Positions 1 to 64,000 of a DNA stretch of 64,000 nt are shown here, one piece after another; the first letter of the stretch is position 1; each line of letters starts with the position of its first letter. A program made the translations under genes and the position numbers. This stretch comes from Dehalococcoidia bacterium (GTDB lineage: Bacteria > Chloroflexota > Dehalococcoidia > Bin125): positions 1,536,001-1,600,000 of the forward strand of contig OY820591.1 in NCBI GenBank assembly GCA_963555985.3, read 5' to 3'. The notes under the pieces were generated by a model that ran no database searches, was not told the DNA's origin, and saw only the letters and a program-made list of their open reading frames with translations.

Positions 1-2
1 CC

Positions 3-992
3 AACCTCGCCCCGATCACCGTCGAAAAGATCGCCATCAACGCGGTCATGGCCGGTGCCAAGCCGGAATACCTGCCCGCGATCATCGCCCTGGTCGAGAT
101 CGCCTGCACCGAGAGCTTCAACATCCACGGCGTACTTGCTACCACGATGGGAGCCACGCCCGTCGGGATCTTCAACGGCCCGATCCGCGACCGCATTGGT
201 ATGAACTACCTCCACGGCGCATTGGGCAGCGGCAACCGTGCCAACGCCGCCATCGGCCGCGCCCTCCGGCTCTGCGCTCGCAATGTCGGCGGCAGCATTC
301 CCGGCGGCACCGACCGCGCCACTCAGGGCGGCCCGCATCGCCTGACCATGAACTTCGCCGAGAACGAGGACGCCAGCCCTTGGGAGTCGCTCGCCGTCGA
401 GCGCGGCTTCGAGCCAACCGATGATGTCGCCACTCTGATGGCGATGTCCGGTGGGCCGGCCACGATCGCCGACGAACGCTCGCGTGACGGGCGAGGGTTG
501 GCGGGCACGCTGGCGGCGTCCATGAGCTGTATGCAGGATCCCAAGTCCCCGATGGTCGACACGCTGGTCGTCCTTTCGCCCGATCACGCCGGCATTTTCG
601 GACGCTCTGGCTGGTCTAAGGACGATGTACGCGAGTGCATCATGGAGGAGACCTCTATCCCATTGAAGGACAGGCTTCGCTCAGACGACGCAGGCTGCGG
701 CCTGCCGCCGTCTGTGGTCGAGCGATTCGGCGGCGAAGCGGCGCTCGACCTGCCCGTGGCGAAGTTCCAGGACAAGTCCAACATCATCCTCGTTGTCGCT
801 GGCTCCTCTGCCGCCAAATTCTCCACCATCCTCGGAGGCTGGGCGACCGGAATCTACTCCACACCGACGAGCGCCAGTATCGGACCGAACGGCGCGTTGG
901 CCATCCGTAGTACGGGCGGGTCCGGCATGGACAAGCGCCGCTCCGGTGGACGAGACCTCGGAGCGTTCGAACCAAGCATCCACCGGCCCTGA
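3..992 (+). CDS. Uncharacterised UGSC-associated protein, paralog 1 (5' truncated by window edge)
   Basis: Frame is open from base 3 (NLAPITVEKIAINAVMAGAKPEY). Shares GNRANxxIGRALRL and SP(D/E)HA motifs with 1772..2881 and 2889..3977. Confidence 0.85.
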   Translation, partial: NLAPITVEKIAINAVMAGAKPEYLPAIIALVEIACTESFNIHGVLATTMGATPVGIFNGPIRDRIGMNYLHGALGSGNRANAAIGRALRLCARNVGGSIPGGTDRATQGGPHRLTMNFAENEDASPWESLAVERGFEPTDDVATLMAMSGGPATIADERSRDGRGLAGTLAASMSCMQDPKSPMVDTLVVLSPDHAGIFGRSGWSKDDVRECIMEETSIPLKDRLRSDDAGCGLPPSVVERFGGEAALDLPVAKFQDKSNIILVVAGSSAAKFSTILGGWATGIYSTPTSASIGPNGALAIRSTGGSGMDKRRSGGRDLGAFEPSIHRP

Positions 993-1091
993 ACCAGGAT
1001 CGCAGGATGCTCGACGACTAGGACGACTAGACTGTGTATCAACACACGACGCACCGCAACCCTGCAGACGGCGCGTTGATGGAGAGGTCCA

Positions 1092-1622
1092 ATGGTTACC
1101 CAGATCCTTGACCCAACCGACGAACGAGTGCCGATCAAGCGTTCGCTCACACCGCGCCCTGAGGCGCTGCACGGGACGATCGCCCTGCTCGACATCTCCA
1201 AGCCGCGCGGCGACGTTTTCCTCAACCGACTCGAGGAACTGCTGCATGAGCGCGCGCCCGGCGTTGAGACGCGGCGCTTCATGAAGCCGACCGTCGCCAA
1301 GCCGGCCCCGCAACCGATCAAAGATGCGATCCTGGAGGAATGCGACTTCGTTATCGAAGCGCTGGCCGATTGAGGATCCTGCACGACGTGCAGTGTGCAC
1401 GACACCGTTTTCTTCGAACTGCAGGGCAAGCCCAGCGTCTTCGTCGCCACCTCTGAGTTCATCAAGGCCGCTAGCCACCAGGCCGAACGCCTCGGACTCG
1501 AAGAGGTCCGTCGCGTCTTCATCCCGCATCCGATGCAGGACCGCACCGACGCCGAGATGCACGAACACGCCGAACGCTTCGTCGACGAAATCCTCGACAC
1601 CCTCATGGCCCCCGTCGAGTAG
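1092..1622 (+). CDS. UGSC-family selenoprotein, ~176 aa, Sec at TGA 1371-1373
   Basis: ORFs 1092..1373 and 1395..1622 are in one frame; readthrough gives EALAD-U-GSCTTCSVHD. RBS GGAGAGG before ATG; downstream hairpin. Confidence 0.88.
1387..1401 (+). promoter_or_regulatory. Candidate bacterial SECIS apical hairpin
   Basis: CGTGCA-GTG-TGCACG; G-starting loop 19 nt after UGA. An alternative hairpin CTGCAC-GAC-GTGCAG lies at 1379-1393. Confidence 0.55.
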
Positions 1623-1648
1623 TTCCCCGCATCCCCGCTCGTACTCTT

Positions 1649-1745
1649 CCCTCTCCCCCGCGAAGCGGGGGGAGATGCCGAAGGCAGAGGGGGGCTTCCC
1701 CCTCTGAAATCCCCTCTCCCTCTGGGAGAGGGTTAGGGTGAGGGC
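1649..1745. repeat. REP-like palindrome cluster (CCTCTCCC...GGGAGAGG type)
   Basis: ctcccccgc-gaa-gcggggggag and ccctctccc-tct-gggagaggg palindromes; related copy at 50101-50200. Confidence 0.7.
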
Positions 1746-1771
1746 CATCGCCCACCAGATAAGACATCACC

Positions 1772-2881
1772 GTGCCCGCCGATTCCGACTCCTTCGCCCG
1801 AATCATCGAAATCGCCGACCACGACGACGTCTACGAGTTCATGTTTGCGCAGGGCATCACCGACGGCCTGCCCGTCGTCCCGCCGACCCGCGAACGCGTC
1901 GACCGAATGCTCGACTGTGCCCCCGAGCACTGGAACGATCCGCAGAAAATCGTCGCCACACTCCCGCCCAACATGGCCCCGATGACGGTCGAGAAGGCCG
2001 CCATCAACGCAGTCATGGCCGGCTGCAAGCCCGACTACTTCCCCACCGTGCTGGCCTCCGTCGAGGCCGCCGCCGGCGGGCGCTTCCCCTTGCACGGATC
2101 GATCGCCACCACCGCCGGACTCGCCCCGATGATGCTCGTCAACGGCCCGGTCCGCAAAGAGATCGGCATGAACTGGGGCCTCAACGCACTCGGCCAGGGC
2201 AACCGAGCCAACTCCACCCTCGGTCGCGCTCTCCGACTGATGCTCCGCAATATCGGCGGAGCCGTCCCCGGAGAGATCGAGCAGGCCATCCAGGGCGGCG
2301 GACACAAATGGACGCTGAGCTACGCCGAGGACGAGGACTATTCGCCCTGGGAGCCGTACCACGTTGAGCACGGCTACGACCCCGGCGACAGCGTCGTCTC
2401 CCTAATCCCGATCACCGGCGGTCCCCGAGTCTGCATCGACCAGTACAGCCGCAACGCGCGCTCGCTGACCGGCTCCATCGCCATGGCCTTCCAGCAGGTG
2501 CTCAAGCCCAGAGGTCAGGTCACGCCCTCGATGTTCGTGGTCAGCCCCGAACACGCCGACGTCTACCGCGCCAGCGGCTGGTCCAAGGACAACTTCCGCG
2601 AAGCGATCATGGAGTTCACCGCGCTCCCCCTGCGCGAGCGCCTCGCCACCCCGACCATGGGCGGCGGAATCAACGAGTACCTGCCGGAGAAGCACCGCCT
2701 GACCGAAGAAGACCTCGACATGCCCCTGTCAAAGGTCGCAGACCCGTCCTTCATTGCGATCACCGTCGCCGGCAGCCATGCCGGCAAATGGACCAGCATC
2801 TACCAGGGCATCTTCGGCGACGGCAACCCCGCCCAGACCCCCGGCGTCTTCATGCCCGCTTCCGCTCTCGTTCGCTCATGA
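1772..2881 (+). CDS. Uncharacterised UGSC-associated protein, paralog 2
   Basis: GITDGLPVVPPT, EKAAINAVMAGCKPDY, GNRANSTLGRALRL, SPEHA motifs. Confidence 0.85.
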   Translation: MPADSDSFARIIEIADHDDVYEFMFAQGITDGLPVVPPTRERVDRMLDCAPEHWNDPQKIVATLPPNMAPMTVEKAAINAVMAGCKPDYFPTVLASVEAAAGGRFPLHGSIATTAGLAPMMLVNGPVRKEIGMNWGLNALGQGNRANSTLGRALRLMLRNIGGAVPGEIEQAIQGGGHKWTLSYAEDEDYSPWEPYHVEHGYDPGDSVVSLIPITGGPRVCIDQYSRNARSLTGSIAMAFQQVLKPRGQVTPSMFVVSPEHADVYRASGWSKDNFREAIMEFTALPLRERLATPTMGGGINEYLPEKHRLTEEDLDMPLSKVADPSFIAITVAGSHAGKWTSIYQGIFGDGNPAQTPGVFMPASALVRS

Positions 2882-2888
2882 CCGCCCC

Positions 2889-3977
2889 ATGAACAAGTTG
2901 CTCTCACGAGCCATCGATATCGCCGAACACGACGACATCTACGAGTTCATGTTCGATCACGGCCTGACCGACGGTCTGCCCGTCGTACCCCCAACCCGCC
3001 CGCGCGTCGAGCGAATGCTCGCCGCCACTTCTCGCGCTCCCGCTGAGATCCTTGGCCATCTCCCACCCAACGACATTCCCGCGACGATCGAGAAGATTGC
3101 CGTCAACGCAGTAATGTCAGGCGCAAAACCAGAGTACTTCCCGCTCATCTTGGCCGCAGCTGAGGCAGCCCTCAGCCCTCAATATCCCCTTCATGGCGCA
3201 CTCGCCAGTACTGATGGAATCGCCCCGCTCATGGTCGTGAACGGACCCGTCCGCGCCCAAATCGGTATGAACTGGGGCCTCAACGCCCTCGGACAGGGCA
3301 ACCGCGCCAACTCCACCATCGGCCGCGCGCTACGGCTCGTCTTCTGGAACCTCGCCGGCGCGCGGCCGGGCGAGATCGACCAGACCGTCCAGGGCGGCGC
3401 CCACAAGTGGACTCTCACCTACGCCGAGTACGAGGAGGCAAGTCCCTGGCAGCCCTTCCACGTGGAGCACGGCTGGGACCTCGATCAGAGCGTCGTCACA
3501 CTCGTGCCCACCGTTGGCGGTCCGCGCATCTGCGTGGACGAGACCAGCCGTACTGCCCGCGCCCTCAGTGGCTCGCTCGCTCTTGCCTTCCAACGCATCT
3601 TCGCCCCAAACGGCCAGATCGGACCAACCATGCTCGTGCTCTCCCCCGAACACGCCGATGTCTTCCGCCGAGACGGTTGGAGCAAAGACAACCTCCGCGA
3701 AGCCATCTATGAGCGCACCCTCCTCCCTCTCCGCGACCGCCTCGCCAACCCCGAGCTTGGAGGCGGTGTCATGCCCCACGCACTGACGCGCGGAGCTCTG
3801 AAGCATCTGCCGCTGGACACTCCCACAGCAAAAGTCAGCGATTCCTCCCACATCCTCCTCACGGTCGCGGGCAGTCACGCTGGCAAGAGAACCGGAATCT
3901 ACACCGGTATCGTGCCCCGTATGCAGCCCGACAATCTCAATCCCTTCGTTCCCGCATCGGCGCGCGTCGAATCATGA
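2889..3977 (+). CDS. Uncharacterised UGSC-associated protein, paralog 3
   Basis: ATG 2889 just after paralog 2; GLTDGLPVVPPT, IGMNWGLNALGQGNRANSTIGRALRL nearly identical to paralog 2. Confidence 0.85.
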   Translation: MNKLLSRAIDIAEHDDIYEFMFDHGLTDGLPVVPPTRPRVERMLAATSRAPAEILGHLPPNDIPATIEKIAVNAVMSGAKPEYFPLILAAAEAALSPQYPLHGALASTDGIAPLMVVNGPVRAQIGMNWGLNALGQGNRANSTIGRALRLVFWNLAGARPGEIDQTVQGGAHKWTLTYAEYEEASPWQPFHVEHGWDLDQSVVTLVPTVGGPRICVDETSRTARALSGSLALAFQRIFAPNGQIGPTMLVLSPEHADVFRRDGWSKDNLREAIYERTLLPLRDRLANPELGGGVMPHALTRGALKHLPLDTPTAKVSDSSHILLTVAGSHAGKRTGIYTGIVPRMQPDNLNPFVPASARVES

Positions 3978-4612
3978 GCACTCCCGCCACCGCCGCCGCG
4001 CTGGATCGAAACGCTACCCTGCGCCGCCGTCTATCCGAGCCTCCTCTGATTCACGTACAGGCTGGATCGCGCAAATTGACCTTGAAAACACGACACGGCC
4101 TGTTCTCCTCGAAAGCGATCGACGAAGGCACCATGCTGCTCTTGCGTGAACTGGAATCCGTGCCGCCCCAACCTCAAATCCTCGACCTCGGCTGCGGCTA
4201 CGGAGCCATCGGCCTCACGCTCGCCGCCCGTTGGCCCCAGTCCGAGCTCGTCCTCGTCGACACCGATCTCCGCGCCATCGAAGCCGCAACCGAAAACGCC
4301 GCTGCCAACAACCTCCCCAACGCCGCCGCCTACCTCAGCGACAGCCTCCGCGACGCCCCTCCCGGTCCCTACCACCTCATCCTCTCCAACCTCCCCGCCC
4401 AGGCCGGCAACGACGCTCTCGATCAGCTCCTGCTCGATGCACATGACGCGCTAGCGGATGGCGGCTCGCTCGTAGTCGTCGCCGTCAACGGGCTCCGTCG
4501 CTATCTCCAGCGCCGACTCACCGACATCTTCGGCGACAACCGCCTCGTTCACAAAGCCCGCCAAGGCCCCAGGCACACCGTCCTCGAAGCCCGCAAGGAC
4601 AGCGCCGCATGA
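3974..4612 (+). CDS. Class I SAM-dependent methyltransferase (RsmC/MTS-like)
   Basis: GLFS..IDEGT, ILDLGCGYG, SNLP motifs; 4-bp overlap with upstream gene. Confidence 0.85.
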   Translation: MSTPATAAALDRNATLRRRLSEPPLIHVQAGSRKLTLKTRHGLFSSKAIDEGTMLLLRELESVPPQPQILDLGCGYGAIGLTLAARWPQSELVLVDTDLRAIEAATENAAANNLPNAAAYLSDSLRDAPPGPYHLILSNLPAQAGNDALDQLLLDAHDALADGGSLVVVAVNGLRRYLQRRLTDIFGDNRLVHKARQGPRHTVLEARKDSAA

Positions 4613-5991
4613 CCGCGCTCGCGCCAAGCTCCCGCCCCGGCATGATGGAACCGCTGCGCCTGCGCGAGTTCCGACTACTTCTCACCGGCTTCATCGTCGG
4701 TCAGTCGATGATGCCGCTCCAGTTCGTCGCCTCAATCGCCTGGATTCAGCTCGTTGCCCCCGACGACATCGAAATCCTCATGGTCGGCGCGATCGGCACC
4801 ATTCGCGGCATTGGCATGATCGGCTTCGGTCTCTTCGGCGGCGCGCTCGCCGACCGCTTCGACCGCCGCCGCCTGCTGATGGTCACTCAGGCAGTCGCCT
4901 TTGTCAGCAACATCTTGATCGCGATCATGATCTGGACCGGCTCGGGCGGAACCACCGACATCATCATCTTCTTCGCGCTCACGATCGTCGCGTCATCCGC
5001 ACACGCGATCGACGGACCTACCCGCAACGCGATCACTCCCGAAATCCTCGGGCCGCGTCTCACTCCGTCGGGCATCGCTTTGAATTCGGCCGCGATGCAG
5101 TTCGCCATGCCCATCGCGATCTTCGCCTCAGGCCTGATGATCGACAATCTCGGCCACGGTGCCGTCTTCGCCATCTCCTCCTTCGGACACCTCGGCGAAG
5201 TCCTCATTCTCGCCATGATGTCCTACCGCACCGTGTTCTCCGCCGCTCACATGGCGGCGCGTGGTCAAGGCCCCGGCCAAGCCATTCGAGACATCCGCGA
5301 TGGACTGCGATTTGCGCGCTCAAAGGCGGTCATCCTCTGGACGGTGCTAATCGTCGTCCTCATGATGTCGCTGATCATGCCGCCGACCGGCACACTCGGG
5401 CCGCAATGGGTGACCACCGTCGTCGGCGCATCCTGGTCCCAATTCAGCTACATCGCCGTCTTCTGGGGCGGAGGCGCAATGATCGCCTCGCTCTTCCTCG
5501 TCCGCTTCTCCTGGATCGAACGCAAGGGACTGCTCACCGGCATTGGCGTTATCGTCATGGCGCTCGGATTCGTCGTCTTCACCAACCCCGCCACCGTCAT
5601 CAACGCCATGCTCGGCAACCTCCTGCTCGGCGTCGGCATGTCGATCGCGATGGTCTCGGCCAACGCCACTCTCGCCTACGAGACGCCCAACGAGATGCGC
5701 GGCCGGATTATGGGTCTGATCTTCCTCGGCATGGGCATCGCCCAGGCGGCAGGACTTCCCTTAGGCGCAGTCGCACAATCACTCACGATGGAAACCCTGT
5801 TCCCGCCAATGTCGTTCGCCGTCCTCGCCTTCCTCGTCGCCATCATCATCCTCCGGCCGGTCATCCTCCGAGCTCGCGTCCCTCAGCACCCGCCCGAACC
5901 AATCGCTCAAGCCGTCGAAACCGGACGCGCGGTACTCAACGGCGCAGCCTCCTTCGTCGCCCGAATCGCCCCCAACAAAGTCGCGCGCTAG
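4609..5991 (+). CDS. MFS transporter
   Basis: ~12 hydrophobic segments; GALADRFDRRR motif A. Confidence 0.9.
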   Translation: MTALAPSSRPGMMEPLRLREFRLLLTGFIVGQSMMPLQFVASIAWIQLVAPDDIEILMVGAIGTIRGIGMIGFGLFGGALADRFDRRRLLMVTQAVAFVSNILIAIMIWTGSGGTTDIIIFFALTIVASSAHAIDGPTRNAITPEILGPRLTPSGIALNSAAMQFAMPIAIFASGLMIDNLGHGAVFAISSFGHLGEVLILAMMSYRTVFSAAHMAARGQGPGQAIRDIRDGLRFARSKAVILWTVLIVVLMMSLIMPPTGTLGPQWVTTVVGASWSQFSYIAVFWGGGAMIASLFLVRFSWIERKGLLTGIGVIVMALGFVVFTNPATVINAMLGNLLLGVGMSIAMVSANATLAYETPNEMRGRIMGLIFLGMGIAQAAGLPLGAVAQSLTMETLFPPMSFAVLAFLVAIIILRPVILRARVPQHPPEPIAQAVETGRAVLNGAASFVARIAPNKVAR

Positions 5992-6051
5992 CGCTGCGAT
6001 AGCATTCACGCTGAACCACCCGCAATCGACCACATCGAGCGGAGCACCACG

Positions 6052-7218
6052 ATGGAATACCGCTTCAGCGATCAAGCGCTCGCCTTCGAAGCAGAAGTCA
6101 ACGATTTCCTCGATCAGGAATGGACACCCGAACTTCGAGCGAAGATCGGCGACCCCGCCACCGACACGCTCGACGACGAACGCGGATTCCGCCGACTGCT
6201 CGCCGAACGCGGCTGGCTCACCATGTCCTGGCCCGCCGAGTACGGTGGCCAAGAGCGCTCACTCGAAGAGCAATACCTCTTCTGGGAGGCGATGAACTAC
6301 GTCGGCGCGCCCCAGGCCACCGTCGCCACTCAGCAGGTTGGCCCAACCCTCATGCGCTTCGGCACCGACGAACAGCGCGAACGCTTCCTCCCGCCAATCG
6401 CGCGTGGCGATGTGGAATTCGCGCTCGGCTACACCGAACCCGACGCCGGCTCCGATCTCGCCTCACTTCAGCTCCGCGCCGTCAAGGACGGCGACGATTA
6501 TGTGATCAACGGCATCAAGCGCTTCACCTCGGGTGCCCACCGTTCCGAATACGTCTGGCTCGCAACACGCACGGATCCCGATGCGCCCAAACACCGCGGC
6601 GTCTCGATGATGCTGGTCGACATGAAGTCCCCCGGGATCACGGTCAAGCCGCTCTGGACGATGGCCGGCTACCGCACCAACGAGGTCTACTTCGAAGATG
6701 TTCGCGTCCCCACCAACGTCCTCGTCGGCGAGGAAAACCGCGGCTGGTACTACGCCGCCCACGCCCTCGACCGCGAGCGCATCTCGATCTTCACCGTCAG
6801 CAGCGTCCGCTCCGTCTTCGACCGTCTCTACGAATGGGCCGACAGCGACACCCCTATGGGCCGCCCGCTCGACGACGAAGGCGTCCGCAGCACCCTCGCT
6901 GACTTCAAAATCCAGCTCGAGGTCCTGCAACACCTCTCCTACCGCATCCTCGACATGCTCAAGCGCGAGGAGAGCCCCAACTACGAAGCCAGCCAGGTCA
7001 AAATCTTCTCCACCGAGATGATGCAGAGCCTCCAGAACTTCTCCCTCCACGCAATGGGCCTCTACGGACAACTCGAACCCGGCGAAGAACGCGCGCCCAT
7101 CGGCGGCACAGCCGAAAACGGCTACATCGCCGCCATCATGCCCACCTTCGGCGCAGGTGCCAACGAACTCCAGCGCAACATCATCGCCCAAAGAGGCTTC
7201 GGCCTCCCCCGCGCCTAA
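6052..7218 (+). CDS. Acyl-CoA dehydrogenase
   Basis: GYTEPDAGSDL, INGIKRFTS, GAGANELQRNII motifs. Confidence 0.93.
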   Translation: MEYRFSDQALAFEAEVNDFLDQEWTPELRAKIGDPATDTLDDERGFRRLLAERGWLTMSWPAEYGGQERSLEEQYLFWEAMNYVGAPQATVATQQVGPTLMRFGTDEQRERFLPPIARGDVEFALGYTEPDAGSDLASLQLRAVKDGDDYVINGIKRFTSGAHRSEYVWLATRTDPDAPKHRGVSMMLVDMKSPGITVKPLWTMAGYRTNEVYFEDVRVPTNVLVGEENRGWYYAAHALDRERISIFTVSSVRSVFDRLYEWADSDTPMGRPLDDEGVRSTLADFKIQLEVLQHLSYRILDMLKREESPNYEASQVKIFSTEMMQSLQNFSLHAMGLYGQLEPGEERAPIGGTAENGYIAAIMPTFGAGANELQRNIIAQRGFGLPRA

Positions 7219-7260
7219 GTCCACTCCTGCCCCACTCCATCATCCCGCCCCACGAGCTCC

Positions 7261-7309
7261 GTCATACCCGCGCTCCGTCGCGGAGCCTGTCCCCGCGCAG
7301 GCGGGGATC
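7261..7309. repeat. Nested REP-like palindromes
   Basis: gtcatacccgcg...cgcgg (cf. 17118) interrupted by agcctgtccccgcgcaggcgggg (cf. 51068). Confidence 0.6.
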
Positions 7310-7409
7310 ACTCGCCGAGTCCAGCACCCAGTCCCCAACCAGCGCTCCCCCTCCTCCCTCTTGCTCTCCTCTCCCCCTTGAGGAGACCTGCGCGTAATCC
7401 CAAATTCCG

Positions 7410-8426
7410 TCATTCCCGCGCAGGCGGGAAGGTGGGTTCACATTGCAACTGCAACAACTGCCGACCGAAGACTTCGGCCGGGGAGAGGTAGTCGAGGCAC
7501 TGGCGGGGGGTGTTGTTGTACAACTGCAGCACTTCGATCAAACGCGCGAGGCTGAGTTGGGCGAGGTCGAGCCGGCGCGGCAGGACCCGGCGCAGGCGTC
7601 CGATCGCATTCTCGATCCCGCCCTTCTGCCAGGGCGCGTAGGGGTCGCAGAAGAAGGTCTCCACGCCCAGCCGGTGCAGTTCGTAGTGGCGGGCGAACTC
7701 GGTCCCGTTGTCGAACGCGACCGTGCGCCGCAGGGCGGGCGGCCAGGCGCGGAGCAGGCTGAGCAGCAGGCGCGCGACCGGAGCGGCCGCCTTGCCCGCC
7801 ACGGGCAAGCCCACGAGCAGCCGCGAGGAGCGCTCGTGCAGCATCAGCAGGAGCGGACCGCCGCGCCCGAAGAGCATCAGGTCGGCCTCCCAGTGACCGG
7901 CTTCGAGCCGCCCGGCGGCCGCCGCCGGGCGCTCGCTCAGGGGCCGCCGCAGTTGGATGCGCTCGACCGAACTGCCGCCTTTGCGCCCGCGCCAACCGCG
8001 TTTCGCCTTGCGCCGCGGCAGATACTGGCGCCAACCGCCGCCGCGGCCGGGCTTGGCCCGCGAGGCTTGGGCGTAGATGAAGCGGTAGATGCTCTCGTGC
8101 GAGATCACCGGCGCGCCCGCCTCGCGCGCCAGCCGGCCTGCGACCTGTTGCGGCGAGAGCCCGCGGGCCAACTCGCGCAGCACCCGCGCGCGCAGCTGAT
8201 CGTCGCGTTCCAGCCGCGAACCGCGCCAGCGCCGCGCCTGGGCCTGTTGCTGGGCGTAGTCGGGACGGTAGCCGTCGCGCGCCGTGTTGCGTTTCAGCTC
8301 TCGAGCAATCGTCGATGGCGAGCGATCCAGAGCTGCAGCGATCTGCCGGATCGAGCGCCCCTCGGCCTGTAAGCGGGCAACCGCGCATCGCTCCGCCAGG
8401 TCCAACTGCGTGTACTGCGCGCCCAT
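7410..8426 (-). CDS. IS30-family transposase
   Basis: HTH RSPSTIARELKRN; GHWEAD, DNGTEF, PWQKGGIEN DDE motifs. Confidence 0.95.
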   Translation of the reverse strand: MGAQYTQLDLAERCAVARLQAEGRSIRQIAAALDRSPSTIARELKRNTARDGYRPDYAQQQAQARRWRGSRLERDDQLRARVLRELARGLSPQQVAGRLAREAGAPVISHESIYRFIYAQASRAKPGRGGGWRQYLPRRKAKRGWRGRKGGSSVERIQLRRPLSERPAAAAGRLEAGHWEADLMLFGRGGPLLLMLHERSSRLLVGLPVAGKAAAPVARLLLSLLRAWPPALRRTVAFDNGTEFARHYELHRLGVETFFCDPYAPWQKGGIENAIGRLRRVLPRRLDLAQLSLARLIEVLQLYNNTPRQCLDYLSPAEVFGRQLLQLQCEPTFPPARE

Positions 8427-8470
8427 GGGCTCACCTCAATCATCTGTCGCACTTCGTCTGTGAGACTAGG
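7431..8470 (-). mobile_element. IS30-family insertion sequence (~1040 bp)
   Basis: Imperfect terminal IRs (TCACA-N4-AA-N-TGC-N-ACA); flanking GAA direct repeat at 7428-7430 and 8471-8473. Confidence 0.85.
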
Positions 8471-8602
8471 GAATCCATACGGCGTCTCGAGTGGGATGCG
8501 AATTCCCGCTTTCGCGAGCATGACGAAACGTGCAGATCGGGAGTAATGCAACAGCCTGCCCCGCGCAAGCAGAGGACAGGAACGCCCAAAGACGCACCGC
8601 TC

Positions 8603-9298
8603 TCAAGTCGCCGCCTGAGCCTCGCCCCCGCGTCCCGCAAACCACGCCCGCGTGTTCCCGGCAATCTCTTCCGGCAACTGCGGCAACACTTCCCCCAGCA
8701 GCCTCAAATCCGCCGGCGTATCAAGGTCGTACGCCCACACATCGATCTGCGCAAGCCGATACGGAACCCCGGCCTCTCCCGCCGCCGCCGCCGCCTGCGC
8801 ATGAGCCCGAGCCGACGATGGCCCGAACTGAGGACGAATCACGCCCGGAGGCCGCAGAAAGAGACCGTTCGTCCCTCCGTTGTGAGCCGGCGCAACCACA
8901 ATCGCCGGACCGTCCGGTGCCGTCGCCACCACCAGATCAACCGCGTCGGGCGTGAGCAATGGCACATCCGCCGGTACCACCAGCAGCGCCTCCGCATCAG
9001 CGAGCGCTGCCTGCGCGTATTCGACTGCGCGGTTGTATCCGAGTTGCAAGGCCGTCTGGTCAAGAAACTCCACGCCCAGACGTGCCGCTTCATCCCGCGC
9101 CGCCGCATCCCGAGACGCAATCACGACCCGATCAATCCGCTCCGCTCCCGCCAATGCCGCAACCACATCGTCAAGCATCGCCCGCACCAACGAGTTGCGC
9201 GCAGGCACGTCCAGCAGCGCAGCCAGCCGTCGCTTGCCCGCCGGCAGCCCGCGCACCGGCACGACCGCGACGATCTCCCCAGCCGAAGCCCCGCTCAC
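8603..9298 (-). CDS. cofC: 2-phospho-L-lactate/PEP guanylyltransferase (F420 biosynthesis)
   Basis: VVPV..GK.RL, ADVP, GGTNGL, FGPSS..AH, DLDTPADL; adjacent to cofD. Confidence 0.9.
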   Translation of the reverse strand: MSGASAGEIVAVVPVRGLPAGKRRLAALLDVPARNSLVRAMLDDVVAALAGAERIDRVVIASRDAAARDEAARLGVEFLDQTALQLGYNRAVEYAQAALADAEALLVVPADVPLLTPDAVDLVVATAPDGPAIVVAPAHNGGTNGLFLRPPGVIRPQFGPSSARAHAQAAAAAGEAGVPYRLAQIDVWAYDLDTPADLRLLGEVLPQLPEEIAGNTRAWFAGRGGEAQAAT

Positions 9299-10254
9299 CG
9301 AGACCCGCCTTCAGCCGCCAGTTGGAGCGCAGCCTCAATCGTCGCCTCGGCAAGGCTGCGCTTCGCCGAAATGTCCGTCATCAGCGTAGGCAGAGCAATG
9401 CAGTGAAGCTCCGTCTCATCCATGACCTGCGTCACGATCGCCGCGTCTTCCTGATCCAGAATGAAGAGCTCGGCGAGACCGTCGTACAGCCGCGCAACCC
9501 CGAGCGCCGACACGTCATGCTCGAGCGAGCGCAGAATATCCGCCGCCGGCCCCTTCACCGCCGCCCCGCCGATAATCGGGCTGATCGCAACCACCGGCGC
9601 CGCCGCATCCAGAATCGCCCCGCGAAGACCCGGCACCGCCAGCAGTGGCTCAATGCTCAGGAACGGGTTGCTCGGCGCAATCACAATCACGTCCGCGTTG
9701 CCAATCGCCTCAAGCACGCCAGGAGCCGGACGCGACTCCGCTGCCCCACTGAAGCGCAGGCTGCGCACCGCATCCGCCGCCCGTCGCCGCACAAAGTAAT
9801 CTTGAAACGCGAGTTCCCCTTCGTCGGTCTGCACCACGGTGCGCAAGCGATCATTCGTCACCGGCGTAATCCGCACGTCAATGCCCAGATTCGCAGCGAG
9901 ATCGGCGCTGATCTCCGAGAGCGCATCGCCATCCTGCAAGCGCTGAGTGCGGTAGAGATGAGTCGCCAAATCAAGATCGCCAATCATGAACCAGTCAGGG
10001 CCGCCCAACTCGCTCAGCCGATCAAGCGTGCGCCGGCTCTCGCCCACCAGACCCCACCCCGTCTCGGGGTTCACCAGCCCGGCCAACGTGTACGTGACCG
10101 TGTCCAGATCAGGCGAGATATGCAGCCCAGCCCATTCCATATCGTCGCCGACGTTGACAATCGCCGTCACATCGGCCGGATCCAGCACCGCGATCAGCCC
10201 ATCCAGGAATCGGGCCGCGCCCACCCCGCCCGCAAGCACCGCCGCACGGGTCAT
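9295..10254 (-). CDS. cofD: 2-phospho-L-lactate transferase (F420 biosynthesis)
   Basis: LAGGVGAARF, NVGDD, SPDLDT, GDLDLATH, FQDYFV, PSNPFLSI, KGPA. Confidence 0.95.
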   Translation of the reverse strand: MTRAAVLAGGVGAARFLDGLIAVLDPADVTAIVNVGDDMEWAGLHISPDLDTVTYTLAGLVNPETGWGLVGESRRTLDRLSELGGPDWFMIGDLDLATHLYRTQRLQDGDALSEISADLAANLGIDVRITPVTNDRLRTVVQTDEGELAFQDYFVRRRAADAVRSLRFSGAAESRPAPGVLEAIGNADVIVIAPSNPFLSIEPLLAVPGLRGAILDAAAPVVAISPIIGGAAVKGPAADILRSLEHDVSALGVARLYDGLAELFILDQEDAAIVTQVMDETELHCIALPTLMTDISAKRSLAEATIEAALQLAAEGGSR

Positions 10255-10607
10255 CCTGCTGCCTCCGCTCGCAAAAGCGCCCGATCCACACTGAGCGTCA
10301 GTCTGTATTCACCGTCTTCAGCTTGTTCCGCCTGGATCTCCACTGAATCAGCGCCCAGTTGCAGCGCCAATGGTTCCAGCTCATCCACATCAGCCGGAGT
10401 CTCCAACAAGATCGCCGCGCTCGCCTCATCCTCCAGCAGAATCAGCTCCGCCTCATCAACCCGGCCCTCCCTGCTCAGCACCAGCCGCAGCATCGCCTCC
10501 AGCGGCCGCTCCTGATGCTCGCCGACCAGTTCCAGGTACCGCCGCCCGTCGAGCTGACGCTCGTCTTCCGCCGCTGCGGCGACCAATTCGATCGTTTCAC
10601 GATTCAT
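10251..10607 (-). CDS. Acidic hypothetical protein, coupled to cofD
   Basis: 4-bp overlap with cofD start; genome-like codon usage. Confidence 0.65.
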   Translation of the reverse strand: MNRETIELVAAAAEDERQLDGRRYLELVGEHQERPLEAMLRLVLSREGRVDEAELILLEDEASAAILLETPADVDELEPLALQLGADSVEIQAEQAEDGEYRLTLSVDRALLRAEAAG

Positions 10608-10702
10608 ACCGGCGCTGGCCACGCAGTGAGCCTACAACCCCGTCGCACAACACCCATCCGCGATGGTTGACCAACAGCCTCCCGAGCGTGACGCTGCCAC
10701 TG

Positions 10703-11296
10703 ATGCTGATCGACATGCACACCCACACCTCTGTCTACTCGACGGATAGCAACTTGCTCCCGCACGAAGCAATCGAGCGAGCCGCCGAGCGCGGCTTCGA
10801 CGCGGTCGTGCTCACCGAGCACGACGTCGTCTGGCCGCTCGAACGAACCCAGCATCTATCAGAACAGAGCGGCATTCTGGTCCTCCCGGGCGTCGAAGTA
10901 ACCACCGAACTCGGTCACGTGCTCGTCTACGGCCTGCCCGCCCTCGTACCCCGAATCTCCGACGCACGCCGCCTGCGCAAACTCTGCGACGAGCAGGAAG
11001 CCCTGATGTTCCTCGCCCATCCCGCCCGCGATCCCGGCCTCCGCGTCCCCCGCGACGCGATGGTCCTGTTCGACGGCGTAGAAGGACTCAACGGCTGCGA
11101 CGGCCCCCTGCAAAACCAGAGTGCATCCTCCCGCGGACGAACCAGACCGCTCCCCCCAATCGGCGGCAGCGACTCGCACGCCCTCCACGAAGTCGGCACA
11201 GCCGGCACCGACTTCGAAGCCGAGATCCGAACAGTCGCCGATCTCCTAGCCGCCCTCCGCTCAGGCAACTATCGCCCCGCCGCCCAGCCCTACTAA
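10703..11296 (+). CDS. PHP-domain metallohydrolase
   Basis: IDMHTHT, LTEHD, PGVEVTT..GH, AHP, GGSDSH. Confidence 0.9.
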   Translation: MLIDMHTHTSVYSTDSNLLPHEAIERAAERGFDAVVLTEHDVVWPLERTQHLSEQSGILVLPGVEVTTELGHVLVYGLPALVPRISDARRLRKLCDEQEALMFLAHPARDPGLRVPRDAMVLFDGVEGLNGCDGPLQNQSASSRGRTRPLPPIGGSDSHALHEVGTAGTDFEAEIRTVADLLAALRSGNYRPAAQPY

Positions 11297-11325
11297 ACCG
11301 CAGGATGCCGCCCTTGGGAGGCCCA

Positions 11326-12009
11326 ATGGCAGAGAGCCGCAGCATGAGTTGGAACCCCGTCGAGGATGTCTGCGCCGGTTGCGGCCAACGCACCGCGCCG
11401 CCAAGAATCGCCTGCGCAAATTGCGGCTGCATCCGCGCCGACCGCTCCGGCGCCTACTATCTCGCCCCGCGCCTGAGACGGCTCGCCGCATACATCATGG
11501 ACATCGCAGCGCTAGGGATCGTCGGCTTCGTCGCAAGCGCCTTGCTAGGCGATTGGGTTGATTCAGACGAGGGCGCGCCGATGCTGGAAACGACCGAGCT
11601 GGACGGTTTGCTCAGCGGCATAATTGCGCTGGCCGTTGCCGTTGCCCTCTGGTCGTTCACCCTGCGCCGGGGCCAATCGCCCGGGATGCGGCTGATGAAC
11701 GTGCATGTCCGCCGGCTAGAAGGGGCGATTCCAGCCCCAGGCAGATTCCTGGTGCGCGATCTCTGGCCGATCGCGGTCGGTCTGGCAATCTCGCTGATCG
11801 CGCTACTCACCAGCGACGCAGCCAATTCCACCTTAGGCTGGGTCACCTATGCAGTATTCGCGGTACAGCTGGTGAGCGCAGCCTGGGTCCTGTGGGAGCG
11901 CGATCGGCGGGCATTGCACGACATGGTGTTCGATACCGTGGTGGTCGAAGAGCGCCGGCGACCGCTCTACGACCGGCTCGGCCGGACTCCGGATCAGACA
12001 GGAGACTAA
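11326..12009 (+). CDS. RDD-family membrane protein with N-terminal Zn ribbon
   Basis: CAGC/CANC; RRLAAYIMD, GQSPG, RRALHD; RBS GGGAGG. Confidence 0.85.
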   Translation: MAESRSMSWNPVEDVCAGCGQRTAPPRIACANCGCIRADRSGAYYLAPRLRRLAAYIMDIAALGIVGFVASALLGDWVDSDEGAPMLETTELDGLLSGIIALAVAVALWSFTLRRGQSPGMRLMNVHVRRLEGAIPAPGRFLVRDLWPIAVGLAISLIALLTSDAANSTLGWVTYAVFAVQLVSAAWVLWERDRRALHDMVFDTVVVEERRRPLYDRLGRTPDQTGD

Positions 12010-12048
12010 GCGCGGCAGAACAGCGCAAATTGCGCGATGCTGCGCGGC

Positions 12049-12795
12049 ATGACCCAATCGCTGCGTTCGCAAGAGTGCCCCGCCTGCGGCGAATACCCCG
12101 GCGTCGGCGTCTTCTGCGACGCCTGCGGCGTCCTCAGCTCGCACCCAGAGTCCGGCGACTACGCCGCTCCCTACCTACGCAGGCTCTGGGGCGAGCTACT
12201 CGACCTTGGCCTCTTCCTGCTCCTACCGCTCTGGCTCGCCTGGATGTGGCGCTCCGCCAACGACGGACAGTCTCCAGCCAAATCGCTCCTGAACATGTAC
12301 GTGATCCACGAGTCGGGACAGCCGATCACGCCCCAGCGAATGTGGGTCAGAGAACTGGTCATCAAGCGACTCGCGCTCGGCCTGATCGGTTACGCCCTCA
12401 GCCTCTTAGGGCCGATCATCAACGCCGGCTGGATCCTGCTCAACCCGGATCGCCAGTGCATTCACGACCGCGTCGTCGGCACCCTCGTCGTGGTCCGGCG
12501 CGAAGTCCCCGCGCAGGTCAAATCGCCTAGCGAAGAGAGCGCTCCCGCGACCGTGCGAATGCCGCCGCCCGCGCCCCACGGCCCGCCTATACCAACACCG
12601 AACCGTCCGCCTCCGCCGGCCGTAGCAATCAGCCAACCCAATCCGCCAACCGCACAGCCCGTAAGCGCGCCCTCGTCTCCCGAGTTGGACGCGCTGGAGC
12701 GCGAACGCGGGTCGCTCTCACAGACGGAGTACGAACGCCGCCGCCGCGCCATCCTTCGGCGGCTGGAGGAAGACCCGGCCGCCGAGACCGATTAG
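12049..12795 (+). CDS. RDD-family membrane protein with Zn ribbon, Pro-rich linker and SHOCT-like tail
   Basis: CPAC/CDAC; RRL..ELLD, GQSPAK, RQCIHD; C-terminal GSLSQTEYERRR. Confidence 0.85.
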   Translation: MTQSLRSQECPACGEYPGVGVFCDACGVLSSHPESGDYAAPYLRRLWGELLDLGLFLLLPLWLAWMWRSANDGQSPAKSLLNMYVIHESGQPITPQRMWVRELVIKRLALGLIGYALSLLGPIINAGWILLNPDRQCIHDRVVGTLVVVRREVPAQVKSPSEESAPATVRMPPPAPHGPPIPTPNRPPPPAVAISQPNPPTAQPVSAPSSPELDALERERGSLSQTEYERRRRAILRRLEEDPAAETD

Positions 12796-15707
12796 CTGCA
12801 ACCGCTGGTCGCCCCGCAGTTCAGACAGCGGAAGCACGAGCCGCTGCGCACCATGATCGACCCGCACTCGGAACAAGGCGGCGCATCAAGCTGGTTCTGG
12901 AAGCCGCTCTCCGCGCCTACCGAGTACTGCTGCGCCGCTGGTTCGGCCACCGCCTGCGAGGCTCGTGCGGGTGTGCCTGACATCACCGGCGAGGGGCCTG
13001 CATCTTCGTCGGCGAGCTTGATCTCCTCCGCGATCGGCATCCGCGCCTGACCGGCAGTCACATCCGCCTGCTCGCTATCGAGATAGCGCTTGCCCATCCA
13101 GCGGAAGACATAGTCGAGGATCGAGTCTGCCTGAGGAATGTCCTTGTTGCGCGTCCAACCGCTCGGCTCGAAGCGCATGTGGCGGAACTTCTTCACCAGC
13201 GTCGAGAGCGGCACACCCGACTGGAGCGCCACCGAGGTCAACGTCCCCACCGCGTCCATCAGTCCCGAAACGGCGGAACCCTCCTTCGAGATATGCACGA
13301 AGACCTCACCTGGGCTGCCGTCGGCGAACTCACCGATCGTCATGTAGCCCTCGTGCTCCCCGATCGTGAACTTGTGCGTGATCGCGGAACGCTCGTCCGG
13401 CAGCCGGTGCCGGCGGTACGCCGGCGGCGATTCCGCATCGTCAATCACCAGCGGCTGATCGGTCGGCGAGGACGGCCCCGCCTGGACCACCTGCACTGAG
13501 GCCTCGACCTCTTCACCGACCTTCGCTCCGTCAACGCGGCGGCCCGTTTCGAGCGGCTGAATCCGCTTCGAATTGTCGCGGTAGATCGCCACCGCCTTCA
13601 CGCCCAGCTTCCAGGACGCGATGTAGGTGTCCATGATCTCCTCAACCGTCGCCTCCTCCGGCACGTTCACGGTCTTGGAGACAGCCCCCGACAGGAACGG
13701 CTGCACCGCGCCCAGCATCCGCACATGCCCCAGCGGAGCGATGCTGCGATCGCCGTTCGCCGACTTGAACGCGCAATCGAAGATCGGCAGGTGCTCTGCG
13801 AACAGATCCTCCGCGCCCTCGATCGTGCCTTCCCGGTCGATGTGAGAGACGATCCGCTCAATCGCCGCATCGTCATACCCCAACCGCGTCAGCGCCGCCG
13901 GAACCGTGCGGTTGACGATCTTGAGATAGCCCCCGCCCGAGAGATTCTTGTACTTGACCAGCGCGATGTCCGGCTCCACGCCCGTCGTGTCGCAGTCCAT
14001 CATGAACGCAATCGTGCCGGTCGGCGCGAGCAGGCTCGCCTGCGCATTGCGGTAGCCGTGCAACTCACCCAGACGAATCGCCTGCTCCCAAACCTCGGTC
14101 GCGGCCTGCCGGATCGGGTCCGGCACGCTGTCCAGTCCGTCAATCCGGTCGACCGCTGCGCGATGCTTGCGCATCACGCGCAGGAACGGCGAACGATTCT
14201 CCGCGTATCCGTCGAACGCGCCGATCCGCTCTGCAATCCGCGCCGACTGCAAGTACCCCTCGCCGGTCATCAGCGCCGTCACGGCCGCGGCAAGCGCCCG
14301 CCCCGCCGCAGAGTCATAGGGAAGCCCGCGCGCCATCAACAGCGCGCCCAGGTTCGTGTAGCCCAGACCGAGCGGACGGAACCGCTCAGAGTTCTCGGCG
14401 ATCAACTCCGACGGATAGGAAGCGTTGGAGACGATGATCTCCTGCGCCGTGATCATCACCCGGCAGGCATGGCCGTACGACTCCACGTCGAACGTGTGCG
14501 TCTCCAGGTCATAGAACTTGAGCAGGTTCAGCGATGCGAGATTGCAGGCCGAGTCGTCCAGGAACATGTACTCCGAGCACGGATTCGAGGCGTAGATGCG
14601 GTCCGTCCCGCTGCACGTGTGCCAGTCGTTGATCACGCCGTCGAACTGCATCCCCGGATCGCCGCACTGGTGCGTCGCCTGCGCAATCGCGCGCAGAATC
14701 TCCCGAGCCGGAATCCGGTCGACTGGTTCGCCGCTGGTCACCATCCGCGTCACCCACGGCTGATCCGCTTCCACCGCCTGCATGAACTGGTCCGACACGC
14801 GCACCGAGTGATTGGCGTTCTGGAACGAGACCGACGAGTACGCCTCACCGTTCAGCGCCCCGTCATAGCCCGCGTCGATCAACGCCCACGCCTTGCGCTC
14901 CTCGTCCGCCTTGCTGTTGATGAACTCGAGCACGTCCGGGTGGTCGTCATTGAGGATGATCATCTTCGCCGCGCGGCGCGTCTTGCCGCCCGACTTGATC
15001 ACGTTGGCGAAGGCGTCGTACCCGCGCATGAACGAGACCGGGCCGGAAGCCATCCCGCCCCCTGCGAGCGACTCCTTGCTCGAACGCAGCGTGGACAGAT
15101 TCGAGCCGGTCCCGCTGCCCCACTTGAACAGCAGCGCCTCGCGCCGCGCCAAGTCCATGATCGACTCCATCGTGTCCTCGACCGAGTTGATGAAGCAGGC
15201 CGAGCACTGCGGCTTGGCCTCCACCCCCACGTTGAACCAGACCGGGCTGTTGAACGCCGCGTACTGGTGGATCAGCAGGAAGCGCAACTCGTTCGCAAAG
15301 GCCGAGGACGCCGCCGCATCTGTGAAATAACCGCCCTCGCGCCCCCACTGTGTGATCGTCTCCACCACCCGGTCGACCAGCGTCTTCATCGAAGTCTCGC
15401 GCTCGGGCGAGTCCATCCCGCCCCAGAAATACTTCGACGCGACGATGTTGGTCGCCGTCTGCGACCAGAATGAAGGCGTCTCGACATCCTCCTGCTCGAA
15501 GATGATGTCTCCGTTGTCCGCCGTGATCGCCGCAGTCCGGTACGTCCACTCGATCTGCGCATAGACGTCTTCCCCAGGCTGGGTGAAGTGGCGCGGGATC
15601 AATGGTTCGCGCATGGCGCGGCCGGCAGGCAAGGGAGCACTCGCCGCCTCAGCCGGCGCTGCGTCGGCGATGGTCGATTCGTCGTGGCTCTCGATTGGCG
15701 ACGACAT
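12792..15707 (-). CDS. nrdJ: Adenosylcobalamin-dependent (class II) ribonucleotide reductase
   Basis: NSPVWFN, CSACFI, KSGGKTRRAA, NPCSEY, APTGTI; TSCPD-like region and C-terminal CxxC..CxxCG..SGCS. Confidence 0.95.
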   Translation of the reverse strand: MSSPIESHDESTIADAAPAEAASAPLPAGRAMREPLIPRHFTQPGEDVYAQIEWTYRTAAITADNGDIIFEQEDVETPSFWSQTATNIVASKYFWGGMDSPERETSMKTLVDRVVETITQWGREGGYFTDAAASSAFANELRFLLIHQYAAFNSPVWFNVGVEAKPQCSACFINSVEDTMESIMDLARREALLFKWGSGTGSNLSTLRSSKESLAGGGMASGPVSFMRGYDAFANVIKSGGKTRRAAKMIILNDDHPDVLEFINSKADEERKAWALIDAGYDGALNGEAYSSVSFQNANHSVRVSDQFMQAVEADQPWVTRMVTSGEPVDRIPAREILRAIAQATHQCGDPGMQFDGVINDWHTCSGTDRIYASNPCSEYMFLDDSACNLASLNLLKFYDLETHTFDVESYGHACRVMITAQEIIVSNASYPSELIAENSERFRPLGLGYTNLGALLMARGLPYDSAAGRALAAAVTALMTGEGYLQSARIAERIGAFDGYAENRSPFLRVMRKHRAAVDRIDGLDSVPDPIRQAATEVWEQAIRLGELHGYRNAQASLLAPTGTIAFMMDCDTTGVEPDIALVKYKNLSGGGYLKIVNRTVPAALTRLGYDDAAIERIVSHIDREGTIEGAEDLFAEHLPIFDCAFKSANGDRSIAPLGHVRMLGAVQPFLSGAVSKTVNVPEEATVEEIMDTYIASWKLGVKAVAIYRDNSKRIQPLETGRRVDGAKVGEEVEASVQVVQAGPSSPTDQPLVIDDAESPPAYRRHRLPDERSAITHKFTIGEHEGYMTIGEFADGSPGEVFVHISKEGSAVSGLMDAVGTLTSVALQSGVPLSTLVKKFRHMRFEPSGWTRNKDIPQADSILDYVFRWMGKRYLDSEQADVTAGQARMPIAEEIKLADEDAGPSPVMSGTPARASQAVAEPAAQQYSVGAESGFQNQLDAPPCSECGSIMVRSGSCFRCLNCGATSGCS

Positions 15708-15992
15708 CTGTCATTCCTCCCTCACTCATTTCGACGGAGCATCGCGCACGGGCGGACACTAGGGAGCGCACCGCCAAGAGGCGCAATGTCTAGGCGATCC
15801 ATTGTGGAGCTTTGGCGCGCACTCTCTCTACATCCCGGCTGGCAGTGATGCAGAGTTGCTTCCCTTATGACAATACCGAGCGCTTGCATAGGCACGTGAT
15901 CATTTCCCTCTCGGAATGTCCGTTCGGTCAGTAAGTCCAGATTACCACCCGCAGTTAGACTTGGCACCAACGCAGAAGCGGAAGGTGCAGCT

Positions 15993-17051
15993 TTGGACGC
16001 TCCGATCCATCTCCCCCTGTTTCCCACAGGCATCGGCTCAACTCGTCACCGAGACGCGACGACAGCGGTCCCCGAAGTACTCGACGGCTACTGGCGCATG
16101 CCCTTTTGGCCCCAGCTGCCCAATCGGGTAGCCGAAGAAGCAATGCTGCCCCAGGCCGGTCTCGGACTGCCCGGAGCTTCCTGGGATGGGCATTATGTGA
16201 ACTGGTCGGGAAGCCTCTCGGACCAGGACATCCAGGCCGCAGCCCTCCCGCCCGCCGAGCGCGCCGCCGGTCTGCACGAACTGCTCGCCCGCTTGCCAAA
16301 TATCCCCGAAGAACGCAAGTCCAAAGTCGTGAAAGGCCAGATCGTCGGCCCAATCACCCTCGCCCGCTGGAGCCGAGGAGCCGACGGACGCGCCCCATTC
16401 GAGGATCTCAAGGGTCTCGAACGACTCGCCGCTTGGCTCGGACAAGCCGCCATGCGCCAGGCCCAGGCCCTCCAACGCCTCGGTTACCAGGTCGTCTTGA
16501 TGTTCGACGAACCCGAACTCGCCGCCGTCGGCGAACCCGCCCTCCCGCTCCGCTGGCGCGAGGTCACTCCCGTCCTCCGGGCCGCGCTCGAACCGGTGCA
16601 GCGTGTCGGCGCGCTCGCCGGCATCCACTGTTGCGCCTCGCCCAACTGGACGCGCATCCTCGACTCGCGCCCCAACCTGATCCACTTCGACGGACGCGAA
16701 GGACACGTAGACGACGCAATCGCTCACCGCACCGCCATCCGCGAACACGTCGCCCGCGGCGGCTACCTCGGCTGGGGTCTCTGGCCCACCGATGGCTCGT
16801 CAACAGACTTCGACTCGCGCGAGATGCAGTACTTCCTCGCCCGCGCCGCGCGCGAACTCTCTTTCGTTGACGCCAGCGTCGGCCTGATCTTCAAGCGCTC
16901 AATCCTCACCGGAGTCTGCGGAGGCGCCGGCCTGTCCGCCGAGCTCGAACAGCGAGTAGCCCAGGACCTGGAAGACCTCTCAATGGGCATCCGCCGCCGC
17001 TACTGGATCGCCGCCACCACCGACGTAGACCCCGACAACCCCCTCACCTGA
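15993..17051 (+). CDS. Single-barrel MetE/URO-D-like Zn protein
   Basis: TGIGS, PFWPQLP, KGQIVGPIT, FDEP, HCC and a C-terminal CG. Confidence 0.75.
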   Translation: MDAPIHLPLFPTGIGSTRHRDATTAVPEVLDGYWRMPFWPQLPNRVAEEAMLPQAGLGLPGASWDGHYVNWSGSLSDQDIQAAALPPAERAAGLHELLARLPNIPEERKSKVVKGQIVGPITLARWSRGADGRAPFEDLKGLERLAAWLGQAAMRQAQALQRLGYQVVLMFDEPELAAVGEPALPLRWREVTPVLRAALEPVQRVGALAGIHCCASPNWTRILDSRPNLIHFDGREGHVDDAIAHRTAIREHVARGGYLGWGLWPTDGSSTDFDSREMQYFLARAARELSFVDASVGLIFKRSILTGVCGGAGLSAELEQRVAQDLEDLSMGIRRRYWIAATTDVDPDNPLT

Positions 17052-17117
17052 GCTTGCCCCGCCGCTCCCGTATTCTTCGTTCCCCGCGAACGGAGCCCTT
17101 TGCCTAAACCAAAGATC

Positions 17118-17144
17118 GTCATACCCGCGCTTGTCGCGGGTATC
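17118..17144. repeat. REP-like palindrome
   Basis: gtc-atacccgcg-cttgt-cgcgggtat-c. Confidence 0.7.
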
Positions 17145-17289
17145 TCGCCGTGATCTGCACCGTCGTCGCTCACACGGCGAGATTGCCGTGGCGGACGCAC
17201 CCCTAAGCCCCTCACAGAAGAGAAATCGAGAACATCAAAATCGCACTGTGCCCCCCGCAACACTCTCCCCGCTCCACCCTACCGCCACA

Positions 17290-17310
17290 GAACTCTCGTT
17301 CATATATAGT
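17290..17310 (+). promoter_or_regulatory. LexA-like box with adjacent -10 element
   Basis: GAAC-TCTC-GTTC (17290-17301) then TATAGT (17305-17310). Confidence 0.55.
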
Positions 17311-17370
17311 CGTCCTCGCCCGATTACCCGCCCCCAACCAATGGAACCCGCCATGACCCTCACAACCCGT

Positions 17371-17470
17371 CTGGACAAAGCAGGACAAACCCAGACGCAC
17401 ACCCCAATTCCGCTCCAAACACTCCCGCAATCCGGACGAATCGGGACAAATCTGGACTTTTCCGGACTAC
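17371..17470. repeat. Degenerate 10-bp tandem repeats
   Basis: ctggacaaag/caggacaaac/ccagac; tccggacgaa/tcgggacaaa/tctggacttt/tccggactac. Confidence 0.7.
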
Positions 17471-17581
17471 CCCCCACCCAATTTCCCCATCCTCAGCCGC
17501 AAATTCGCCGCCCCGCCCGGAAATTCACACGACATCCCCGACCAACCCATGCCGTACAGACTTCGTCGCTCCGAACAGACC

Positions 17582-18601
17582 CTAATCCGGTCGGTATCGC
17601 TCAAGGAATTCAAGCAGCAGGCGGTTCACGTCCTCAGGGCACTCCTGCTGCACCCAGTGCCCGCAATCCGGCAGGTAGAGAATCTCGAAGGGACCGCTGA
17701 ACAGCCGATCCATCCCCTCCGTCAGCTCCTTGCCGAGCGCCGTATCCCGCTCGCCCCAGATCAGCAACGTCGGCGAAGCGATCTTCGGAAAGACACGCTC
17801 CTCTACCCCGTCGGGGCGGTTCCCCGGCCCGAAGAGGCGCTCCAAGGCAGGATCGAGCGCCGCCAACGTCTTGCGCAGACGAGATTGCGATTCGCGCGCG
17901 CCCGCTCGCACCGCCGCGCGGTAGTAGTTGATCGCCCCGGTCAGCGCCCCGGGCCGCGAGGCCGCCTGCCGATAGCGCTGCAACACCTCTGGCGGGAACG
18001 CCTCCGGATGCGCCGCCGTGTCCCGAAAAATCAGGCCGATCCGCTCGTACTCGTTCACTGCCAACCAGCGCTCCGGGAAACGTGGAATCTGAAAGACGAA
18101 CATGTACCAGGAACGCCCAATCTGTCGGAAATTGGGGCGTCCCCCGAACGCCTCCGCCATCCGCTCAGGATGCGGCGCGTTCAGCACCGCCAACCGCTCC
18201 GTCAGCTCGGGATAGTCCATCCCAAACTGCCACGCCACCGCACCGCCCCAGTCGTGACCAACGATCACGGCCCGCTCGTGCCCATGGTGCGCGATCAGCT
18301 GAGCCACATCCTCCGTCAGCAGCTCGATCGCATAGTCCTCAATCAGCGATGGTTTGTCCGAGAGGTTGTAGCCGCGAAGATCAGGCGCGACCACGTGGTA
18401 ACCGGCCGCGACCAGCGCCGGAATTTGCAAGCGCCATGACCACCAAAACTCCGGGAATCCGTGCAGCAAGACAACCAGTGGAGCTGCTTCAGCCGCTTCG
18501 GGCCGCTGCTCAACGTAGTGCAGCCGCACCCCGCCCGCGCCATCCGCGAAGCCGTGCGACCACAAGCCCGCGGGTTCATCAGCAACCGATGGATCACTCA
18601 T
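17582..18601 (-). CDS. Alpha/beta hydrolase (epoxide hydrolase-like)
   Basis: HGFPE, DLRGYN, GHDWGG, NYYR, CGHWVQQE; start overlaps upstream stop. Confidence 0.92.
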   Translation of the reverse strand: MSDPSVADEPAGLWSHGFADGAGGVRLHYVEQRPEAAEAAPLVVLLHGFPEFWWSWRLQIPALVAAGYHVVAPDLRGYNLSDKPSLIEDYAIELLTEDVAQLIAHHGHERAVIVGHDWGGAVAWQFGMDYPELTERLAVLNAPHPERMAEAFGGRPNFRQIGRSWYMFVFQIPRFPERWLAVNEYERIGLIFRDTAAHPEAFPPEVLQRYRQAASRPGALTGAINYYRAAVRAGARESQSRLRKTLAALDPALERLFGPGNRPDGVEERVFPKIASPTLLIWGERDTALGKELTEGMDRLFSGPFEILYLPDCGHWVQQECPEDVNRLLLEFLERYRPD

Positions 18602-19488
18602 ACGCCAGGCTCCGCGCCGCCCGACGACCTGGCTGGCGTAAGGAAGCTCAGCATCGCCGCCGTCACTTCCTCTGGTTTCTCCTGCTGCACCCAATGGCCC
18701 GCACTCTCAATCAGCACCGTACGAAGGTCGTCCACCCGCTCGGCCGCCTCCTCCATGAACGGAACCCGCACAGCCGGATCATCTCTGCCCCAGATGAACT
18801 GAGTCGGGCAGGCGATCCGCTTGTTCCGATCCGGCCAGGTAAGGAACCAGTCCGGCCAGTAGATGTTGCGGTAATACTTCATCGCGCTGGAGAGCGCCCG
18901 CGGCTGCTTCAGCGCCTCCGCGAAGACCGCGATGTCCTCTTCGCTGAAAGCGTCATTGGCGGCGGCAACGCCGGAGAACACCTGGCGCGTCGTCGCCTCG
19001 ATATCGCTCCAACCGCGTCGCTCGGCCAAACCCGGAACCTGCATCACCAGCGCGTACATGTTGTTCGGGTAGTTGCGCCGGCCCCAGTACCAGGAACGAA
19101 TCAAAGGCGCGTTCATCACAATCAAGCGATCGCAAGCCTGCGGATAGTCGATCGGAAATTGGAGCGCGATCACGCCGCCCCAGTCGTGACCGACGACGGT
19201 CGCCGACCGTTCCCCAAGCGCGCGGATCAGACCGCGAACATCCTTGGTCAGGTTCTTGATGTCGTAACCGCCGCGAGGCTTCTCCGAGCGGTTGTAGCCG
19301 CGAAGATCCGGCGCGACAACGCGGAAGCCAGCCTCGGCAAGCGGCGCGATCTGGTATCTCCACGAGTACCAATGCTCGGGAAAGCCGTGCAACAACAGAA
19401 CGAGCGGGCCTTCGCCCTGCTCGACATAGTGCAGACGAACACCGTTCGTCACCGCTTCACCGTGGAGCCAAGTCTCAGGGACGTTCAT
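18598..19488 (-). CDS. Alpha/beta hydrolase (epoxide hydrolase-like), tandem paralog
   Basis: HGFPE, GHDWGG, KYYR, AGHWVQQE. Confidence 0.92.
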   Translation of the reverse strand: MNVPETWLHGEAVTNGVRLHYVEQGEGPLVLLLHGFPEHWYSWRYQIAPLAEAGFRVVAPDLRGYNRSEKPRGGYDIKNLTKDVRGLIRALGERSATVVGHDWGGVIALQFPIDYPQACDRLIVMNAPLIRSWYWGRRNYPNNMYALVMQVPGLAERRGWSDIEATTRQVFSGVAAANDAFSEEDIAVFAEALKQPRALSSAMKYYRNIYWPDWFLTWPDRNKRIACPTQFIWGRDDPAVRVPFMEEAAERVDDLRTVLIESAGHWVQQEKPEEVTAAMLSFLTPARSSGGAEPGV

Positions 19489-19559
19489 CGTGTCGCCGCC
19501 GTCCGTCGTCGAATGTCGGCGGCGGGACAGTCGCCGCCGATGACCGTGCGGTGCATCAG

Positions 19560-20879
19560 CTATTCCAGATGTCCAAGCGGATCAACGGGCGTGCCCTGCA
19601 TGATGATCTCGAAATGCAAATGCGCGCCGGACGAATTCCCCGTATTGCCCACCGTCCCGACGAAGTCGCCCGCGTCGAGCCACTGGCCGGTTCGTACCCA
19701 AATCTCAGAGAGGTGAGCGTATCGGGATCGCACCCCGCCGCCGTGATCCACTTCCACCCAGTAACCGTATGAACCGTCCCACCCGGCGAACGAGACCTGC
19801 CCGTAGGCGGTCACACCGACGATCGTCCCAACGGCTGCGCGAAAGTCGACGCCAGTGTGATAGCCCGCCCGATTGTTGCGTGGCGTGCCGAATGGATCAC
19901 TGATCTCGTCGAACGCCAGCGGCCAGCGGAAGCGAGGCATGGTCCACGCCGCCGCCACAGCCACACTCCCGCCGTTGCTCACCTGTGCGACGGGAAGTGA
20001 AGCGGACCCTCCGACGAGCACAAGCGTCTGACCGACCTGAATCTGGTTCGCATTCGAGAGGCGGTTGCCGGGATACGCGACGGTGGCCTCGACATCGGCC
20101 GCGTAGTTCGCCGCCACACTCGAGAGCAGATCGCCCGCTTGCACCGTGTAGATCACCCCGTCCACCGTGGGCAGCCGCAACGTCTCGCCGGCGACGAGCA
20201 GATTCGGGTTGTACAAATCGAAGTTGTTGAAGTGAATCGTCGCTTCGTCCAAGCCGAATTGAGCCGCAATGCTGGCGAGCGTGTCGCCCTCCTCAACCGT
20301 GTACAGGAACATCGCCGGCAGCGGCTCCGCCGCCGCAAGCCCAACGTAGTCGCGGATCCGATCCGTAGGGCCGAATAACCCCGGATCCTCCGTAGCGGCC
20401 GTTTCGCTTGCCGCCGGTTCGACCACTTCGATGGCTGTCGCAACTGCGAGCCCTGCCACAGAGCCAATCTCGGAGTCTGTGCTGGTCGTGCTGACCGGCA
20501 GCTCTGTCCGCGTTCGTTCCGGCGGAGGCACGGTGCGGCCGGTTGCTTGCGAGGCCGCTTCCGAAGCGGACCTGGGCTGCGCTCGATCAGCTGCTTCGGT
20601 AGAGATCGCGCCTTCGCTCACGGTGCCGCTGCTGACTGCTGCTCCATCACTCCCCAACGTCGTCGTCGCAACCGTGACGAACGTGGGCCGCGCAGTATCC
20701 GTCTCCCCGGTGGACGTGACGAACACGGCAGCGACCGCAACGATCGCCGCGAGGAAGAAAATGATCAACGAGAGAAACTCGCCGGCGCGCTCAGTGCGCG
20801 GCGCTGCTCGCTGAACCGGCGCAGGTCCCAGCGCCCATCCGCCGAGCGCACTCACCACAGTCGCCCCCGGCCTTAGCAC
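19560..20879 (-). CDS. Membrane-anchored LysM x2 + M23 peptidase
   Basis: TM segment; YTVEEGDTL and YTVQAGD LysM; HTGVD, YAHL, HLHFE. Start uncertain. Confidence 0.9.
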   Translation of the reverse strand: MLRPGATVVSALGGWALGPAPVQRAAPRTERAGEFLSLIIFFLAAIVAVAAVFVTSTGETDTARPTFVTVATTTLGSDGAAVSSGTVSEGAISTEAADRAQPRSASEAASQATGRTVPPPERTRTELPVSTTSTDSEIGSVAGLAVATAIEVVEPAASETAATEDPGLFGPTDRIRDYVGLAAAEPLPAMFLYTVEEGDTLASIAAQFGLDEATIHFNNFDLYNPNLLVAGETLRLPTVDGVIYTVQAGDLLSSVAANYAADVEATVAYPGNRLSNANQIQVGQTLVLVGGSASLPVAQVSNGGSVAVAAAWTMPRFRWPLAFDEISDPFGTPRNNRAGYHTGVDFRAAVGTIVGVTAYGQVSFAGWDGSYGYWVEVDHGGGVRSRYAHLSEIWVRTGQWLDAGDFVGTVGNTGNSSGAHLHFEIIMQGTPVDPLGHLE

Positions 20880-21071
20880 AGGGGGCGCTTTCGCTCGACG
20901 CTGGAGAAGTCAAGGCCCCGGAGCACCGTGTCCCTCGGAGGTGTGATTTGACGCCCGCTCAATACAGTTTACCCCAGATCTGATCACAGCCGGCGTGAAT
21001 CTGGTGCTGACCAGGGGAAACCAGACCTTGACCTCGATTCGATCGCTGTGCAAACGCCCCTTGACACGATG

Positions 21072-21080
21072 TGATACCTT
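21072..21080 (+). promoter_or_regulatory. Extended -10 promoter for the ncRNA
   Basis: TG-A-TACCTT places the start at ~21087, the beginning of the closing stem. Confidence 0.45.
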
Positions 21081-21086
21081 GGTCGC

Positions 21087-21192
21087 AGTTGGGTGGAAGG
21101 AGGTTCCGATGCGCAAGCTGAACATCCACCTCCAATACGGAGTCCTTCAGGTGGACTGTTAAGGCTCCCCTAGGGGAGCCGGACACCCAACC
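21087..21192 (+). ncRNA. Structured ncRNA, probably compact 6S RNA
   Basis: Closing stem GTTGGGTG/CACCCAAC; inner stem AACATCCACCT/AGGTGGACTGTT; hairpin GGCTCCCC-TA-GGGGAGCC. Confidence 0.55.
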
Positions 21193-21196
21193 GGAT

Positions 21197-21218
21197 ACGC
21201 CCCCGTTCGCGGGGGCGT
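21197..21218 (+). terminator. Terminator-like hairpin
   Basis: ACGCCCCCG-TTCG-CGGGGGCGT, 9-bp perfect stem; weak U tract. Confidence 0.55.
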
Positions 21219-21241
21219 CATTGTCTCTGAGAGACCTGCCC

Positions 21242-22063
21242 ATGACCGACCACGATTTCCCTCCGGCCCGAACGAACGACGCCGATCCGCAGGCTGACAG
21301 GCGCGAAGCGTCGATCCAACGCGCCGCCGAGATCCTCGCGGGCTCCTCATACTGCATCGCACTGACCGGCGCAGGCATCTCAGCTGAATCCGGCATTCCC
21401 ACATTTCGCGGCAAGGACGGCCTCTGGACCAAGCACGGCGAACCGCCCCTGAACCAGTACGAGCAATTCAGCCGTGATCCGGCCGAATGGTGGACCAACG
21501 TCGCCGAGCGCCGACGCAATCCCGACGAACTGACCGCGACAATCGCCAACGCGCAACCCAACGACGCCCATTACGCCATGGCCGAGTTGGAGCACGTCGG
21601 CGTCATCAAACACATCATCACCCAGAACGTGGATGGACTGCACCGCGCTGCTGGCGCCGAGAGCCTGACCGAGATCCACGGCTGCTCAACCCTCCTGCGC
21701 TGCATCGAATGCAACACCCGCTCGCCATTCGACGAACTGCCGGAGGTCTTCCCGCCGCGCTGCGATCGCTGCGGCGGAATCGTGAAAACCGACACCGTGA
21801 TGTTCGGCGAGCCAATTCCACCCGACTGCCTCGAACGCTGCTACATCGAGTCGGCGCGCGCCGACTGCGTCATCCTGGTCGGCACCACCGCAGTTGTCTC
21901 GCCCGCAGCCGACTTCGCTTTCGCCGTCGGGCAGCGCGGCCATCCGATGATCGAAGTCAATCTCGACCCCACCATCATTACTCAGTACTGCGCCGTCGCC
22001 ATCCACGACAAAGCCGGTGAGATGATGTCTCGCATTGCCGCCGCAGTGAAGGAACTCCGGTGA
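21242..22063 (+). CDS. cobB: NAD-dependent protein deacylase (sirtuin)
   Basis: TGAGISAESGIPTFRG, TQNVDGLH, EIHG, CxxC..CxxC, VMFGE. Confidence 0.92.
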   Translation: MTDHDFPPARTNDADPQADRREASIQRAAEILAGSSYCIALTGAGISAESGIPTFRGKDGLWTKHGEPPLNQYEQFSRDPAEWWTNVAERRRNPDELTATIANAQPNDAHYAMAELEHVGVIKHIITQNVDGLHRAAGAESLTEIHGCSTLLRCIECNTRSPFDELPEVFPPRCDRCGGIVKTDTVMFGEPIPPDCLERCYIESARADCVILVGTTAVVSPAADFAFAVGQRGHPMIEVNLDPTIITQYCAVAIHDKAGEMMSRIAAAVKELR

Positions 22064-22148
22064 GCCGTCTCCGCGCCCACGGCGTCGAAACGCCCAGCCC
22101 CGACAGCGCGTGCCTGAATATGTCACGTCTCTGCGTATACTCCCATCC

Positions 22149-23474
22149 ATGACTACTTCCACCACTCCGAACTTGGGCATCGACTGGGACGACGTGACGG
22201 CTGAGATCGTCTCTGTCCTACGCGACTACCTGAGAATCGACACGACCAATCCGCCCGGCAACGAGCAGGTCGCGGCCGAATTCCTCGCCAATCTCCTGGA
22301 GAACGAAGGCTACGAAACTGAATACCTCGAATCGGGCCCAGGCCGCGGCTCGATGCGAACCCGGCTCGTCGGCAGTGGCGAGCAACGCCCGCTCATGCTC
22401 CTCAACCACACGGATGTGGTTCCCGCACAGCCCGAATTCTGGGATGTCGACCCATTCGCCGCCGAGCAGCGCGACGGCGAACTCTGGGGCCGAGGCGCGC
22501 TCGACATGAAGGGCATGGGAGTCCTTGAACTCCTGATCATGCTCCTCTTCAAGCGGCTCGGCTTGACGCCCAAGCGCGACATCGTGTTCCTCGCCGTCGC
22601 CGACGAAGAAGCCGGTTCCGCGTTCGGCATGGAGTGGCTCGACCAGCACGCGCGCAGTTGGATCACCGAGCCGGAATTCGCCCTCAACGAGGGCGGCATG
22701 GGCGCGCTCAACTTCCTCGGCTCCAGTCGCCCGGTCTTCGCCTGCTCTCCCGCCGAGAAATCCCCGCTCTGGCTCAAACTCCGCGCCGAGGGACAGCCGG
22801 GACACGGATCGACCCCGCACGGCGACAACGCCGTCGACCGCCTCGTGCGAGCGCTCTACGCAATCCAGCAATGGGAGCGGGCCGTCACCGTCCAGCCGAC
22901 AACATCCGAAGCTCTAGAGCGAATGCGAGCCGCAAACGTCTGGGGAGGATCCGCCCCCAACGTCACCCGGCTCTGCCAAACCTATCCGGCCTTTGCAGCC
23001 GTAACGCGCGACACGATTTCCAACACCGGTGCGACGAGTGGCTTCAAGCACAATGTGATTCCCGCCGATGCCGAAGCTACCCTGGATTGCCGCCTGCTGC
23101 CGGGTGAGTCGCACGACGCATTCATCCGCAAGATGCGCGACGTGATCGACGACGACAAAGTAACCATCGAAGTGGTGTTCGGCTCCGAGTCCCCGTCCTC
23201 GAGTTTCGAGACTGAACTCGTCAGCGTGGTCGAAGACGTGGTTCGCGAGCAGGTCGAGGGCGCACTCGTTGTGCCCTCAACCTGTGTCGGTTTCACAGAT
23301 TCGCGTGTCTTGCGCCGACATGGAGTACACGCCTACGGCTTCGTGCCAACGCTGATGGACGCCTCACTCGCCTCGGGCGTGCACGGACACAATGAGCGCG
23401 TGCCAATCGAGGGGCTGAAGACCGGCATCCAGGTGCTATTCGAGGTCGTGCGGCGCTTTACCGCGGCCGTCTGA
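22149..23474 (+). CDS. M20/M25/M40 metallopeptidase/amidohydrolase
   Basis: NPPGNE, HTDVVP, GRGALDMK, ADEE, HGHNER. Confidence 0.92.
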   Translation: MTTSTTPNLGIDWDDVTAEIVSVLRDYLRIDTTNPPGNEQVAAEFLANLLENEGYETEYLESGPGRGSMRTRLVGSGEQRPLMLLNHTDVVPAQPEFWDVDPFAAEQRDGELWGRGALDMKGMGVLELLIMLLFKRLGLTPKRDIVFLAVADEEAGSAFGMEWLDQHARSWITEPEFALNEGGMGALNFLGSSRPVFACSPAEKSPLWLKLRAEGQPGHGSTPHGDNAVDRLVRALYAIQQWERAVTVQPTTSEALERMRAANVWGGSAPNVTRLCQTYPAFAAVTRDTISNTGATSGFKHNVIPADAEATLDCRLLPGESHDAFIRKMRDVIDDDKVTIEVVFGSESPSSSFETELVSVVEDVVREQVEGALVVPSTCVGFTDSRVLRRHGVHAYGFVPTLMDASLASGVHGHNERVPIEGLKTGIQVLFEVVRRFTAAV

Positions 23475-23487
23475 GAGGAGCGGGGCG

Positions 23488-24300
23488 TTGCGGCATCCAG
23501 CCTTGGACGGACACTGGGCGCTGATTCTCGGAGCGTCAAGCGGTTTCGGTGGAGCCTGCGCAGTCGCATTAGCAGAGGCCGGGATGAACATCGCCGGTGT
23601 GCATCTTGACCGCAGATCGACAATGGCCAACGTCGAACGCATCACCGCCGCGATCGAGAGCCACGGACGTGAGGCCGACTTCCACAACATGAACGCCGCC
23701 GACTCCGAGAAACGCGGCGCGATGCTCGGCAGTCTCCACCAGCGGCTCGAAGGCAACGATGGTCCACAGACCGTGCGCATACTCCTGCATTCTCTCGCCT
23801 TCGGGACTCTGGGTCCCTACATCGGCGAGAAGGCGGATCGCCCCATCACCCAGCGTCAGATGGAGATGACGCTCGATGTAATGGCGAACTCGGTCGTCTA
23901 CTGGACCCAGGACATGGTCTCGCGCGGTCTGCTCGGACAGGGCAGCAAGATCTACGGCATGACCTCCGGCGGCGACCTCCGCGTAATCCCGCAGTACGGG
24001 GCCGTCAGCGCAGCGAAGGCCGCGCTAGCCGCGCACCTTCGGCAACTGGCCGTGGAACTCGCCCCCCACGGCATCGCCGCCAACGCGATCAAAGCCGGCA
24101 TCACCCACACGCCCGCACTCGAGAAGATCCCCGCAGGTATGCAACTCCTCGACTTCGCTCAGAACCACAATCCGTCCGGTCGAGTGACCGAACCGGACGA
24201 CATCGCCAGAGCGATCATCGCCCTCAGCCTCGATGACTCGAACTGGGTGACCGGAAACACGATCAACGTGGACGGCGGCGAAGATATCACGGTGCTGTAG
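23488..24300 (+). CDS. SDR oxidoreductase (FabL-like enoyl-ACP reductase)
   Basis: GASSGFG; YGAVSAAK (YxxxxxxK); VTGNTINVDGG. Confidence 0.85.
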   Translation: MRHPALDGHWALILGASSGFGGACAVALAEAGMNIAGVHLDRRSTMANVERITAAIESHGREADFHNMNAADSEKRGAMLGSLHQRLEGNDGPQTVRILLHSLAFGTLGPYIGEKADRPITQRQMEMTLDVMANSVVYWTQDMVSRGLLGQGSKIYGMTSGGDLRVIPQYGAVSAAKAALAAHLRQLAVELAPHGIAANAIKAGITHTPALEKIPAGMQLLDFAQNHNPSGRVTEPDDIARAIIALSLDDSNWVTGNTINVDGGEDITVL

Positions 24301-24347
24301 TCTGGTTGTCATGAATCTAACCAGACCTGAACCAGAGAGCTGACAGA

Positions 24348-24455
24348 ATGTCTAGCGGCAACCAGAAGGAATCAAAGCCCGTAAAGACTGCCCTTCCGAA
24401 GGACCGGAAAGTTCCGCCGCCCGGCCCACCAGTCAAGGTTGAGCGAGGGCTGTAG
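24348..24455 (+). CDS. 35-aa Pro-rich peptide MSSGNQKESKPVKTALPKDRKVPPPGPPVKVERGL
   Basis: Translated by hand; weak GAGAG RBS; PPPGP shared with ORFs at 40155 and ~40366. Confidence 0.55.
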   Translation: MSSGNQKESKPVKTALPKDRKVPPPGPPVKVERGL

Positions 24456-24461
24456 GCTTTC

Positions 24462-24989
24462 TCAAGGGCAGAAGCACCATGGCCAAGTCGCCACTACCGC
24501 CGCGATTCCAGCAAGAATCAGATTCACAGTCGTCAGTGCCACTGCTCGCCTAAGCCAAGCTGCCTTCTCTGTAAGCGCTGCTTCGTTCTCCTTGAACGAG
24601 GCCCACATTTCGCGAGCTGCCCAAGTGCGCGCAACCACCAGGCTGTTTTCCTCCGAGATGCGATCGAATGCCTCCACGTCGGGGCGCATTTCCCAATTTC
24701 GTAGTCGAAAAGCGAAGAATGCACATACGGCATTTGCGATGAACACCGTCACTATTGTGAAGAGCACCCACCATAGTGCCTGAGTTATCTCGTCGGCGCG
24801 AAGCGTGAAGGCTGCTCCCAAGACAGCGATGAGGGCACCGCTCAGCGTGAATGTTGCAGCAAGTTTTCGATCCAGTGCGTCGATTCGTCCTGTCTGTTCG
24901 TCCAAGTGCCATTGCGCTAAGGCGAGCAGCTCCTCGTCCCCGGTGCGCGCGCCGACCTGTTCAATCTCGATTTCTTGTCCATCGGCCAT
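24462..24989 (-). CDS. 3-TM membrane protein, Pycsar TM-effector-like (copy A)
   Basis: Three hydrophobic helices; aligns by eye with 40570..41079; lower GC than flanks. Confidence 0.75.
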   Translation of the reverse strand: MADGQEIEIEQVGARTGDEELLALAQWHLDEQTGRIDALDRKLAATFTLSGALIAVLGAAFTLRADEITQALWWVLFTIVTVFIANAVCAFFAFRLRNWEMRPDVEAFDRISEENSLVVARTWAAREMWASFKENEAALTEKAAWLRRAVALTTVNLILAGIAAVVATWPWCFCP

Positions 24990-25080
24990 CGCGCTTCCCT
25001 TCTCCCTTCAAAACACATCGAGTCACGATCGTAGCCCCAACCCGCTGCTAAACTGACCCCGCACTTGCGAGGAGCTTCAC

Positions 25081-26271
25081 ATGAGCGACCCAATCAAAGG
25101 ACAAACCGCGATCTGCGGACTCGGCATCACCGAGATGGGCAAGGTCTACGGACACGACGCCTCCTGGTTTGCCGGTGAGGCGATCAAGCTCGCCATCGAG
25201 GACGCCGGACTCCAGAAGGACGACATCGACGGCCTCCTCGTCAACCCGGGCATCACGGGCATGATGGGTACCGGGATCAGCATCCCCCTCCAGGGCTATC
25301 TCGGACTCCGCAACCTGCGCCTGCTCAATCACATGAACTCTTACGGCGCGACTGCCTCGGCGATGATCCAGTACGCCGCCATGGCTGTCCACCACGGCAT
25401 GGCCAACTACGTCGCTTGCGTTTTCTCCGACGCCCCGCTGCAAAAGGGCGGCTCCGCCGGCGCTGCCTATGGCGGTGCCGGGCGCCGCGGGCCAAGCGGC
25501 ATGGCCTCCTTAATGCCAGCCTTCGGCTTCTACGGCGCGAACACCTCCTACGCCCTCGCAGCGCGCCGCTACATGGAGCGCTACGGCATCACGAACAACG
25601 ACCTGGGCCGCGTCTCTGTCACCCAACGCCGCTACGCCGTCGATAATCCCCACGCCACCATGCGCGCTCCGCTGACCTTGGAGGACTACCACAACTCCCG
25701 CTGGATCGTAGAGCCGTTCCACCTGCTCGACTGCTGCCTCGTCTCAAACGGCGCAGTCTGCACGATCGTCACCACCGCCGACCGCGCGCGCGACCTCAAG
25801 TCCAATCCGGCCTACGTCTGGGGCATGGGACAAGGACACCCGGGCAACTTCCCCCACGCCGAAGTCGAGGTCGGCACGACCTCCGGTGCCGTCATCGCCG
25901 GTGAGACCGCCTACAAGATGGCTGGCGTCGGCCCTGAAGACGTCGACGTCTGCGAGTTCTACGACTGCTACACCTACACCGTGCTGCGAACCATCGAGGA
26001 CTACGGACTAACAAAGCCGGGCGAGGCCATCAGCCTCTACCCCGAAGACCCAGCCGCGCCCGAAGCCGACCTCCCCAAGATCAACACCGGTGGCGGGCAG
26101 CTCTCCGCCTACTACATGTGGGGCATGACCCCAATCTCGGAAGGCGTGATCCAGGCGCGCGGCAGCGGCGGCGATCGTCAGATCGAGAAGCACGACGTGG
26201 TGCTCTGCTCCGGCAACGGTGGCACCCTGGACACGCACGGCACGCTGATCCTCTCACCCCACGCCAACTAG
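25081..26271 (+). CDS. Thiolase-superfamily protein (Ltp2/SCP-x-like, probable aldolase)
   Basis: LLDCC..SNG, YDCYT, NTGGGQLSAYY; no nucleophilic Cys; adjacent DUF35 gene. Confidence 0.85.
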   Translation: MSDPIKGQTAICGLGITEMGKVYGHDASWFAGEAIKLAIEDAGLQKDDIDGLLVNPGITGMMGTGISIPLQGYLGLRNLRLLNHMNSYGATASAMIQYAAMAVHHGMANYVACVFSDAPLQKGGSAGAAYGGAGRRGPSGMASLMPAFGFYGANTSYALAARRYMERYGITNNDLGRVSVTQRRYAVDNPHATMRAPLTLEDYHNSRWIVEPFHLLDCCLVSNGAVCTIVTTADRARDLKSNPAYVWGMGQGHPGNFPHAEVEVGTTSGAVIAGETAYKMAGVGPEDVDVCEFYDCYTYTVLRTIEDYGLTKPGEAISLYPEDPAAPEADLPKINTGGGQLSAYYMWGMTPISEGVIQARGSGGDRQIEKHDVVLCSGNGGTLDTHGTLILSPHAN

Positions 26272-26350
26272 CCGACGAGCGCACCCCGACCATCGAGTGC
26301 TGATCGCTGCGAGCCGGCGAAGGCCGCGCGCAGCATTGGAGCAATGCCCT

Positions 26351-26755
26351 GTGGCCTACGAGAAGCCCCTCCCGAATCCGGACGAGAACACACAGCCCTG
26401 GTTCGATGCCCTCCGCGAGCACAAGCTGCTCTTGCAGTACTTCCCCTCAGCCGACCACTACCAGTACCCCTACACCGACCGCTGCTACAAGGACTGGTCG
26501 ACCGACTGGGAATGGCGCGAATCGGCCGGCAATGGCGTTGTCTACACCTGGGTGCGAATGCACCAGCTCTATCACCCGTCTTGGAAAGAGGAGATCCCGT
26601 ACACCCTCGCCGTCGTCGAACTCGATGAGGGGCCGCGGATGCAGACGAACCTGGTCAACGTGGATGTCGAGGACATTCACGTGGGTCTGCGGGTAAAGAT
26701 CTACTTCGACGACGTCACCGACGAATTCACACTGCCCAAGTTCGAGCCTGCCTGA
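26351..26755 (+). CDS. DUF35/ChsH2-like OB-fold protein
   Basis: GNGVVYTW, PYTLAVVELDEGPR, LPKF. Confidence 0.88.
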   Translation: MAYEKPLPNPDENTQPWFDALREHKLLLQYFPSADHYQYPYTDRCYKDWSTDWEWRESAGNGVVYTWVRMHQLYHPSWKEEIPYTLAVVELDEGPRMQTNLVNVDVEDIHVGLRVKIYFDDVTDEFTLPKFEPA

Positions 26756-26774
26756 TCGATTGCGCCCGAAACCG

Positions 26775-28031
26775 ATGCCCGAGACCCCGCAGCCGACCGA
26801 CAGACCGCCGCTTGACGGCGTACGTGTCGTCGACTTCACCTGGATCGTCGCCGGTCCGACCTGTACCCGTCTCCTCGGTGATCTCGGCGCGGAGGTAATC
26901 CGGGTCGAGAACGAGCAGACCCTCGACTCAATCCGCTTCGGAGGGCCGCATCCGAACGGTTTCGATCCCCCTGACTCAGGCGGAATGTTCAACTGGCTAA
27001 ACCGCAACAAGCGCTCGATCACGCTCAACGCACGCCATCCGCACGGGCTGGACTTAATCAAGCGGCTGATCTCCGTATCGGATGTCGTCGTTGAGAACTA
27101 CTCCTCGAGGGTGCTCGAAAACTGGGGACTGAGCTACGAGCAGCAGCGCGAGCAGCGTGAGGACATCATTTATGTCTCGCTCAGCGGCTTCGGGCACAGC
27201 GGCCCCCAGCGCGACTACGGAACTTGGGGGCCAACCGCGCAGGCGCTCTCCGGACTCACGGCAATGTCGGGACTGCCCGGCGAGGAACCCGCAGGCTGGG
27301 GATACTCCTACTTGGATCACATGGCCGGATTCACCGCCGCCGCCGCAATCGTCGCGGCGCTGCACCACCGTCGCGCAGCCGGCGAAGGGCAATGGATCGA
27401 CCTCTCTCAAGTCGAAACCGGCATGACCCTGAGCGGCCCCGCGACGTTGGACTACACCGCCAACGGGCGCCGCTACCGTGAGACCGGGAATCCGCCGGGC
27501 AACCGCAGCGTCTGGCCCCGATCTGCGCCCCACAACACCTATCCGACAGCAGGCGAAGACAACTGGATCACGATCACCTGCACCTCCGACGCTGAGTGGT
27601 CGGCCTTCTGCGACGTAAGCGACCACCCCCACTGGCGCGACGATCCACGCTTCGCCACGCTCCCGGCCCGCCTCCGCCACGAGGACGAGCTGGATGAACA
27701 GATCGGCTCATGGACCGCTGGACAAGATGGACGCGCGCTCATGTATCGCTTGCAGGCCGCTGGCGTCCCCGCTGGCGTGGTTCAAAACGGTGTTGACCTA
27801 GTGCTCAATGACCCGCAGCTCGCAGCACGCGAATGGACAGCCGAGCGGGAGCATCCCGTGATCGGTCGCCACATCACCGATGGTCTCCAGATGCGGTTCT
27901 CACGCACGCCCGCGCACCGCGATCGCCCCGGACCGCGCCTGGGTGAAGCCAACGAGTACGTGTTCGGCGAACTGCTCGGCATGAGCCAAGGCGAAATCGA
28001 AGAACTGCGCCGAAGCGGAGCTTTGGGATGA
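26775..28031 (+). CDS. Class III CoA-transferase (CaiB/BaiF)
   Basis: PLDGVRVVD, LGAEVIRVE, NRNKRSITL, DVVVEN, GP.LGE. Confidence 0.93.
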   Translation: MPETPQPTDRPPLDGVRVVDFTWIVAGPTCTRLLGDLGAEVIRVENEQTLDSIRFGGPHPNGFDPPDSGGMFNWLNRNKRSITLNARHPHGLDLIKRLISVSDVVVENYSSRVLENWGLSYEQQREQREDIIYVSLSGFGHSGPQRDYGTWGPTAQALSGLTAMSGLPGEEPAGWGYSYLDHMAGFTAAAAIVAALHHRRAAGEGQWIDLSQVETGMTLSGPATLDYTANGRRYRETGNPPGNRSVWPRSAPHNTYPTAGEDNWITITCTSDAEWSAFCDVSDHPHWRDDPRFATLPARLRHEDELDEQIGSWTAGQDGRALMYRLQAAGVPAGVVQNGVDLVLNDPQLAAREWTAEREHPVIGRHITDGLQMRFSRTPAHRDRPGPRLGEANEYVFGELLGMSQGEIEELRRSGALG

Positions 28032-28035
28032 TGTC

Positions 28036-29286
28036 GTGACAAATCGCGCAGGACCGCTTGAGGGGCAGCGAGTCCTGGATCTCAGCGATCCAAAGGGACA
28101 CTACGCGGGCAAGCTGCTCGCTGGACTCGGCGCGGATGTCATCAAAATCGAGCCGCCTGGCGGCGACCTTGGACGCAAGTACGGCCCCTTCCTTGACGAC
28201 CTGCCGGGTCCTGGCCGATCGCTCTATTGGTGGTACTACGGAGCCGGCAAGCGCTCGCTAGTGCTAGACCTTGAAAGTGCCGACGGCCTCGAGCTCTTCG
28301 TACAACTCGCAGAATCAGCCGACGTCGTCCTGGAGACAGCGACCCCGGGCCGACGCCCGTTCGATCCGGTTGCCTTGTCCGACCTCTTTCCCAAACTGGT
28401 CGTGGTCAGCCTGACACCGTTCGGCCAGACCGGACCCTGGCGAGACTGGGCCTGGTCGGACGGCGTTGGACTGGCGCTAGGCGGACCAATGGGATCAACC
28501 GGCTACGACAACATTCCCGGCGCGCCCCCCATGCGTCCCACCGAACACCACGCCGGCCACATCGCCGGCTACTTCGTCGCAACCGGAGCGGCAACCGCGC
28601 TTTACGAGCGTCAGCAAAGCGGGCTCGGACAACATCTCGACATCGCCATGCACGAGTGCTGCGCCTTCACGATCGAATCCTCCGCGCCTTGGGCCCTGTA
28701 CGCACAGCATCCACTCCTGCGACAGACCGGACGCCATGCTGGCCCCCAACCGACTGAGCCCTGGCAATACCCGACGGCGGACGGACGCCTCATCAACATC
28801 TTCGGGATGCCGCGCTCGGAAGCGAGTTGGCTCGCCTTGGTGTCGTTCATCCAGGAGCACGGAATGGGAGAGAACCTGAGCGACTTCGAGCTTTTGGACG
28901 GACGCAAACGCCAGTTGGGACTGCGCCAACCGACAGTGGCAATGATGTTGGCCGACATCGCCGAATTCATCGCGGCGCATGATGCAGAAGAGATATACGC
29001 TGGCGCACAGGCGGCCGGAGCCGCTTGGTCGATCATCCGCACGCCCGATGAGCCGCTGGACGATGAACACTGGCATGCACGTGGCTTCTTCATCGATGTC
29101 GAGCATGAGGAGTGGGGGAGAACCGTGACCTATCCGGGCGCACCCTACCTGTTATCGCAGACCCCCTGGCAGTACGGTCGCCGCGCCCCGCTGCTAGGCG
29201 AGCACACGGCCGAGATCCTGTGCGGAGAGCTCGGCCTCACAGCCGAAGAGCTCGGCGCGCTTGCCGCCGCCGGAGTCACAGCATGA
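28036..29286 (+). CDS. Class III CoA-transferase (CaiB/BaiF), second subunit or paralog
   Basis: LGADVIKIEPPGGD, PFGQTGP, APLLGEHT. Confidence 0.92.
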   Translation: MTNRAGPLEGQRVLDLSDPKGHYAGKLLAGLGADVIKIEPPGGDLGRKYGPFLDDLPGPGRSLYWWYYGAGKRSLVLDLESADGLELFVQLAESADVVLETATPGRRPFDPVALSDLFPKLVVVSLTPFGQTGPWRDWAWSDGVGLALGGPMGSTGYDNIPGAPPMRPTEHHAGHIAGYFVATGAATALYERQQSGLGQHLDIAMHECCAFTIESSAPWALYAQHPLLRQTGRHAGPQPTEPWQYPTADGRLINIFGMPRSEASWLALVSFIQEHGMGENLSDFELLDGRKRQLGLRQPTVAMMLADIAEFIAAHDAEEIYAGAQAAGAAWSIIRTPDEPLDDEHWHARGFFIDVEHEEWGRTVTYPGAPYLLSQTPWQYGRRAPLLGEHTAEILCGELGLTAEELGALAAAGVTA

Positions 29287-30095
29287 GCCAGCGAGGACCG
29301 CAACGACGGCGGCGGCGACGCCCGCGACGCCCGGTTGGCTCGTCCGGCGAGTCCGAAGTCGGCGGGCGTCCAGCTGCCGCTGAGTCCGGCGACTCCGAGG
29401 GCGAGGCCCGAGGGCCAGGTGGCGGCCGCAGGCGCGGAGGTGAACAGGCCCAAGCGCAACAGCCCCCCCGGCGCACGCTCTTCGGAATGCCCCGCATGTC
29501 GGTCGCGCTCTTGGGCGGTCTGCTGGTGGCTATGATCGCCGTCTTTGCCATGCAGTTGATCTTCCCGCCGGAGGAAGTCGTCGACGTCGAAGGTGTAACC
29601 ATCTTCCCCGACCAGGGACGCCGCCACCTCGCCGAAGGCGAGTCGTTCGACGACTACAACTCGTTCCCCCCGACCTCCGGCCCACAGCCTGCCCAAGGAG
29701 CCGAGGTCAAGATCTGGTTGCCCGATGATGAGGACATTCCCGCGCCTGCGCAAATGCTCCCCCTACTCGAACGCGGTGGCATCGTGATCTATTACGACCC
29801 GGACGTGTACGAAGACGCCGACGACGCAACCGGCTTGCTCGGCGCGATGCAGAGCTTGCGTCAGTTCCGTGAGCGCCTCGCCGCGGTTCCCATTGAAGGA
29901 CTCGCAGACAGTCGTGATGACGGTGCCACGATCGTGGTGGTCGCCTGGCGCACGATGCTCCCGATCGCCTCATGGGATGCCGATGGCGACACACAGCTGG
30001 GCGGATTCATGCAGAACGCGCCCGAGGGATACTACGACCGCTATCGGCTCGAACGTGACGGGACGACCGTTTCGGCGGCGAGTGCGGACGAGTAG
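29283..30095 (+). CDS. DUF3105-like membrane-anchored protein
   Basis: Basic N-terminus, TM helix, DQGRRH, YNSFPPTSGP, LERGGIVIYY, VAW. Confidence 0.75.
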   Translation: MSQRGPQRRRRRRPRRPVGSSGESEVGGRPAAAESGDSEGEARGPGGGRRRGGEQAQAQQPPRRTLFGMPRMSVALLGGLLVAMIAVFAMQLIFPPEEVVDVEGVTIFPDQGRRHLAEGESFDDYNSFPPTSGPQPAQGAEVKIWLPDDEDIPAPAQMLPLLERGGIVIYYDPDVYEDADDATGLLGAMQSLRQFRERLAAVPIEGLADSRDDGATIVVVAWRTMLPIASWDADGDTQLGGFMQNAPEGYYDRYRLERDGTTVSAASADE

Positions 30096-30098
30096 CAG

Positions 30099-30644
30099 AT
30101 GCCACTCAGATCGATCGCGGTTGGATTGCTGATTGCGCTGGCGGGAATCTTCTTGGCCTGCGGCGGCTCAGGCAGCGATTTGGCGGAAGATCCACGCCTG
30201 GAGCTGTACGACGACGAACTGACCACGGAAGGCCAACGACATCTGCCGCCGACAGTCACCGTTCCCTACCCGACGATCCCGCCCTACGGCGGGCCGCACG
30301 ACTCCATCCCCACTCCCTGCGGCATCCTCAGCGCCACCCCAAGATTCGAGAATGTGGTGCATGCGCTTGAGCACGGAGCGGTCGTCTTCTGGTACTCCCC
30401 CCATGAACTTGACCCAGAATCCACTGACGGACTGATCGCGATCGCCGCTGACCTGCTCGAAGACGGCCACTACGTGATCGTCGCGCCCTACGGCGCGCTG
30501 GGGCATCCCCTGGTGCTGGTGAGTTGGGGCGAGCGCATGGCCTTGGAACAGCTGGAGCAGGAGACAATCGCCGCATACATCGACGCTTTCCATGACGACG
30601 CCCCCGAACCGCTCGCCGCGGGCGGTTGTCAGACCGCGCTCTAG
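30099..30644 (+). CDS. DUF3105-like lipoprotein
   Basis: Lipobox FLAC; PPYGGPH, VHALEHGAVV, APE. Confidence 0.8.
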   Translation: MPLRSIAVGLLIALAGIFLACGGSGSDLAEDPRLELYDDELTTEGQRHLPPTVTVPYPTIPPYGGPHDSIPTPCGILSATPRFENVVHALEHGAVVFWYSPHELDPESTDGLIAIAADLLEDGHYVIVAPYGALGHPLVLVSWGERMALEQLEQETIAAYIDAFHDDAPEPLAAGGCQTAL

Positions 30645-30653
30645 ACTCTCTCC

Positions 30654-32114
30654 GTGAGCCAATCGCAGCATCCCCTCGAACCGATCTTCTCGCCGCGCGG
30701 GGTGGCGGTAGTAGGCGCGTCTCGCGGTCAGCGCGGAGCGAGAGGGCCCGGCGGCTGGATCGAATCGCTCAAAGACGCCGGTCAACCCAACATCTATCCC
30801 GTCAATCCAAAAGCCGCCGCCGAAGGTCTGGCGATCGGCGGCTATCCCGCTTACGCGCGGCTGATCGATATTCCCGGCCCGGTCGATCATGTCATCTCCG
30901 CAATCCCGGCTGCTTATGTCTTGGACATGCTGGAGGACGCCGCAACCGCCGGTGTGCGCAGCATCCACCTCTTCACCGCCGGATTCGCGGAGACCGGGCT
31001 TGCCGAACGGAGCGAGTTGCAGCACCAGCTCAAGTCCCGCGCCGCCGAACTAGGCATCCGACTGATCGGCCCCAACTGCATGGGCCTCTACGTTCCCGAC
31101 GGCAACGTCTCCTTTTCCCAGCAACTGCCGACCGATTCCGGCCCAGTCGCCTTCTTCTCCCAGTCCGGTACCAACGCCAGCGACGCCACCTACAACGGCG
31201 CCCTGCGCGGTCTGCGCTTCTCGAAAGTCGTCTCCTTTGGCAACGCGATCGACGTCTCCGCCGCCGAACTGATCGAATATGCCCACTGCGACCCCGAAAC
31301 TGAGATCATCGGCGCCTACATCGAAGGCATGACCGACGCGCGCGACTTCTTCCGCTCGCTGCGAGCCGCGGCGCGAGACAAGCCGGTCGCCCTGCTCAAA
31401 GGCGGACTGCTGCCCTCCGGCAGTCGCGCCACCCAATCGCACACGGCCAGCCTCGCCGGATCCGGGCAGATCTGGTCTGCCGCCGCACGCCAGGCAAACG
31501 CCGTCCTGGTCCACAACATGCAGGAGATGGTCGACCTGCTCGTCGGCTGGAGATTCGGAGCTGTCCCCGCCGGACCGCGAATCGGACTCGTCGTCGGCGG
31601 AGGCGGCATCTCGGTCCAGGGCGCCGACGATGTCGAACGCGAAGGCCTGCAACTGCCGCCGCTGAGCGAAGCGACTTTGAGTCGCCTGGCCGAGGTCACG
31701 CCCGTCGCGGGCACGGGCATCCGCAATCCCGTCGACACGATGTCGCTCTGGGATGGCAAGAGAATCCGCCCGACGCTCGAAGCCGTCGCCGAAGATCCGA
31801 GCATCGACGCGATCATCGTGCAAGTCGGCATGAACTGGGGAGTCGGGTTCTTCGGAGACGACCAGATTGAAAACCGGCGCAGGATGATCGCCGAAATCAA
31901 CGAAGCCCGCCAACGACACGGGATCGCGATCGCGATGGTCGTCCCGATCAGCATCGATCACCGCCACGGCCAGTCCAACGCGGCGCTGGCGAGAATGATC
32001 TCCGACTCCGGCCTACCGCTCTACTACAACATCCGCGACGCCGCCCGCGCCATGCGGCGCCTCCTCACCTGGAACACCCGCAGAACCGAGAGAGCCGAAA
32101 GAGCACAGTCATGA
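30654..32114 (+). CDS. Acyl-CoA ligase (ADP-forming) alpha-subunit-like CoA-binding protein
   Basis: VAVVGAS, YPVNP, AGFAE, IGPNCMG, SQSG, SHTASLAG, NPVD. Confidence 0.9.
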   Translation: MSQSQHPLEPIFSPRGVAVVGASRGQRGARGPGGWIESLKDAGQPNIYPVNPKAAAEGLAIGGYPAYARLIDIPGPVDHVISAIPAAYVLDMLEDAATAGVRSIHLFTAGFAETGLAERSELQHQLKSRAAELGIRLIGPNCMGLYVPDGNVSFSQQLPTDSGPVAFFSQSGTNASDATYNGALRGLRFSKVVSFGNAIDVSAAELIEYAHCDPETEIIGAYIEGMTDARDFFRSLRAAARDKPVALLKGGLLPSGSRATQSHTASLAGSGQIWSAAARQANAVLVHNMQEMVDLLVGWRFGAVPAGPRIGLVVGGGGISVQGADDVEREGLQLPPLSEATLSRLAEVTPVAGTGIRNPVDTMSLWDGKRIRPTLEAVAEDPSIDAIIVQVGMNWGVGFFGDDQIENRRRMIAEINEARQRHGIAIAMVVPISIDHRHGQSNAALARMISDSGLPLYYNIRDAARAMRRLLTWNTRRTERAERAQS

Positions 32115-32737
32115 GCAACCAGACCACCGACATCTACGAGGTCATGCAGACCCAGCGCGCCATCCGCCGCTGGACCGACGAACCCGTCGATCCCGAAGTG
32201 ATCGAGCGCATCATCCAAGCCGGCTGCTGGGCGCCCAGCGGCAGCAACTCCCAGCCTTGGGGTTTCCTTGTCGTCACCGACGACGGCATCCGCGAGCGTC
32301 TCGCCACCGTCATCCGCGAGATGTTCAGCTCCCGATTCGGCGGCGACATGCCCAATCCCGACGACATCCCCGATCCCACCACCCGCCGCATGATGCGAGG
32401 CGCGTTCAACCTCTTCGACAACTTCGCCGCCGCCCCCGTCTGGATCATCCCCTGCCTCGTCCGCGTCCAGTCGCCCGCGCCGGAGGGGCTGCTCGCCGGC
32501 AGCAGCATCTACCCCAGCATCCAGAACATCATGCTCGCCGCCCGCGCCGAGGGCCTCGGTACCGTCCTCACCACCCCGCAGGACGGCATCATGGCCGAAC
32601 TCCGCGAAGAACTCAACATCCCCGACAACGCAACCCCCGTCGCCATCATCCCCATGGGCCATCCCAATGCCAACTTCGGCCCCGTCACCCGCAAGCCGCT
32701 CTCCGAGTTCCTCCACTGGAACGCCTGGAACGACTAA
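32111..32737 (+). CDS. Nitroreductase-family protein
   Basis: TQRAIRR, APSGSNSQPW, SIYPSIQN.MLAARAEGLG. Confidence 0.92.
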   Translation: MSNQTTDIYEVMQTQRAIRRWTDEPVDPEVIERIIQAGCWAPSGSNSQPWGFLVVTDDGIRERLATVIREMFSSRFGGDMPNPDDIPDPTTRRMMRGAFNLFDNFAAAPVWIIPCLVRVQSPAPEGLLAGSSIYPSIQNIMLAARAEGLGTVLTTPQDGIMAELREELNIPDNATPVAIIPMGHPNANFGPVTRKPLSEFLHWNAWND

Positions 32738-32783
32738 CTCCCACTTGACTCCGGCGCGACCTCGACGCAAACTGATCTAGGAT

Positions 32784-32795
32784 GAACATATGGTC
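32784..32795. promoter_or_regulatory. LexA-like box (1 mismatch)
   Basis: GAAC-ATAT-GGTC in an AT-richer gap upstream of a DNA glycosylase. Confidence 0.35.
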
Positions 32796-32935
32796 TCTAT
32801 TGATCAGAACGCGCCTGCAATAAACACATTGACAACCGCCCCGAGCCAGCGCCGGGCCTCTGTCCAGTCCGCTTCGTCGCCCCTCCGCGATCGCCCAACC
32901 AGGTGCCGACTGCCGCGCGCCAAGCCCGTACACAG

Positions 32936-32996
32936 TCGAACAACGCCGAACAACCAAGACTTACCAGGACTTACCAAACCTAACCACCCTGACCAC
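32936..32996. repeat. Degenerate 10-bp tandem repeats
   Basis: tcgaacaacg/ccgaacaacc; acttaccagg/acttaccaaa/cctaaccacc/ctgaccac. Confidence 0.6.
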
Positions 32997-33127
32997 ACGA
33001 TTCCCCGTGTTTTACTGGAGATCGTGCTCGGCGAGGCTCCGGAAAAATTTCTCCCTAACCACCTGATCATCCAGAAACTCCTCCGCCCCCCGAACAACCC
33101 GAACAGCAGGAACGAGTAGCCAACGCC

Positions 33128-33775
33128 ATGTCGTCCGTCCGACGCAAGTTCTCGATCCGCAAGGCCTCCGCCCACCTGCGTGAGGCGGATCCGATCCTCG
33201 CCCGCCTGATCGACGAGCATGGACAGTACGAACCACGCCCTTCCAACGATCCCTGGTCGGCGCTCGTCCGATCGATCCTCTTCCAGCAACTCGCCGGCGC
33301 GGCGGCGTCGGCGATCCAGCGCAAATGGTTCGGCTTCTACGGCGACGAGCAGACCACACCGACGCCGGAACAGATTCTGGCCACATCGGACGAGGACTTC
33401 CGCGCCTGCGGCATCTCGCGCCAGAAGATGTCCTACTTCCGCGACCTCGCCCTGCACACCTCCGACGGCCGGCTCAAGCTCTCGCGCCTCAATCGCTTGT
33501 CCGACGACGACGTGACCACAGCCCTCACCCAAGTCAAGGGCATCGGCGAGTGGACCGCGCATATGCATCTAATGTTTCACCTCGGCCGCCCCGACATCCT
33601 GCCCGTCGGCGACCTCGGCGTGCGCAAAGGGATGCAGCTTGCCTACAGCCTGGCCGAGATGCCGACGCCCAAAGAAGCCATCGCGATCGGCGCAAAGTGG
33701 GCGCCCTACCGCTCCGTCGGCAGCTGGTACATGTGGCGCGCCGCCGACACGTTCACGCCCGAACAGTCTCTGTAA
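33128..33775 (+). CDS. DNA-3-methyladenine glycosylase II (AlkA/HhH-GPD family)
   Basis: SILFQQL, LTQVKGIGEWTA, PVGDLGV, W.PYRS. Confidence 0.92.
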   Translation: MSSVRRKFSIRKASAHLREADPILARLIDEHGQYEPRPSNDPWSALVRSILFQQLAGAAASAIQRKWFGFYGDEQTTPTPEQILATSDEDFRACGISRQKMSYFRDLALHTSDGRLKLSRLNRLSDDDVTTALTQVKGIGEWTAHMHLMFHLGRPDILPVGDLGVRKGMQLAYSLAEMPTPKEAIAIGAKWAPYRSVGSWYMWRAADTFTPEQSL

Positions 33776-33786
33776 GGAGTCCGAAC

Positions 33787-34719
33787 ATGCCCGATTCATC
33801 GCGCGACCAGCTCATCGGCTTCATCGGGACGGGCAACATCGGCAACCCGATGGCTCGAAACCTGATCGAGGCCGGGCATCAGCTCGTAGTCTTCGACCTC
33901 CGCCCCGAAGTGATGGAGAACCTGCTCGAGCTCGGCGCGGAGTCCGCCGGCAGCAGCGCCGAAGTCGCGTCCCGATGCTCCATCGTCTTCACCTCACTGC
34001 CCGGTCCACCGGAGGTCGACGCCGCGATCAATAGCCCTGACGGAATTCTCGCGGGCGCGCAGCGTGGTGATATCCACGTTGACCTCAGCAGCAACTCGAT
34101 CACGGTCGTCAAGCGTCTCGCGCAGCAGGAAGCTGATGCGGGCGTGGCCTACATCGACGCCCCGGTCACAGGCGGCGTACCCGGCGCGGAAGCGGGCACG
34201 CTGACCGTGCTCGGCAGCGGCGACGAAGAGGCCTTCGAGCAAGTGCGTCCGCTGTTGGAGGCGATTGGCTCGAACATCTTCCATCTCGGCGAAGCAGGCG
34301 CGGGCTGTCTCTTCAAGCTGCTCAACAACGTCATCATCCTCTGCGGCAACCAGATCGTGCAGGAAGCCCTGGTCCTGGGCACCAAGGCGGGGCTCGATCC
34401 CGAAGACCTAGTGGACAAGCTCCGGTTGGGCACGGCGCGACCGTACATGGGACTCGCCCCCTACCTGCTCGGCAAGCGCTTCGACAATCCTTCCTTCACC
34501 CTGCGCCTGGCCGAAAAGGACGTCTCGCTTGCCCTCGAAGCCGCCCGCGCCAACCAGGTGCCGATGCCCGTCGCCAACGCCGCCCACCAGACCTACCTTC
34601 GAGCCCTCAGCGCCGATCTCGGAGAACAGTCCTTCCTCGCCACCCTCCAAGCACTCGAAGCCGCAGCCGGCTCGGAAATCCCCACCATCCAAATCGAAGG
34701 CGGCCGCGACTCGCTCTAA
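33787..34719 (+). CDS. NAD(P)-dependent beta-hydroxyacid dehydrogenase (MmsB-like)
   Basis: GFIGTGNIG.PM, DAPVTGG, KLLNN, KD; RBS AAGGAG. Confidence 0.92.
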   Translation: MPDSSRDQLIGFIGTGNIGNPMARNLIEAGHQLVVFDLRPEVMENLLELGAESAGSSAEVASRCSIVFTSLPGPPEVDAAINSPDGILAGAQRGDIHVDLSSNSITVVKRLAQQEADAGVAYIDAPVTGGVPGAEAGTLTVLGSGDEEAFEQVRPLLEAIGSNIFHLGEAGAGCLFKLLNNVIILCGNQIVQEALVLGTKAGLDPEDLVDKLRLGTARPYMGLAPYLLGKRFDNPSFTLRLAEKDVSLALEAARANQVPMPVANAAHQTYLRALSADLGEQSFLATLQALEAAAGSEIPTIQIEGGRDSL

Positions 34720-34741
34720 CTGAAGCTCGTCCCCGCTCCAC

Positions 34742-34876
34742 GGAGGCCTTTGCAAAACCCCCATTTCCGTCATTCCCGCGAACGCGGGAATCCATGCGGC
34801 GTATCGAGTGGGATGTAGATTCTCGCGTTCGCAAGAATGGCGAAACGCTCAGATCGGGGATTCTGCAAAGGCCTCC
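34742..34876. mobile_element. 135-bp MITE/REP-doublet, copy 2
   Basis: Perfect 13-bp TIR GGAGGCCTTTGCA; TCCAC direct repeat at 34737-34741 and 34877-34881; internal gtcattcccgcgaacgcgggaatcc. Confidence 0.85.
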
Positions 34877-34912
34877 TCCACGCGGGGACCCGTCTGAACG
34901 GAGACACGTTCC

Positions 34913-35833
34913 ATGCCCGACTCAACCCGCGATCAATACATCGGCTTCATCGGAACCGGCAACATCGGCAATCCGATGGCGCGTCAGTTGATCAGAGGCG
35001 GGCATCAGTTGATCGTCTACGACCTGCGCCCCGAGGCGATCGAGAATCTGCTCGAACTCGGCGCCGAACCCGCCGCCAGCCCGTCCGAGGTCGCATCGCG
35101 CTGTTCAGTCGTTTTCACCTCGCTCCCTGGCCCGCCTCAGATCGAGGCGGCCACAGCCGGCCCCGGCGGCATCCTCACCGGAGCCTCGCCCGGAGACATC
35201 CACGTCGACCTCAGCACGAACTCGCTCAAAGGCGTCCAACGAATGCTGGCGCTCGAAGCCGATGCCGGCGTCGTACACATCGATGCCCCCGTCACCGGCG
35301 GCGTCGTCCGAGCTGGTCAGGGCACGCTGACCGTCTACGGCAGCGGAGACGCCGAGACATTCGAGCGCGTTCGCCCGCTCCTTGAACACATCGGCGCGAA
35401 CGTGTTCCACCTCGGCGAGGCCGGCATGGGCTGCCTCTACAAGCTGGTCAACAACGTGATCGTGTTGAGCGGCCACATGATTGTGCATGAGGCGTTGGTG
35501 CTAGGAGCCAAGGCGGGGTTAGATATGCGCGACCTGGTCGAGAAGCTTCGACTCGGTACCGCGCGACCGTACATGTTCATGGTCGATGAGTTGCTGGCCA
35601 AGCAATGGGAGAACCCCACCTCTCAGGGCTTCATCGCAGAGAAAGACCTTGCGCTCGCGTTGGAACTGGCGCGCGACACTCAAGTCCCGATGCCGGTCGC
35701 CAACGCCGTCCATCAAACGTATCTGGCAATGCTGGCTGCGGGTTTCGGCGAGCTGCATCATTACTCCGCGCAGAACGTTCTCGAGGCGGCGGCCGGAATC
35801 GAGATCCCCGCGATGGAGTTGCAGGACGAGTGA
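34913..35833 (+). CDS. NAD(P)-dependent beta-hydroxyacid dehydrogenase, tandem paralog
   Basis: Near-identical N-terminus to 33787..34719 (MPDS.RDQ.IGFIGTGNIGNPMAR). Confidence 0.92.
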   Translation: MPDSTRDQYIGFIGTGNIGNPMARQLIRGGHQLIVYDLRPEAIENLLELGAEPAASPSEVASRCSVVFTSLPGPPQIEAATAGPGGILTGASPGDIHVDLSTNSLKGVQRMLALEADAGVVHIDAPVTGGVVRAGQGTLTVYGSGDAETFERVRPLLEHIGANVFHLGEAGMGCLYKLVNNVIVLSGHMIVHEALVLGAKAGLDMRDLVEKLRLGTARPYMFMVDELLAKQWENPTSQGFIAEKDLALALELARDTQVPMPVANAVHQTYLAMLAAGFGELHHYSAQNVLEAAAGIEIPAMELQDE

Positions 35834-35870
35834 GCCCCTTGTCGAAATCCCCGATCAGCTCAACGGCGCC

Positions 35871-37394
35871 CTACCAAGCATCCACAGGGTGCTTCTTCAC
35901 CGCCGGCAACGGCGCACGCGGCGTCATCCGCAGCATCGCGATCAGCCGCTCCCGCGTCTCTTCCGGCGCAATCACGTCGTCAAAGTCGTAACGCTTACCC
36001 GCATTGATCGCGGAATTCCGCTCGCGCATCTCCGCCGCCCACTCGTCCCGCATTCGCTTCGCCTCAGCCGGATCCTCGCGCTCGACCTCCCGAATCCGAT
36101 CACGATTGACTAACAGCGACGCGCCCTCAAGACCCATCCCGCCAGACTCCGCCGTCGGCCAGGCCAGCTTCAGATCGCGATTGGCGTAGCTGTTCCCCAT
36201 CGCCGCCGGACCGAGACCGTACGCCTTGCGCAGCTGAATCGTGTACAGCGGAACCGTCCGATGCTGATGCGCAATGATCGGCCGCGCATGGTGCCGCGCG
36301 ATCCCCGCCTCCTCCGCCGGCCTGCCGACCATGTAGCCGGGGTTGTCGATGAACGACACCATCGGAAGCTCATACGCATCGCAGAGCTGGATGAATCGCG
36401 CGATCTTGTCCGATGCGTCCGAGTCAATCGCCCCCGCAATCCGCGACAGCGGCTGATTCGCAATGATCCCAACCGAACGCCCGCCCAGCCGCGCCAGCGC
36501 CGTGATCAGCTGCGGAGCCCAGCTCGGACGCAGCTCGAACAGCGTGCCGCGATCCATCACCGCCCGCAGCACCTTGAGCATGTTGTAAGCCCGCCGGCGG
36601 TTAGAAGGCACGATCCCGCGAATGCGCTCAGCGCTGGGGTCGATCTCCCCATCCGCCAGGTCGTACAGGAAGTAGCGCAGATATCGACCGGCCGCGCCGA
36701 TCGCCTCAGCCTCCGTCTCAACCATCAGATCGATCCCGCCGACCCGATCATGCATCTCCGCCGGCCCAATCTCGTCCGGCGTGAGCTTCAGACCCATCGC
36801 TCCCTCAACTAGCGGCGGACCACCCATCCCGATCGCCGAATCGCGAGTCGCCACGATGAAGTCCGACAGCCCCGCAATCGAGGCGTTGCCCGCAAACGAC
36901 CGCCCCGAAACGACCGAGACCGTCGGTACCCACCCCGAGAGCTGAGCCATCCCGTCGAACGTCCCCCAGCGCCCCGTCAGTCCCATCCGCGACCCACCCA
37001 AATCATGCGCTCGCGCGCCGCCCCCGTCCGCGAAAGTAATCAGCGGCCAGCGCCGCTCATAGACCAACTCAATCAAGCGGTCGAACTTCCCGTGATTCAG
37101 CGCCGTCTGCGTCCCGCCGGCCACGGTGTAGTCATACGACGCAATCGCGACCGGATGACCCTCAATCGTCCCGAAACCCTGCACCAGCCCGTCCGCAGGC
37201 CCCTCGAACGCCTTGTTGCTCGGTACCGCGAGCGCGCCGTACTCAACGAAACTGTCCTCGTCGAGCATCATCGCGATTCGCTCACGCGCAGTGAACTTCC
37301 CCCTCGCGTGGACTCTCGCCGCCGCATCCGGGCGCGCCTCATCCATCGCGCCGGCGCGCGCTTCCAAGACCTCATTGATGATCGCTTCGTCCAT
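35871..37394 (-). CDS. Acyl-CoA carboxylase carboxyltransferase subunit
   Basis: GKFTARERI, DYTVAGGT, GGGAR, GGPPL, D.PG.MVG, RKAYG. Confidence 0.92.
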   Translation of the reverse strand: MDEAIINEVLEARAGAMDEARPDAAARVHARGKFTARERIAMMLDEDSFVEYGALAVPSNKAFEGPADGLVQGFGTIEGHPVAIASYDYTVAGGTQTALNHGKFDRLIELVYERRWPLITFADGGGARAHDLGGSRMGLTGRWGTFDGMAQLSGWVPTVSVVSGRSFAGNASIAGLSDFIVATRDSAIGMGGPPLVEGAMGLKLTPDEIGPAEMHDRVGGIDLMVETEAEAIGAAGRYLRYFLYDLADGEIDPSAERIRGIVPSNRRRAYNMLKVLRAVMDRGTLFELRPSWAPQLITALARLGGRSVGIIANQPLSRIAGAIDSDASDKIARFIQLCDAYELPMVSFIDNPGYMVGRPAEEAGIARHHARPIIAHQHRTVPLYTIQLRKAYGLGPAAMGNSYANRDLKLAWPTAESGGMGLEGASLLVNRDRIREVEREDPAEAKRMRDEWAAEMRERNSAINAGKRYDFDDVIAPEETRERLIAMLRMTPRAPLPAVKKHPVDAW

Positions 37395-37469
37395 GTCTGA
37401 GCCTCATCCGCTGGTACGCTCCGCATACGGTATCCGCCCGCATCGAGATCGCCGGTTGGGAGCAACAAA

Positions 37470-39403
37470 ATGGCCTCGGATATTGATCTGGTCGGCCCGT
37501 TGTACGTGAAATGCAGCGGCGAGCCTTGGACGAGCCGGACGCATTCTGGTCCGAGGCCGCCGCCCGGATCCCTTGGTTCCGGGAGTGGGATGAGGTGCTG
37601 GAGTGGACGCCCGGAGCTGTGCCTGCCTTCCAGTGGTTCATCGGCGGCGAGACAAACCTCTCCTATGCCTGTCTCGATGCGCAGGTGATTCAGGGTCACG
37701 GTGGACGTGCCGCCCTGATCGCGCTGGATGAGTCCGGCGCGCAGCGCGTCTTCACCTATGCCCAGTTGCTCAAGCGCGTCGAGCGCATCGCCGCGTCACT
37801 TCGAGCGATCGGCATCGAGCGCGGCGATCGCGTCGCCATCTACATGCCCACCAACTACGAAGCCATCGCCTTGATGCTCGCCTGCGCCCGGATCGGTGCC
37901 GTCCACCTCGTCATCTTCGCCGGATTCGGTGCCGGCGCCATCGCCGATCGCGTCAAGATGGCCGAGGCCAAAGCGCTCTTCATGTCCGACATCACCTACC
38001 GGCGCGGACGCGACGTGCCCCTCGATCACTTCGTCCGAGGAGCGCTCGAGAACGAAGGCGCACACGATGTGGTCGAAACGGTGGTCGTCGAACGTCGTCG
38101 CGCAGACAGTCCCGAAGTCGCCCCGGGCAAGGAGATGAGCTGGGAAGAATTCCTGGCCGCAGGCGAAGGCGGCGACGGCTCCTTTACTCCGATGGAGGCG
38201 AATGACCCCGCCTACATCTTGGCCACGTCAGGCACGACCGCGAAGCCCAAGCTCTGTGTGCACACGCACGGCGGCTACGCCGTCTGGATTTCGAGCATGG
38301 CCGAGTGGATGTTCGATCTCCGCCCCGAAGACGTCTGGTGGGCGACCTCCGACATCGGCTGGGTCGTCGGCCACTCCTACATCGTCTACGCCCCGCTCCT
38401 GGTCGGCGCGGCGACCATCGCGTTTGAAGGAGCGCTCGACTATCCCGACGTAAGCACCTTCTACAAGATCGTCGAAGATCACGGCGTGACCGGCATGTTC
38501 ACCTCGCCCACCGCGATCCGCCTCTTGATGCGATCAGGCGCTGAGGTAGCAGACGACGTCGACCTGACATCGCTCACGCGCGTGTTCTCCGCCGGCGAAG
38601 TGCTCAATCCGCCCGCCTGGGAGTGGTTCCAGCACGAGATCTTCAACGATCAGATCCCGGTCCTCGATCATATGTGGCAGACCGAGACCGGCGGTCCGAT
38701 CATCGGCAATCCCTACGGCATGCAGATGCTGCCGATCAAGCCCGGCTCGGCCGGCATTCCACTGCCCGGGATCGAAGGCATCGTGCTCTCGCCGGAGGGC
38801 GAAACGCTTGGCCCCGATGAGAAAGGCATCTTCGCAATCACGCGCCCCTTCCCCGGACTTACAGCGCGGCTCTGGGGCGAGCCGGAGCGCTACCAGACCG
38901 ACTACTGGGGCAAAGTCCCGGGCGAACAGGTCTACTTCACCGGCGACGCCACCTCGGTCGATACGGATGGGTATGTCTGGTTCTCGGGCCGCGCCGACGA
39001 GATCATCAAGATCGCCGCGCACCGAATCGGGACGATCGAGGTAGAAAGCGCCATCCTGCGCCATCCAGGCGCGGCCGAGGCTGGCGTGACCGGGCGTCCG
39101 GACGAGCTGCGAGGCGAGGTGATTTCCGCGTTCGTCGTGCTCAAAGCGGGCTACGAACCGTCCGAAGACGTCCGCCGGGAGATCTTGCAAACCGTCCGTG
39201 GCGAGCTCGGCCCCGTCGCCGTGATCGGCGAGCTGAACTTCGTCGATCATCTCCCCAAGACGCGCAGCGGGAAGATCATGCGGCGCGTGCTGAAGGCGGT
39301 GACCCTGGACACGGATCCGGGTGATATCTCGACAATTGAGGACGAAGGCTCGGTCGAGGAGGCGCATGCGGCTTGGCAGCGGATGCGCGCCGCGCTTGGC
39401 TAG
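37470..39403 (+). CDS. acs: Acetate/propionate-CoA ligase (Acs family) with apparent 1-bp frameshift near 37498
   Basis: TSGTTAKPK, WQTETGG, YFTGD, GRADE, LPKTRSGK. RBS-led ATG 37470 is out of frame with the main ORF 37511..39403. Confidence 0.88.
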
Positions 39404-39411
39404 GAGCGATC

Positions 39412-40131
39412 GTGCTTCAACGTATTCGTGAGAGCGCACGCGACGACGAGCGGCTGGAGCGCTGGGAGCAGCGGACCAACCTGCCCTTGCTGTTGTTGGC
39501 GGCGGCGATGCTGCCGATCCTGATCGGACAGATGCTGCTTGACCTGGACGCTGCGACGGATGATCTGCTCGAGCTCGGCAGTTGGTTGATCTGGGCGGTC
39601 TTCACGGTCGACCTGGCCGTGCGGCTCTGGTTCGCCGAGAATCGTCGGCGCTTCCTGATTCGGAACTGGATCGATGTCCTCATCGTCGCGGTTCCGTTCC
39701 TGCGTCCGCTGCGCCTGCTCCGCGTGCTCATCGTGCTTGCGCGCTTGTGGCGTCTCCTCGATCGCCGCGGAGTGCGGAGCACGCTAGTGCTCGCGCTCGT
39801 CGTGATGGCCGGCGCGACCGCCGCAGTCTGGGTAGTCGAGCGCGGCTCCGGCGGCGTAATTCACGGATGGGAATCTGCGCTCTGGTGGACACTGGTCACA
39901 ATGGCGACCGGCGACGGGGTGCGCGAGGCGACCACCGTGATTGGCAAGATCCTGGGAGTCGTAGTAACCCTCCTGGGCTTCGCACTGCTCGGCATGGTGA
40001 CCGCGACGATTGCAGCCGCATTCGTGGAGTCAAGCCAGGACGCGGAACAGGAAGAGATCCTGGCGCATCTGCGTTCCTTGCAGGAGGAAGTGCGGCAATT
40101 GCGAGAGAAGCTCGAGTGGTCGGAGGATTGA
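39412..40131 (+). CDS. Voltage-gated K+-channel-like protein with atypical filter
   Basis: S4-like LRPLRLLR; pore helix ALWW.LVTMAT followed by GDG; RBS AGGAG. Confidence 0.85.
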   Translation: MLQRIRESARDDERLERWEQRTNLPLLLLAAAMLPILIGQMLLDLDAATDDLLELGSWLIWAVFTVDLAVRLWFAENRRRFLIRNWIDVLIVAVPFLRPLRLLRVLIVLARLWRLLDRRGVRSTLVLALVVMAGATAAVWVVERGSGGVIHGWESALWWTLVTMATGDGVREATTVIGKILGVVVTLLGFALLGMVTATIAAAFVESSQDAEQEEILAHLRSLQEEVRQLREKLEWSED

Positions 40132-40154
40132 TACCATTGAGTTGGAGAGGAACC

Positions 40155-40373
40155 ATGACAGACGCGAATCCACCGCAGGAGCATGGCGATAGCTGGCCAA
40201 CGGAACTTCCGCCTCCAGGGCCTGCATACATCATCTCGGAGACCGGATTCGGTCCGACTGGCAGATTTGAGACGGAGCCCGAAGACCGGTTTGAGTGGAA
40301 TTGGTCACGGCTGTTTTCTTGGCTCCAGCGATCCAACGGATCTCCCCAGAAAGGCCGTGCACGCGATGGCTGA
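40155..40373 (+). CDS. 72-aa peptide containing ELPPPGP
   Basis: Strong RBS GGAGAGG; MTDANPPQEHGDSWPTELPPPGPAYIISETG... Confidence 0.6.
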   Translation: MTDANPPQEHGDSWPTELPPPGPAYIISETGFGPTGRFETEPEDRFEWNWSRLFSWLQRSNGSPQKGRARDG

Positions 40374-40550
40374 CGAAGAGCCGCAGAAATCCACCATCGA
40401 ATGAGCCGCCAGTCACAGAAGCTCCTAGCCCAGTGACACTTGCCTCAACGCCGGAACTCCCGCCTCCGGGACCAGAGAACCTTGTCACTTTGGACCGGAA
40501 CACATCCCGTCAGCTGATCAAGTACATCGGTTTTTGCCGGGTCAGGCTGA
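40366..40550 (+). pseudogene. Second ELPPPGP peptide, frameshifted (or assembly error)
   Basis: MADEEPQ joins NPPSNEPPVTEAPSPVTLASTPELPPPGPENLVTLD if one A is removed at ~40387-40389; 3' end uncertain. Confidence 0.4.
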
Positions 40551-40569
40551 TTCCGCACCCGAAGACAAG

Positions 40570-41079
40570 TCACTTCTCGGCGAATCCGAGGGCGAGTGAG
40601 GCTGCGGCTGCAACCATGAGAACCGCAAGCACGGACGTGATCATTGCTCTCGTAACCCATTGGCCTTTTGTGAAGATCCTCTCTTCGTTCGCATCCATCG
40701 CCATGAGAATCTCGCGCACAGTCCAGAGAATCACTACCTCGTAAGGGTGAACTCCGGTTGCGACGGTACGCAAGGCGTCCAGGTCGGGCCTCCGGCTGCC
40801 TCGTCCTACTCGATAGGCCCACAAAAGCAACCCGATGTTAAAGACTAATACGAAGATCGTCGAATAGATGAGATATTCTAGAAACCCAGGCAGTACGAGC
40901 TCCCCAAAGCGGAGTGACGCCCCGAGCACTGCGAGCACTGCAAAATTCAGCGCGAACAGCGTGTTCAGGCGACGGTTTAAGGCCTCATGGCGTTCTGCTT
41001 GGTCATCTCGGCGCCACCTCGCTTCACTGAGGTACAAGTTCGCCTTGTCGATTGCCTGCTCTTGGGCTTGATCAGCCAT
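40570..41079 (-). CDS. 3-TM membrane protein, Pycsar TM-effector-like (copy B)
   Basis: Paralog of 24462..24989 (W..D.Q..R..AL.R.L, AVLGA, RPD, W..RE, NE.....K..W..RA); starts immediately after the htpX stop. Confidence 0.75.
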   Translation of the reverse strand: MADQAQEQAIDKANLYLSEARWRRDDQAERHEALNRRLNTLFALNFAVLAVLGASLRFGELVLPGFLEYLIYSTIFVLVFNIGLLLWAYRVGRGSRRPDLDALRTVATGVHPYEVVILWTVREILMAMDANEERIFTKGQWVTRAMITSVLAVLMVAAAASLALGFAEK

Positions 41080-42078
41080 CTAGAACGGCCGGCCAAGCTC
41101 GTGGCTCAGGCGGCGCAGACGTTCGACCCGATCCTCAGTGGGAGGATGGCTGGAGAACCACTTGCCGGGACCTCCGGCAAGGGGGTTGACGATGAAAAGG
41201 TGATTGGCTGCCTCGGCGGTCTTCATCTCCTCCGCCGCGTAGCGAGCCTCAGGCGTCCGCGATCCGGCCTCGAGCTTGAGCAGAGCGTAGGCGAGCGCTT
41301 CAGGGTCGTTGCAGTTGCGGGCGCCAGTGTCGTCGGCCTTGAGTTCGCGTTGGCGCGAGACCGCCATTTGAATGATCGTGGCGATGATCGGGGCGACGAT
41401 TGCGACGATCAGCGCTCCGGCCAGGTGCCCGGCTCCGCCGCCGCCCTCGTCATCGTTGTTGCCCCCGAATCCGCCGAACATGAAGCCCATGAAAAGCGCG
41501 AACTGCGCAAGCATCGCCACGAACGAAATCACCATCGCCATCGACGCCACAATCGTCGACCACAGGGTGTCGCGGTTGGTGACGTGCGCGAGCTCATGCG
41601 ACATCACGCCGGCGAGTTCGCGTTCGGTCAGAATGCTGAGGATGCCGGTAGTCGCAGCGACCGCCGCATGGCGAGGGCTGCGTCCAGTGGCGAAGGCGTT
41701 GGGAATGGGAGTGTCGATCACGTAAACGGTGGGCACGACCCGGGGGCACTGGCCGGGCCGGCAGTGCCCGCTGCACATCGCTTCATAGTCGAACGAGGCC
41801 GCGCCTTCGTTGCTCCGCTCTTTGAACGGCATCTTCCCCTGACAGGCGGCCCGCTGGACAATGCGGTAGAGGACAGGAGCCTCCTCGGCCGTGACTTCGC
41901 GCCCGCCCATCATCTTCGGGACCATCGAGTGGCTGTTGATGTAGGTGTAGAGGTTGATCCCCAGGGCGATCACGGCCATCACGATCAGGCCGATCTCGCC
42001 CGCGACCATCAGGCCAATGAACATCATCAGGCCGGCCATGAGGACCACGAGGAACATCGTTCGGATGCCGTATGCCAC
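41080..42078 (-). CDS. htpX: Zn metalloprotease HtpX with Cys-rich insertion
   Basis: PNAFATGR, HELAH, SRQRE..AD, HLFIVNP, FSSHPP..R; RBS GGAG before GTG. Confidence 0.92.
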   Translation of the reverse strand: MAYGIRTMFLVVLMAGLMMFIGLMVAGEIGLIVMAVIALGINLYTYINSHSMVPKMMGGREVTAEEAPVLYRIVQRAACQGKMPFKERSNEGAASFDYEAMCSGHCRPGQCPRVVPTVYVIDTPIPNAFATGRSPRHAAVAATTGILSILTERELAGVMSHELAHVTNRDTLWSTIVASMAMVISFVAMLAQFALFMGFMFGGFGGNNDDEGGGGAGHLAGALIVAIVAPIIATIIQMAVSRQRELKADDTGARNCNDPEALAYALLKLEAGSRTPEARYAAEEMKTAEAANHLFIVNPLAGGPGKWFSSHPPTEDRVERLRRLSHELGRPF

Positions 42079-42209
42079 GATCTCAACTCCAGTCCAAATT
42101 GCGCGGAGATGCATGCGATTGTGTGAGCATGATCGTACCATCGCAGAAAGCGCGGATCGCAGTACCGCCAGTGCCGTAGTAGCGTTTGCCGCAGAGGGGA
42201 AGTGATCCG

Positions 42210-42506
42210 ATGCCGATCTACGAATATGTGTGCCGAGCGTGCGGGGCCGAGTGGGAAGTGTTTCAGCGCAAGATGGACGCCCCCGCGCCCGCCTGCGAGG
42301 CGTGTGAGAGCGACGAACGGGTGGAGCGAATGATCGCGCGAACGGCCTTCCTCAAGGACGAGAACACCAAAATGCGCGAGATGCACCCGAAATACGCCAA
42401 GATGGTCGACGCCGCCTGGGAGAAAGCCTCCCGCAACGACCCGCTCAGCAAGACCCGCTTCGCCCCCCTAGTCGACTCGGGCAAGCGGGTCCAGGATATG
42501 ACCTAG
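42210..42506 (+). CDS. FmdB-family zinc-ribbon protein
   Basis: MPIYEYVCRACG...CEAC. Confidence 0.88.
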   Translation: MPIYEYVCRACGAEWEVFQRKMDAPAPACEACESDERVERMIARTAFLKDENTKMREMHPKYAKMVDAAWEKASRNDPLSKTRFAPLVDSGKRVQDMT

Positions 42507-42516
42507 CCGCGCGAAT

Positions 42517-43455
42517 CTAGTCCGCAGGCGCGAACCCCGCCCCAGCCGAGACCCCGTTCGCGGCCGCCCAATCCCCCGCTGACTGACGGTTTCGTCCGAC
42601 CGCGATCGTGTCGATCCGAATCGATTCGCCGTCGCCGCAGACAATCGTCATTCCCTCGTCTGAAATCGCTGCGATCTCGCCTGCGCCGCCCCCGCTGTGG
42701 TCGGCCCGAGTGCTGCCCAAGAGGGTGACGCGCTCGCCGTTGATCTCGCTCCAGGCACCCGGAGCGCGATCCGATCCGCGAATGAAGTTGTGAACCGTCT
42801 GCGCGTCCTGACTCCAGTCGATCCGGGCGATGTCGCCCTCCCAGGGGCCTTCATAAGTCATGTCGGCTTCCTGCTGGATATGCCGCGGAGCCTGTCCGGA
42901 TTCGACGAGGCTGACTGCTTCGGACATCGCTTCCACGCCAAGTGGGAAGAGATACTCGCGGTAGACCGAATTGATCGTCGCGTCCGGACCAATGGGGCAA
43001 GTCTTCTGGAGCAGGACCGGACCGGTGTCGATGCCCTCATCCACCCAGAAGATCGTCACCCCGGTCATCGTGTCGCCCTGCAGAATCGAGTGATTGATCG
43101 CGGAGCGGCCTCGGTGCTTGGGCAGGATCGAGGGGTGGTACTGAATCGTCTTCAGCGGCGGGAACTCCAGCACCCGGGACGGAATGATCTGGGTGACGAA
43201 AGCCATCACATTTAGCTCAGGGGCAGTGGCCTCGTACTCCGCGACAACGTCCTCGTTGACAACCCCGCGCCGCTGCCAGCGGCGCGGCTGCACGAGCGTA
43301 ATTCCGGCGTCGCGGGCGGCTTGCGCAAGAGGATCGGGACGGCCGCCTTCGCGCTCGCGTGGAGTGAAGACTCCCACGATCTCATGTCCGTCCGAGACGA
43401 GCCGCTCGAACACGGCTGCGCCGAAGGGCGCTTGTCCGATCAGGGCGATACGCAT
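42517..43455 (-). CDS. Formyltransferase-fold protein (10-formyl-THF hydrolase domain/Fmt-like)
   Basis: IGQAPFG, YHPSILPKHRG.SAIN, TIFWVDEGIDTG, FIRG.D..PGAW. Confidence 0.88.
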   Translation of the reverse strand: MRIALIGQAPFGAAVFERLVSDGHEIVGVFTPREREGGRPDPLAQAARDAGITLVQPRRWQRRGVVNEDVVAEYEATAPELNVMAFVTQIIPSRVLEFPPLKTIQYHPSILPKHRGRSAINHSILQGDTMTGVTIFWVDEGIDTGPVLLQKTCPIGPDATINSVYREYLFPLGVEAMSEAVSLVESGQAPRHIQQEADMTYEGPWEGDIARIDWSQDAQTVHNFIRGSDRAPGAWSEINGERVTLLGSTRADHSGGGAGEIAAISDEGMTIVCGDGESIRIDTIAVGRNRQSAGDWAAANGVSAGAGFAPAD

Positions 43456-43949
43456 CAGGATTCCTCTCTCGGCTTGACTCGGAAAGCCCCGGCAGCGCTG
43501 CTGGCGCGCCAGATCCGAGGCGGTTTCTCGGCGATGATGTCAAAGAGCGTCGTAATGCTAATTCGTTGGGCGGGAAGATGGATCAGCGCCGGTTCGAGCA
43601 GCTCAGGTCCGAAGAAATCGTCGACTTCGTAGGGGAAGTGGGGCGAGATTTCGGTGATCTGCTGGTGATCGAAAACGATGTTCGCGGAACCGCTCAGGTT
43701 GAGGTGCCGGAAGTCCCCGGTCCAATGCAGGAGCTCGATCCGGGGATTTCGGCTGATATGACGCACGCGATGGCTGTCGGCGGGGGTGAGAATGTACGCG
43801 TCGGCACCCAGGTAGGCAGGCGTGGCGGGACGGACATGCGGCTGACCGCCATGCTCAGTGGCGAGGAAGGCGATCGGCGCGCTGCGAATCAGCTCAAGCG
43901 CCTCCGGCCAGAAGTCCGGCAGGTCGTCTGCTGCCTGAGTGTCGTCCAC
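43455..43949 (-). CDS. Pyridoxamine 5'-phosphate oxidase-like split-barrel flavin/F420-binding protein
   Basis: FLAT..GQPHVRP, I..NPRIEL. Confidence 0.75.
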   Translation of the reverse strand: MDDTQAADDLPDFWPEALELIRSAPIAFLATEHGGQPHVRPATPAYLGADAYILTPADSHRVRHISRNPRIELLHWTGDFRHLNLSGSANIVFDHQQITEISPHFPYEVDDFFGPELLEPALIHLPAQRISITTLFDIIAEKPPRIWRASSAAGAFRVKPREES

Positions 43950-44002
43950 GTGTGACGCCTCTTCCTCACGATCGGGCTGATTCGACTGGCGCGTCCACCA
44001 GA

Positions 44003-44746
44003 CTAGGACTGATCAAGTGATTGGGGATCGACTTCGTCGACTTGGCCGTCCCGCATCAGAAACAGTCGGTTCGCCCGCCGCGCGATGTCGAGGTTGTGCG
44101 TGACCATCACGATCGTCTGCCCGGCCCGATTCAGACCCTCGAGCAAATCGACGATCTCATTGCCGGTCTGTGAATCGAGATTGCCGGTTGGCTCGTCGGC
44201 GAGAATCACATCAGGCTGATTTGCCAGAGCCCGTGCGATCGCGACGCGCTGACGCTCACCGCCGGAAAGTTCGACGGGACGGTGCTCCAGCCGCTCGGCG
44301 AGACCCACTGCGGTGAGCAGCTGTTTGGCGCGTGTGCTCCGCTTTCGCCGTGGAACGCCGGCGAGCGCGAGCGCAATCTCGACATTCTGGCGGGCGGTCA
44401 GCATCTGGAGCAGGTTGAAGGCCTGAAACACAAAACCAAGCGTGCGCAGACGCAGAGCGGCGCGATCCTCGCGCCCGAGATGCTGAGCCCTCTTGCCTCG
44501 AATCCGAACTTCGCCGTCAGTCGGCGAGTCAATCAAGCCCAGAAGTTGGAGCAGAGTCGACTTACCGGAACCGGACGGGCCGGCAATGGCGATGAAGTCG
44601 CCCTCGTGGATGTCGAGGTCAAGCGCGTGCAGAGCGTGGATCGTCTGCCGCCCCAGGCGATACACACGCTGAAGCCCGCGCACCGAGAGCAACGGCGCTG
44701 CATCAGCTTCGGCGTCTGAGCCGCGCTTCGACATCTGCTCACTCAT
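44003..44746 (-). CDS. ABC transporter ATP-binding protein (LolD/MacB type)
   Basis: GPSGSGKS, LSGGERQR, ADEPTGNLD. Confidence 0.93.
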   Translation of the reverse strand: MSEQMSKRGSDAEADAAPLLSVRGLQRVYRLGRQTIHALHALDLDIHEGDFIAIAGPSGSGKSTLLQLLGLIDSPTDGEVRIRGKRAQHLGREDRAALRLRTLGFVFQAFNLLQMLTARQNVEIALALAGVPRRKRSTRAKQLLTAVGLAERLEHRPVELSGGERQRVAIARALANQPDVILADEPTGNLDSQTGNEIVDLLEGLNRAGQTIVMVTHNLDIARRANRLFLMRDGQVDEVDPQSLDQS

Positions 44747-45950
44747 AGCGCAGCGCAATAATCGGATCGACCTGCACCGCCCGTGCGGCCGGGAGCAAGG
44801 CGGCGATCATCGCACAGGTCGTGAGAATCCCAGCCGCTCCGTACTCGATCTCACGGGAACGAATCCCGGCTGCATCCGGTCCCAGCGCCTGCCGAATCAC
44901 AATCCGCGACATTGGGATCCCGATCAGCGATCCGGCAAGTGCGAAACCGCCCGATTCGGACAGGATCAACGAGAGCAGGGATCCCCTCGGCGCTCCGATC
45001 GCGCGCAGTGTGCCCAGTTCCCGTGTGCGCTCCAAGACCGAGACGAACATCACGATCGCGATCAGCAGCGCCGCCACGCAGACCGACGTCCAGCGAACGA
45101 CGTTGAAGAGTTGATTCACGCGGTCGAGCAGTGTGCGTGCGTTTTCGGCGAGCTGGCGATCCGAGATCACCATCAACTGATCATGTTCGCGCTCAATCTC
45201 AGCCTGGAGCGGATCAATATCGCTGGCGCGGCGGGGCGACAGCAGGATCGCGCTGACCGAGTCGGGCGTCTTCAGCATCCGTTGCGCGTCGGCAAGAGGA
45301 ACCAGGACGGCGGAACGAAGCAACTGGTTCGTCTCCGGTTCGAGGATCCCCTGAACCTCAAACTCGACGCCGCGAATGCTGATTCGCGCGCCGGTTGCAG
45401 CCAGCGCGATTGGCCCGACCGGAGAAGGAACTTCGCTCGTCGCGCTCGCGGTTGGCGCGAAATGGCGCGCCGCAAGCACGCCGAGCACGGCCGGCGGCGC
45501 GCCGCAACTCCCTGACGCCGCCGAGAAGTCCGCACGTCCGATCAGTGCGCCCGCGCCGCCCAAAAATACGTGCTCCTTGCCCGGTTCGATGCCAACCAGT
45601 AGCGCCTCCGGCGGCGCCGTGGGATAGGGCGGTGGGGCGAGCGCGGCGAAACTGACCGCAGTGGAGCGGTCGCGGTCGACCGCCCCAATATCGAGGACTT
45701 GCCAGGCTTGCTCATGGCTAATCGTGGAAGAGATAGGCGGCCACTCGATCCCCGACATGCCCGCCAGTCCCCGCGATTGCACGAAGAGCACGCCGGTGAA
45801 GCGCTGCACCTGCAAATCGAGATCATCAGTGATGAAGCGCATCACCGCAGTCACCACGATGTAGAGATTGACGCAAACTCCGAAGCCCAGCACGGTGAGC
45901 ACGGATCGGAGTCTCTTAGTCAGGAGTTGTTGGACGGCAAGTGTGAGCAT
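44739..45950 (-). CDS. FtsX/MacB-like ABC permease
   Basis: RSVLT.LG, SVLERTRELGTLRAIGA, PAARA...DPIIALRYE. Confidence 0.9.
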   Translation of the reverse strand: MLTLAVQQLLTKRLRSVLTVLGFGVCVNLYIVVTAVMRFITDDLDLQVQRFTGVLFVQSRGLAGMSGIEWPPISSTISHEQAWQVLDIGAVDRDRSTAVSFAALAPPPYPTAPPEALLVGIEPGKEHVFLGGAGALIGRADFSAASGSCGAPPAVLGVLAARHFAPTASATSEVPSPVGPIALAATGARISIRGVEFEVQGILEPETNQLLRSAVLVPLADAQRMLKTPDSVSAILLSPRRASDIDPLQAEIEREHDQLMVISDRQLAENARTLLDRVNQLFNVVRWTSVCVAALLIAIVMFVSVLERTRELGTLRAIGAPRGSLLSLILSESGGFALAGSLIGIPMSRIVIRQALGPDAAGIRSREIEYGAAGILTTCAMIAALLPAARAVQVDPIIALRYE

Positions 45951-45970
45951 GTCTCACCATAGTAGCGGCA

Positions 45971-48900
45971 TCACCCGGAGTAGTCGGGTGGTTCAACAAG
46001 AGAGGTGGACAAGTTCGTTTGGATCCGGTCCAACCCAAAGAAGTTGCGGAAACTCGGCCAGTGGTGAAGTAATCCTAGATGGTCGGCGAACAAAAAGACT
46101 GCACCCAATGTTGCGTATCCCGTGACACCCAAAAGCAATCCCAACTCCACGTCGACAGCAGGAATAGGCCAAAGTACCAAGAAAATGGTAGCGCCAATGA
46201 CAACTAATGTTACTGTGCCTCTAACACTCATCCTATTCAGGAACAGCGAGCTGACGAACAGCCCAATTAAAGCAGCCACCGCCTCAACTGCTAGGTGCTT
46301 CGGATCAGTCAAGATATCGAGCAATCCTTTGTTCTCGCTGACGTCGGTACGAGTGGCGTTGATAGTACCAAGCAACGTTGCCTGCTCATCCCAAAGTTCC
46401 TCGATCTGCTCGGTGGCCCACAAGTATCCGTTGAGCTCGAGCAGAACCCGGTACCAGCAGCTGATATGACTTCGCAAGGTACAGCTAATTCCAAAGGGAC
46501 CGCTTCTGGCAAGTACCACATCCGGAGTATCGTACCAACATTCGGTGATTGCATAGTCGTCTCGCTTGCACTTTATTGAGAAGCCGTTCCTAGAAAGACA
46601 GCTATAGTCATTTCGCTCGCATGTAAGCGGCTCATACTCTTCAATGTATTCCCCTGCACGGTGGTAACTCTCAAGCAAGAGATACCAGAGATCGTCAGAG
46701 CCAAGACTCCTCTGAATGTTGCTTAGCCACCTGATCCGCAACGACAAAGTGCAGTCTTCTTCACCTTCGCATTCCAAACTCTCCCGATCGCTCAGGCACT
46801 CCCAATCGCCAAGAGCGCAGTATACATCGTCCTCCTGCCCTACTACAGATTCAAGAGATTTTACCGCCCCCCACAAGCCGCTCCCTTCATCTTTGGTTCC
46901 GAGTGCTTCCTGAATCGCAGAGATGGAAGCTATCAGAGCATCAGTAGTACTGCGAAGTCCGTCTACGGTGCCAGTCAATGTACTAGTTTCATCATCAAAC
47001 TGCTTCGGCATATGTTGCTTAACTAGCGCCCGGCAATCATCATCATCCCGCCATTCGCCAGCCCCGATCACAGCTTGGTGAAGGCAGATGACATTTTCGG
47101 CGGTCAGCAGCTTTAATCCAAAATCAATCTTAGCTGTTCGGTGTACGTGAAGGGCAGCCTCGGCTTCAATGTATTGCTCAGTGACACCGCAATCTGCGGT
47201 CTGATCTCCTGGATCTACTATGAAGCTGACTGTGGCCGTCGCGTCAGTCCCTGACCCAGCATCTTCGGTTATCTGCGCTGCAAAGGAAATCGCTGCAGTT
47301 TCTCCGGGAGCGAGGCAAGTGACAGGATATCCATTGGCTACCCATGTGGGCGGCGGAGAATCGTGGTCCCGAGTCTCGCCACCGCCTTGGTCAATGTAAT
47401 AGGTAGTTCGGTTCGGACCACTTTCGTGCCTATAGACGGTGTTGGTCGATAGCTGTTCCAGTACAAGAAGCCCGTTCCGGATCGTCTGGGATCCTATGTT
47501 CTCAATATAAAACCAATGCCAGATGTCATCATGTGGCTTATAGGGCTCACCTCGCGCCCAGTGACTAATCTTCGCGGCGCGTCTAGGTACAACGGTGAAT
47601 TTGAATAGATCTTGTGCTTCGCATGATATGTGCACCCCACAAGATACAGACGCCCAAAGGGACACGTTAATCCCCGGTGCCGCAATTTGGCTGACAGTTG
47701 CAGAAAATGAAATGGCGACTGATTCACCAGCAGGTAAGTTTGGAAGGTTGTAGCCGTTTTGAATCCAGTTATCTGGCACTGAGCGAGAGTTGGCATCTGT
47801 GTATTCCGCGTATGTGAGTGAGGAGCTCCCGAGATTGTACTTCAGCGCCTTAGGCAGGTTGATGCTGAGGATTGCACCGGTCAGATCTTCGGCACCAGGT
47901 GGATTCACAACGGTAGCAATAAAGATAGGCGACATGTCAGTGTGAATGATAGTTCGATTGGCTTCCAGCGATACGGTCGGGACAGATTCACTCTGGGTGG
48001 GTGCGGTAATCGTAAGGTTTTGCTTGTCAGTGAAGGATTCAAGAGCACCGTCCTCGATAAATCGGCGTGAGTCTGACGCCAGATGGTACCAAGGCGTGAT
48101 GAGGGTTGTGATGCCAACTGTTGTACCAGGGACAGCATCGTCTTCAATGCAGACTTCATAACTGTACCGCCATGTTTGGCCAGGATCGAGCTGCCTGATA
48201 TGGAAGCCTCCGAGAAAGTAATAATCCTCCATCGTTTCGTCCCACTGGCTGTTCGGCAGTTCTTCGTCAAAAATTAGCAGATCTGATGCCTGAGTCAGTG
48301 TTCCTGGGATGAAGGTCGCGATACGCGTTTGTCCGGTGCTTTGTGGCCATGGTTCGACTGAGACGTGGCGGATCGGATAATTTCCGGCGTTGGAGATTGA
48401 AATTGAGATAGTAATGGCTTCGCCCGGTACTGGAGTGGCGTTGCTGACAGTGACTATCGGGGCAGGCATGTATATGACATCGGAGAGTGAGAAACGGCTG
48501 TCGAATGGGTCGACTCTGCCGCGGATGCTAAAGAAAAGGTATGGGCTGGGATTCGTTCGGGAGTCGGTCGCCTGATCCGACTCTATCAGCAGAATGAGGC
48601 GCTGTGACGTCTCCCAGTCTATATCGGCGGCATCGTCGAGGTTGGCGAGAAACTCGAGCCGAAGCCTAGCGCCTGAATCTAGATCGCCGTATTGGACGTA
48701 TTGATCCTCGATGACCAGGCTACCCAGATCTGTCAGTCTGAGCTCGGTTTCAGTGCCATCGACGGCGGTCCTCTTTGCTCCCTGCAACGTGAGTGTAAAG
48801 GGGTCGGGATCATTTGGTGACCACATTTGCACGCGTATGTTGGTTTGGCGCTCACTCGTGTTGTTGATGATCTCGGCATAGAGTGGAATAGAATCACCTG

Positions 48901-49183
48901 GTCGCGTAAGGATGTTCCAATTTGAAGGGCGGTGAGGCCGGTCAGAGGTGGTGAAGGTGACGCCGAGGGCAGGCTGGCTCTGCTCCTCTGGTTCATCTTC
49001 TTCGTCGATTTCGGTGAGTCGGGCAGTGCATGACTCTGTAAGCGGCCCCGCTGCGTGGGCTGAGTCTGTCATGACAAAGATAGAGGTCAATACCGCGGTG
49101 GTGACTAAGGCGATGACGATCATGAAACCATATGAAGAAGTACTAGAGGATCTGGTTGAGGGGCGTGCACTGACTTTCACCAC
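45971..49183 (-). CDS. Large acidic membrane-anchored surface protein with DUF11/Ig-like repeats
   Basis: Signal peptide (AHA-A), repeated PG(E/D)..I.(Y/F)...I.N and L.PGE....I.F modules, Cys-rich region, C-terminal TMs; lower GC. Confidence 0.7.
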   Translation of the reverse strand: MVKVSARPSTRSSSTSSYGFMIVIALVTTAVLTSIFVMTDSAHAAGPLTESCTARLTEIDEEDEPEEQSQPALGVTFTTSDRPHRPSNWNILTRPGDSIPLYAEIINNTSERQTNIRVQMWSPNDPDPFTLTLQGAKRTAVDGTETELRLTDLGSLVIEDQYVQYGDLDSGARLRLEFLANLDDAADIDWETSQRLILLIESDQATDSRTNPSPYLFFSIRGRVDPFDSRFSLSDVIYMPAPIVTVSNATPVPGEAITISISISNAGNYPIRHVSVEPWPQSTGQTRIATFIPGTLTQASDLLIFDEELPNSQWDETMEDYYFLGGFHIRQLDPGQTWRYSYEVCIEDDAVPGTTVGITTLITPWYHLASDSRRFIEDGALESFTDKQNLTITAPTQSESVPTVSLEANRTIIHTDMSPIFIATVVNPPGAEDLTGAILSINLPKALKYNLGSSSLTYAEYTDANSRSVPDNWIQNGYNLPNLPAGESVAISFSATVSQIAAPGINVSLWASVSCGVHISCEAQDLFKFTVVPRRAAKISHWARGEPYKPHDDIWHWFYIENIGSQTIRNGLLVLEQLSTNTVYRHESGPNRTTYYIDQGGGETRDHDSPPPTWVANGYPVTCLAPGETAAISFAAQITEDAGSGTDATATVSFIVDPGDQTADCGVTEQYIEAEAALHVHRTAKIDFGLKLLTAENVICLHQAVIGAGEWRDDDDCRALVKQHMPKQFDDETSTLTGTVDGLRSTTDALIASISAIQEALGTKDEGSGLWGAVKSLESVVGQEDDVYCALGDWECLSDRESLECEGEEDCTLSLRIRWLSNIQRSLGSDDLWYLLLESYHRAGEYIEEYEPLTCERNDYSCLSRNGFSIKCKRDDYAITECWYDTPDVVLARSGPFGISCTLRSHISCWYRVLLELNGYLWATEQIEELWDEQATLLGTINATRTDVSENKGLLDILTDPKHLAVEAVAALIGLFVSSLFLNRMSVRGTVTLVVIGATIFLVLWPIPAVDVELGLLLGVTGYATLGAVFLFADHLGLLHHWPSFRNFFGLDRIQTNLSTSLVEPPDYSG

Positions 49184-49221
49184 AAAGACCTTTCAATGCG
49201 CAGAGCGAAGACGACTATACA

Positions 49222-50058
49222 TCAACTTCCTACGAAGACACCGCCGTCAGGATGCAAAATTTGACCCGTGATGTAGCTGGAGTAGTCGCTGAGCAGGAAC
49301 AGCGCAGCCTCGGCGATATCGGCCGGTTCGCCAAGACGATTCAGCGGAATCGACTCAATCCGGCGCTGCCTGCGTTCCTCGTCGCTGGTGACTGCAAGCG
49401 TCATCGGCGTATCGATCAGACCCGGAGCAACGGTGTTGACTCGGATCCCGTGCGGCGCGAGCTCGAGCGCAATGCAGCGAGTGAGCATCCAGACCCCGGC
49501 CTTGCTCACGCAGTAGTCGGCCATGCCCCGGATCGGAGCCTTGGCGGCGCCGCTGCTGATATTCACGATCGCGCCGCCCTCGCCCTGTGCGATCATGCGG
49601 CGGGAGACCGCGCGATTGGTGAGCATCACACCGGTCAGGTTGACCGCCAGAACCTTCTCCCAATACTCGACCGGCTTGTGAACCACGTAGCGATGCGCAC
49701 CGCCCAGCAGCGGCTCGCCCTCGGTGATCTCTCCGCTCACATAGCCCGCGTGTGAGATTCCCGCCGCGGCGATGCACAGGTCCAGGCGTCCGTAGGTGTC
49801 GATCGCGGCCTGAGCCATCGCGTCGCAGTCGCTCTCGCGGGTCACGTCGACGCCTACATAGACCGCTCGCCCGCCCTCAGCTTCGACCAGCGCAACAGTC
49901 TCCGCTCCGCGTTCGTCCTCGGGCAAGCCGGCGACAACGACCGACGCGCCTTCACGTCCCAGCCGGATCGAGGCTTCGCGGCCCATCCCGCTCGCCCCGC
50001 CCGTGACGACCGCAACCTTGCCCTCGAAGCGGCTCGCTCCATCCGTGCTCTCAGCCAT
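49222..50058 (-). CDS. SDR oxidoreductase
   Basis: TGGASGMG, NISS, YCVSK, GIRVN; RBS GGAGGAG. Confidence 0.93.
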   Translation of the reverse strand: MAESTDGASRFEGKVAVVTGGASGMGREASIRLGREGASVVVAGLPEDERGAETVALVEAEGGRAVYVGVDVTRESDCDAMAQAAIDTYGRLDLCIAAAGISHAGYVSGEITEGEPLLGGAHRYVVHKPVEYWEKVLAVNLTGVMLTNRAVSRRMIAQGEGGAIVNISSGAAKAPIRGMADYCVSKAGVWMLTRCIALELAPHGIRVNTVAPGLIDTPMTLAVTSDEERRQRRIESIPLNRLGEPADIAEAALFLLSDYSSYITGQILHPDGGVFVGS

Positions 50059-50100
50059 CGTCTCCTCCAATCTCTGCGCGCGCCAAGATACCACCCACTT

Positions 50101-50200
50101 CCCCCTCACCCTCCGCCTCTCCTCTTCTCTTCCCCCCTTTGTGAGCGGCTCCCCTCTCCCTCCCTTGCGGGGGGAGATGTCGCGCAGCGACAGAAGGGGG
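50101..50200. repeat. REP-like palindrome cluster
   Basis: cccctctccc...gggggagatgtcgcgcagcgacagaagggg resembles 1649-1694. Confidence 0.55.
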
Positions 50201-50245
50201 GTCCTCTGCCCCCGGCCTGAACAGGAAGACAGAAAGAAACCAAAC

Positions 50246-50257
50246 GAACGCAAGTTC
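50246..50257. promoter_or_regulatory. LexA-like box
   Basis: GAAC-GCAA-GTTC ~100 bp upstream of the HTH gene. Confidence 0.5.
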
Positions 50258-50353
50258 CCCTCTCTGTTGCCCAGACAACACTCACTCTAGTCATCAACCA
50301 GCTACCATCAGAACAAGTAAGCCACACAAGAGTACTCAGAAGGAGCACCGCAC

Positions 50354-51034
50354 ATGAAGCTCTCGCCCCAGCGCCGCCGCCGCAGCCTCGAAGCCCACCA
50401 CCTGCGTCAGCACGGTATCCCCCTGCGCATCATCGCCAAGCAACTCGGCGTCTCCCACGCCACCGTGCACAGCGACCTCAAGCTGCTCGAGACCAACTGG
50501 AGCGAGATCGCCCAGGCGGTCGCCGACGACCTCCTGCTCGACCAGCTCAGCCAGCTCCGGCAGCGGCTCGCTCAGCACATGGAGTCCAACCCCTACGAGC
50601 TGCTCCAGGGCGAGCAGCTGCGCCCGCCCGACCAGATCCGCCTCTTCGCGGTGCAGATGCAGGAGTTCAACACGCTCTGCCGCGAGATTCGGCGCACCGC
50701 CGAAGCGGTCCAACGCCGCGCCCGCCAGCGTCGGAATGAGCAACCCGCCGAAGCCCCGGACTATCCCGAGGCCGAACTGACGGACGCGCCCCGGACTCGC
50801 AAGCGGGCCCGTCCCCAGCCGAGCGAGCGTCCAACCCCGGCTGAACCGGGCCAACCGGAGCTGACCACGGCTAACCACGTCAACGGGCGTTCGCCCCAGC
50901 CGGCAAAGGAAATGCGCGAGATCGCGCTGCCGCAAGAAAATGCTCTCGCCGACCCCGACTTCGAGCGCCTCTTGAGCGAAGCCGAGACCTTCCTCGCACA
51001 GCTCTCCCCCTTCGCCGACGCCGCCGGCGGCTGA
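50354..51034 (+). CDS. HTH-domain hypothetical protein
   Basis: G.PLRIIAKQLGVSHATVHSDL; RBS AAGGAG; 10-bp periodic tract at 50831-50880. Confidence 0.75.
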   Translation: MKLSPQRRRRSLEAHHLRQHGIPLRIIAKQLGVSHATVHSDLKLLETNWSEIAQAVADDLLLDQLSQLRQRLAQHMESNPYELLQGEQLRPPDQIRLFAVQMQEFNTLCREIRRTAEAVQRRARQRRNEQPAEAPDYPEAELTDAPRTRKRARPQPSERPTPAEPGQPELTTANHVNGRSPQPAKEMREIALPQENALADPDFERLLSEAETFLAQLSPFADAAGG

Positions 51035-51084
51035 CTCCGCCCCTCCCTGACCGCTCTCCCCCTTGAGAGCCTGTCCCCGCGCAG

Positions 51085-51218
51085 GGAGACCGTCGCAACA
51101 CTCCCATCTCCGTCATTCCCGCGAACGCGGGAATCCATACGGCGTCTCGAGTGGGACGTGGATTCCCGCCTGCGCGGGAATGACGAAACGCGCAGATCGG
51201 GGAGTGTTGCAAAAGCCT
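51085..51218. mobile_element. MITE/REP-doublet, copy 3
   Basis: IR GCAACACTCCC/GGGAGTGTTGC; two inverted gtcattcccgc..gcgggaat palindromes; spacer nearly identical to copy 1. Confidence 0.8.
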
Positions 51219-51327
51219 GGCCCTGGTCTGAACAGGGGAATCGGGAACCTGGTACCCAGACATGGCGGAACCGAAAGATCATGCCCAACTCTCCACAAAG
51301 GAAAAGAGAAAAAAGGCCCGCGGCCGC

Positions 51328-52577
51328 CTACTCGTTGCGCAACGCCGCGATCGGATCTACGACCGTCGCGCGCCAGGCTGGATAGATGCCGCTGAGAAAG
51401 CCGATCCCGGCCGCGACCCCGAAGGCGGCGGCGATACTCCACGCCTGTATGACGGTCGTGAGCTCTTGATCGCCGACAGTCTGCCCGTCAACCAGCAGCG
51501 ATGCACCGACCCCGATGATGATGCCGGCGAGACCCCCAATCAGACTGAGCGTCAGCGCCTCGGTCACAAACTGGGTCACGATGTCGCTGGCGGTCGCGCC
51601 CACCGCGCGCCGGATGCCAATCTCGCGCGTCCGCTCCGTCACCGAGACCAGCATGATGTTCATCACCCCGATCCCGCCCACGATCAGCGAAATCCCCGCG
51701 ATGCTGCCGAGCAGGATCGAGAGCGTCTGCGCCACATCGCCCGCCGCTTCGAGCAGTTCGTCCTGGCTCTCGATATCAAACTGCGGCTCCGCGTCTCCGT
51801 GCCGCAGCAGCAACAGTTCGCTCACCTGTTCCTTGATTCGCTCGATGTCGGCGTTGTCAACCGTCTGAATCGCAATACCGGTGACGCGAATATCGCCTTC
51901 AGGCGTATAGAAGAATTCGCGGAAGCGGTTGGCGAGACCGGTAGCGCCCACGAAGACCTGGTTGTTGATCACATTTGCGCCGTCTTGCGCGGCGCGCCTG
52001 AGCACGCCGATAACCACGAACGGGATCGTGACTTGTCCCCCGAAGAACGAAATCCGCATCCCTTGCCCGACCGGATCGATGTTTGGAAAGAGCGCTTCGG
52101 CCATGTTCGCGCCCAGTACGGCAACCAGTTGCGCCTCGTCGTCGTGGGCTGGCGCGATAAAGACGCCGTTGGCGACTTCGGCGTCAACCACACCCGCGTA
52201 GTTGGACCAGGTGAAGACGACTTCGGCAGGAACGTCGTTGACGCCGGCGATCGCCTGAGCGTTGCCGGTCAGATGAGCGGCGACATCGCTGATTTCGGGG
52301 TCCCCGTTGGCGAGAATCGCTTGCGCGTCGCCGTAGGTGAGGACGTTCAGGGCGCCTGTGCCTCCGCCGCCTTCCGCACCGACGTTTGGACTGATGAAAA
52401 TCAGGTTGAGTCCGAGCCCTTGGATCTGCTCAGTGATGCCCTTCTGGGTGCCCTGACCGACCGCGATCAGCGCGATCACCGAACTCACCCCGATGATCAG
52501 GCCGAGCAGCGTCAGCACGCTGCGGAGGCGGTTGGCGATAATCGCGCGCAGGGCGATCCGAAAGGCGTCGAGCAGAC

Positions 52578-52581
<4 letters not shown>
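51328..52581 (-). CDS. MacB-like ABC permease
   Basis: RSVLTLLGLIIGV, GGIGVMNIMLVSVTERTREIGIR.A.GA, YPA.RA..DPI.ALR.E. Confidence 0.93.
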
Positions 52582-53324
<743 letters not shown>

Positions 53325-53338
53325 GCGAGCCGGCCTCC

Positions 53339-56300
53339 TCAGCCCGCTCCCAGCAGCACCGCCGCATAGGAGACGCCTTCGGTGTCCACCCCAATCAGCA
53401 GGACTTGGCCAGCCTCCAGACCGGACAAGATCTCGACGCTGGTGTCGTCGGATTCGCCCACCTCGACTTCGACTCGTTCCCAACCAGCCAGATTCTCGCT
53501 GGGCACAGCGACGAAGAACCCGCCCTCGATTTGACGAACAGCGGAGATCGCCACCAGCACCGCCTCGTCGCGGATCTCGGTGATGATCGTGACGCTGGCG
53601 GTCATCCCGGGCGCAGGTAGCGGCTGTTCCACGACGCCTGATTCTTCCGCTTCCGCGAGTGCTTGCTCATAGGCTAGGAACACCCCTCGGATCTGGGTCT
53701 TGAACTGCTCCGGAATCTCGAACTCGTCCGGCAGTACGACTCCTTCCGGCAGAGGATCGTCGAACACGAGGGCGCGAATCACGCTGAGCGTCTCGACGCC
53801 GGGAGGGATCGTGGCCTGAGCTTCGAACGCGGCGAATAGTTGTCTTGCCTGAGGCGTCTCAAACGGATTGGGAACGCCGCCGCTGGCTGCCCCTTCAGCG
53901 CCGATCGTGATGGCGTTCTCACCACCGATCGCAGCCAACTGATCGGCGGCCTCCGGGAGCTCCTCAGGTGTGAGGATCGAGGCGTCCACGTCGTACGTCA
54001 CCACTCCTTGCTCAATCTGCGGGACGCGCCCCGCCTCGGCCACTCGAATCGCGTATACGAAACCCTCAAGGGCGTCGAAGCTGGCGACACCGACTAGATC
54101 CGGTTCGAGCTCGAACCATTCCGCTTCCGTCACACTAAGTTCGATCACAAGCTGACCGCGCGTGCTGAGCACGAGCGCCGGGGTACTGGCTGAAACTCGG
54201 TCACCGAGCTCGATGTTGATTTCTTCAACAACGCCGTCGAACTGAGCGCGGATGACCAGATCATCAAGCGCACCCTCAGCTTCTTCGACAGTGAGCTCGG
54301 CCAGGCGGACATTCTGAGTCTGGCGGTCGATGGCGCTCGCGGTAGAACCGGCGAGAAGCTCGTCACGGCGCGTGACAGCTTCCTCCAGACTGGCGTACGC
54401 GCTGGCCAAGGAGGACTCGGCCTGTTTGATTTCCTCCTCGGTTGCAGGTTCGAGAAGCTCGCTCAAGCGAGCGCGCGTAGCGTCGACATTGGCCCGCGAC
54501 GCGGCCACGGTCTGCTCCGCTTGATAGCGATCTTCGATGTCCGGGTCGGCTTGCAGATCGTCAAGCCGCGCAGCCGCAGCGTCATAGTTCGCCTGCGCAG
54601 CGACAATCGCCTGTTCCGCCTGGAAGAGATCGTCCGCGTCCACATCACCGCGCAGGTCGTCAAGCCGCGCCTGGGCAGCCTCGAGGTTCGCGCTGGCCGC
54701 GGTGACGGCCTGCTCGGCCTGGAAGAGGTCGCTGATGTTGGCCGGCGTCAGCAAGTCGTCCAAGCGAGCCTGTGCGGACTCAAGGTTCGCTTCGGCCGCT
54801 TGTATAGTTTGCTCGGCTTGGTAGATGTCGGCCGCGTCCACATCGCTCCGCAGTTCGTCGAGCCGCGCTTGGGCAGCTTCGAGACTCGCGCTGGCCGCGG
54901 TGACGGCTTGTCTCGCCTGGAAGAAGTCGTGAGTAGTGGGGGGCGTCAACAGGTCGTTCAATCGCGCCCGCGCCGCTGCCAGATTCGCCTCTGCCGCCTC
55001 GACGGCCAGCCCAGCTTGGTAGACGTCATCGGCGTCCACATCGCTTTGCAGCTCATCCAGTCGCGCCTGGGCAGCTTCGAGATTCGCCTTCGAGGCAACG
55101 ACGGCTTGCTCCGCCTGGAAGTGGTCGTGAACAGTAGGGGGCGTCAACAGGTCGTTCCATCGCGCTCGTGCGGCTGCGACGTTTGCCTCTGCTGCCTCAA
55201 CGGCCTGTTGCGCCTGGTAGATGTCATTGTCATCGGCTGGTCGGAGCAGGTCAGCGAGCCGCGCTTGCGCGGCCTGGAGTGATTCGGTGGCGGATTCTTC
55301 GGCGTTGCGGGCACGTTCAAGAGCCGTATGTCGGTCAAGGAGCGCCTTCGCCAGTCGTTCAAGATTGGAGCCTCGCTCTTCACTCTCCTCTTCCAGATAC
55401 ACGAGTTCCTCGGCGGTCAGTGGGAGATCAGCGCGGCAAATCGAGGGCAAGACGGAAATTTCATCGCAGAAATCCTCATGCGCTCTGTCAATTTGATCGA
55501 GTGCAGTTTCCACATCGTTCTCAGCCGCGCTTAGATTTGTGCGAGCCGTGGGAAGTGCGGCGCGGGCCGAAGCCAGATCCGCCGCACTGGGCTCATCAAT
55601 CAGGTCTGCGAGAGATTGTTCCGTGCTTGAGAGTTGGCCGAGCGCACTCGCGACCGCTTGCTCGGCGCTGGCGAGCTCGGCGGCCGACGGGTCGCTGCTG
55701 AGATCGTCGAGCGCCTCTTCGGTCGTTGACAGTTGATTGCGGGCATTGGCGACCGCTTGCTCGGCGCTGGCGAGCTCGGCGGCAGTCGGTCCTGCACTCA
55801 GATCGGCGAGAGCTTGTCGCGCTGTTGAGAATTGGTTGCGCGCGTTAGCGACGGCCTGTTCCGCGCTGGCGATCTCAGCAGCCGACGGGCCGCTGCTCAG
55901 ATCCTCGAGTGCCTCCTCAGCCGCGGACAGTTGATTGCGGGCGTTCGCGACCGCTTGTTCGGCGCTGGCGAGCTCGGCGTCAGTGGGTCCGGCCCTCAGA
56001 TCAGTGAGTGCTTGTTGCGCTGTCGAGAGCTGATTGCGCGCACTCGCGATGGTTTGTTCGGCGCTGGCAATCTCGGCGGTAGTTGGACCGGTGGTCAAGT
56101 CGTCGAGCGCCTCTTCAGCCGCCGACAGTTGATTGCGGGCGTTGGCGACCGCTTGCTCAGCGCTGGCGAGGTCGGCGGCTGTTGCTCCGTCGGTGAGGTC
56201 ACTGCGGGCCTGTTCAGCGCTGGAAAGTTGGCTGCGGGCGTTGGCGACGGCTTGTTCGGCGCTGGCGAGCTCAGCGGCCGTAGCTCCCTCGGCAAGGTCG

Positions 56301-56902
56301 TTCAACGCCTCTGCGGCACCGGAGAGCTGGCTGCGGGCGTTGGCGACGGCCTGTTCGGCCTGGTGGACCTCGCTCTGGTCAGGCGGTTCCTGCAAGCGTT
56401 GCAGGGTGAGTTCGGCGCTCGCGACTTGAGCCTCGGCGGAGAGCACCGCTCGCTCCGCAGCGGCGATATCAGCGACTGCTGGATCGTCCTGCAGCTCTTC
56501 GAGTGCGATTTGGGCCAAACGCAACTGCAGTTGGGCGGTCTCGAGCCGGCGAAGCGCATCTGTGTCATCGAGCCGTGCCAGGGCGTCACCGACCTGCACT
56601 GTCTGTCCTACTTCGGCCTCAATCGAGCTGACCGTGCCGCCAACTGCAAAGGTGAGGTTTGCCGTATGCGCCGCCGCTGCGGAACCCGACAACTCGATCG
56701 TCGTGGTGAGCCGCCCCAGCGTGGCAACGGTGCGCTGAGGTTCGACGGCAACAACTTCCTCTTCGGGGCGCGTGAGAAGCCAAGCCACGACAGCGATGAC
56801 GGCGGCAATGACGAGCAGAGCGAGGACGATCCAGGGTCGCCGTGAGCGGCGCCGGCTGACCAGCGCATCGATCGCATCAAGATCCGTTGATTGGATGGTC
56901 AA
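53339..56902 (-). CDS. Giant HlyD/MacA-type adaptor with 33-aa coiled-coil repeats
   Basis: N-terminal TM, lipoyl halves (GGTVSSI..VGQ.V..GD.LARLD; IRAQFDGVV), PGMTASV, C-terminal VEVG..VEILSGL..G. Confidence 0.9.
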   Translation of the reverse strand: MTIQSTDLDAIDALVSRRRSRRPWIVLALLVIAAVIAVVAWLLTRPEEEVVAVEPQRTVATLGRLTTTIELSGSAAAAHTANLTFAVGGTVSSIEAEVGQTVQVGDALARLDDTDALRRLETAQLQLRLAQIALEELQDDPAVADIAAAERAVLSAEAQVASAELTLQRLQEPPDQSEVHQAEQAVANARSQLSGAAEALNDLAEGATAAELASAEQAVANARSQLSSAEQARSDLTDGATAADLASAEQAVANARNQLSAAEEALDDLTTGPTTAEIASAEQTIASARNQLSTAQQALTDLRAGPTDAELASAEQAVANARNQLSAAEEALEDLSSGPSAAEIASAEQAVANARNQFSTARQALADLSAGPTAAELASAEQAVANARNQLSTTEEALDDLSSDPSAAELASAEQAVASALGQLSSTEQSLADLIDEPSAADLASARAALPTARTNLSAAENDVETALDQIDRAHEDFCDEISVLPSICRADLPLTAEELVYLEEESEERGSNLERLAKALLDRHTALERARNAEESATESLQAAQARLADLLRPADDNDIYQAQQAVEAAEANVAAARARWNDLLTPPTVHDHFQAEQAVVASKANLEAAQARLDELQSDVDADDVYQAGLAVEAAEANLAAARARLNDLLTPPTTHDFFQARQAVTAASASLEAAQARLDELRSDVDAADIYQAEQTIQAAEANLESAQARLDDLLTPANISDLFQAEQAVTAASANLEAAQARLDDLRGDVDADDLFQAEQAIVAAQANYDAAAARLDDLQADPDIEDRYQAEQTVAASRANVDATRARLSELLEPATEEEIKQAESSLASAYASLEEAVTRRDELLAGSTASAIDRQTQNVRLAELTVEEAEGALDDLVIRAQFDGVVEEINIELGDRVSASTPALVLSTRGQLVIELSVTEAEWFELEPDLVGVASFDALEGFVYAIRVAEAGRVPQIEQGVVTYDVDASILTPEELPEAADQLAAIGGENAITIGAEGAASGGVPNPFETPQARQLFAAFEAQATIPPGVETLSVIRALVFDDPLPEGVVLPDEFEIPEQFKTQIRGVFLAYEQALAEAEESGVVEQPLPAPGMTASVTIITEIRDEAVLVAISAVRQIEGGFFVAVPSENLAGWERVEVEVGESDDTSVEILSGLEAGQVLLIGVDTEGVSYAAVLLGAG
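54347..56482 (-). repeat. Two intragenic 99-bp repeat arrays (9 units each)
   Basis: Arm 1 56482-55592 and arm 2 55237-54347, each 891 nt. Confidence 0.9.
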
Positions 56903-56991
56903 TGATGACCTCGCTTTATGTTCGGGATCCGACGGCGAACACGGTGAGGTCTACTGGAAGAAGGTGTTAGGGGCAACAGCAGAGCGAGTGA

Positions 56992-57819
56992 TCAGCCGAC
57001 GAAGATACCCCCGTCGGGATGCAGGATCTGGCCCGTGATGTAGCTCGCGGCGTCGCTGAGCAGGAACAGGCTGGCCTCGGCGATGTCCTCAGCTTCGCCC
57101 AGGCGACCGAGCGGGACGGTTCTGGTGAAAGCCGCTTTGCGCTCCTCGTCCTGCGAGAGCCCGAGCGCCATCGGTGTATCGATCACGCCCGGCGCGACGG
57201 TGTTGACCCGGATCTTGTGCGGCGCGAGCTCGAGCGCGATGCAGCGGGTGAGCATCCAGACGCCGGCTTTCGAGACCGAGTACTCGGCCGAACCGGGCAT
57301 CGGAACCTTCGCAGCGCCGCTGCTGATGTTGACGATCGAGCCGCCTTCGCCTTGCGCAATCATGCGTCGCGCGACTGCGCGGTTGGTCAGCATCACACCG
57401 GTCAGATTGACGGCGAGGACTTTCTCCCAGTACTCGACCGGCTTGTTGATCACGAATCCCGGGCGGCGATCGCCGAGGGCGTCGTCGGGACCGACTTCGC
57501 CGCTGACGTAGCGGGCGTGGAGGATGCCGGCGGCTGCGATGCAGAGGTCAAGGCGTCCGAACTCATCGATTGCGGTTTGCACAGCTCGATCACAGTCAGC
57601 CTCACTGGAGACATCGGCGCCGATGTAGACCGCGCGACCTCCTGCGCTCTCGATCTGCGTAACGACTTCGGCTCCGCGCTGATCATCGGACAGCCCGACT
57701 ACGACTACGGCTGCTCCCTCGCGCGCCAAACGGATCGACGCCTCGGCGCCCATACCGCTCGCGCCACCGGTGACCAACGCCACCTTGCCCTGGAAGCGTT
57801 GGAATCCTCCGTCGGCCAT
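56992..57819 (-). CDS. SDR oxidoreductase, close paralog of 49222..50058
   Basis: Shared KPVEYWEKVLAVNLTGVMLTNRAV, SKAGVWMLTRCIALELAPH, YITGQILHPDGG. Confidence 0.93.
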   Translation of the reverse strand: MADGGFQRFQGKVALVTGGASGMGAEASIRLAREGAAVVVVGLSDDQRGAEVVTQIESAGGRAVYIGADVSSEADCDRAVQTAIDEFGRLDLCIAAAGILHARYVSGEVGPDDALGDRRPGFVINKPVEYWEKVLAVNLTGVMLTNRAVARRMIAQGEGGSIVNISSGAAKVPMPGSAEYSVSKAGVWMLTRCIALELAPHKIRVNTVAPGVIDTPMALGLSQDEERKAAFTRTVPLGRLGEAEDIAEASLFLLSDAASYITGQILHPDGGIFVG

Positions 57820-57833
57820 GACTGCACCCGTTT

Positions 57834-58370
57834 CTAGACGCCGTTGACTTCCTGCGGATAGCGCCAGGGCGTCTCCGGCTGCTCCGCCTCTTCGTCCAGC
57901 GTCCAGTGCGGTAGCGCCAGACCCTCGGCTACGTCGGCGAAGACCATCCGCATCCGCGAGCCGATGCCGACCTGCTTGACCAGCTCGGGTGCGGCGAAGT
58001 TGCCGTCTGCGTCCACGAGGTTGCCGGCGACGCGCAGCGCTTCGTGTTCGGTCGGCACACCTGACTGCGTGTCCAACTCGACCAGCAGGATCATGTAGGG
58101 CGCGCGCTCGCGGAAGGCCGGTTGGATCGCGTGGTGCACCTCGCCGTAGGAATGCACCGTGCCGCGCGCGTCGACCGGCACCCAGTTGAACTCGCGCCCG
58201 GAGCACCAGGGGCAGGCGGTACCTGGTGGATAGCGGATCAGCCCGCAGTCCTCGTCCGCGCACTGCTGGAGGTGGAATTCGTGATCAGCGCAGTGCTGGA
58301 AGTAGGCTTTGTTCTCGTTATCCAGGTCGAGGACGGTCAGCGTCATCCCCAAGTAGTCGCCCTGCGGCAT
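57834..58370 (-). CDS. DUF35/ChsH2-like Zn-ribbon OB-fold protein
   Basis: LQQC..C..YPP..CPWC, GTVHSY, PY..LVEL. Confidence 0.9.
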   Translation of the reverse strand: MPQGDYLGMTLTVLDLDNENKAYFQHCADHEFHLQQCADEDCGLIRYPPGTACPWCSGREFNWVPVDARGTVHSYGEVHHAIQPAFRERAPYMILLVELDTQSGVPTEHEALRVAGNLVDADGNFAAPELVKQVGIGSRMRMVFADVAEGLALPHWTLDEEAEQPETPWRYPQEVNGV

Positions 58371-58463
58371 GGTCGGCTCCCGTTCGTTTTCGTTCGGAGG
58401 TGTTCGATTTTGGTCGAATCTGTGCGGCTGTAGCCGAGCTCGTTCGACCGGTTCCGGCCCTGT

Positions 58464-59726
58464 TTAGCCCTTGCGCATGATCAGCGAGGAGCCGGTAGCG
58501 GGCATCGCCCAGCCCAGGTTCTGGGTGATTTCGAGGTCGGGCACCTGGCGGCAGCCGCCGCCCGCCGACGGCTCGGCGTAGTTGAAGCTGTGCTGCTTGC
58601 TGCCGTTGGCGTCGACCGGACAGTAGTCGTCGACCTCGCCGCGCAGCTGACGCACGTTCTCGATGATCATGTTCATCCCGTGCGTGTAGCCCTCGCAAAG
58701 GTGTCCGCCGGAGGTGTTGTTCGGTCGCTCCGCGCCCAGACGCATGATCCCGGACGACACGTAGTCGCCGCCCTCGCCCTTCTTGCAGAAGCCGTAGTCC
58801 TCGAGCTGGAGCATCGAGGTGAAGGTGAAGGCGTCGTAGGCGCCGGTGCACTGGATGTCTTCGGGGCCCAGGCCGGCGTTGCGGTAGATCAAGTCCTTGA
58901 TGTAGTAGCCCGCGACCGTCGAGATCGGCCCGTGCTGGAAGTGCATGTCGATCCGCGGCTTGCAGACGCGCCCCACCACCCCGAGAATCCGCGCGGGCGT
59001 GTTCCTGTAGTCGTAGGCCTTGTCGACCGAGGTCACAATCAGGGCCGTCGCATTATCGGTCTCAACGCAGCAGTCGAGCAGGTGCAGCGGCTTGCAGATC
59101 ATGCGCGAGTTGACCACATCCTCAACGGTCACGCGCTGCTTGTAGTAGGCCTTGGGATTGTTCGAAGCGTGCTCCGAGTGGATCACCTTGACCATCGCCA
59201 CCTGCTCAGGCGTGGTCCCGTAGTCGTACATGTGGCGCATGAAGGTCGGGGAGAAGTTCTGTCCGGCGCTGAACCAGCCGTAGGCCGCCGCGTGCAGCGC
59301 GTCTCCGCCGACCGGTACCGAAGCGCGAGCGCCGGTGCCGCCGATCCGGACCTGCGAATAACCGTTCATCGAACGGAAGACGACGACGGTCTCGCACATG
59401 CCCGCCTCGATCGCGCCGATCGCGAGTCCGATCAGAGCTTCGGACGAGGAGCCGCCGCCCTGGACGTCCATGTAGAAGTTGAGGCGGATGCCGAGGTCGC
59501 CGGCGAGCATCGGTGAGGCGGTCGAGTCGTTGCCCGAATAAGACATCATCCCGTCGATCTCCGACGCCGGAATGCCCGCGTCATCCATCGCGTTCTTGAT
59601 CGCCCAGGTGCCCAGCGCGCGAGTCGTCATACCCGAACCGCGGGTGTAGGTTGTCTCGCCGACGCCGATGATGGCGTACTTGTCGCGCAGGTACTTGCCT
59701 GCCGTCGCGTCAATGTCGGTCGTCAC
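58464..59726 (-). CDS. Thiolase-superfamily protein (Ltp2-like, probable aldolase)
   Basis: LLDCC.ETD, YDAFT, NTSGGHLCEGYTHG, VRQLRG. Confidence 0.88.
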   Translation of the reverse strand: MTTDIDATAGKYLRDKYAIIGVGETTYTRGSGMTTRALGTWAIKNAMDDAGIPASEIDGMMSYSGNDSTASPMLAGDLGIRLNFYMDVQGGGSSSEALIGLAIGAIEAGMCETVVVFRSMNGYSQVRIGGTGARASVPVGGDALHAAAYGWFSAGQNFSPTFMRHMYDYGTTPEQVAMVKVIHSEHASNNPKAYYKQRVTVEDVVNSRMICKPLHLLDCCVETDNATALIVTSVDKAYDYRNTPARILGVVGRVCKPRIDMHFQHGPISTVAGYYIKDLIYRNAGLGPEDIQCTGAYDAFTFTSMLQLEDYGFCKKGEGGDYVSSGIMRLGAERPNNTSGGHLCEGYTHGMNMIIENVRQLRGEVDDYCPVDANGSKQHSFNYAEPSAGGGCRQVPDLEITQNLGWAMPATGSSLIMRKG

Positions 59727-59875
59727 CGCCTGCTCCTCTCAAGGACGTCGCGTCAAGCCCGCCGATGCCGTCAACATCGGGCGGAACGTGCGCAGTCTAG
59801 GACAGGGACAGTGGATGTCGACCTATCCTGCGAGCAACCAAGACGAGACAGATACCCGCCCGACAGGAACAGAAC

Positions 59876-60631
59876 ATGTCCGACGCTCTGACCGACGCAC
59901 AAGTGATCGAAGCTGCCGACTTCCTCGATGAAGCGACCGCCAACGGTCTGCCGTTGCCCGCGATTCCGGAATCTTGCCAACCGCAGACGGCCGCGGACGG
60001 CGGACGCATCTACTGGGAGCGCTGGTCGCGCAACCCGAAGCCGGCGGTCGCCTGGAAGGCGGCGGTGCTTGACGGGAATATGGTGCTCGCGCCGTTCTTC
60101 GAGGGCATGGTGATGGACTCGCCCGCGTCGATTCCCGGCGACACGTTCGTCAACTGCATCCTTGAGGCCGAAGTCGCGTTCCGCGTGGGACAAGATTTCG
60201 CGCCGTCCGACGGCGGACACAGCGCGGACTCGGTGCTCGGCGGCGTGTCGAACGCCTACATCGTGATCGAAGCACCCAACAGTCGCTTCGACGGCGGCGC
60301 AGGAATGCCGAGCATGGCCGCGGACGGGGTTGGCAACCAGGCGTTGATCATCGGACCTGAGATCGACGACTGGCAGTCGAAAGAGCTAGTGACGCTGCCC
60401 TGTCAGATCCTGATCAACGGCGAAGTCGTCGCTGAGGGCCGTGAGGGACGCCCCAACCCGACCGAAGTGTTGGTCGCCACCGTCAATGAGATCAACAACC
60501 GAGGCATGACGGTCTCGGCAGGAGAGGTGATCACGACCGGCGCCGCAGCGATCCACGTGCCCGGACTGGCTGGTCAGGAAGTGACGATCCGCTTCCCCGG
60601 CATCGGCGATGTCAATCTCAGTTTGACTTAG
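59876..60631 (+). CDS. FAH-superfamily protein (2-keto-4-pentenoate hydratase-like)
   Basis: WK, LEAEVAF, IE.PNSRF, AD, AGEVITTG. Confidence 0.82.
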   Translation: MSDALTDAQVIEAADFLDEATANGLPLPAIPESCQPQTAADGGRIYWERWSRNPKPAVAWKAAVLDGNMVLAPFFEGMVMDSPASIPGDTFVNCILEAEVAFRVGQDFAPSDGGHSADSVLGGVSNAYIVIEAPNSRFDGGAGMPSMAADGVGNQALIIGPEIDDWQSKELVTLPCQILINGEVVAEGREGRPNPTEVLVATVNEINNRGMTVSAGEVITTGAAAIHVPGLAGQEVTIRFPGIGDVNLSLT

Positions 60632-60678
60632 AAGCCGAACCTACATCCTGTGAGTCGGCTCTGGAAAGGAGCCATAGG

Positions 60679-61753
60679 TTGCGTTACAGGATTCTCGGCC
60701 GAAGCGGACTTCGGGTGTCGGAAATCGCCCTCGGCGCGATGATGATGGGCCCTGAAGAACCCGGACGCGCCGGACCGCTTGAGAGTCGTCGGATCATGGA
60801 AGCCTACGCCGAGTAGGGCGGCAACTTCTTCGACTCCGCCCCGGTGTACAACAACGGCGCGAGCGAGCAGATGCTGGACGAGTTCGTCAACACCGACCGC
60901 GAGCGCTACGTCGTGACGACCAAGTTCACCAACGTCATGCATAGCGGTCTCGACCCGAGCATCCCCGACGATCCGAATCGCGGCGGCAACCACAAGAAGA
61001 GCATGGTTCAGTCGGTCGAGGGCAGTCTGCGACGGATGAACCTGGACTACATCGACCTGCTCTGGATCCACCTCTGGGACTACTCGGTCGATATCGAGGA
61101 TGTGATGCGTTCGGTCAACGACCTGGTGCAGCAGGGCAAGGTGCTGCACTTCGGTCTCTGCAACACGCCGGCCTGGGTCGTGGCTCGAGGTCAGACGGCC
61201 GCCACGATCCGCGGCTGGGAACCGATCACCGCGCTGCAATACAACTACAACCTCGTCGACCGCGCTCTGGAACTCGAGCTCATCCCCTGCGCCAACGCGC
61301 TGGGAATCGGCGTCACTGCGTTCTCGCCGCTGAGCGGTGGATTCCTCACCGGCAAGTACACACGAGACACCGAGCGCGAGAGCAGCCGCTACGACGGCAT
61401 ATTGGTTTAGCACGCTGGAGCAGTACAGCGAGCGCGACTTCACGGTCGCCCGCAAGGTGGACGAGATCGCCGACAAGCTCGGTTGCAGTTCTGCAGCAGT
61501 CGCCATTGCCTGGGTGCAACAACGCGGCGTGCTGCCCTTGGGCGGCGCGCGAACCACGGAGCAGATGCTCGACAACCTCACCAGCCTGTCAGTCGAACTC
61601 AGCGACGAAGATATGGACGAACTCAACCGGATCAGCACCGCTGATTGGCCTTGGATCTACAGCCTGATCCACGGTGAGGGAAGTGCTGGCATCCGTCAGA
61701 TGGCCGCCGGCGGCATGCTGGAGCAAATCGACAATCCCGGTTTCCCGGGCTAG
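60679..61753 (+). pseudogene. Aldo/keto reductase pseudogene
   Basis: MRYRILGRSGLRVSEIALG; in-frame TAG 60814-60816; frameshift near 61395-61410; SLRRM..DYIDL, SPLSGG.LTGKY. Confidence 0.85.
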
Positions 61754-61756
61754 CGC

Positions 61757-62041
61757 CTACTCGACCCGGCCAATCGCGTCGATCTTCCAGCCGAGCTCAT
61801 CCTCGACCCACTGTGTGAAGATCGTGCCTTCGCCGTCGTCACCGCGGAAGGTGATGTGGTAAAGATCGTCGCCCTGATCGGCGATCTCGTATTCGTCGGA
61901 GCCTTGCGCGGAATCCGGTTGGGCTTGCAAGGCCATTGCCTGCATCATGCCGTTGGGCGTGAAAACGGGCATCAGTCCGGCGACATTGTTGGCGACCAGG
62001 TCGCGGGCGAATTGGTCAATGGTCTCGGCGAGGTCGGGCAT
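61757..62041 (-). CDS. 94-aa acidic hypothetical protein (NTF2-like C-terminus)
   Basis: RBS GAGG; MPDLAETIDQF...WVEDELGWKIDAI. Confidence 0.65.
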   Translation of the reverse strand: MPDLAETIDQFARDLVANNVAGLMPVFTPNGMMQAMALQAQPDSAQGSDEYEIADQGDDLYHITFRGDDGEGTIFTQWVEDELGWKIDAIGRVE

Positions 62042-62176
62042 GGTTGTGTTTGCCTCACGTATGCATCGTGTTCGCGTTTGCGCATCTGCGTTCTGAGACG
62101 CAGTTGGCTTGCCTGCGCAAGGTATCGGCAGGGGTAATCTGGCGCTAGTCAGCGGTCCCACGGATGGGAGTCTCCG

Positions 62177-62944
62177 ATGTCCCAATGGCCGAGTGAAGCG
62201 GATGTGAGTTTGATGCCGCAGAAAGGCGTGAACGGGATCATGGGGGAACCGATCATCGTCGCCAGCGACGTGCATAAGACCTACGCAGCCGGAGGCCAGC
62301 CGGTGCACGCGCTGAGAGGCGTGTCTTTGTCCGTCGCGCGCGGCGAGATGGTGTCGATCATGGGACCCTCCGGCTGCGGCAAGACCACCCTGCTCAACTG
62401 CCTCTCCGGACTCGAAACGATCGAGCAAGGCGAAATCTTCGTCGAAAGCCGGAGCATCCACGATATGCCCGACAACGAGCGAACCGAGCACCGGGCGCGA
62501 CGGATGGGCTTCGTATTCCAGTTCTACAACCTGCTGCCCGTGCTCTCGTCGGTCGAGAACGTGGAACTGCCCCTGCTCCTCAGCGGCGTCGGACAGCGTG
62601 AATCCCGGGAGCGCGCGATGGCGGCGCTGGAAAACGTCGGCCTCGCCGATTGGGCCGGTCACCGGCCCGCCCAACTCTCCGGCGGTCAGCGACAGCGCGT
62701 CACCATCGCCCGTGCCCTGGTCAACGACCCGGCCATCGTCTGGGGCGACGAACCGACCGGCGACCTCGACTCGACCAACGCCAATCAGATCATGGAGCTG
62801 CTTGAAGATCTGAATCAGCGCAACCAGCAGACCTTCGTGATCGTCACTCACGACGAGAACATCGGCCGCCGCGCCAACCGCACCATCCACATGCGCGACG
62901 GCCTGATCGAGGGCGAGACGATTCACCGGCAACTGGGCAGCTAG
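62177..62944 (+). CDS. ABC transporter ATP-binding protein (LolD/MacB type)
   Basis: [25 protein letters not shown]. Confidence 0.93.
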
Positions 62945-62979
62945 CGCTGGAGCCTCGGGCGCACTGAAGGAAGGACGCC

Positions 62980-64000
62980 ATGGAGGAACTGTTCGGCCTG
63001 CCCACGATCCGGCTGATGTGGATCGTCGTCGCCATCGTCGGCGTCGCCGCCGCCGTGATCGCCTTCATCTTTTTCAAGCGCCCGATCCTCGTGCGCATGG
63101 GCCTCCGCAACATCCCGCGACGACGGGCGCAGACGGTGCTCGTCACCATGGGCCTCACCCTCGCCACGATCATCGTCACGATCGCCTTCTCCACCGGCGA
63201 CTCGCTCGCGGTCAGCATTCGCAACCTGGCGCTCGACGGCCTCGAACGCATTGATCACTTCATCAGCGCCGAGGAGACCGACGCCTCGACTGAGGACGGC
63301 GGCGACGGCATTCCAAATCAGGTACTGCTCGATCTACAGGCGCACTTCGCCGACGACGAGCGGATCGACGCCATCTTCGGTTCCCGCTTCGACCTCGTGC
63401 CAATCGAACATCCCGCAGCCGGACAGGTCGAACCGCAGTTTTTCCTCGTCGGCATGGATCCGCAACTGGCCGATCAGCTTGAGGCGGTCCGCGACGAGGA
63501 CGGTGATCTGCTTCGGCTCAGCGAACTCGGCTCTAACGAGATCGTGCTCAACGAGTTGGCTGCTCGTGAGTTGGACGCCGAACCTGGAGACCAGGTGCGG
63601 CTCTACGTGCTCGGCGCTCCGCGCGCGTACACGGTCGCTGCCATCGGCCGAGACGCGGTGCTGACCGGCAATCTCGAAGCGGGCAGCGCCGGCGGTCTGC
63701 TGTCGATGGACGCCTACCAACGCCTGCTGGGGCCCGAGCTGTCGCCGCCCGACTACTGGGATTCGATCCTAGTCAGCGGCTCTGGCGGGGTTGAAGAACC
63801 GCTGGAGTTTTCGGAAGCGCTCGATGGCGACATCAGAGCAGCGTTCTCCAGATTTGAGCGTGAGAACCCTGAACTGTATCTGAGCAACGGATTGTCCCGC
63901 TTCTCAACTGAGCCGGTCAAAGCCGACAGCCTCGAAGGCGCCGAGCTGATCGCCAGCGTCTTCACCACTCTCTTCCTGTTCATGGGCTCGTTCTCGGTCG
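62980..64000 (+). CDS. FtsX-like ABC permease (3' truncated by window edge)
   Basis: MEELFG...MGLRNIPRRRAQTVLV..GL.LAT; RBS AAGGA; frame appears open to the window end. Confidence 0.85.
   Translation, partial: MEELFGLPTIRLMWIVVAIVGVAAAVIAFIFFKRPILVRMGLRNIPRRRAQTVLVTMGLTLATIIVTIAFSTGDSLAVSIRNLALDGLERIDHFISAEETDASTEDGGDGIPNQVLLDLQAHFADDERIDAIFGSRFDLVPIEHPAAGQVEPQFFLVGMDPQLADQLEAVRDEDGDLLRLSELGSNEIVLNELAARELDAEPGDQVRLYVLGAPRAYTVAAIGRDAVLTGNLEAGSAGGLLSMDAYQRLLGPELSPPDYWDSILVSGSGGVEEPLEFSEALDGDIRAAFSRFERENPELYLSNGLSRFSTEPVKADSLEGAELIASVFTTLFLFMGSFSV

Follow-up and report, generated by a model that had tools for sequence, protein, structure and literature searches.

A previously undescribed pair of convergent genes in Chloroflexota, encoding a three-helix membrane protein and a proline-rich peptide, that may act like a toxin and its antidote

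Background

Membrane effectors of the PycTM/SLATT type are the killing arm of nucleotide-signalling defence systems, and the question raised by the locus described here is what a protein resembling them does opposite a small convergent gene for a proline-rich peptide. A profile built from the family of this protein collects 1912 cluster representatives at E ≤ 1e-3, which are mostly stand-alone proteins with no stated partner or trigger. An earlier note on this DNA had reported, from the window (the whole stretch of 64,000 nucleotides analysed, whose positions we use for both loci), two places at which a protein of about 170 amino acids with three transmembrane segments faces small open reading frames (ORFs) carrying PPPGP. 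We find this arrangement at both places in the genome, which belongs to the Chloroflexota and has 3.33 Mb, and the observation was real and understated, the pair being a genuine and conserved two-gene module. We describe here this previously undescribed gene pair, which may act like a toxin and its antidote.

Two loci of the window share one architecture

The genes for the membrane proteins lie on the minus strand at both loci. TM1 (positions 24462 to 24989) encodes a PycTM-like protein of 175 aa that has three membrane helices and is recognised by its ORF and by alignment to its paralog, and TM2 (40570 to 41079) encodes that paralog, a protein of 169 aa identified by its ORF, its alignment to TM1 and its match to the family profile (E = 2.2e-55). 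Across 130 aligned residues the two proteins are 28% identical (E = 1e-16), and all the motifs previously listed as shared by them fall inside this alignment. The ATG of TM2 comes immediately after the stop codon of a gene for an M48/HtpX-like protease (41080 to 42141, minus strand).

On the plus strand, peptide 1 (24348 to 24455), supported by its ORF, by the peptide profile and by blind cluster 1 (see below), has 35 residues, is hydrophilic and rich in lysine and proline, and bears at its C-terminus PPPGPPVKVERGL, the terminal residues being KVPPPGPPVKVERGL; a distance of 6 nt separates the stop codons of peptide 1 and TM1. Peptide 2a (40155 to 40373, plus strand), supported by its ORF, sequence and start context (GGAGAGG upstream of the ATG), has 72 residues, is acidic and apparently disordered, contains ELPPPGPAYIISETGFGP, carries ELPPPGPAYIISETG and has a Trp-rich helix at its C-terminal end. 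Both peptides are as the earlier note had described them, but the third ORF that it listed is less secure. The frame of peptide 2b (40433 to 40744, plus strand), delimited by inspection of frame and start, runs antisense into TM2 with PPPGPENLVTLD at 40460, where the third PPPGP of the two loci stands within ELPPPGPENLVTLD. It has no in-frame ATG, and its sole in-frame start is a GTG at 40433 with no Shine-Dalgarno match. A 12-codon ORF read from the sequence (40366 to 40404, plus strand) has its ATG within the last codons of peptide 2a and appears to be the start of peptide 2b, detached from it in a different frame, and the ortholog in genome G033 (locus L016) is an intact ORF of 67 aa with an ATG start. 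Eleven nucleotides at 40498 are absent from the contigs of four of four public runs, and in the version shorter by these 11 nt the peptide 2b ORF stops 42 residues past the motif, near window position 40599. Judging from these features, peptide 2b is probably a degenerate, decaying copy in this genome.

The earlier remarks on composition and surroundings also hold, with GC content being 0.56-0.58 at both loci versus 0.61-0.67 in the flanks, and the neighbours being metabolic or housekeeping genes (M20 peptidase, SDR, thiolase-like, acyl-CoA synthetase and M48 protease). The loci are old residents, syntenic across genera, and not recent insertions; no plasmid or phage relatives of them were found. 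These surroundings, the synteny and the lack of plasmid or phage relatives are as compatible with a housekeeping membrane function as with a conflict system. Translated in all six frames, the entire genome yields 29 occurrences of PPPGP, and three of these lie within 400 nt antisense-downstream of TM1 or TM2, where the genome rate leads one to expect about 0.004. A fourth PPPGP near the third paralog (genome position 2045569) was discarded, being located in an unrelated 105-aa protein whose orthologs do not retain the motif.

The membrane protein is a distant relative of PycTM-type effectors

The AlphaFold2 model of TM1 (pLDDT 89.9) comprises helices at residues 17-62, 70-95, 105-114 and 117-168, and the positive-inside rule applied to the sequence predicts that the N-terminal helix and the loop 96-148 are cytoplasmic. 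The resemblance to PycTM effectors that had been proposed stands in part. The PADLOC model for PycTM matches TM1 (E = 2.3e-7), the match spanning the N-terminal half only, CBASS 2TM effector models match it at E 2-3e-7, and the RT-associated SLATT model of PADLOC matches paralog 3 only (E = 9.8e-5). PF18967 is found on 33% of the members of the nearest ESM Atlas clusters, and six of 11 homologs carry a precomputed PF18967.6 label. The part that did not stand concerns TM2, to which no PADLOC model matched, and PF18967 itself, for which a Pfam scan gave no row at E ≤ 1 for TM1 or TM2, none of 86 family members matched at E ≤ 0.01, and the PF18967.5 model run against the genome matched none of the loci. 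No solved relative was found by sequence search or by fold search. Taken together, the membrane protein reads as a distant, sub-threshold relative of PycTM/SLATT effectors and not as a member of PF18967; since the similarity is sub-threshold, its effector activity would rest on a distant family resemblance.

Six paralogs are encoded in this genome (at 561, 1560, 1577, 2041, 2045 and 2178 kb), the membrane proteins have 162-200 aa, and the copy number of the family reaches 13 per genome in one Chloroflexota family. The claim that no nucleotide cyclase is adjacent was correct for the neighbours of both loci and extends to all six paralogs: Guanylate_cyc domains occur in this genome only at 441, 821 and 1041 kb of contig 1, none adjoining a paralog, and the nearest cyclase is at least about 120 kb from every one of them.

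The small ORFs behave as coding genes

Coding-type conservation, which the earlier note had named as a check, was found in the closest pairs. Peptide 1 and its ortholog in genome G035 (L001 vs L008) show 7/1/20 differences by codon position and a pN/pS of 0.14, and L011 vs L012 show 2/2/13 differences and a pN/pS of 0.12, the range across all the pairs compared being 0.12-0.89. Each alternative frame is open in just 6-14 of 34 ORFs and none is open throughout, an upstream ATG with a Shine-Dalgarno-like 4-mer is present in 30 of 35 segments versus 17% of all ATG triplets, and the peptide motifs persist where the DNA has diverged. By these measures the small ORFs behave as coding genes.

The peptides contain 14.7% proline, have a median GRAVY of -1.01 and show no membrane-like 19-residue window in any of 30 cases, and the AlphaFold2 model of peptide 2a (pLDDT 63) has one helix at residues 50-60; the peptides are thus predicted to be cytoplasmic and intrinsically disordered. 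Their conserved part is a basic proline-rich stretch (PPPGP here) followed by a short run of alternating hydrophobic residues. PPPGP can hence no longer be regarded as the defining feature, as had been supposed, being one variant of a wider proline-rich motif that precedes a short strand. Peptides 1 and 2a have no Pfam match at E ≤ 1, and the 68 relatives of peptide 2a in the public protein database all lack a name and a Pfam domain. The window peptides belong to a new peptide family, defined by small ORFs that run antisense to a PycTM-like gene, stop within a few tens of nt of its stop codon and encode the basic proline-rich motif with its short strand.

The gene pair recurs in related genomes and evolves as a unit

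Of 61 related genomes, 24 contained matches to the family profile, 90 in all, and 88 loci were examined. Strict PPPGP lies within 800 nt antisense-downstream at 25 of the 88 loci, and this zone contains 34 PPPGP motifs versus 4 elsewhere. A peptide profile, matched by both peptide 1 and peptide 2a, yielded 44 matches in 7045 six-frame segments, 39 of them antisense-downstream of a membrane-protein gene, with the remaining five being the same peptides viewed from an overlapping neighbour locus. Paralogs without PPPGP have convergent peptides with kindred motifs (RPLPxTI, LPPRGE, RPPGxP and others). Eight motif patterns, composed after the data had been seen, were positive at 67 of 88 loci versus 3 of 88 on the sense strand of the same region. 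Blind clustering of antisense C-terminal 30-mers matched 44 of 88 loci to a locus with a membrane protein less than 50% identical, versus 11 of 86 in the sense-strand control. By these counts, proline-rich small ORFs adjoin the homologs far above chance, which was the other check that had been proposed. In this genome a convergent proline-rich ORF accompanies at least five of the six paralogs, the sixth (L087) being uncertain, and modules occur in tandem arrays. At nine more remote homolog loci, from other Chloroflexota families, there was no PP[PSA]G ORF antisense-downstream; small proline-rich or acidic ORFs stand at the 3' end of the gene in more distant homologs, some convergent and some co-directional.

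When peptide classes were mapped onto the membrane-protein tree they changed 23 times, versus 39-47 times in 200 label shuffles. The two genes co-diversify and evolve as a unit, which is no proof of contact because the same is expected of any adjacent genes inherited together.

A proposed membrane effector with a peptide regulator, and the alternatives to this model

The stop codons of the two genes are separated by a median of 9 nt; in 38 of 44 pairs the gap is ≤30 nt, and in 10 of 44 the genes overlap. With stop codons so close, transcription of either gene should continue into the other, and antisense RNA could thereby give each gene a further means of damping its partner. Protein toxin-antitoxin pairs are normally co-transcribed and convergent partners are unusual, so that the stoichiometric control of a convergent pair would need another route.

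The model we prefer, to which we give somewhat less than an even chance, is that the membrane protein is an effector regulated by its own disordered cytoplasmic peptide, which would act like an antitoxin in the manner of SpoIISA/SpoIISB, under additional antisense control. The membrane protein, with its three helices and roughly 170 residues, would be able, once active, to damage the membrane or depolarise it. The peptide would remain in the cytoplasm and bind the helical cytoplasmic face of its partner (the N-terminal helix and the loop 96-148), keeping its own membrane partner inactive as SpoIISB does SpoIISA, so that loss of the peptide would free the membrane protein, and antisense RNA from the overlapping transcripts would add mutual damping. 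The pairing, its conservation, the coding nature of the small genes, the co-diversification and the geometry are observations, while binding, toxicity, this direction of inhibition and any role of the pair in phage defence or stress are inferences. A bolder version, which we consider unlikely as a whole, would see here an undescribed kind of two-gene system in which the disordered proline-rich peptide specifically guards or triggers a PycTM-like pore, with the polyproline tying peptide supply to EF-P and translational capacity; a fall in translation (phage takeover or stress) would release the pore, and the pairing may extend beyond this family.

EF-P also enters an explanation that we think unlikely, in which the small ORF is a translation sensor rather than a binding partner, and its EF-P-dependent polyproline pause sets the extent of antisense transcription or translation into the membrane-protein gene, the expression of which would report translational capacity. 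PPP and PPG stall ribosomes without EF-P, for which there is one gene in the genome; in the short peptide classes the proline run and glycine stand 8-10 codons ahead of the stop, and the stop codons abut or overlap. The residues after the motif are, however, conserved to the C-terminus (ΦxΦxRGL, TIxxxG[AL]), while nascent-chain arrest would need none of them; many peptides run on for 40-55 conserved residues, superfluous for arrest, and several classes have PP or PLP only.

That the peptide is exported, as a signal or antimicrobial proline-rich peptide, and that the membrane protein is its exporter, receptor or immunity factor, appears to us improbable. Peptide genes vary in copy number, occur in tandem and in some cases have internal motif repeats (L011, L013, L015 and L033), and the short class is cationic and proline-rich, all of which would fit export. 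Yet neither a signal peptide nor a hydrophobic stretch is present in the peptides, the surroundings contain no genes for a transporter or for maturation, the net charge differs among the peptides (those of class B are acidic), and a three-helix protein of 170 aa makes an unlikely exporter.

We find it just as improbable that the membrane proteins are nucleotide-gated effectors of Pycsar/CBASS type, or housekeeping proteins, served by factors with genes elsewhere and accompanied by unrelated peptides as neighbours kept by linkage. The matches of the PycTM and 2TM effector models to TM1 and the three cyclase-domain genes agree with this, but the distance of every paralog from those genes does not. 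Moreover, the position and orientation of the peptide are constant across paralog clades less than 50% identical and at differing chromosomal sites, while the other neighbours differ, and linkage alone is therefore no explanation. Least probable of all is that the RNA of the small gene is the functional product, a type I-like antisense antitoxin with incidental translation, for although the two genes converge, their 3' ends abut or overlap, and type I systems do pair a membrane-active toxin with an antisense RNA (as described in PMC3834814 and PMC6563280), the peptide frame is under purifying selection and is the only one always open, its starts are accompanied by Shine-Dalgarno-like sequences, its motifs outlast DNA divergence, the membrane protein is far above the size of a type I toxin, and an Rfam search gave no match.

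Returning to the model of an effector held by its peptide, a conserved and co-diversifying peptide partner would give a testable answer to the question of partner or trigger for at least one large PycTM-like branch. If the pairing did reach beyond the family, many 'orphan' PycTM-like proteins would gain a protein partner instead of a nucleotide signal. The module would also add a family of translated small proteins that is nameless in the databases searched, the convergent pair may join control at the protein level with control at the antisense level, and the genes are short enough for synthesis and study in a laboratory host.

Comparison with known systems

With PycTM, CBASS 2TM and SLATT effectors the membrane protein shares a size of about 160-185 aa and apparently also an N-terminal amphipathic helix leading into paired membrane helices. 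The partner here is instead a convergent small peptide gene, no cyclase or other nucleotide synthase being adjacent, and this together with the lack of a PF18967 match places the pair outside Pycsar.

In the type I gene pair bsrG/SR4 the two genes overlap at their 3' ends, and our pair resembles such systems in having a gene for a putatively membrane-active protein opposite an oppositely transcribed small gene, with transcripts that should overlap. According to the accounts in PMC3834814 and PMC6563280, the toxin of a type I system is a small hydrophobic peptide and the antitoxin a non-coding RNA. The pair is not of this type, with membrane proteins of 162-200 aa (type I toxins typically have fewer than 60) and a small gene that is selected at the protein level.

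A GAF-like cytoplasmic domain is part of SpoIISA, and the spoIIS genes are organised as an operon; the membrane protein described here, in contrast, is all-helical in its AlphaFold2 model, and its gene and that of the peptide converge, their stops abutting. No SpoIISA family appeared when TM1 and TM2 were scanned against Pfam, hence there is no relationship in sequence, and with the all-helical model and the convergent genes this sets the pair apart from the SpoIISA/SpoIISB type II systems. In the descriptions given by PMC3057836, PMC4526809 and PMC4926146, a small disordered protein of the cytosol neutralises SpoIISA and folds as it binds, SpoIISA having three membrane segments and SpoIISB being natively disordered (PMC3057836). 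The composition and low-confidence fold of the peptides described here match this picture of the Bacillus system (SpoIISA/SpoIISB, with SpoIISC), in a likeness of shared logic only, namely a three-helix membrane protein and a small disordered partner.

Two loci with convergent genes

The window carries, 16 kb apart, two minus-strand genes for three-helix membrane proteins, TM1 (24462-24989, 175 aa) and TM2 (40570-41079, 169 aa). The two proteins are paralogous, with 28% identity over 130 aligned residues (E 1e-16), and each gene faces small plus-strand ORFs containing PPPGP. GC content is 0.55-0.58 at both loci versus 0.61-0.67 in the surroundings, within a genome of 3.33 Mb and 65% GC, of which the window takes up positions 1536001-1600000 of contig 1, and the neighbouring genes encode an M20 peptidase, an SDR, a thiolase-like protein with its OB-fold partner, an acyl-CoA synthetase and an M48 protease. 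No cyclase is found among these neighbours, and the three cyclase-domain genes of the genome are separated from each of its six paralogs by about 120 kb or more. The earlier note, made from sequence alone, was thus right about the genes for proteins of about 170 aa that face small ORFs, the motifs it had aligned between the two proteins (all present in the alignment), the lower GC and the absence of an adjacent cyclase.

Peptide 1 (24348-24455, plus strand, 35 aa) stops at a distance of 6 nt from the stop codon of TM1, and peptide 2a (40155-40373, plus strand, 72 aa) has GGAGAGG 5' of its ATG. The third PPPGP, at 40460 on the plus strand, belongs to ORF 2b, a small ORF that faces TM2 and has no in-frame ATG; a 12-codon ORF in a different frame has an ATG overlapping the end of 2a, and the ortholog of 2b in comparison genome G033 is intact, with 67 aa. 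Eleven nucleotides of the window at 40498 are absent from the contigs of all four public runs, which come from one study; without them 2b stops 42 residues past the motif, versus 94 in the window, and overlaps the 3' end of TM2. In one contig of run X2, 40103 is joined to 41080 by 785 other letters instead of the 976-nt cassette of peptides and TM2; this bridge, seen in a single contig of low depth (4.8 vs 18.7), suggests that some strain may have the entire cassette replaced at this site.

A protease gene of M48/HtpX-like type (41080-42141, minus strand) has its stop codon immediately before the ATG of TM2 (junction 41077-41082), so that the two genes may be co-transcribed. Immediately 5' of peptide 2a is a hydrophobic 252-aa ORF (39373-40131, plus strand) with the look of a membrane protein and a T-x-G-D-G stretch, which has no Pfam match at E <= 1e-5. 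Rfam gave no match across the whole window, and simple promoter and terminator scans returned no sites at either locus.

Structure and kinship of the membrane protein

The confident AlphaFold2 model of TM1 (pLDDT 89.9, pTM 0.79) has helices at residues 17-62, 70-95, 105-114 and 117-168. Because most of the Arg and Lys residues are concentrated in the N-terminus and in the loop 96-148, we read the topology as N-in, with three membrane spans and C-out, a prediction that would place the nearly invariant residues Q32, P103, W123, N135 and K142 on the cytoplasmic side.

The resemblance to PycTM, the transmembrane effector of Pycsar, holds only in part. The PADLOC models of PycTM and of the CBASS 2TM effector match TM1 with E 2-3e-7, over its N-terminal half only; the fourth paralog of the genome matches PycTM at 0.004 and the third matches the RT-associated SLATT model at 1e-4. 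The Pfam family of PycTM, PF18967, is assigned to 33% of the members of the closest ESM Atlas clusters (0.95 and 0.94), and as a precomputed label to six of 11 homologs. Against this, TM2 matches no PADLOC model, and direct Pfam scans of TM1, TM2, 86 family members and the genome found no PF18967 match. Searches of solved structures gave no relative by sequence (best E 0.13), nor by fold with Foldseek (best E 0.27), and NCBIfam returned nothing meaningful. The kinship with PycTM is distant. In the literature searched on PycTM (PMC13069673) nothing on a peptide partner was found, and as far as the literature searches reach the pairing of membrane protein and peptide is not in print.

Distribution of the membrane protein

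A single-sequence search finds four paralogs in the genome of the window, and the profile finds six. A profile search of 61 related genomes yielded 90 matches in 24 genomes. Within the family, 22 of the 36 other genomes were positive, one of them with as many as 13 copies; outside it but within the class, one of 24 was. When the phylum was sampled evenly, the profile matched in 13 of 401 genomes. The family is large, with 1912 representatives at a cut-off of E <= 1e-3 and, at E <= 1e-10, still 536; most are 150-190 aa long, and two close homologs carry the source name 'Chloroflexi bacterium, hypothetical protein'. Synteny of the window loci extends to other genera: in G030 and G024 a gene of the TM1 type is separated by 16-18 kb from one of the TM2 type. 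TM1 had no tblastn match at E <= 1e-3 in the plasmid and phage collections, and internal stops interrupt eight of 88 membrane-protein matches. Judged from these comparisons, the window loci are old chromosomal residents of a family whose copies are born and lost. Longer members showed no informative domain fusion; the 251-aa protein P0059 was rejected as a fusion, being a gene-caller read-through in a public annotation, which continues from a membrane-protein ORF past its stop region into the antisense of a peptide gene (...SGPGGG...), and calls of this kind may conceal small ORFs in annotations.

Recurrence of the peptide partner

Translated in six frames, the whole genome contains PPPGP only 29 times, and three of these occurrences fall within 400 nt antisense-downstream of TM1 and TM2, where about 0.004 would be expected from the genome-wide rate. 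At four genomic sites the motif DNA differs in third codon positions only; because one antisense frame has identical wobble positions, these differences alone leave the strand unsettled. A PPPGP near the third paralog was discarded as a member of the peptide family: it is part of a protein of 105 aa whose DUF1952-like match is weak (E 0.031; L003 2276-2593, minus strand), and orthologs read PPNPG or SPAPG there. In the clade of this paralog (L003, L022, L050, L057) the DUF1952-like protein stands past the small ORF in four of four loci, and in L003 it is followed by a 240-aa protein (2757-3479, minus strand) without a family match.

We took for study 88 of the 90 matched loci, each with 1.5 kb flanks. 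Strict PPPGP, antisense and at most 800 nt downstream, was present at 25 of the 88, and over all loci and six frames the motif was counted 34 times inside the antisense-downstream zone versus four times elsewhere, two of the four being the same peptides viewed from a tandem neighbour. A profile of the motif region gave 44 hits in 7045 six-frame segments, 39 of them antisense-downstream and the remaining five all peptides of an overlapping neighbour locus. The paralogs that lack PPPGP are also faced by small convergent ORFs, whose ends are related: that of the fourth paralog of the window genome ends in ...RRPLPLTIDKNGA, that of the third contains ...VNRGLIPIWEAP..., others end in ...YDLPPRGELATITRY, ...LGLPPPGELREVPW and ...KRPPGPAVEIQKRSL, and LPPGKLDVIYTSGFPPFW is repeated among them.

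A blind test used the C-terminal 30 residues of each antisense frame whose end lay close to the membrane-protein stop codon, an earlier six-frame all-against-all comparison having been set aside as confounded by flanking genes and biased composition. Matches to a locus whose membrane protein was less than 50% identical were obtained at 44 of 88 loci (sense-strand control, 11 of 86) and consisted of clean families plus one Arg/Ser-rich cluster that we judged spurious. Eight motif patterns, composed after the data had been seen, covered 67 of 88 loci, versus three of 88 in each of two controls, one the sense strand over that region and the other sense-upstream; they also occurred antisense-upstream at 23 of 88, the place expected for the peptide of a tandem neighbour and seen to be so at four loci. 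The flanks of homologs, which the earlier note had proposed to scan, thus hold Pro-rich small ORFs far above controls.

In one subclass of the peptides, of 75-79 aa (L013 2610-2843, minus; L014 1232-1468, plus; L037 1258-1482, plus), the Pro-rich end is preceded by additional N-terminal sequence in which a Cys-x-Cys-His motif is conserved. In L015, L033, L046, L047 and L051 the motif unit is repeated two to three times per reading frame, as three PPPGP units about 21 residues apart in L015, where the ORF ends 31 nt beyond the membrane-protein match, and as LPPGKLDVIY units in others. More distant homologs in other families (L096-L100, L102) were judged by eye to carry small ORFs next to the 3' end as well: a convergent 31-aa Lys/Pro-rich ORF in L098, co-directional Pro-rich ORFs in L099 and L102, and, shared by L096, L097 and L100 (genus g36), an acidic co-directional ORF, about 90 aa long and containing DPRLFSPLQ, followed in L097 and L100 by an ORF that looks RelA/SpoT-like.

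The small ORFs as genes and their products

Coding-type conservation was clearest in the closest pairs, with differences of 7/1/20 by codon position over 35 codons (pN/pS 0.14) between L001 and L008 and of 2/2/13 over 37 codons (pN/pS 0.12) between L011 and L012; all pairs compared ranged over 0.12-0.89, distant pairs being near saturation. Each of the five alternative frames is stop-free in only 6-14 of 34 ORFs. An ATG with a Shine-Dalgarno-like 4-mer precedes the motif in 30 of 35 segments, where the background over every ATG triplet of that DNA is 17%, a contrast somewhat overstated by permitting several ATGs per segment. On this pattern of conservation the small ORFs are genes.

Their products contain 14.7% Pro, with a median GRAVY of -1.01, and none of 30 peptides has a membrane-like window. 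For peptide 2a, AlphaFold2 gave a poor model (pLDDT 63, pTM 0.21, one helix at 50-60), which fits an intrinsically disordered peptide. Among 5.8 billion clusters, a profile of the longer classes found 68 proteins of 57-129 aa, none with a Pfam domain or name. A rival and less likely reading is that the small ORF would act as a polyproline translation sensor. Another, likewise less probable, would have the peptide exported, the membrane protein being its immunity or receptor protein; the lack of any membrane-like window in the peptides speaks against it.

The pair as a unit

The class of peptide, mapped on the membrane-protein tree, requires 23 changes versus 39-47 in 200 shuffles, an agreement to which kinship alone contributes, and modules are found in tandem arrays. 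The two stop codons are separated by a median of 9 nt; in 38 of 44 pairs the gap does not exceed 30 nt, and in 10 pairs the genes overlap. Because no terminator fits between the convergent genes, their transcripts are predicted to overlap. Such overlap would serve an antitoxin acting as RNA only, a rival that has the coding-type conservation against it. That the peptide is an unrelated neighbour of a nucleotide-gated effector would suit the PycTM resemblance and is hard to reconcile with a partner that recurs in one place and orientation across divergent paralog clades. A 1:1 complex prediction for TM1 and peptide 1 scored 0.00 and was counted neither for nor against contact.

The comparisons show, at the level of genes, a conserved, co-diversifying, convergent pair of a PycTM-like membrane protein and a disordered Pro-rich peptide, predicted to be translated and cytoplasmic. 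Tentatively, and at somewhat less than an even chance, we propose by analogy that the membrane protein would be an effector and the peptide its keeper, with antisense interference between the two genes, suggested by their convergent and abutting stops, as an added control. The model for this proposal is SpoIISA/SpoIISB, in which a membrane toxin of three segments is paired with an antitoxin described as natively disordered (PMC3057836): the pair of the window likewise joins a membrane protein with three predicted spans to a small disordered partner.
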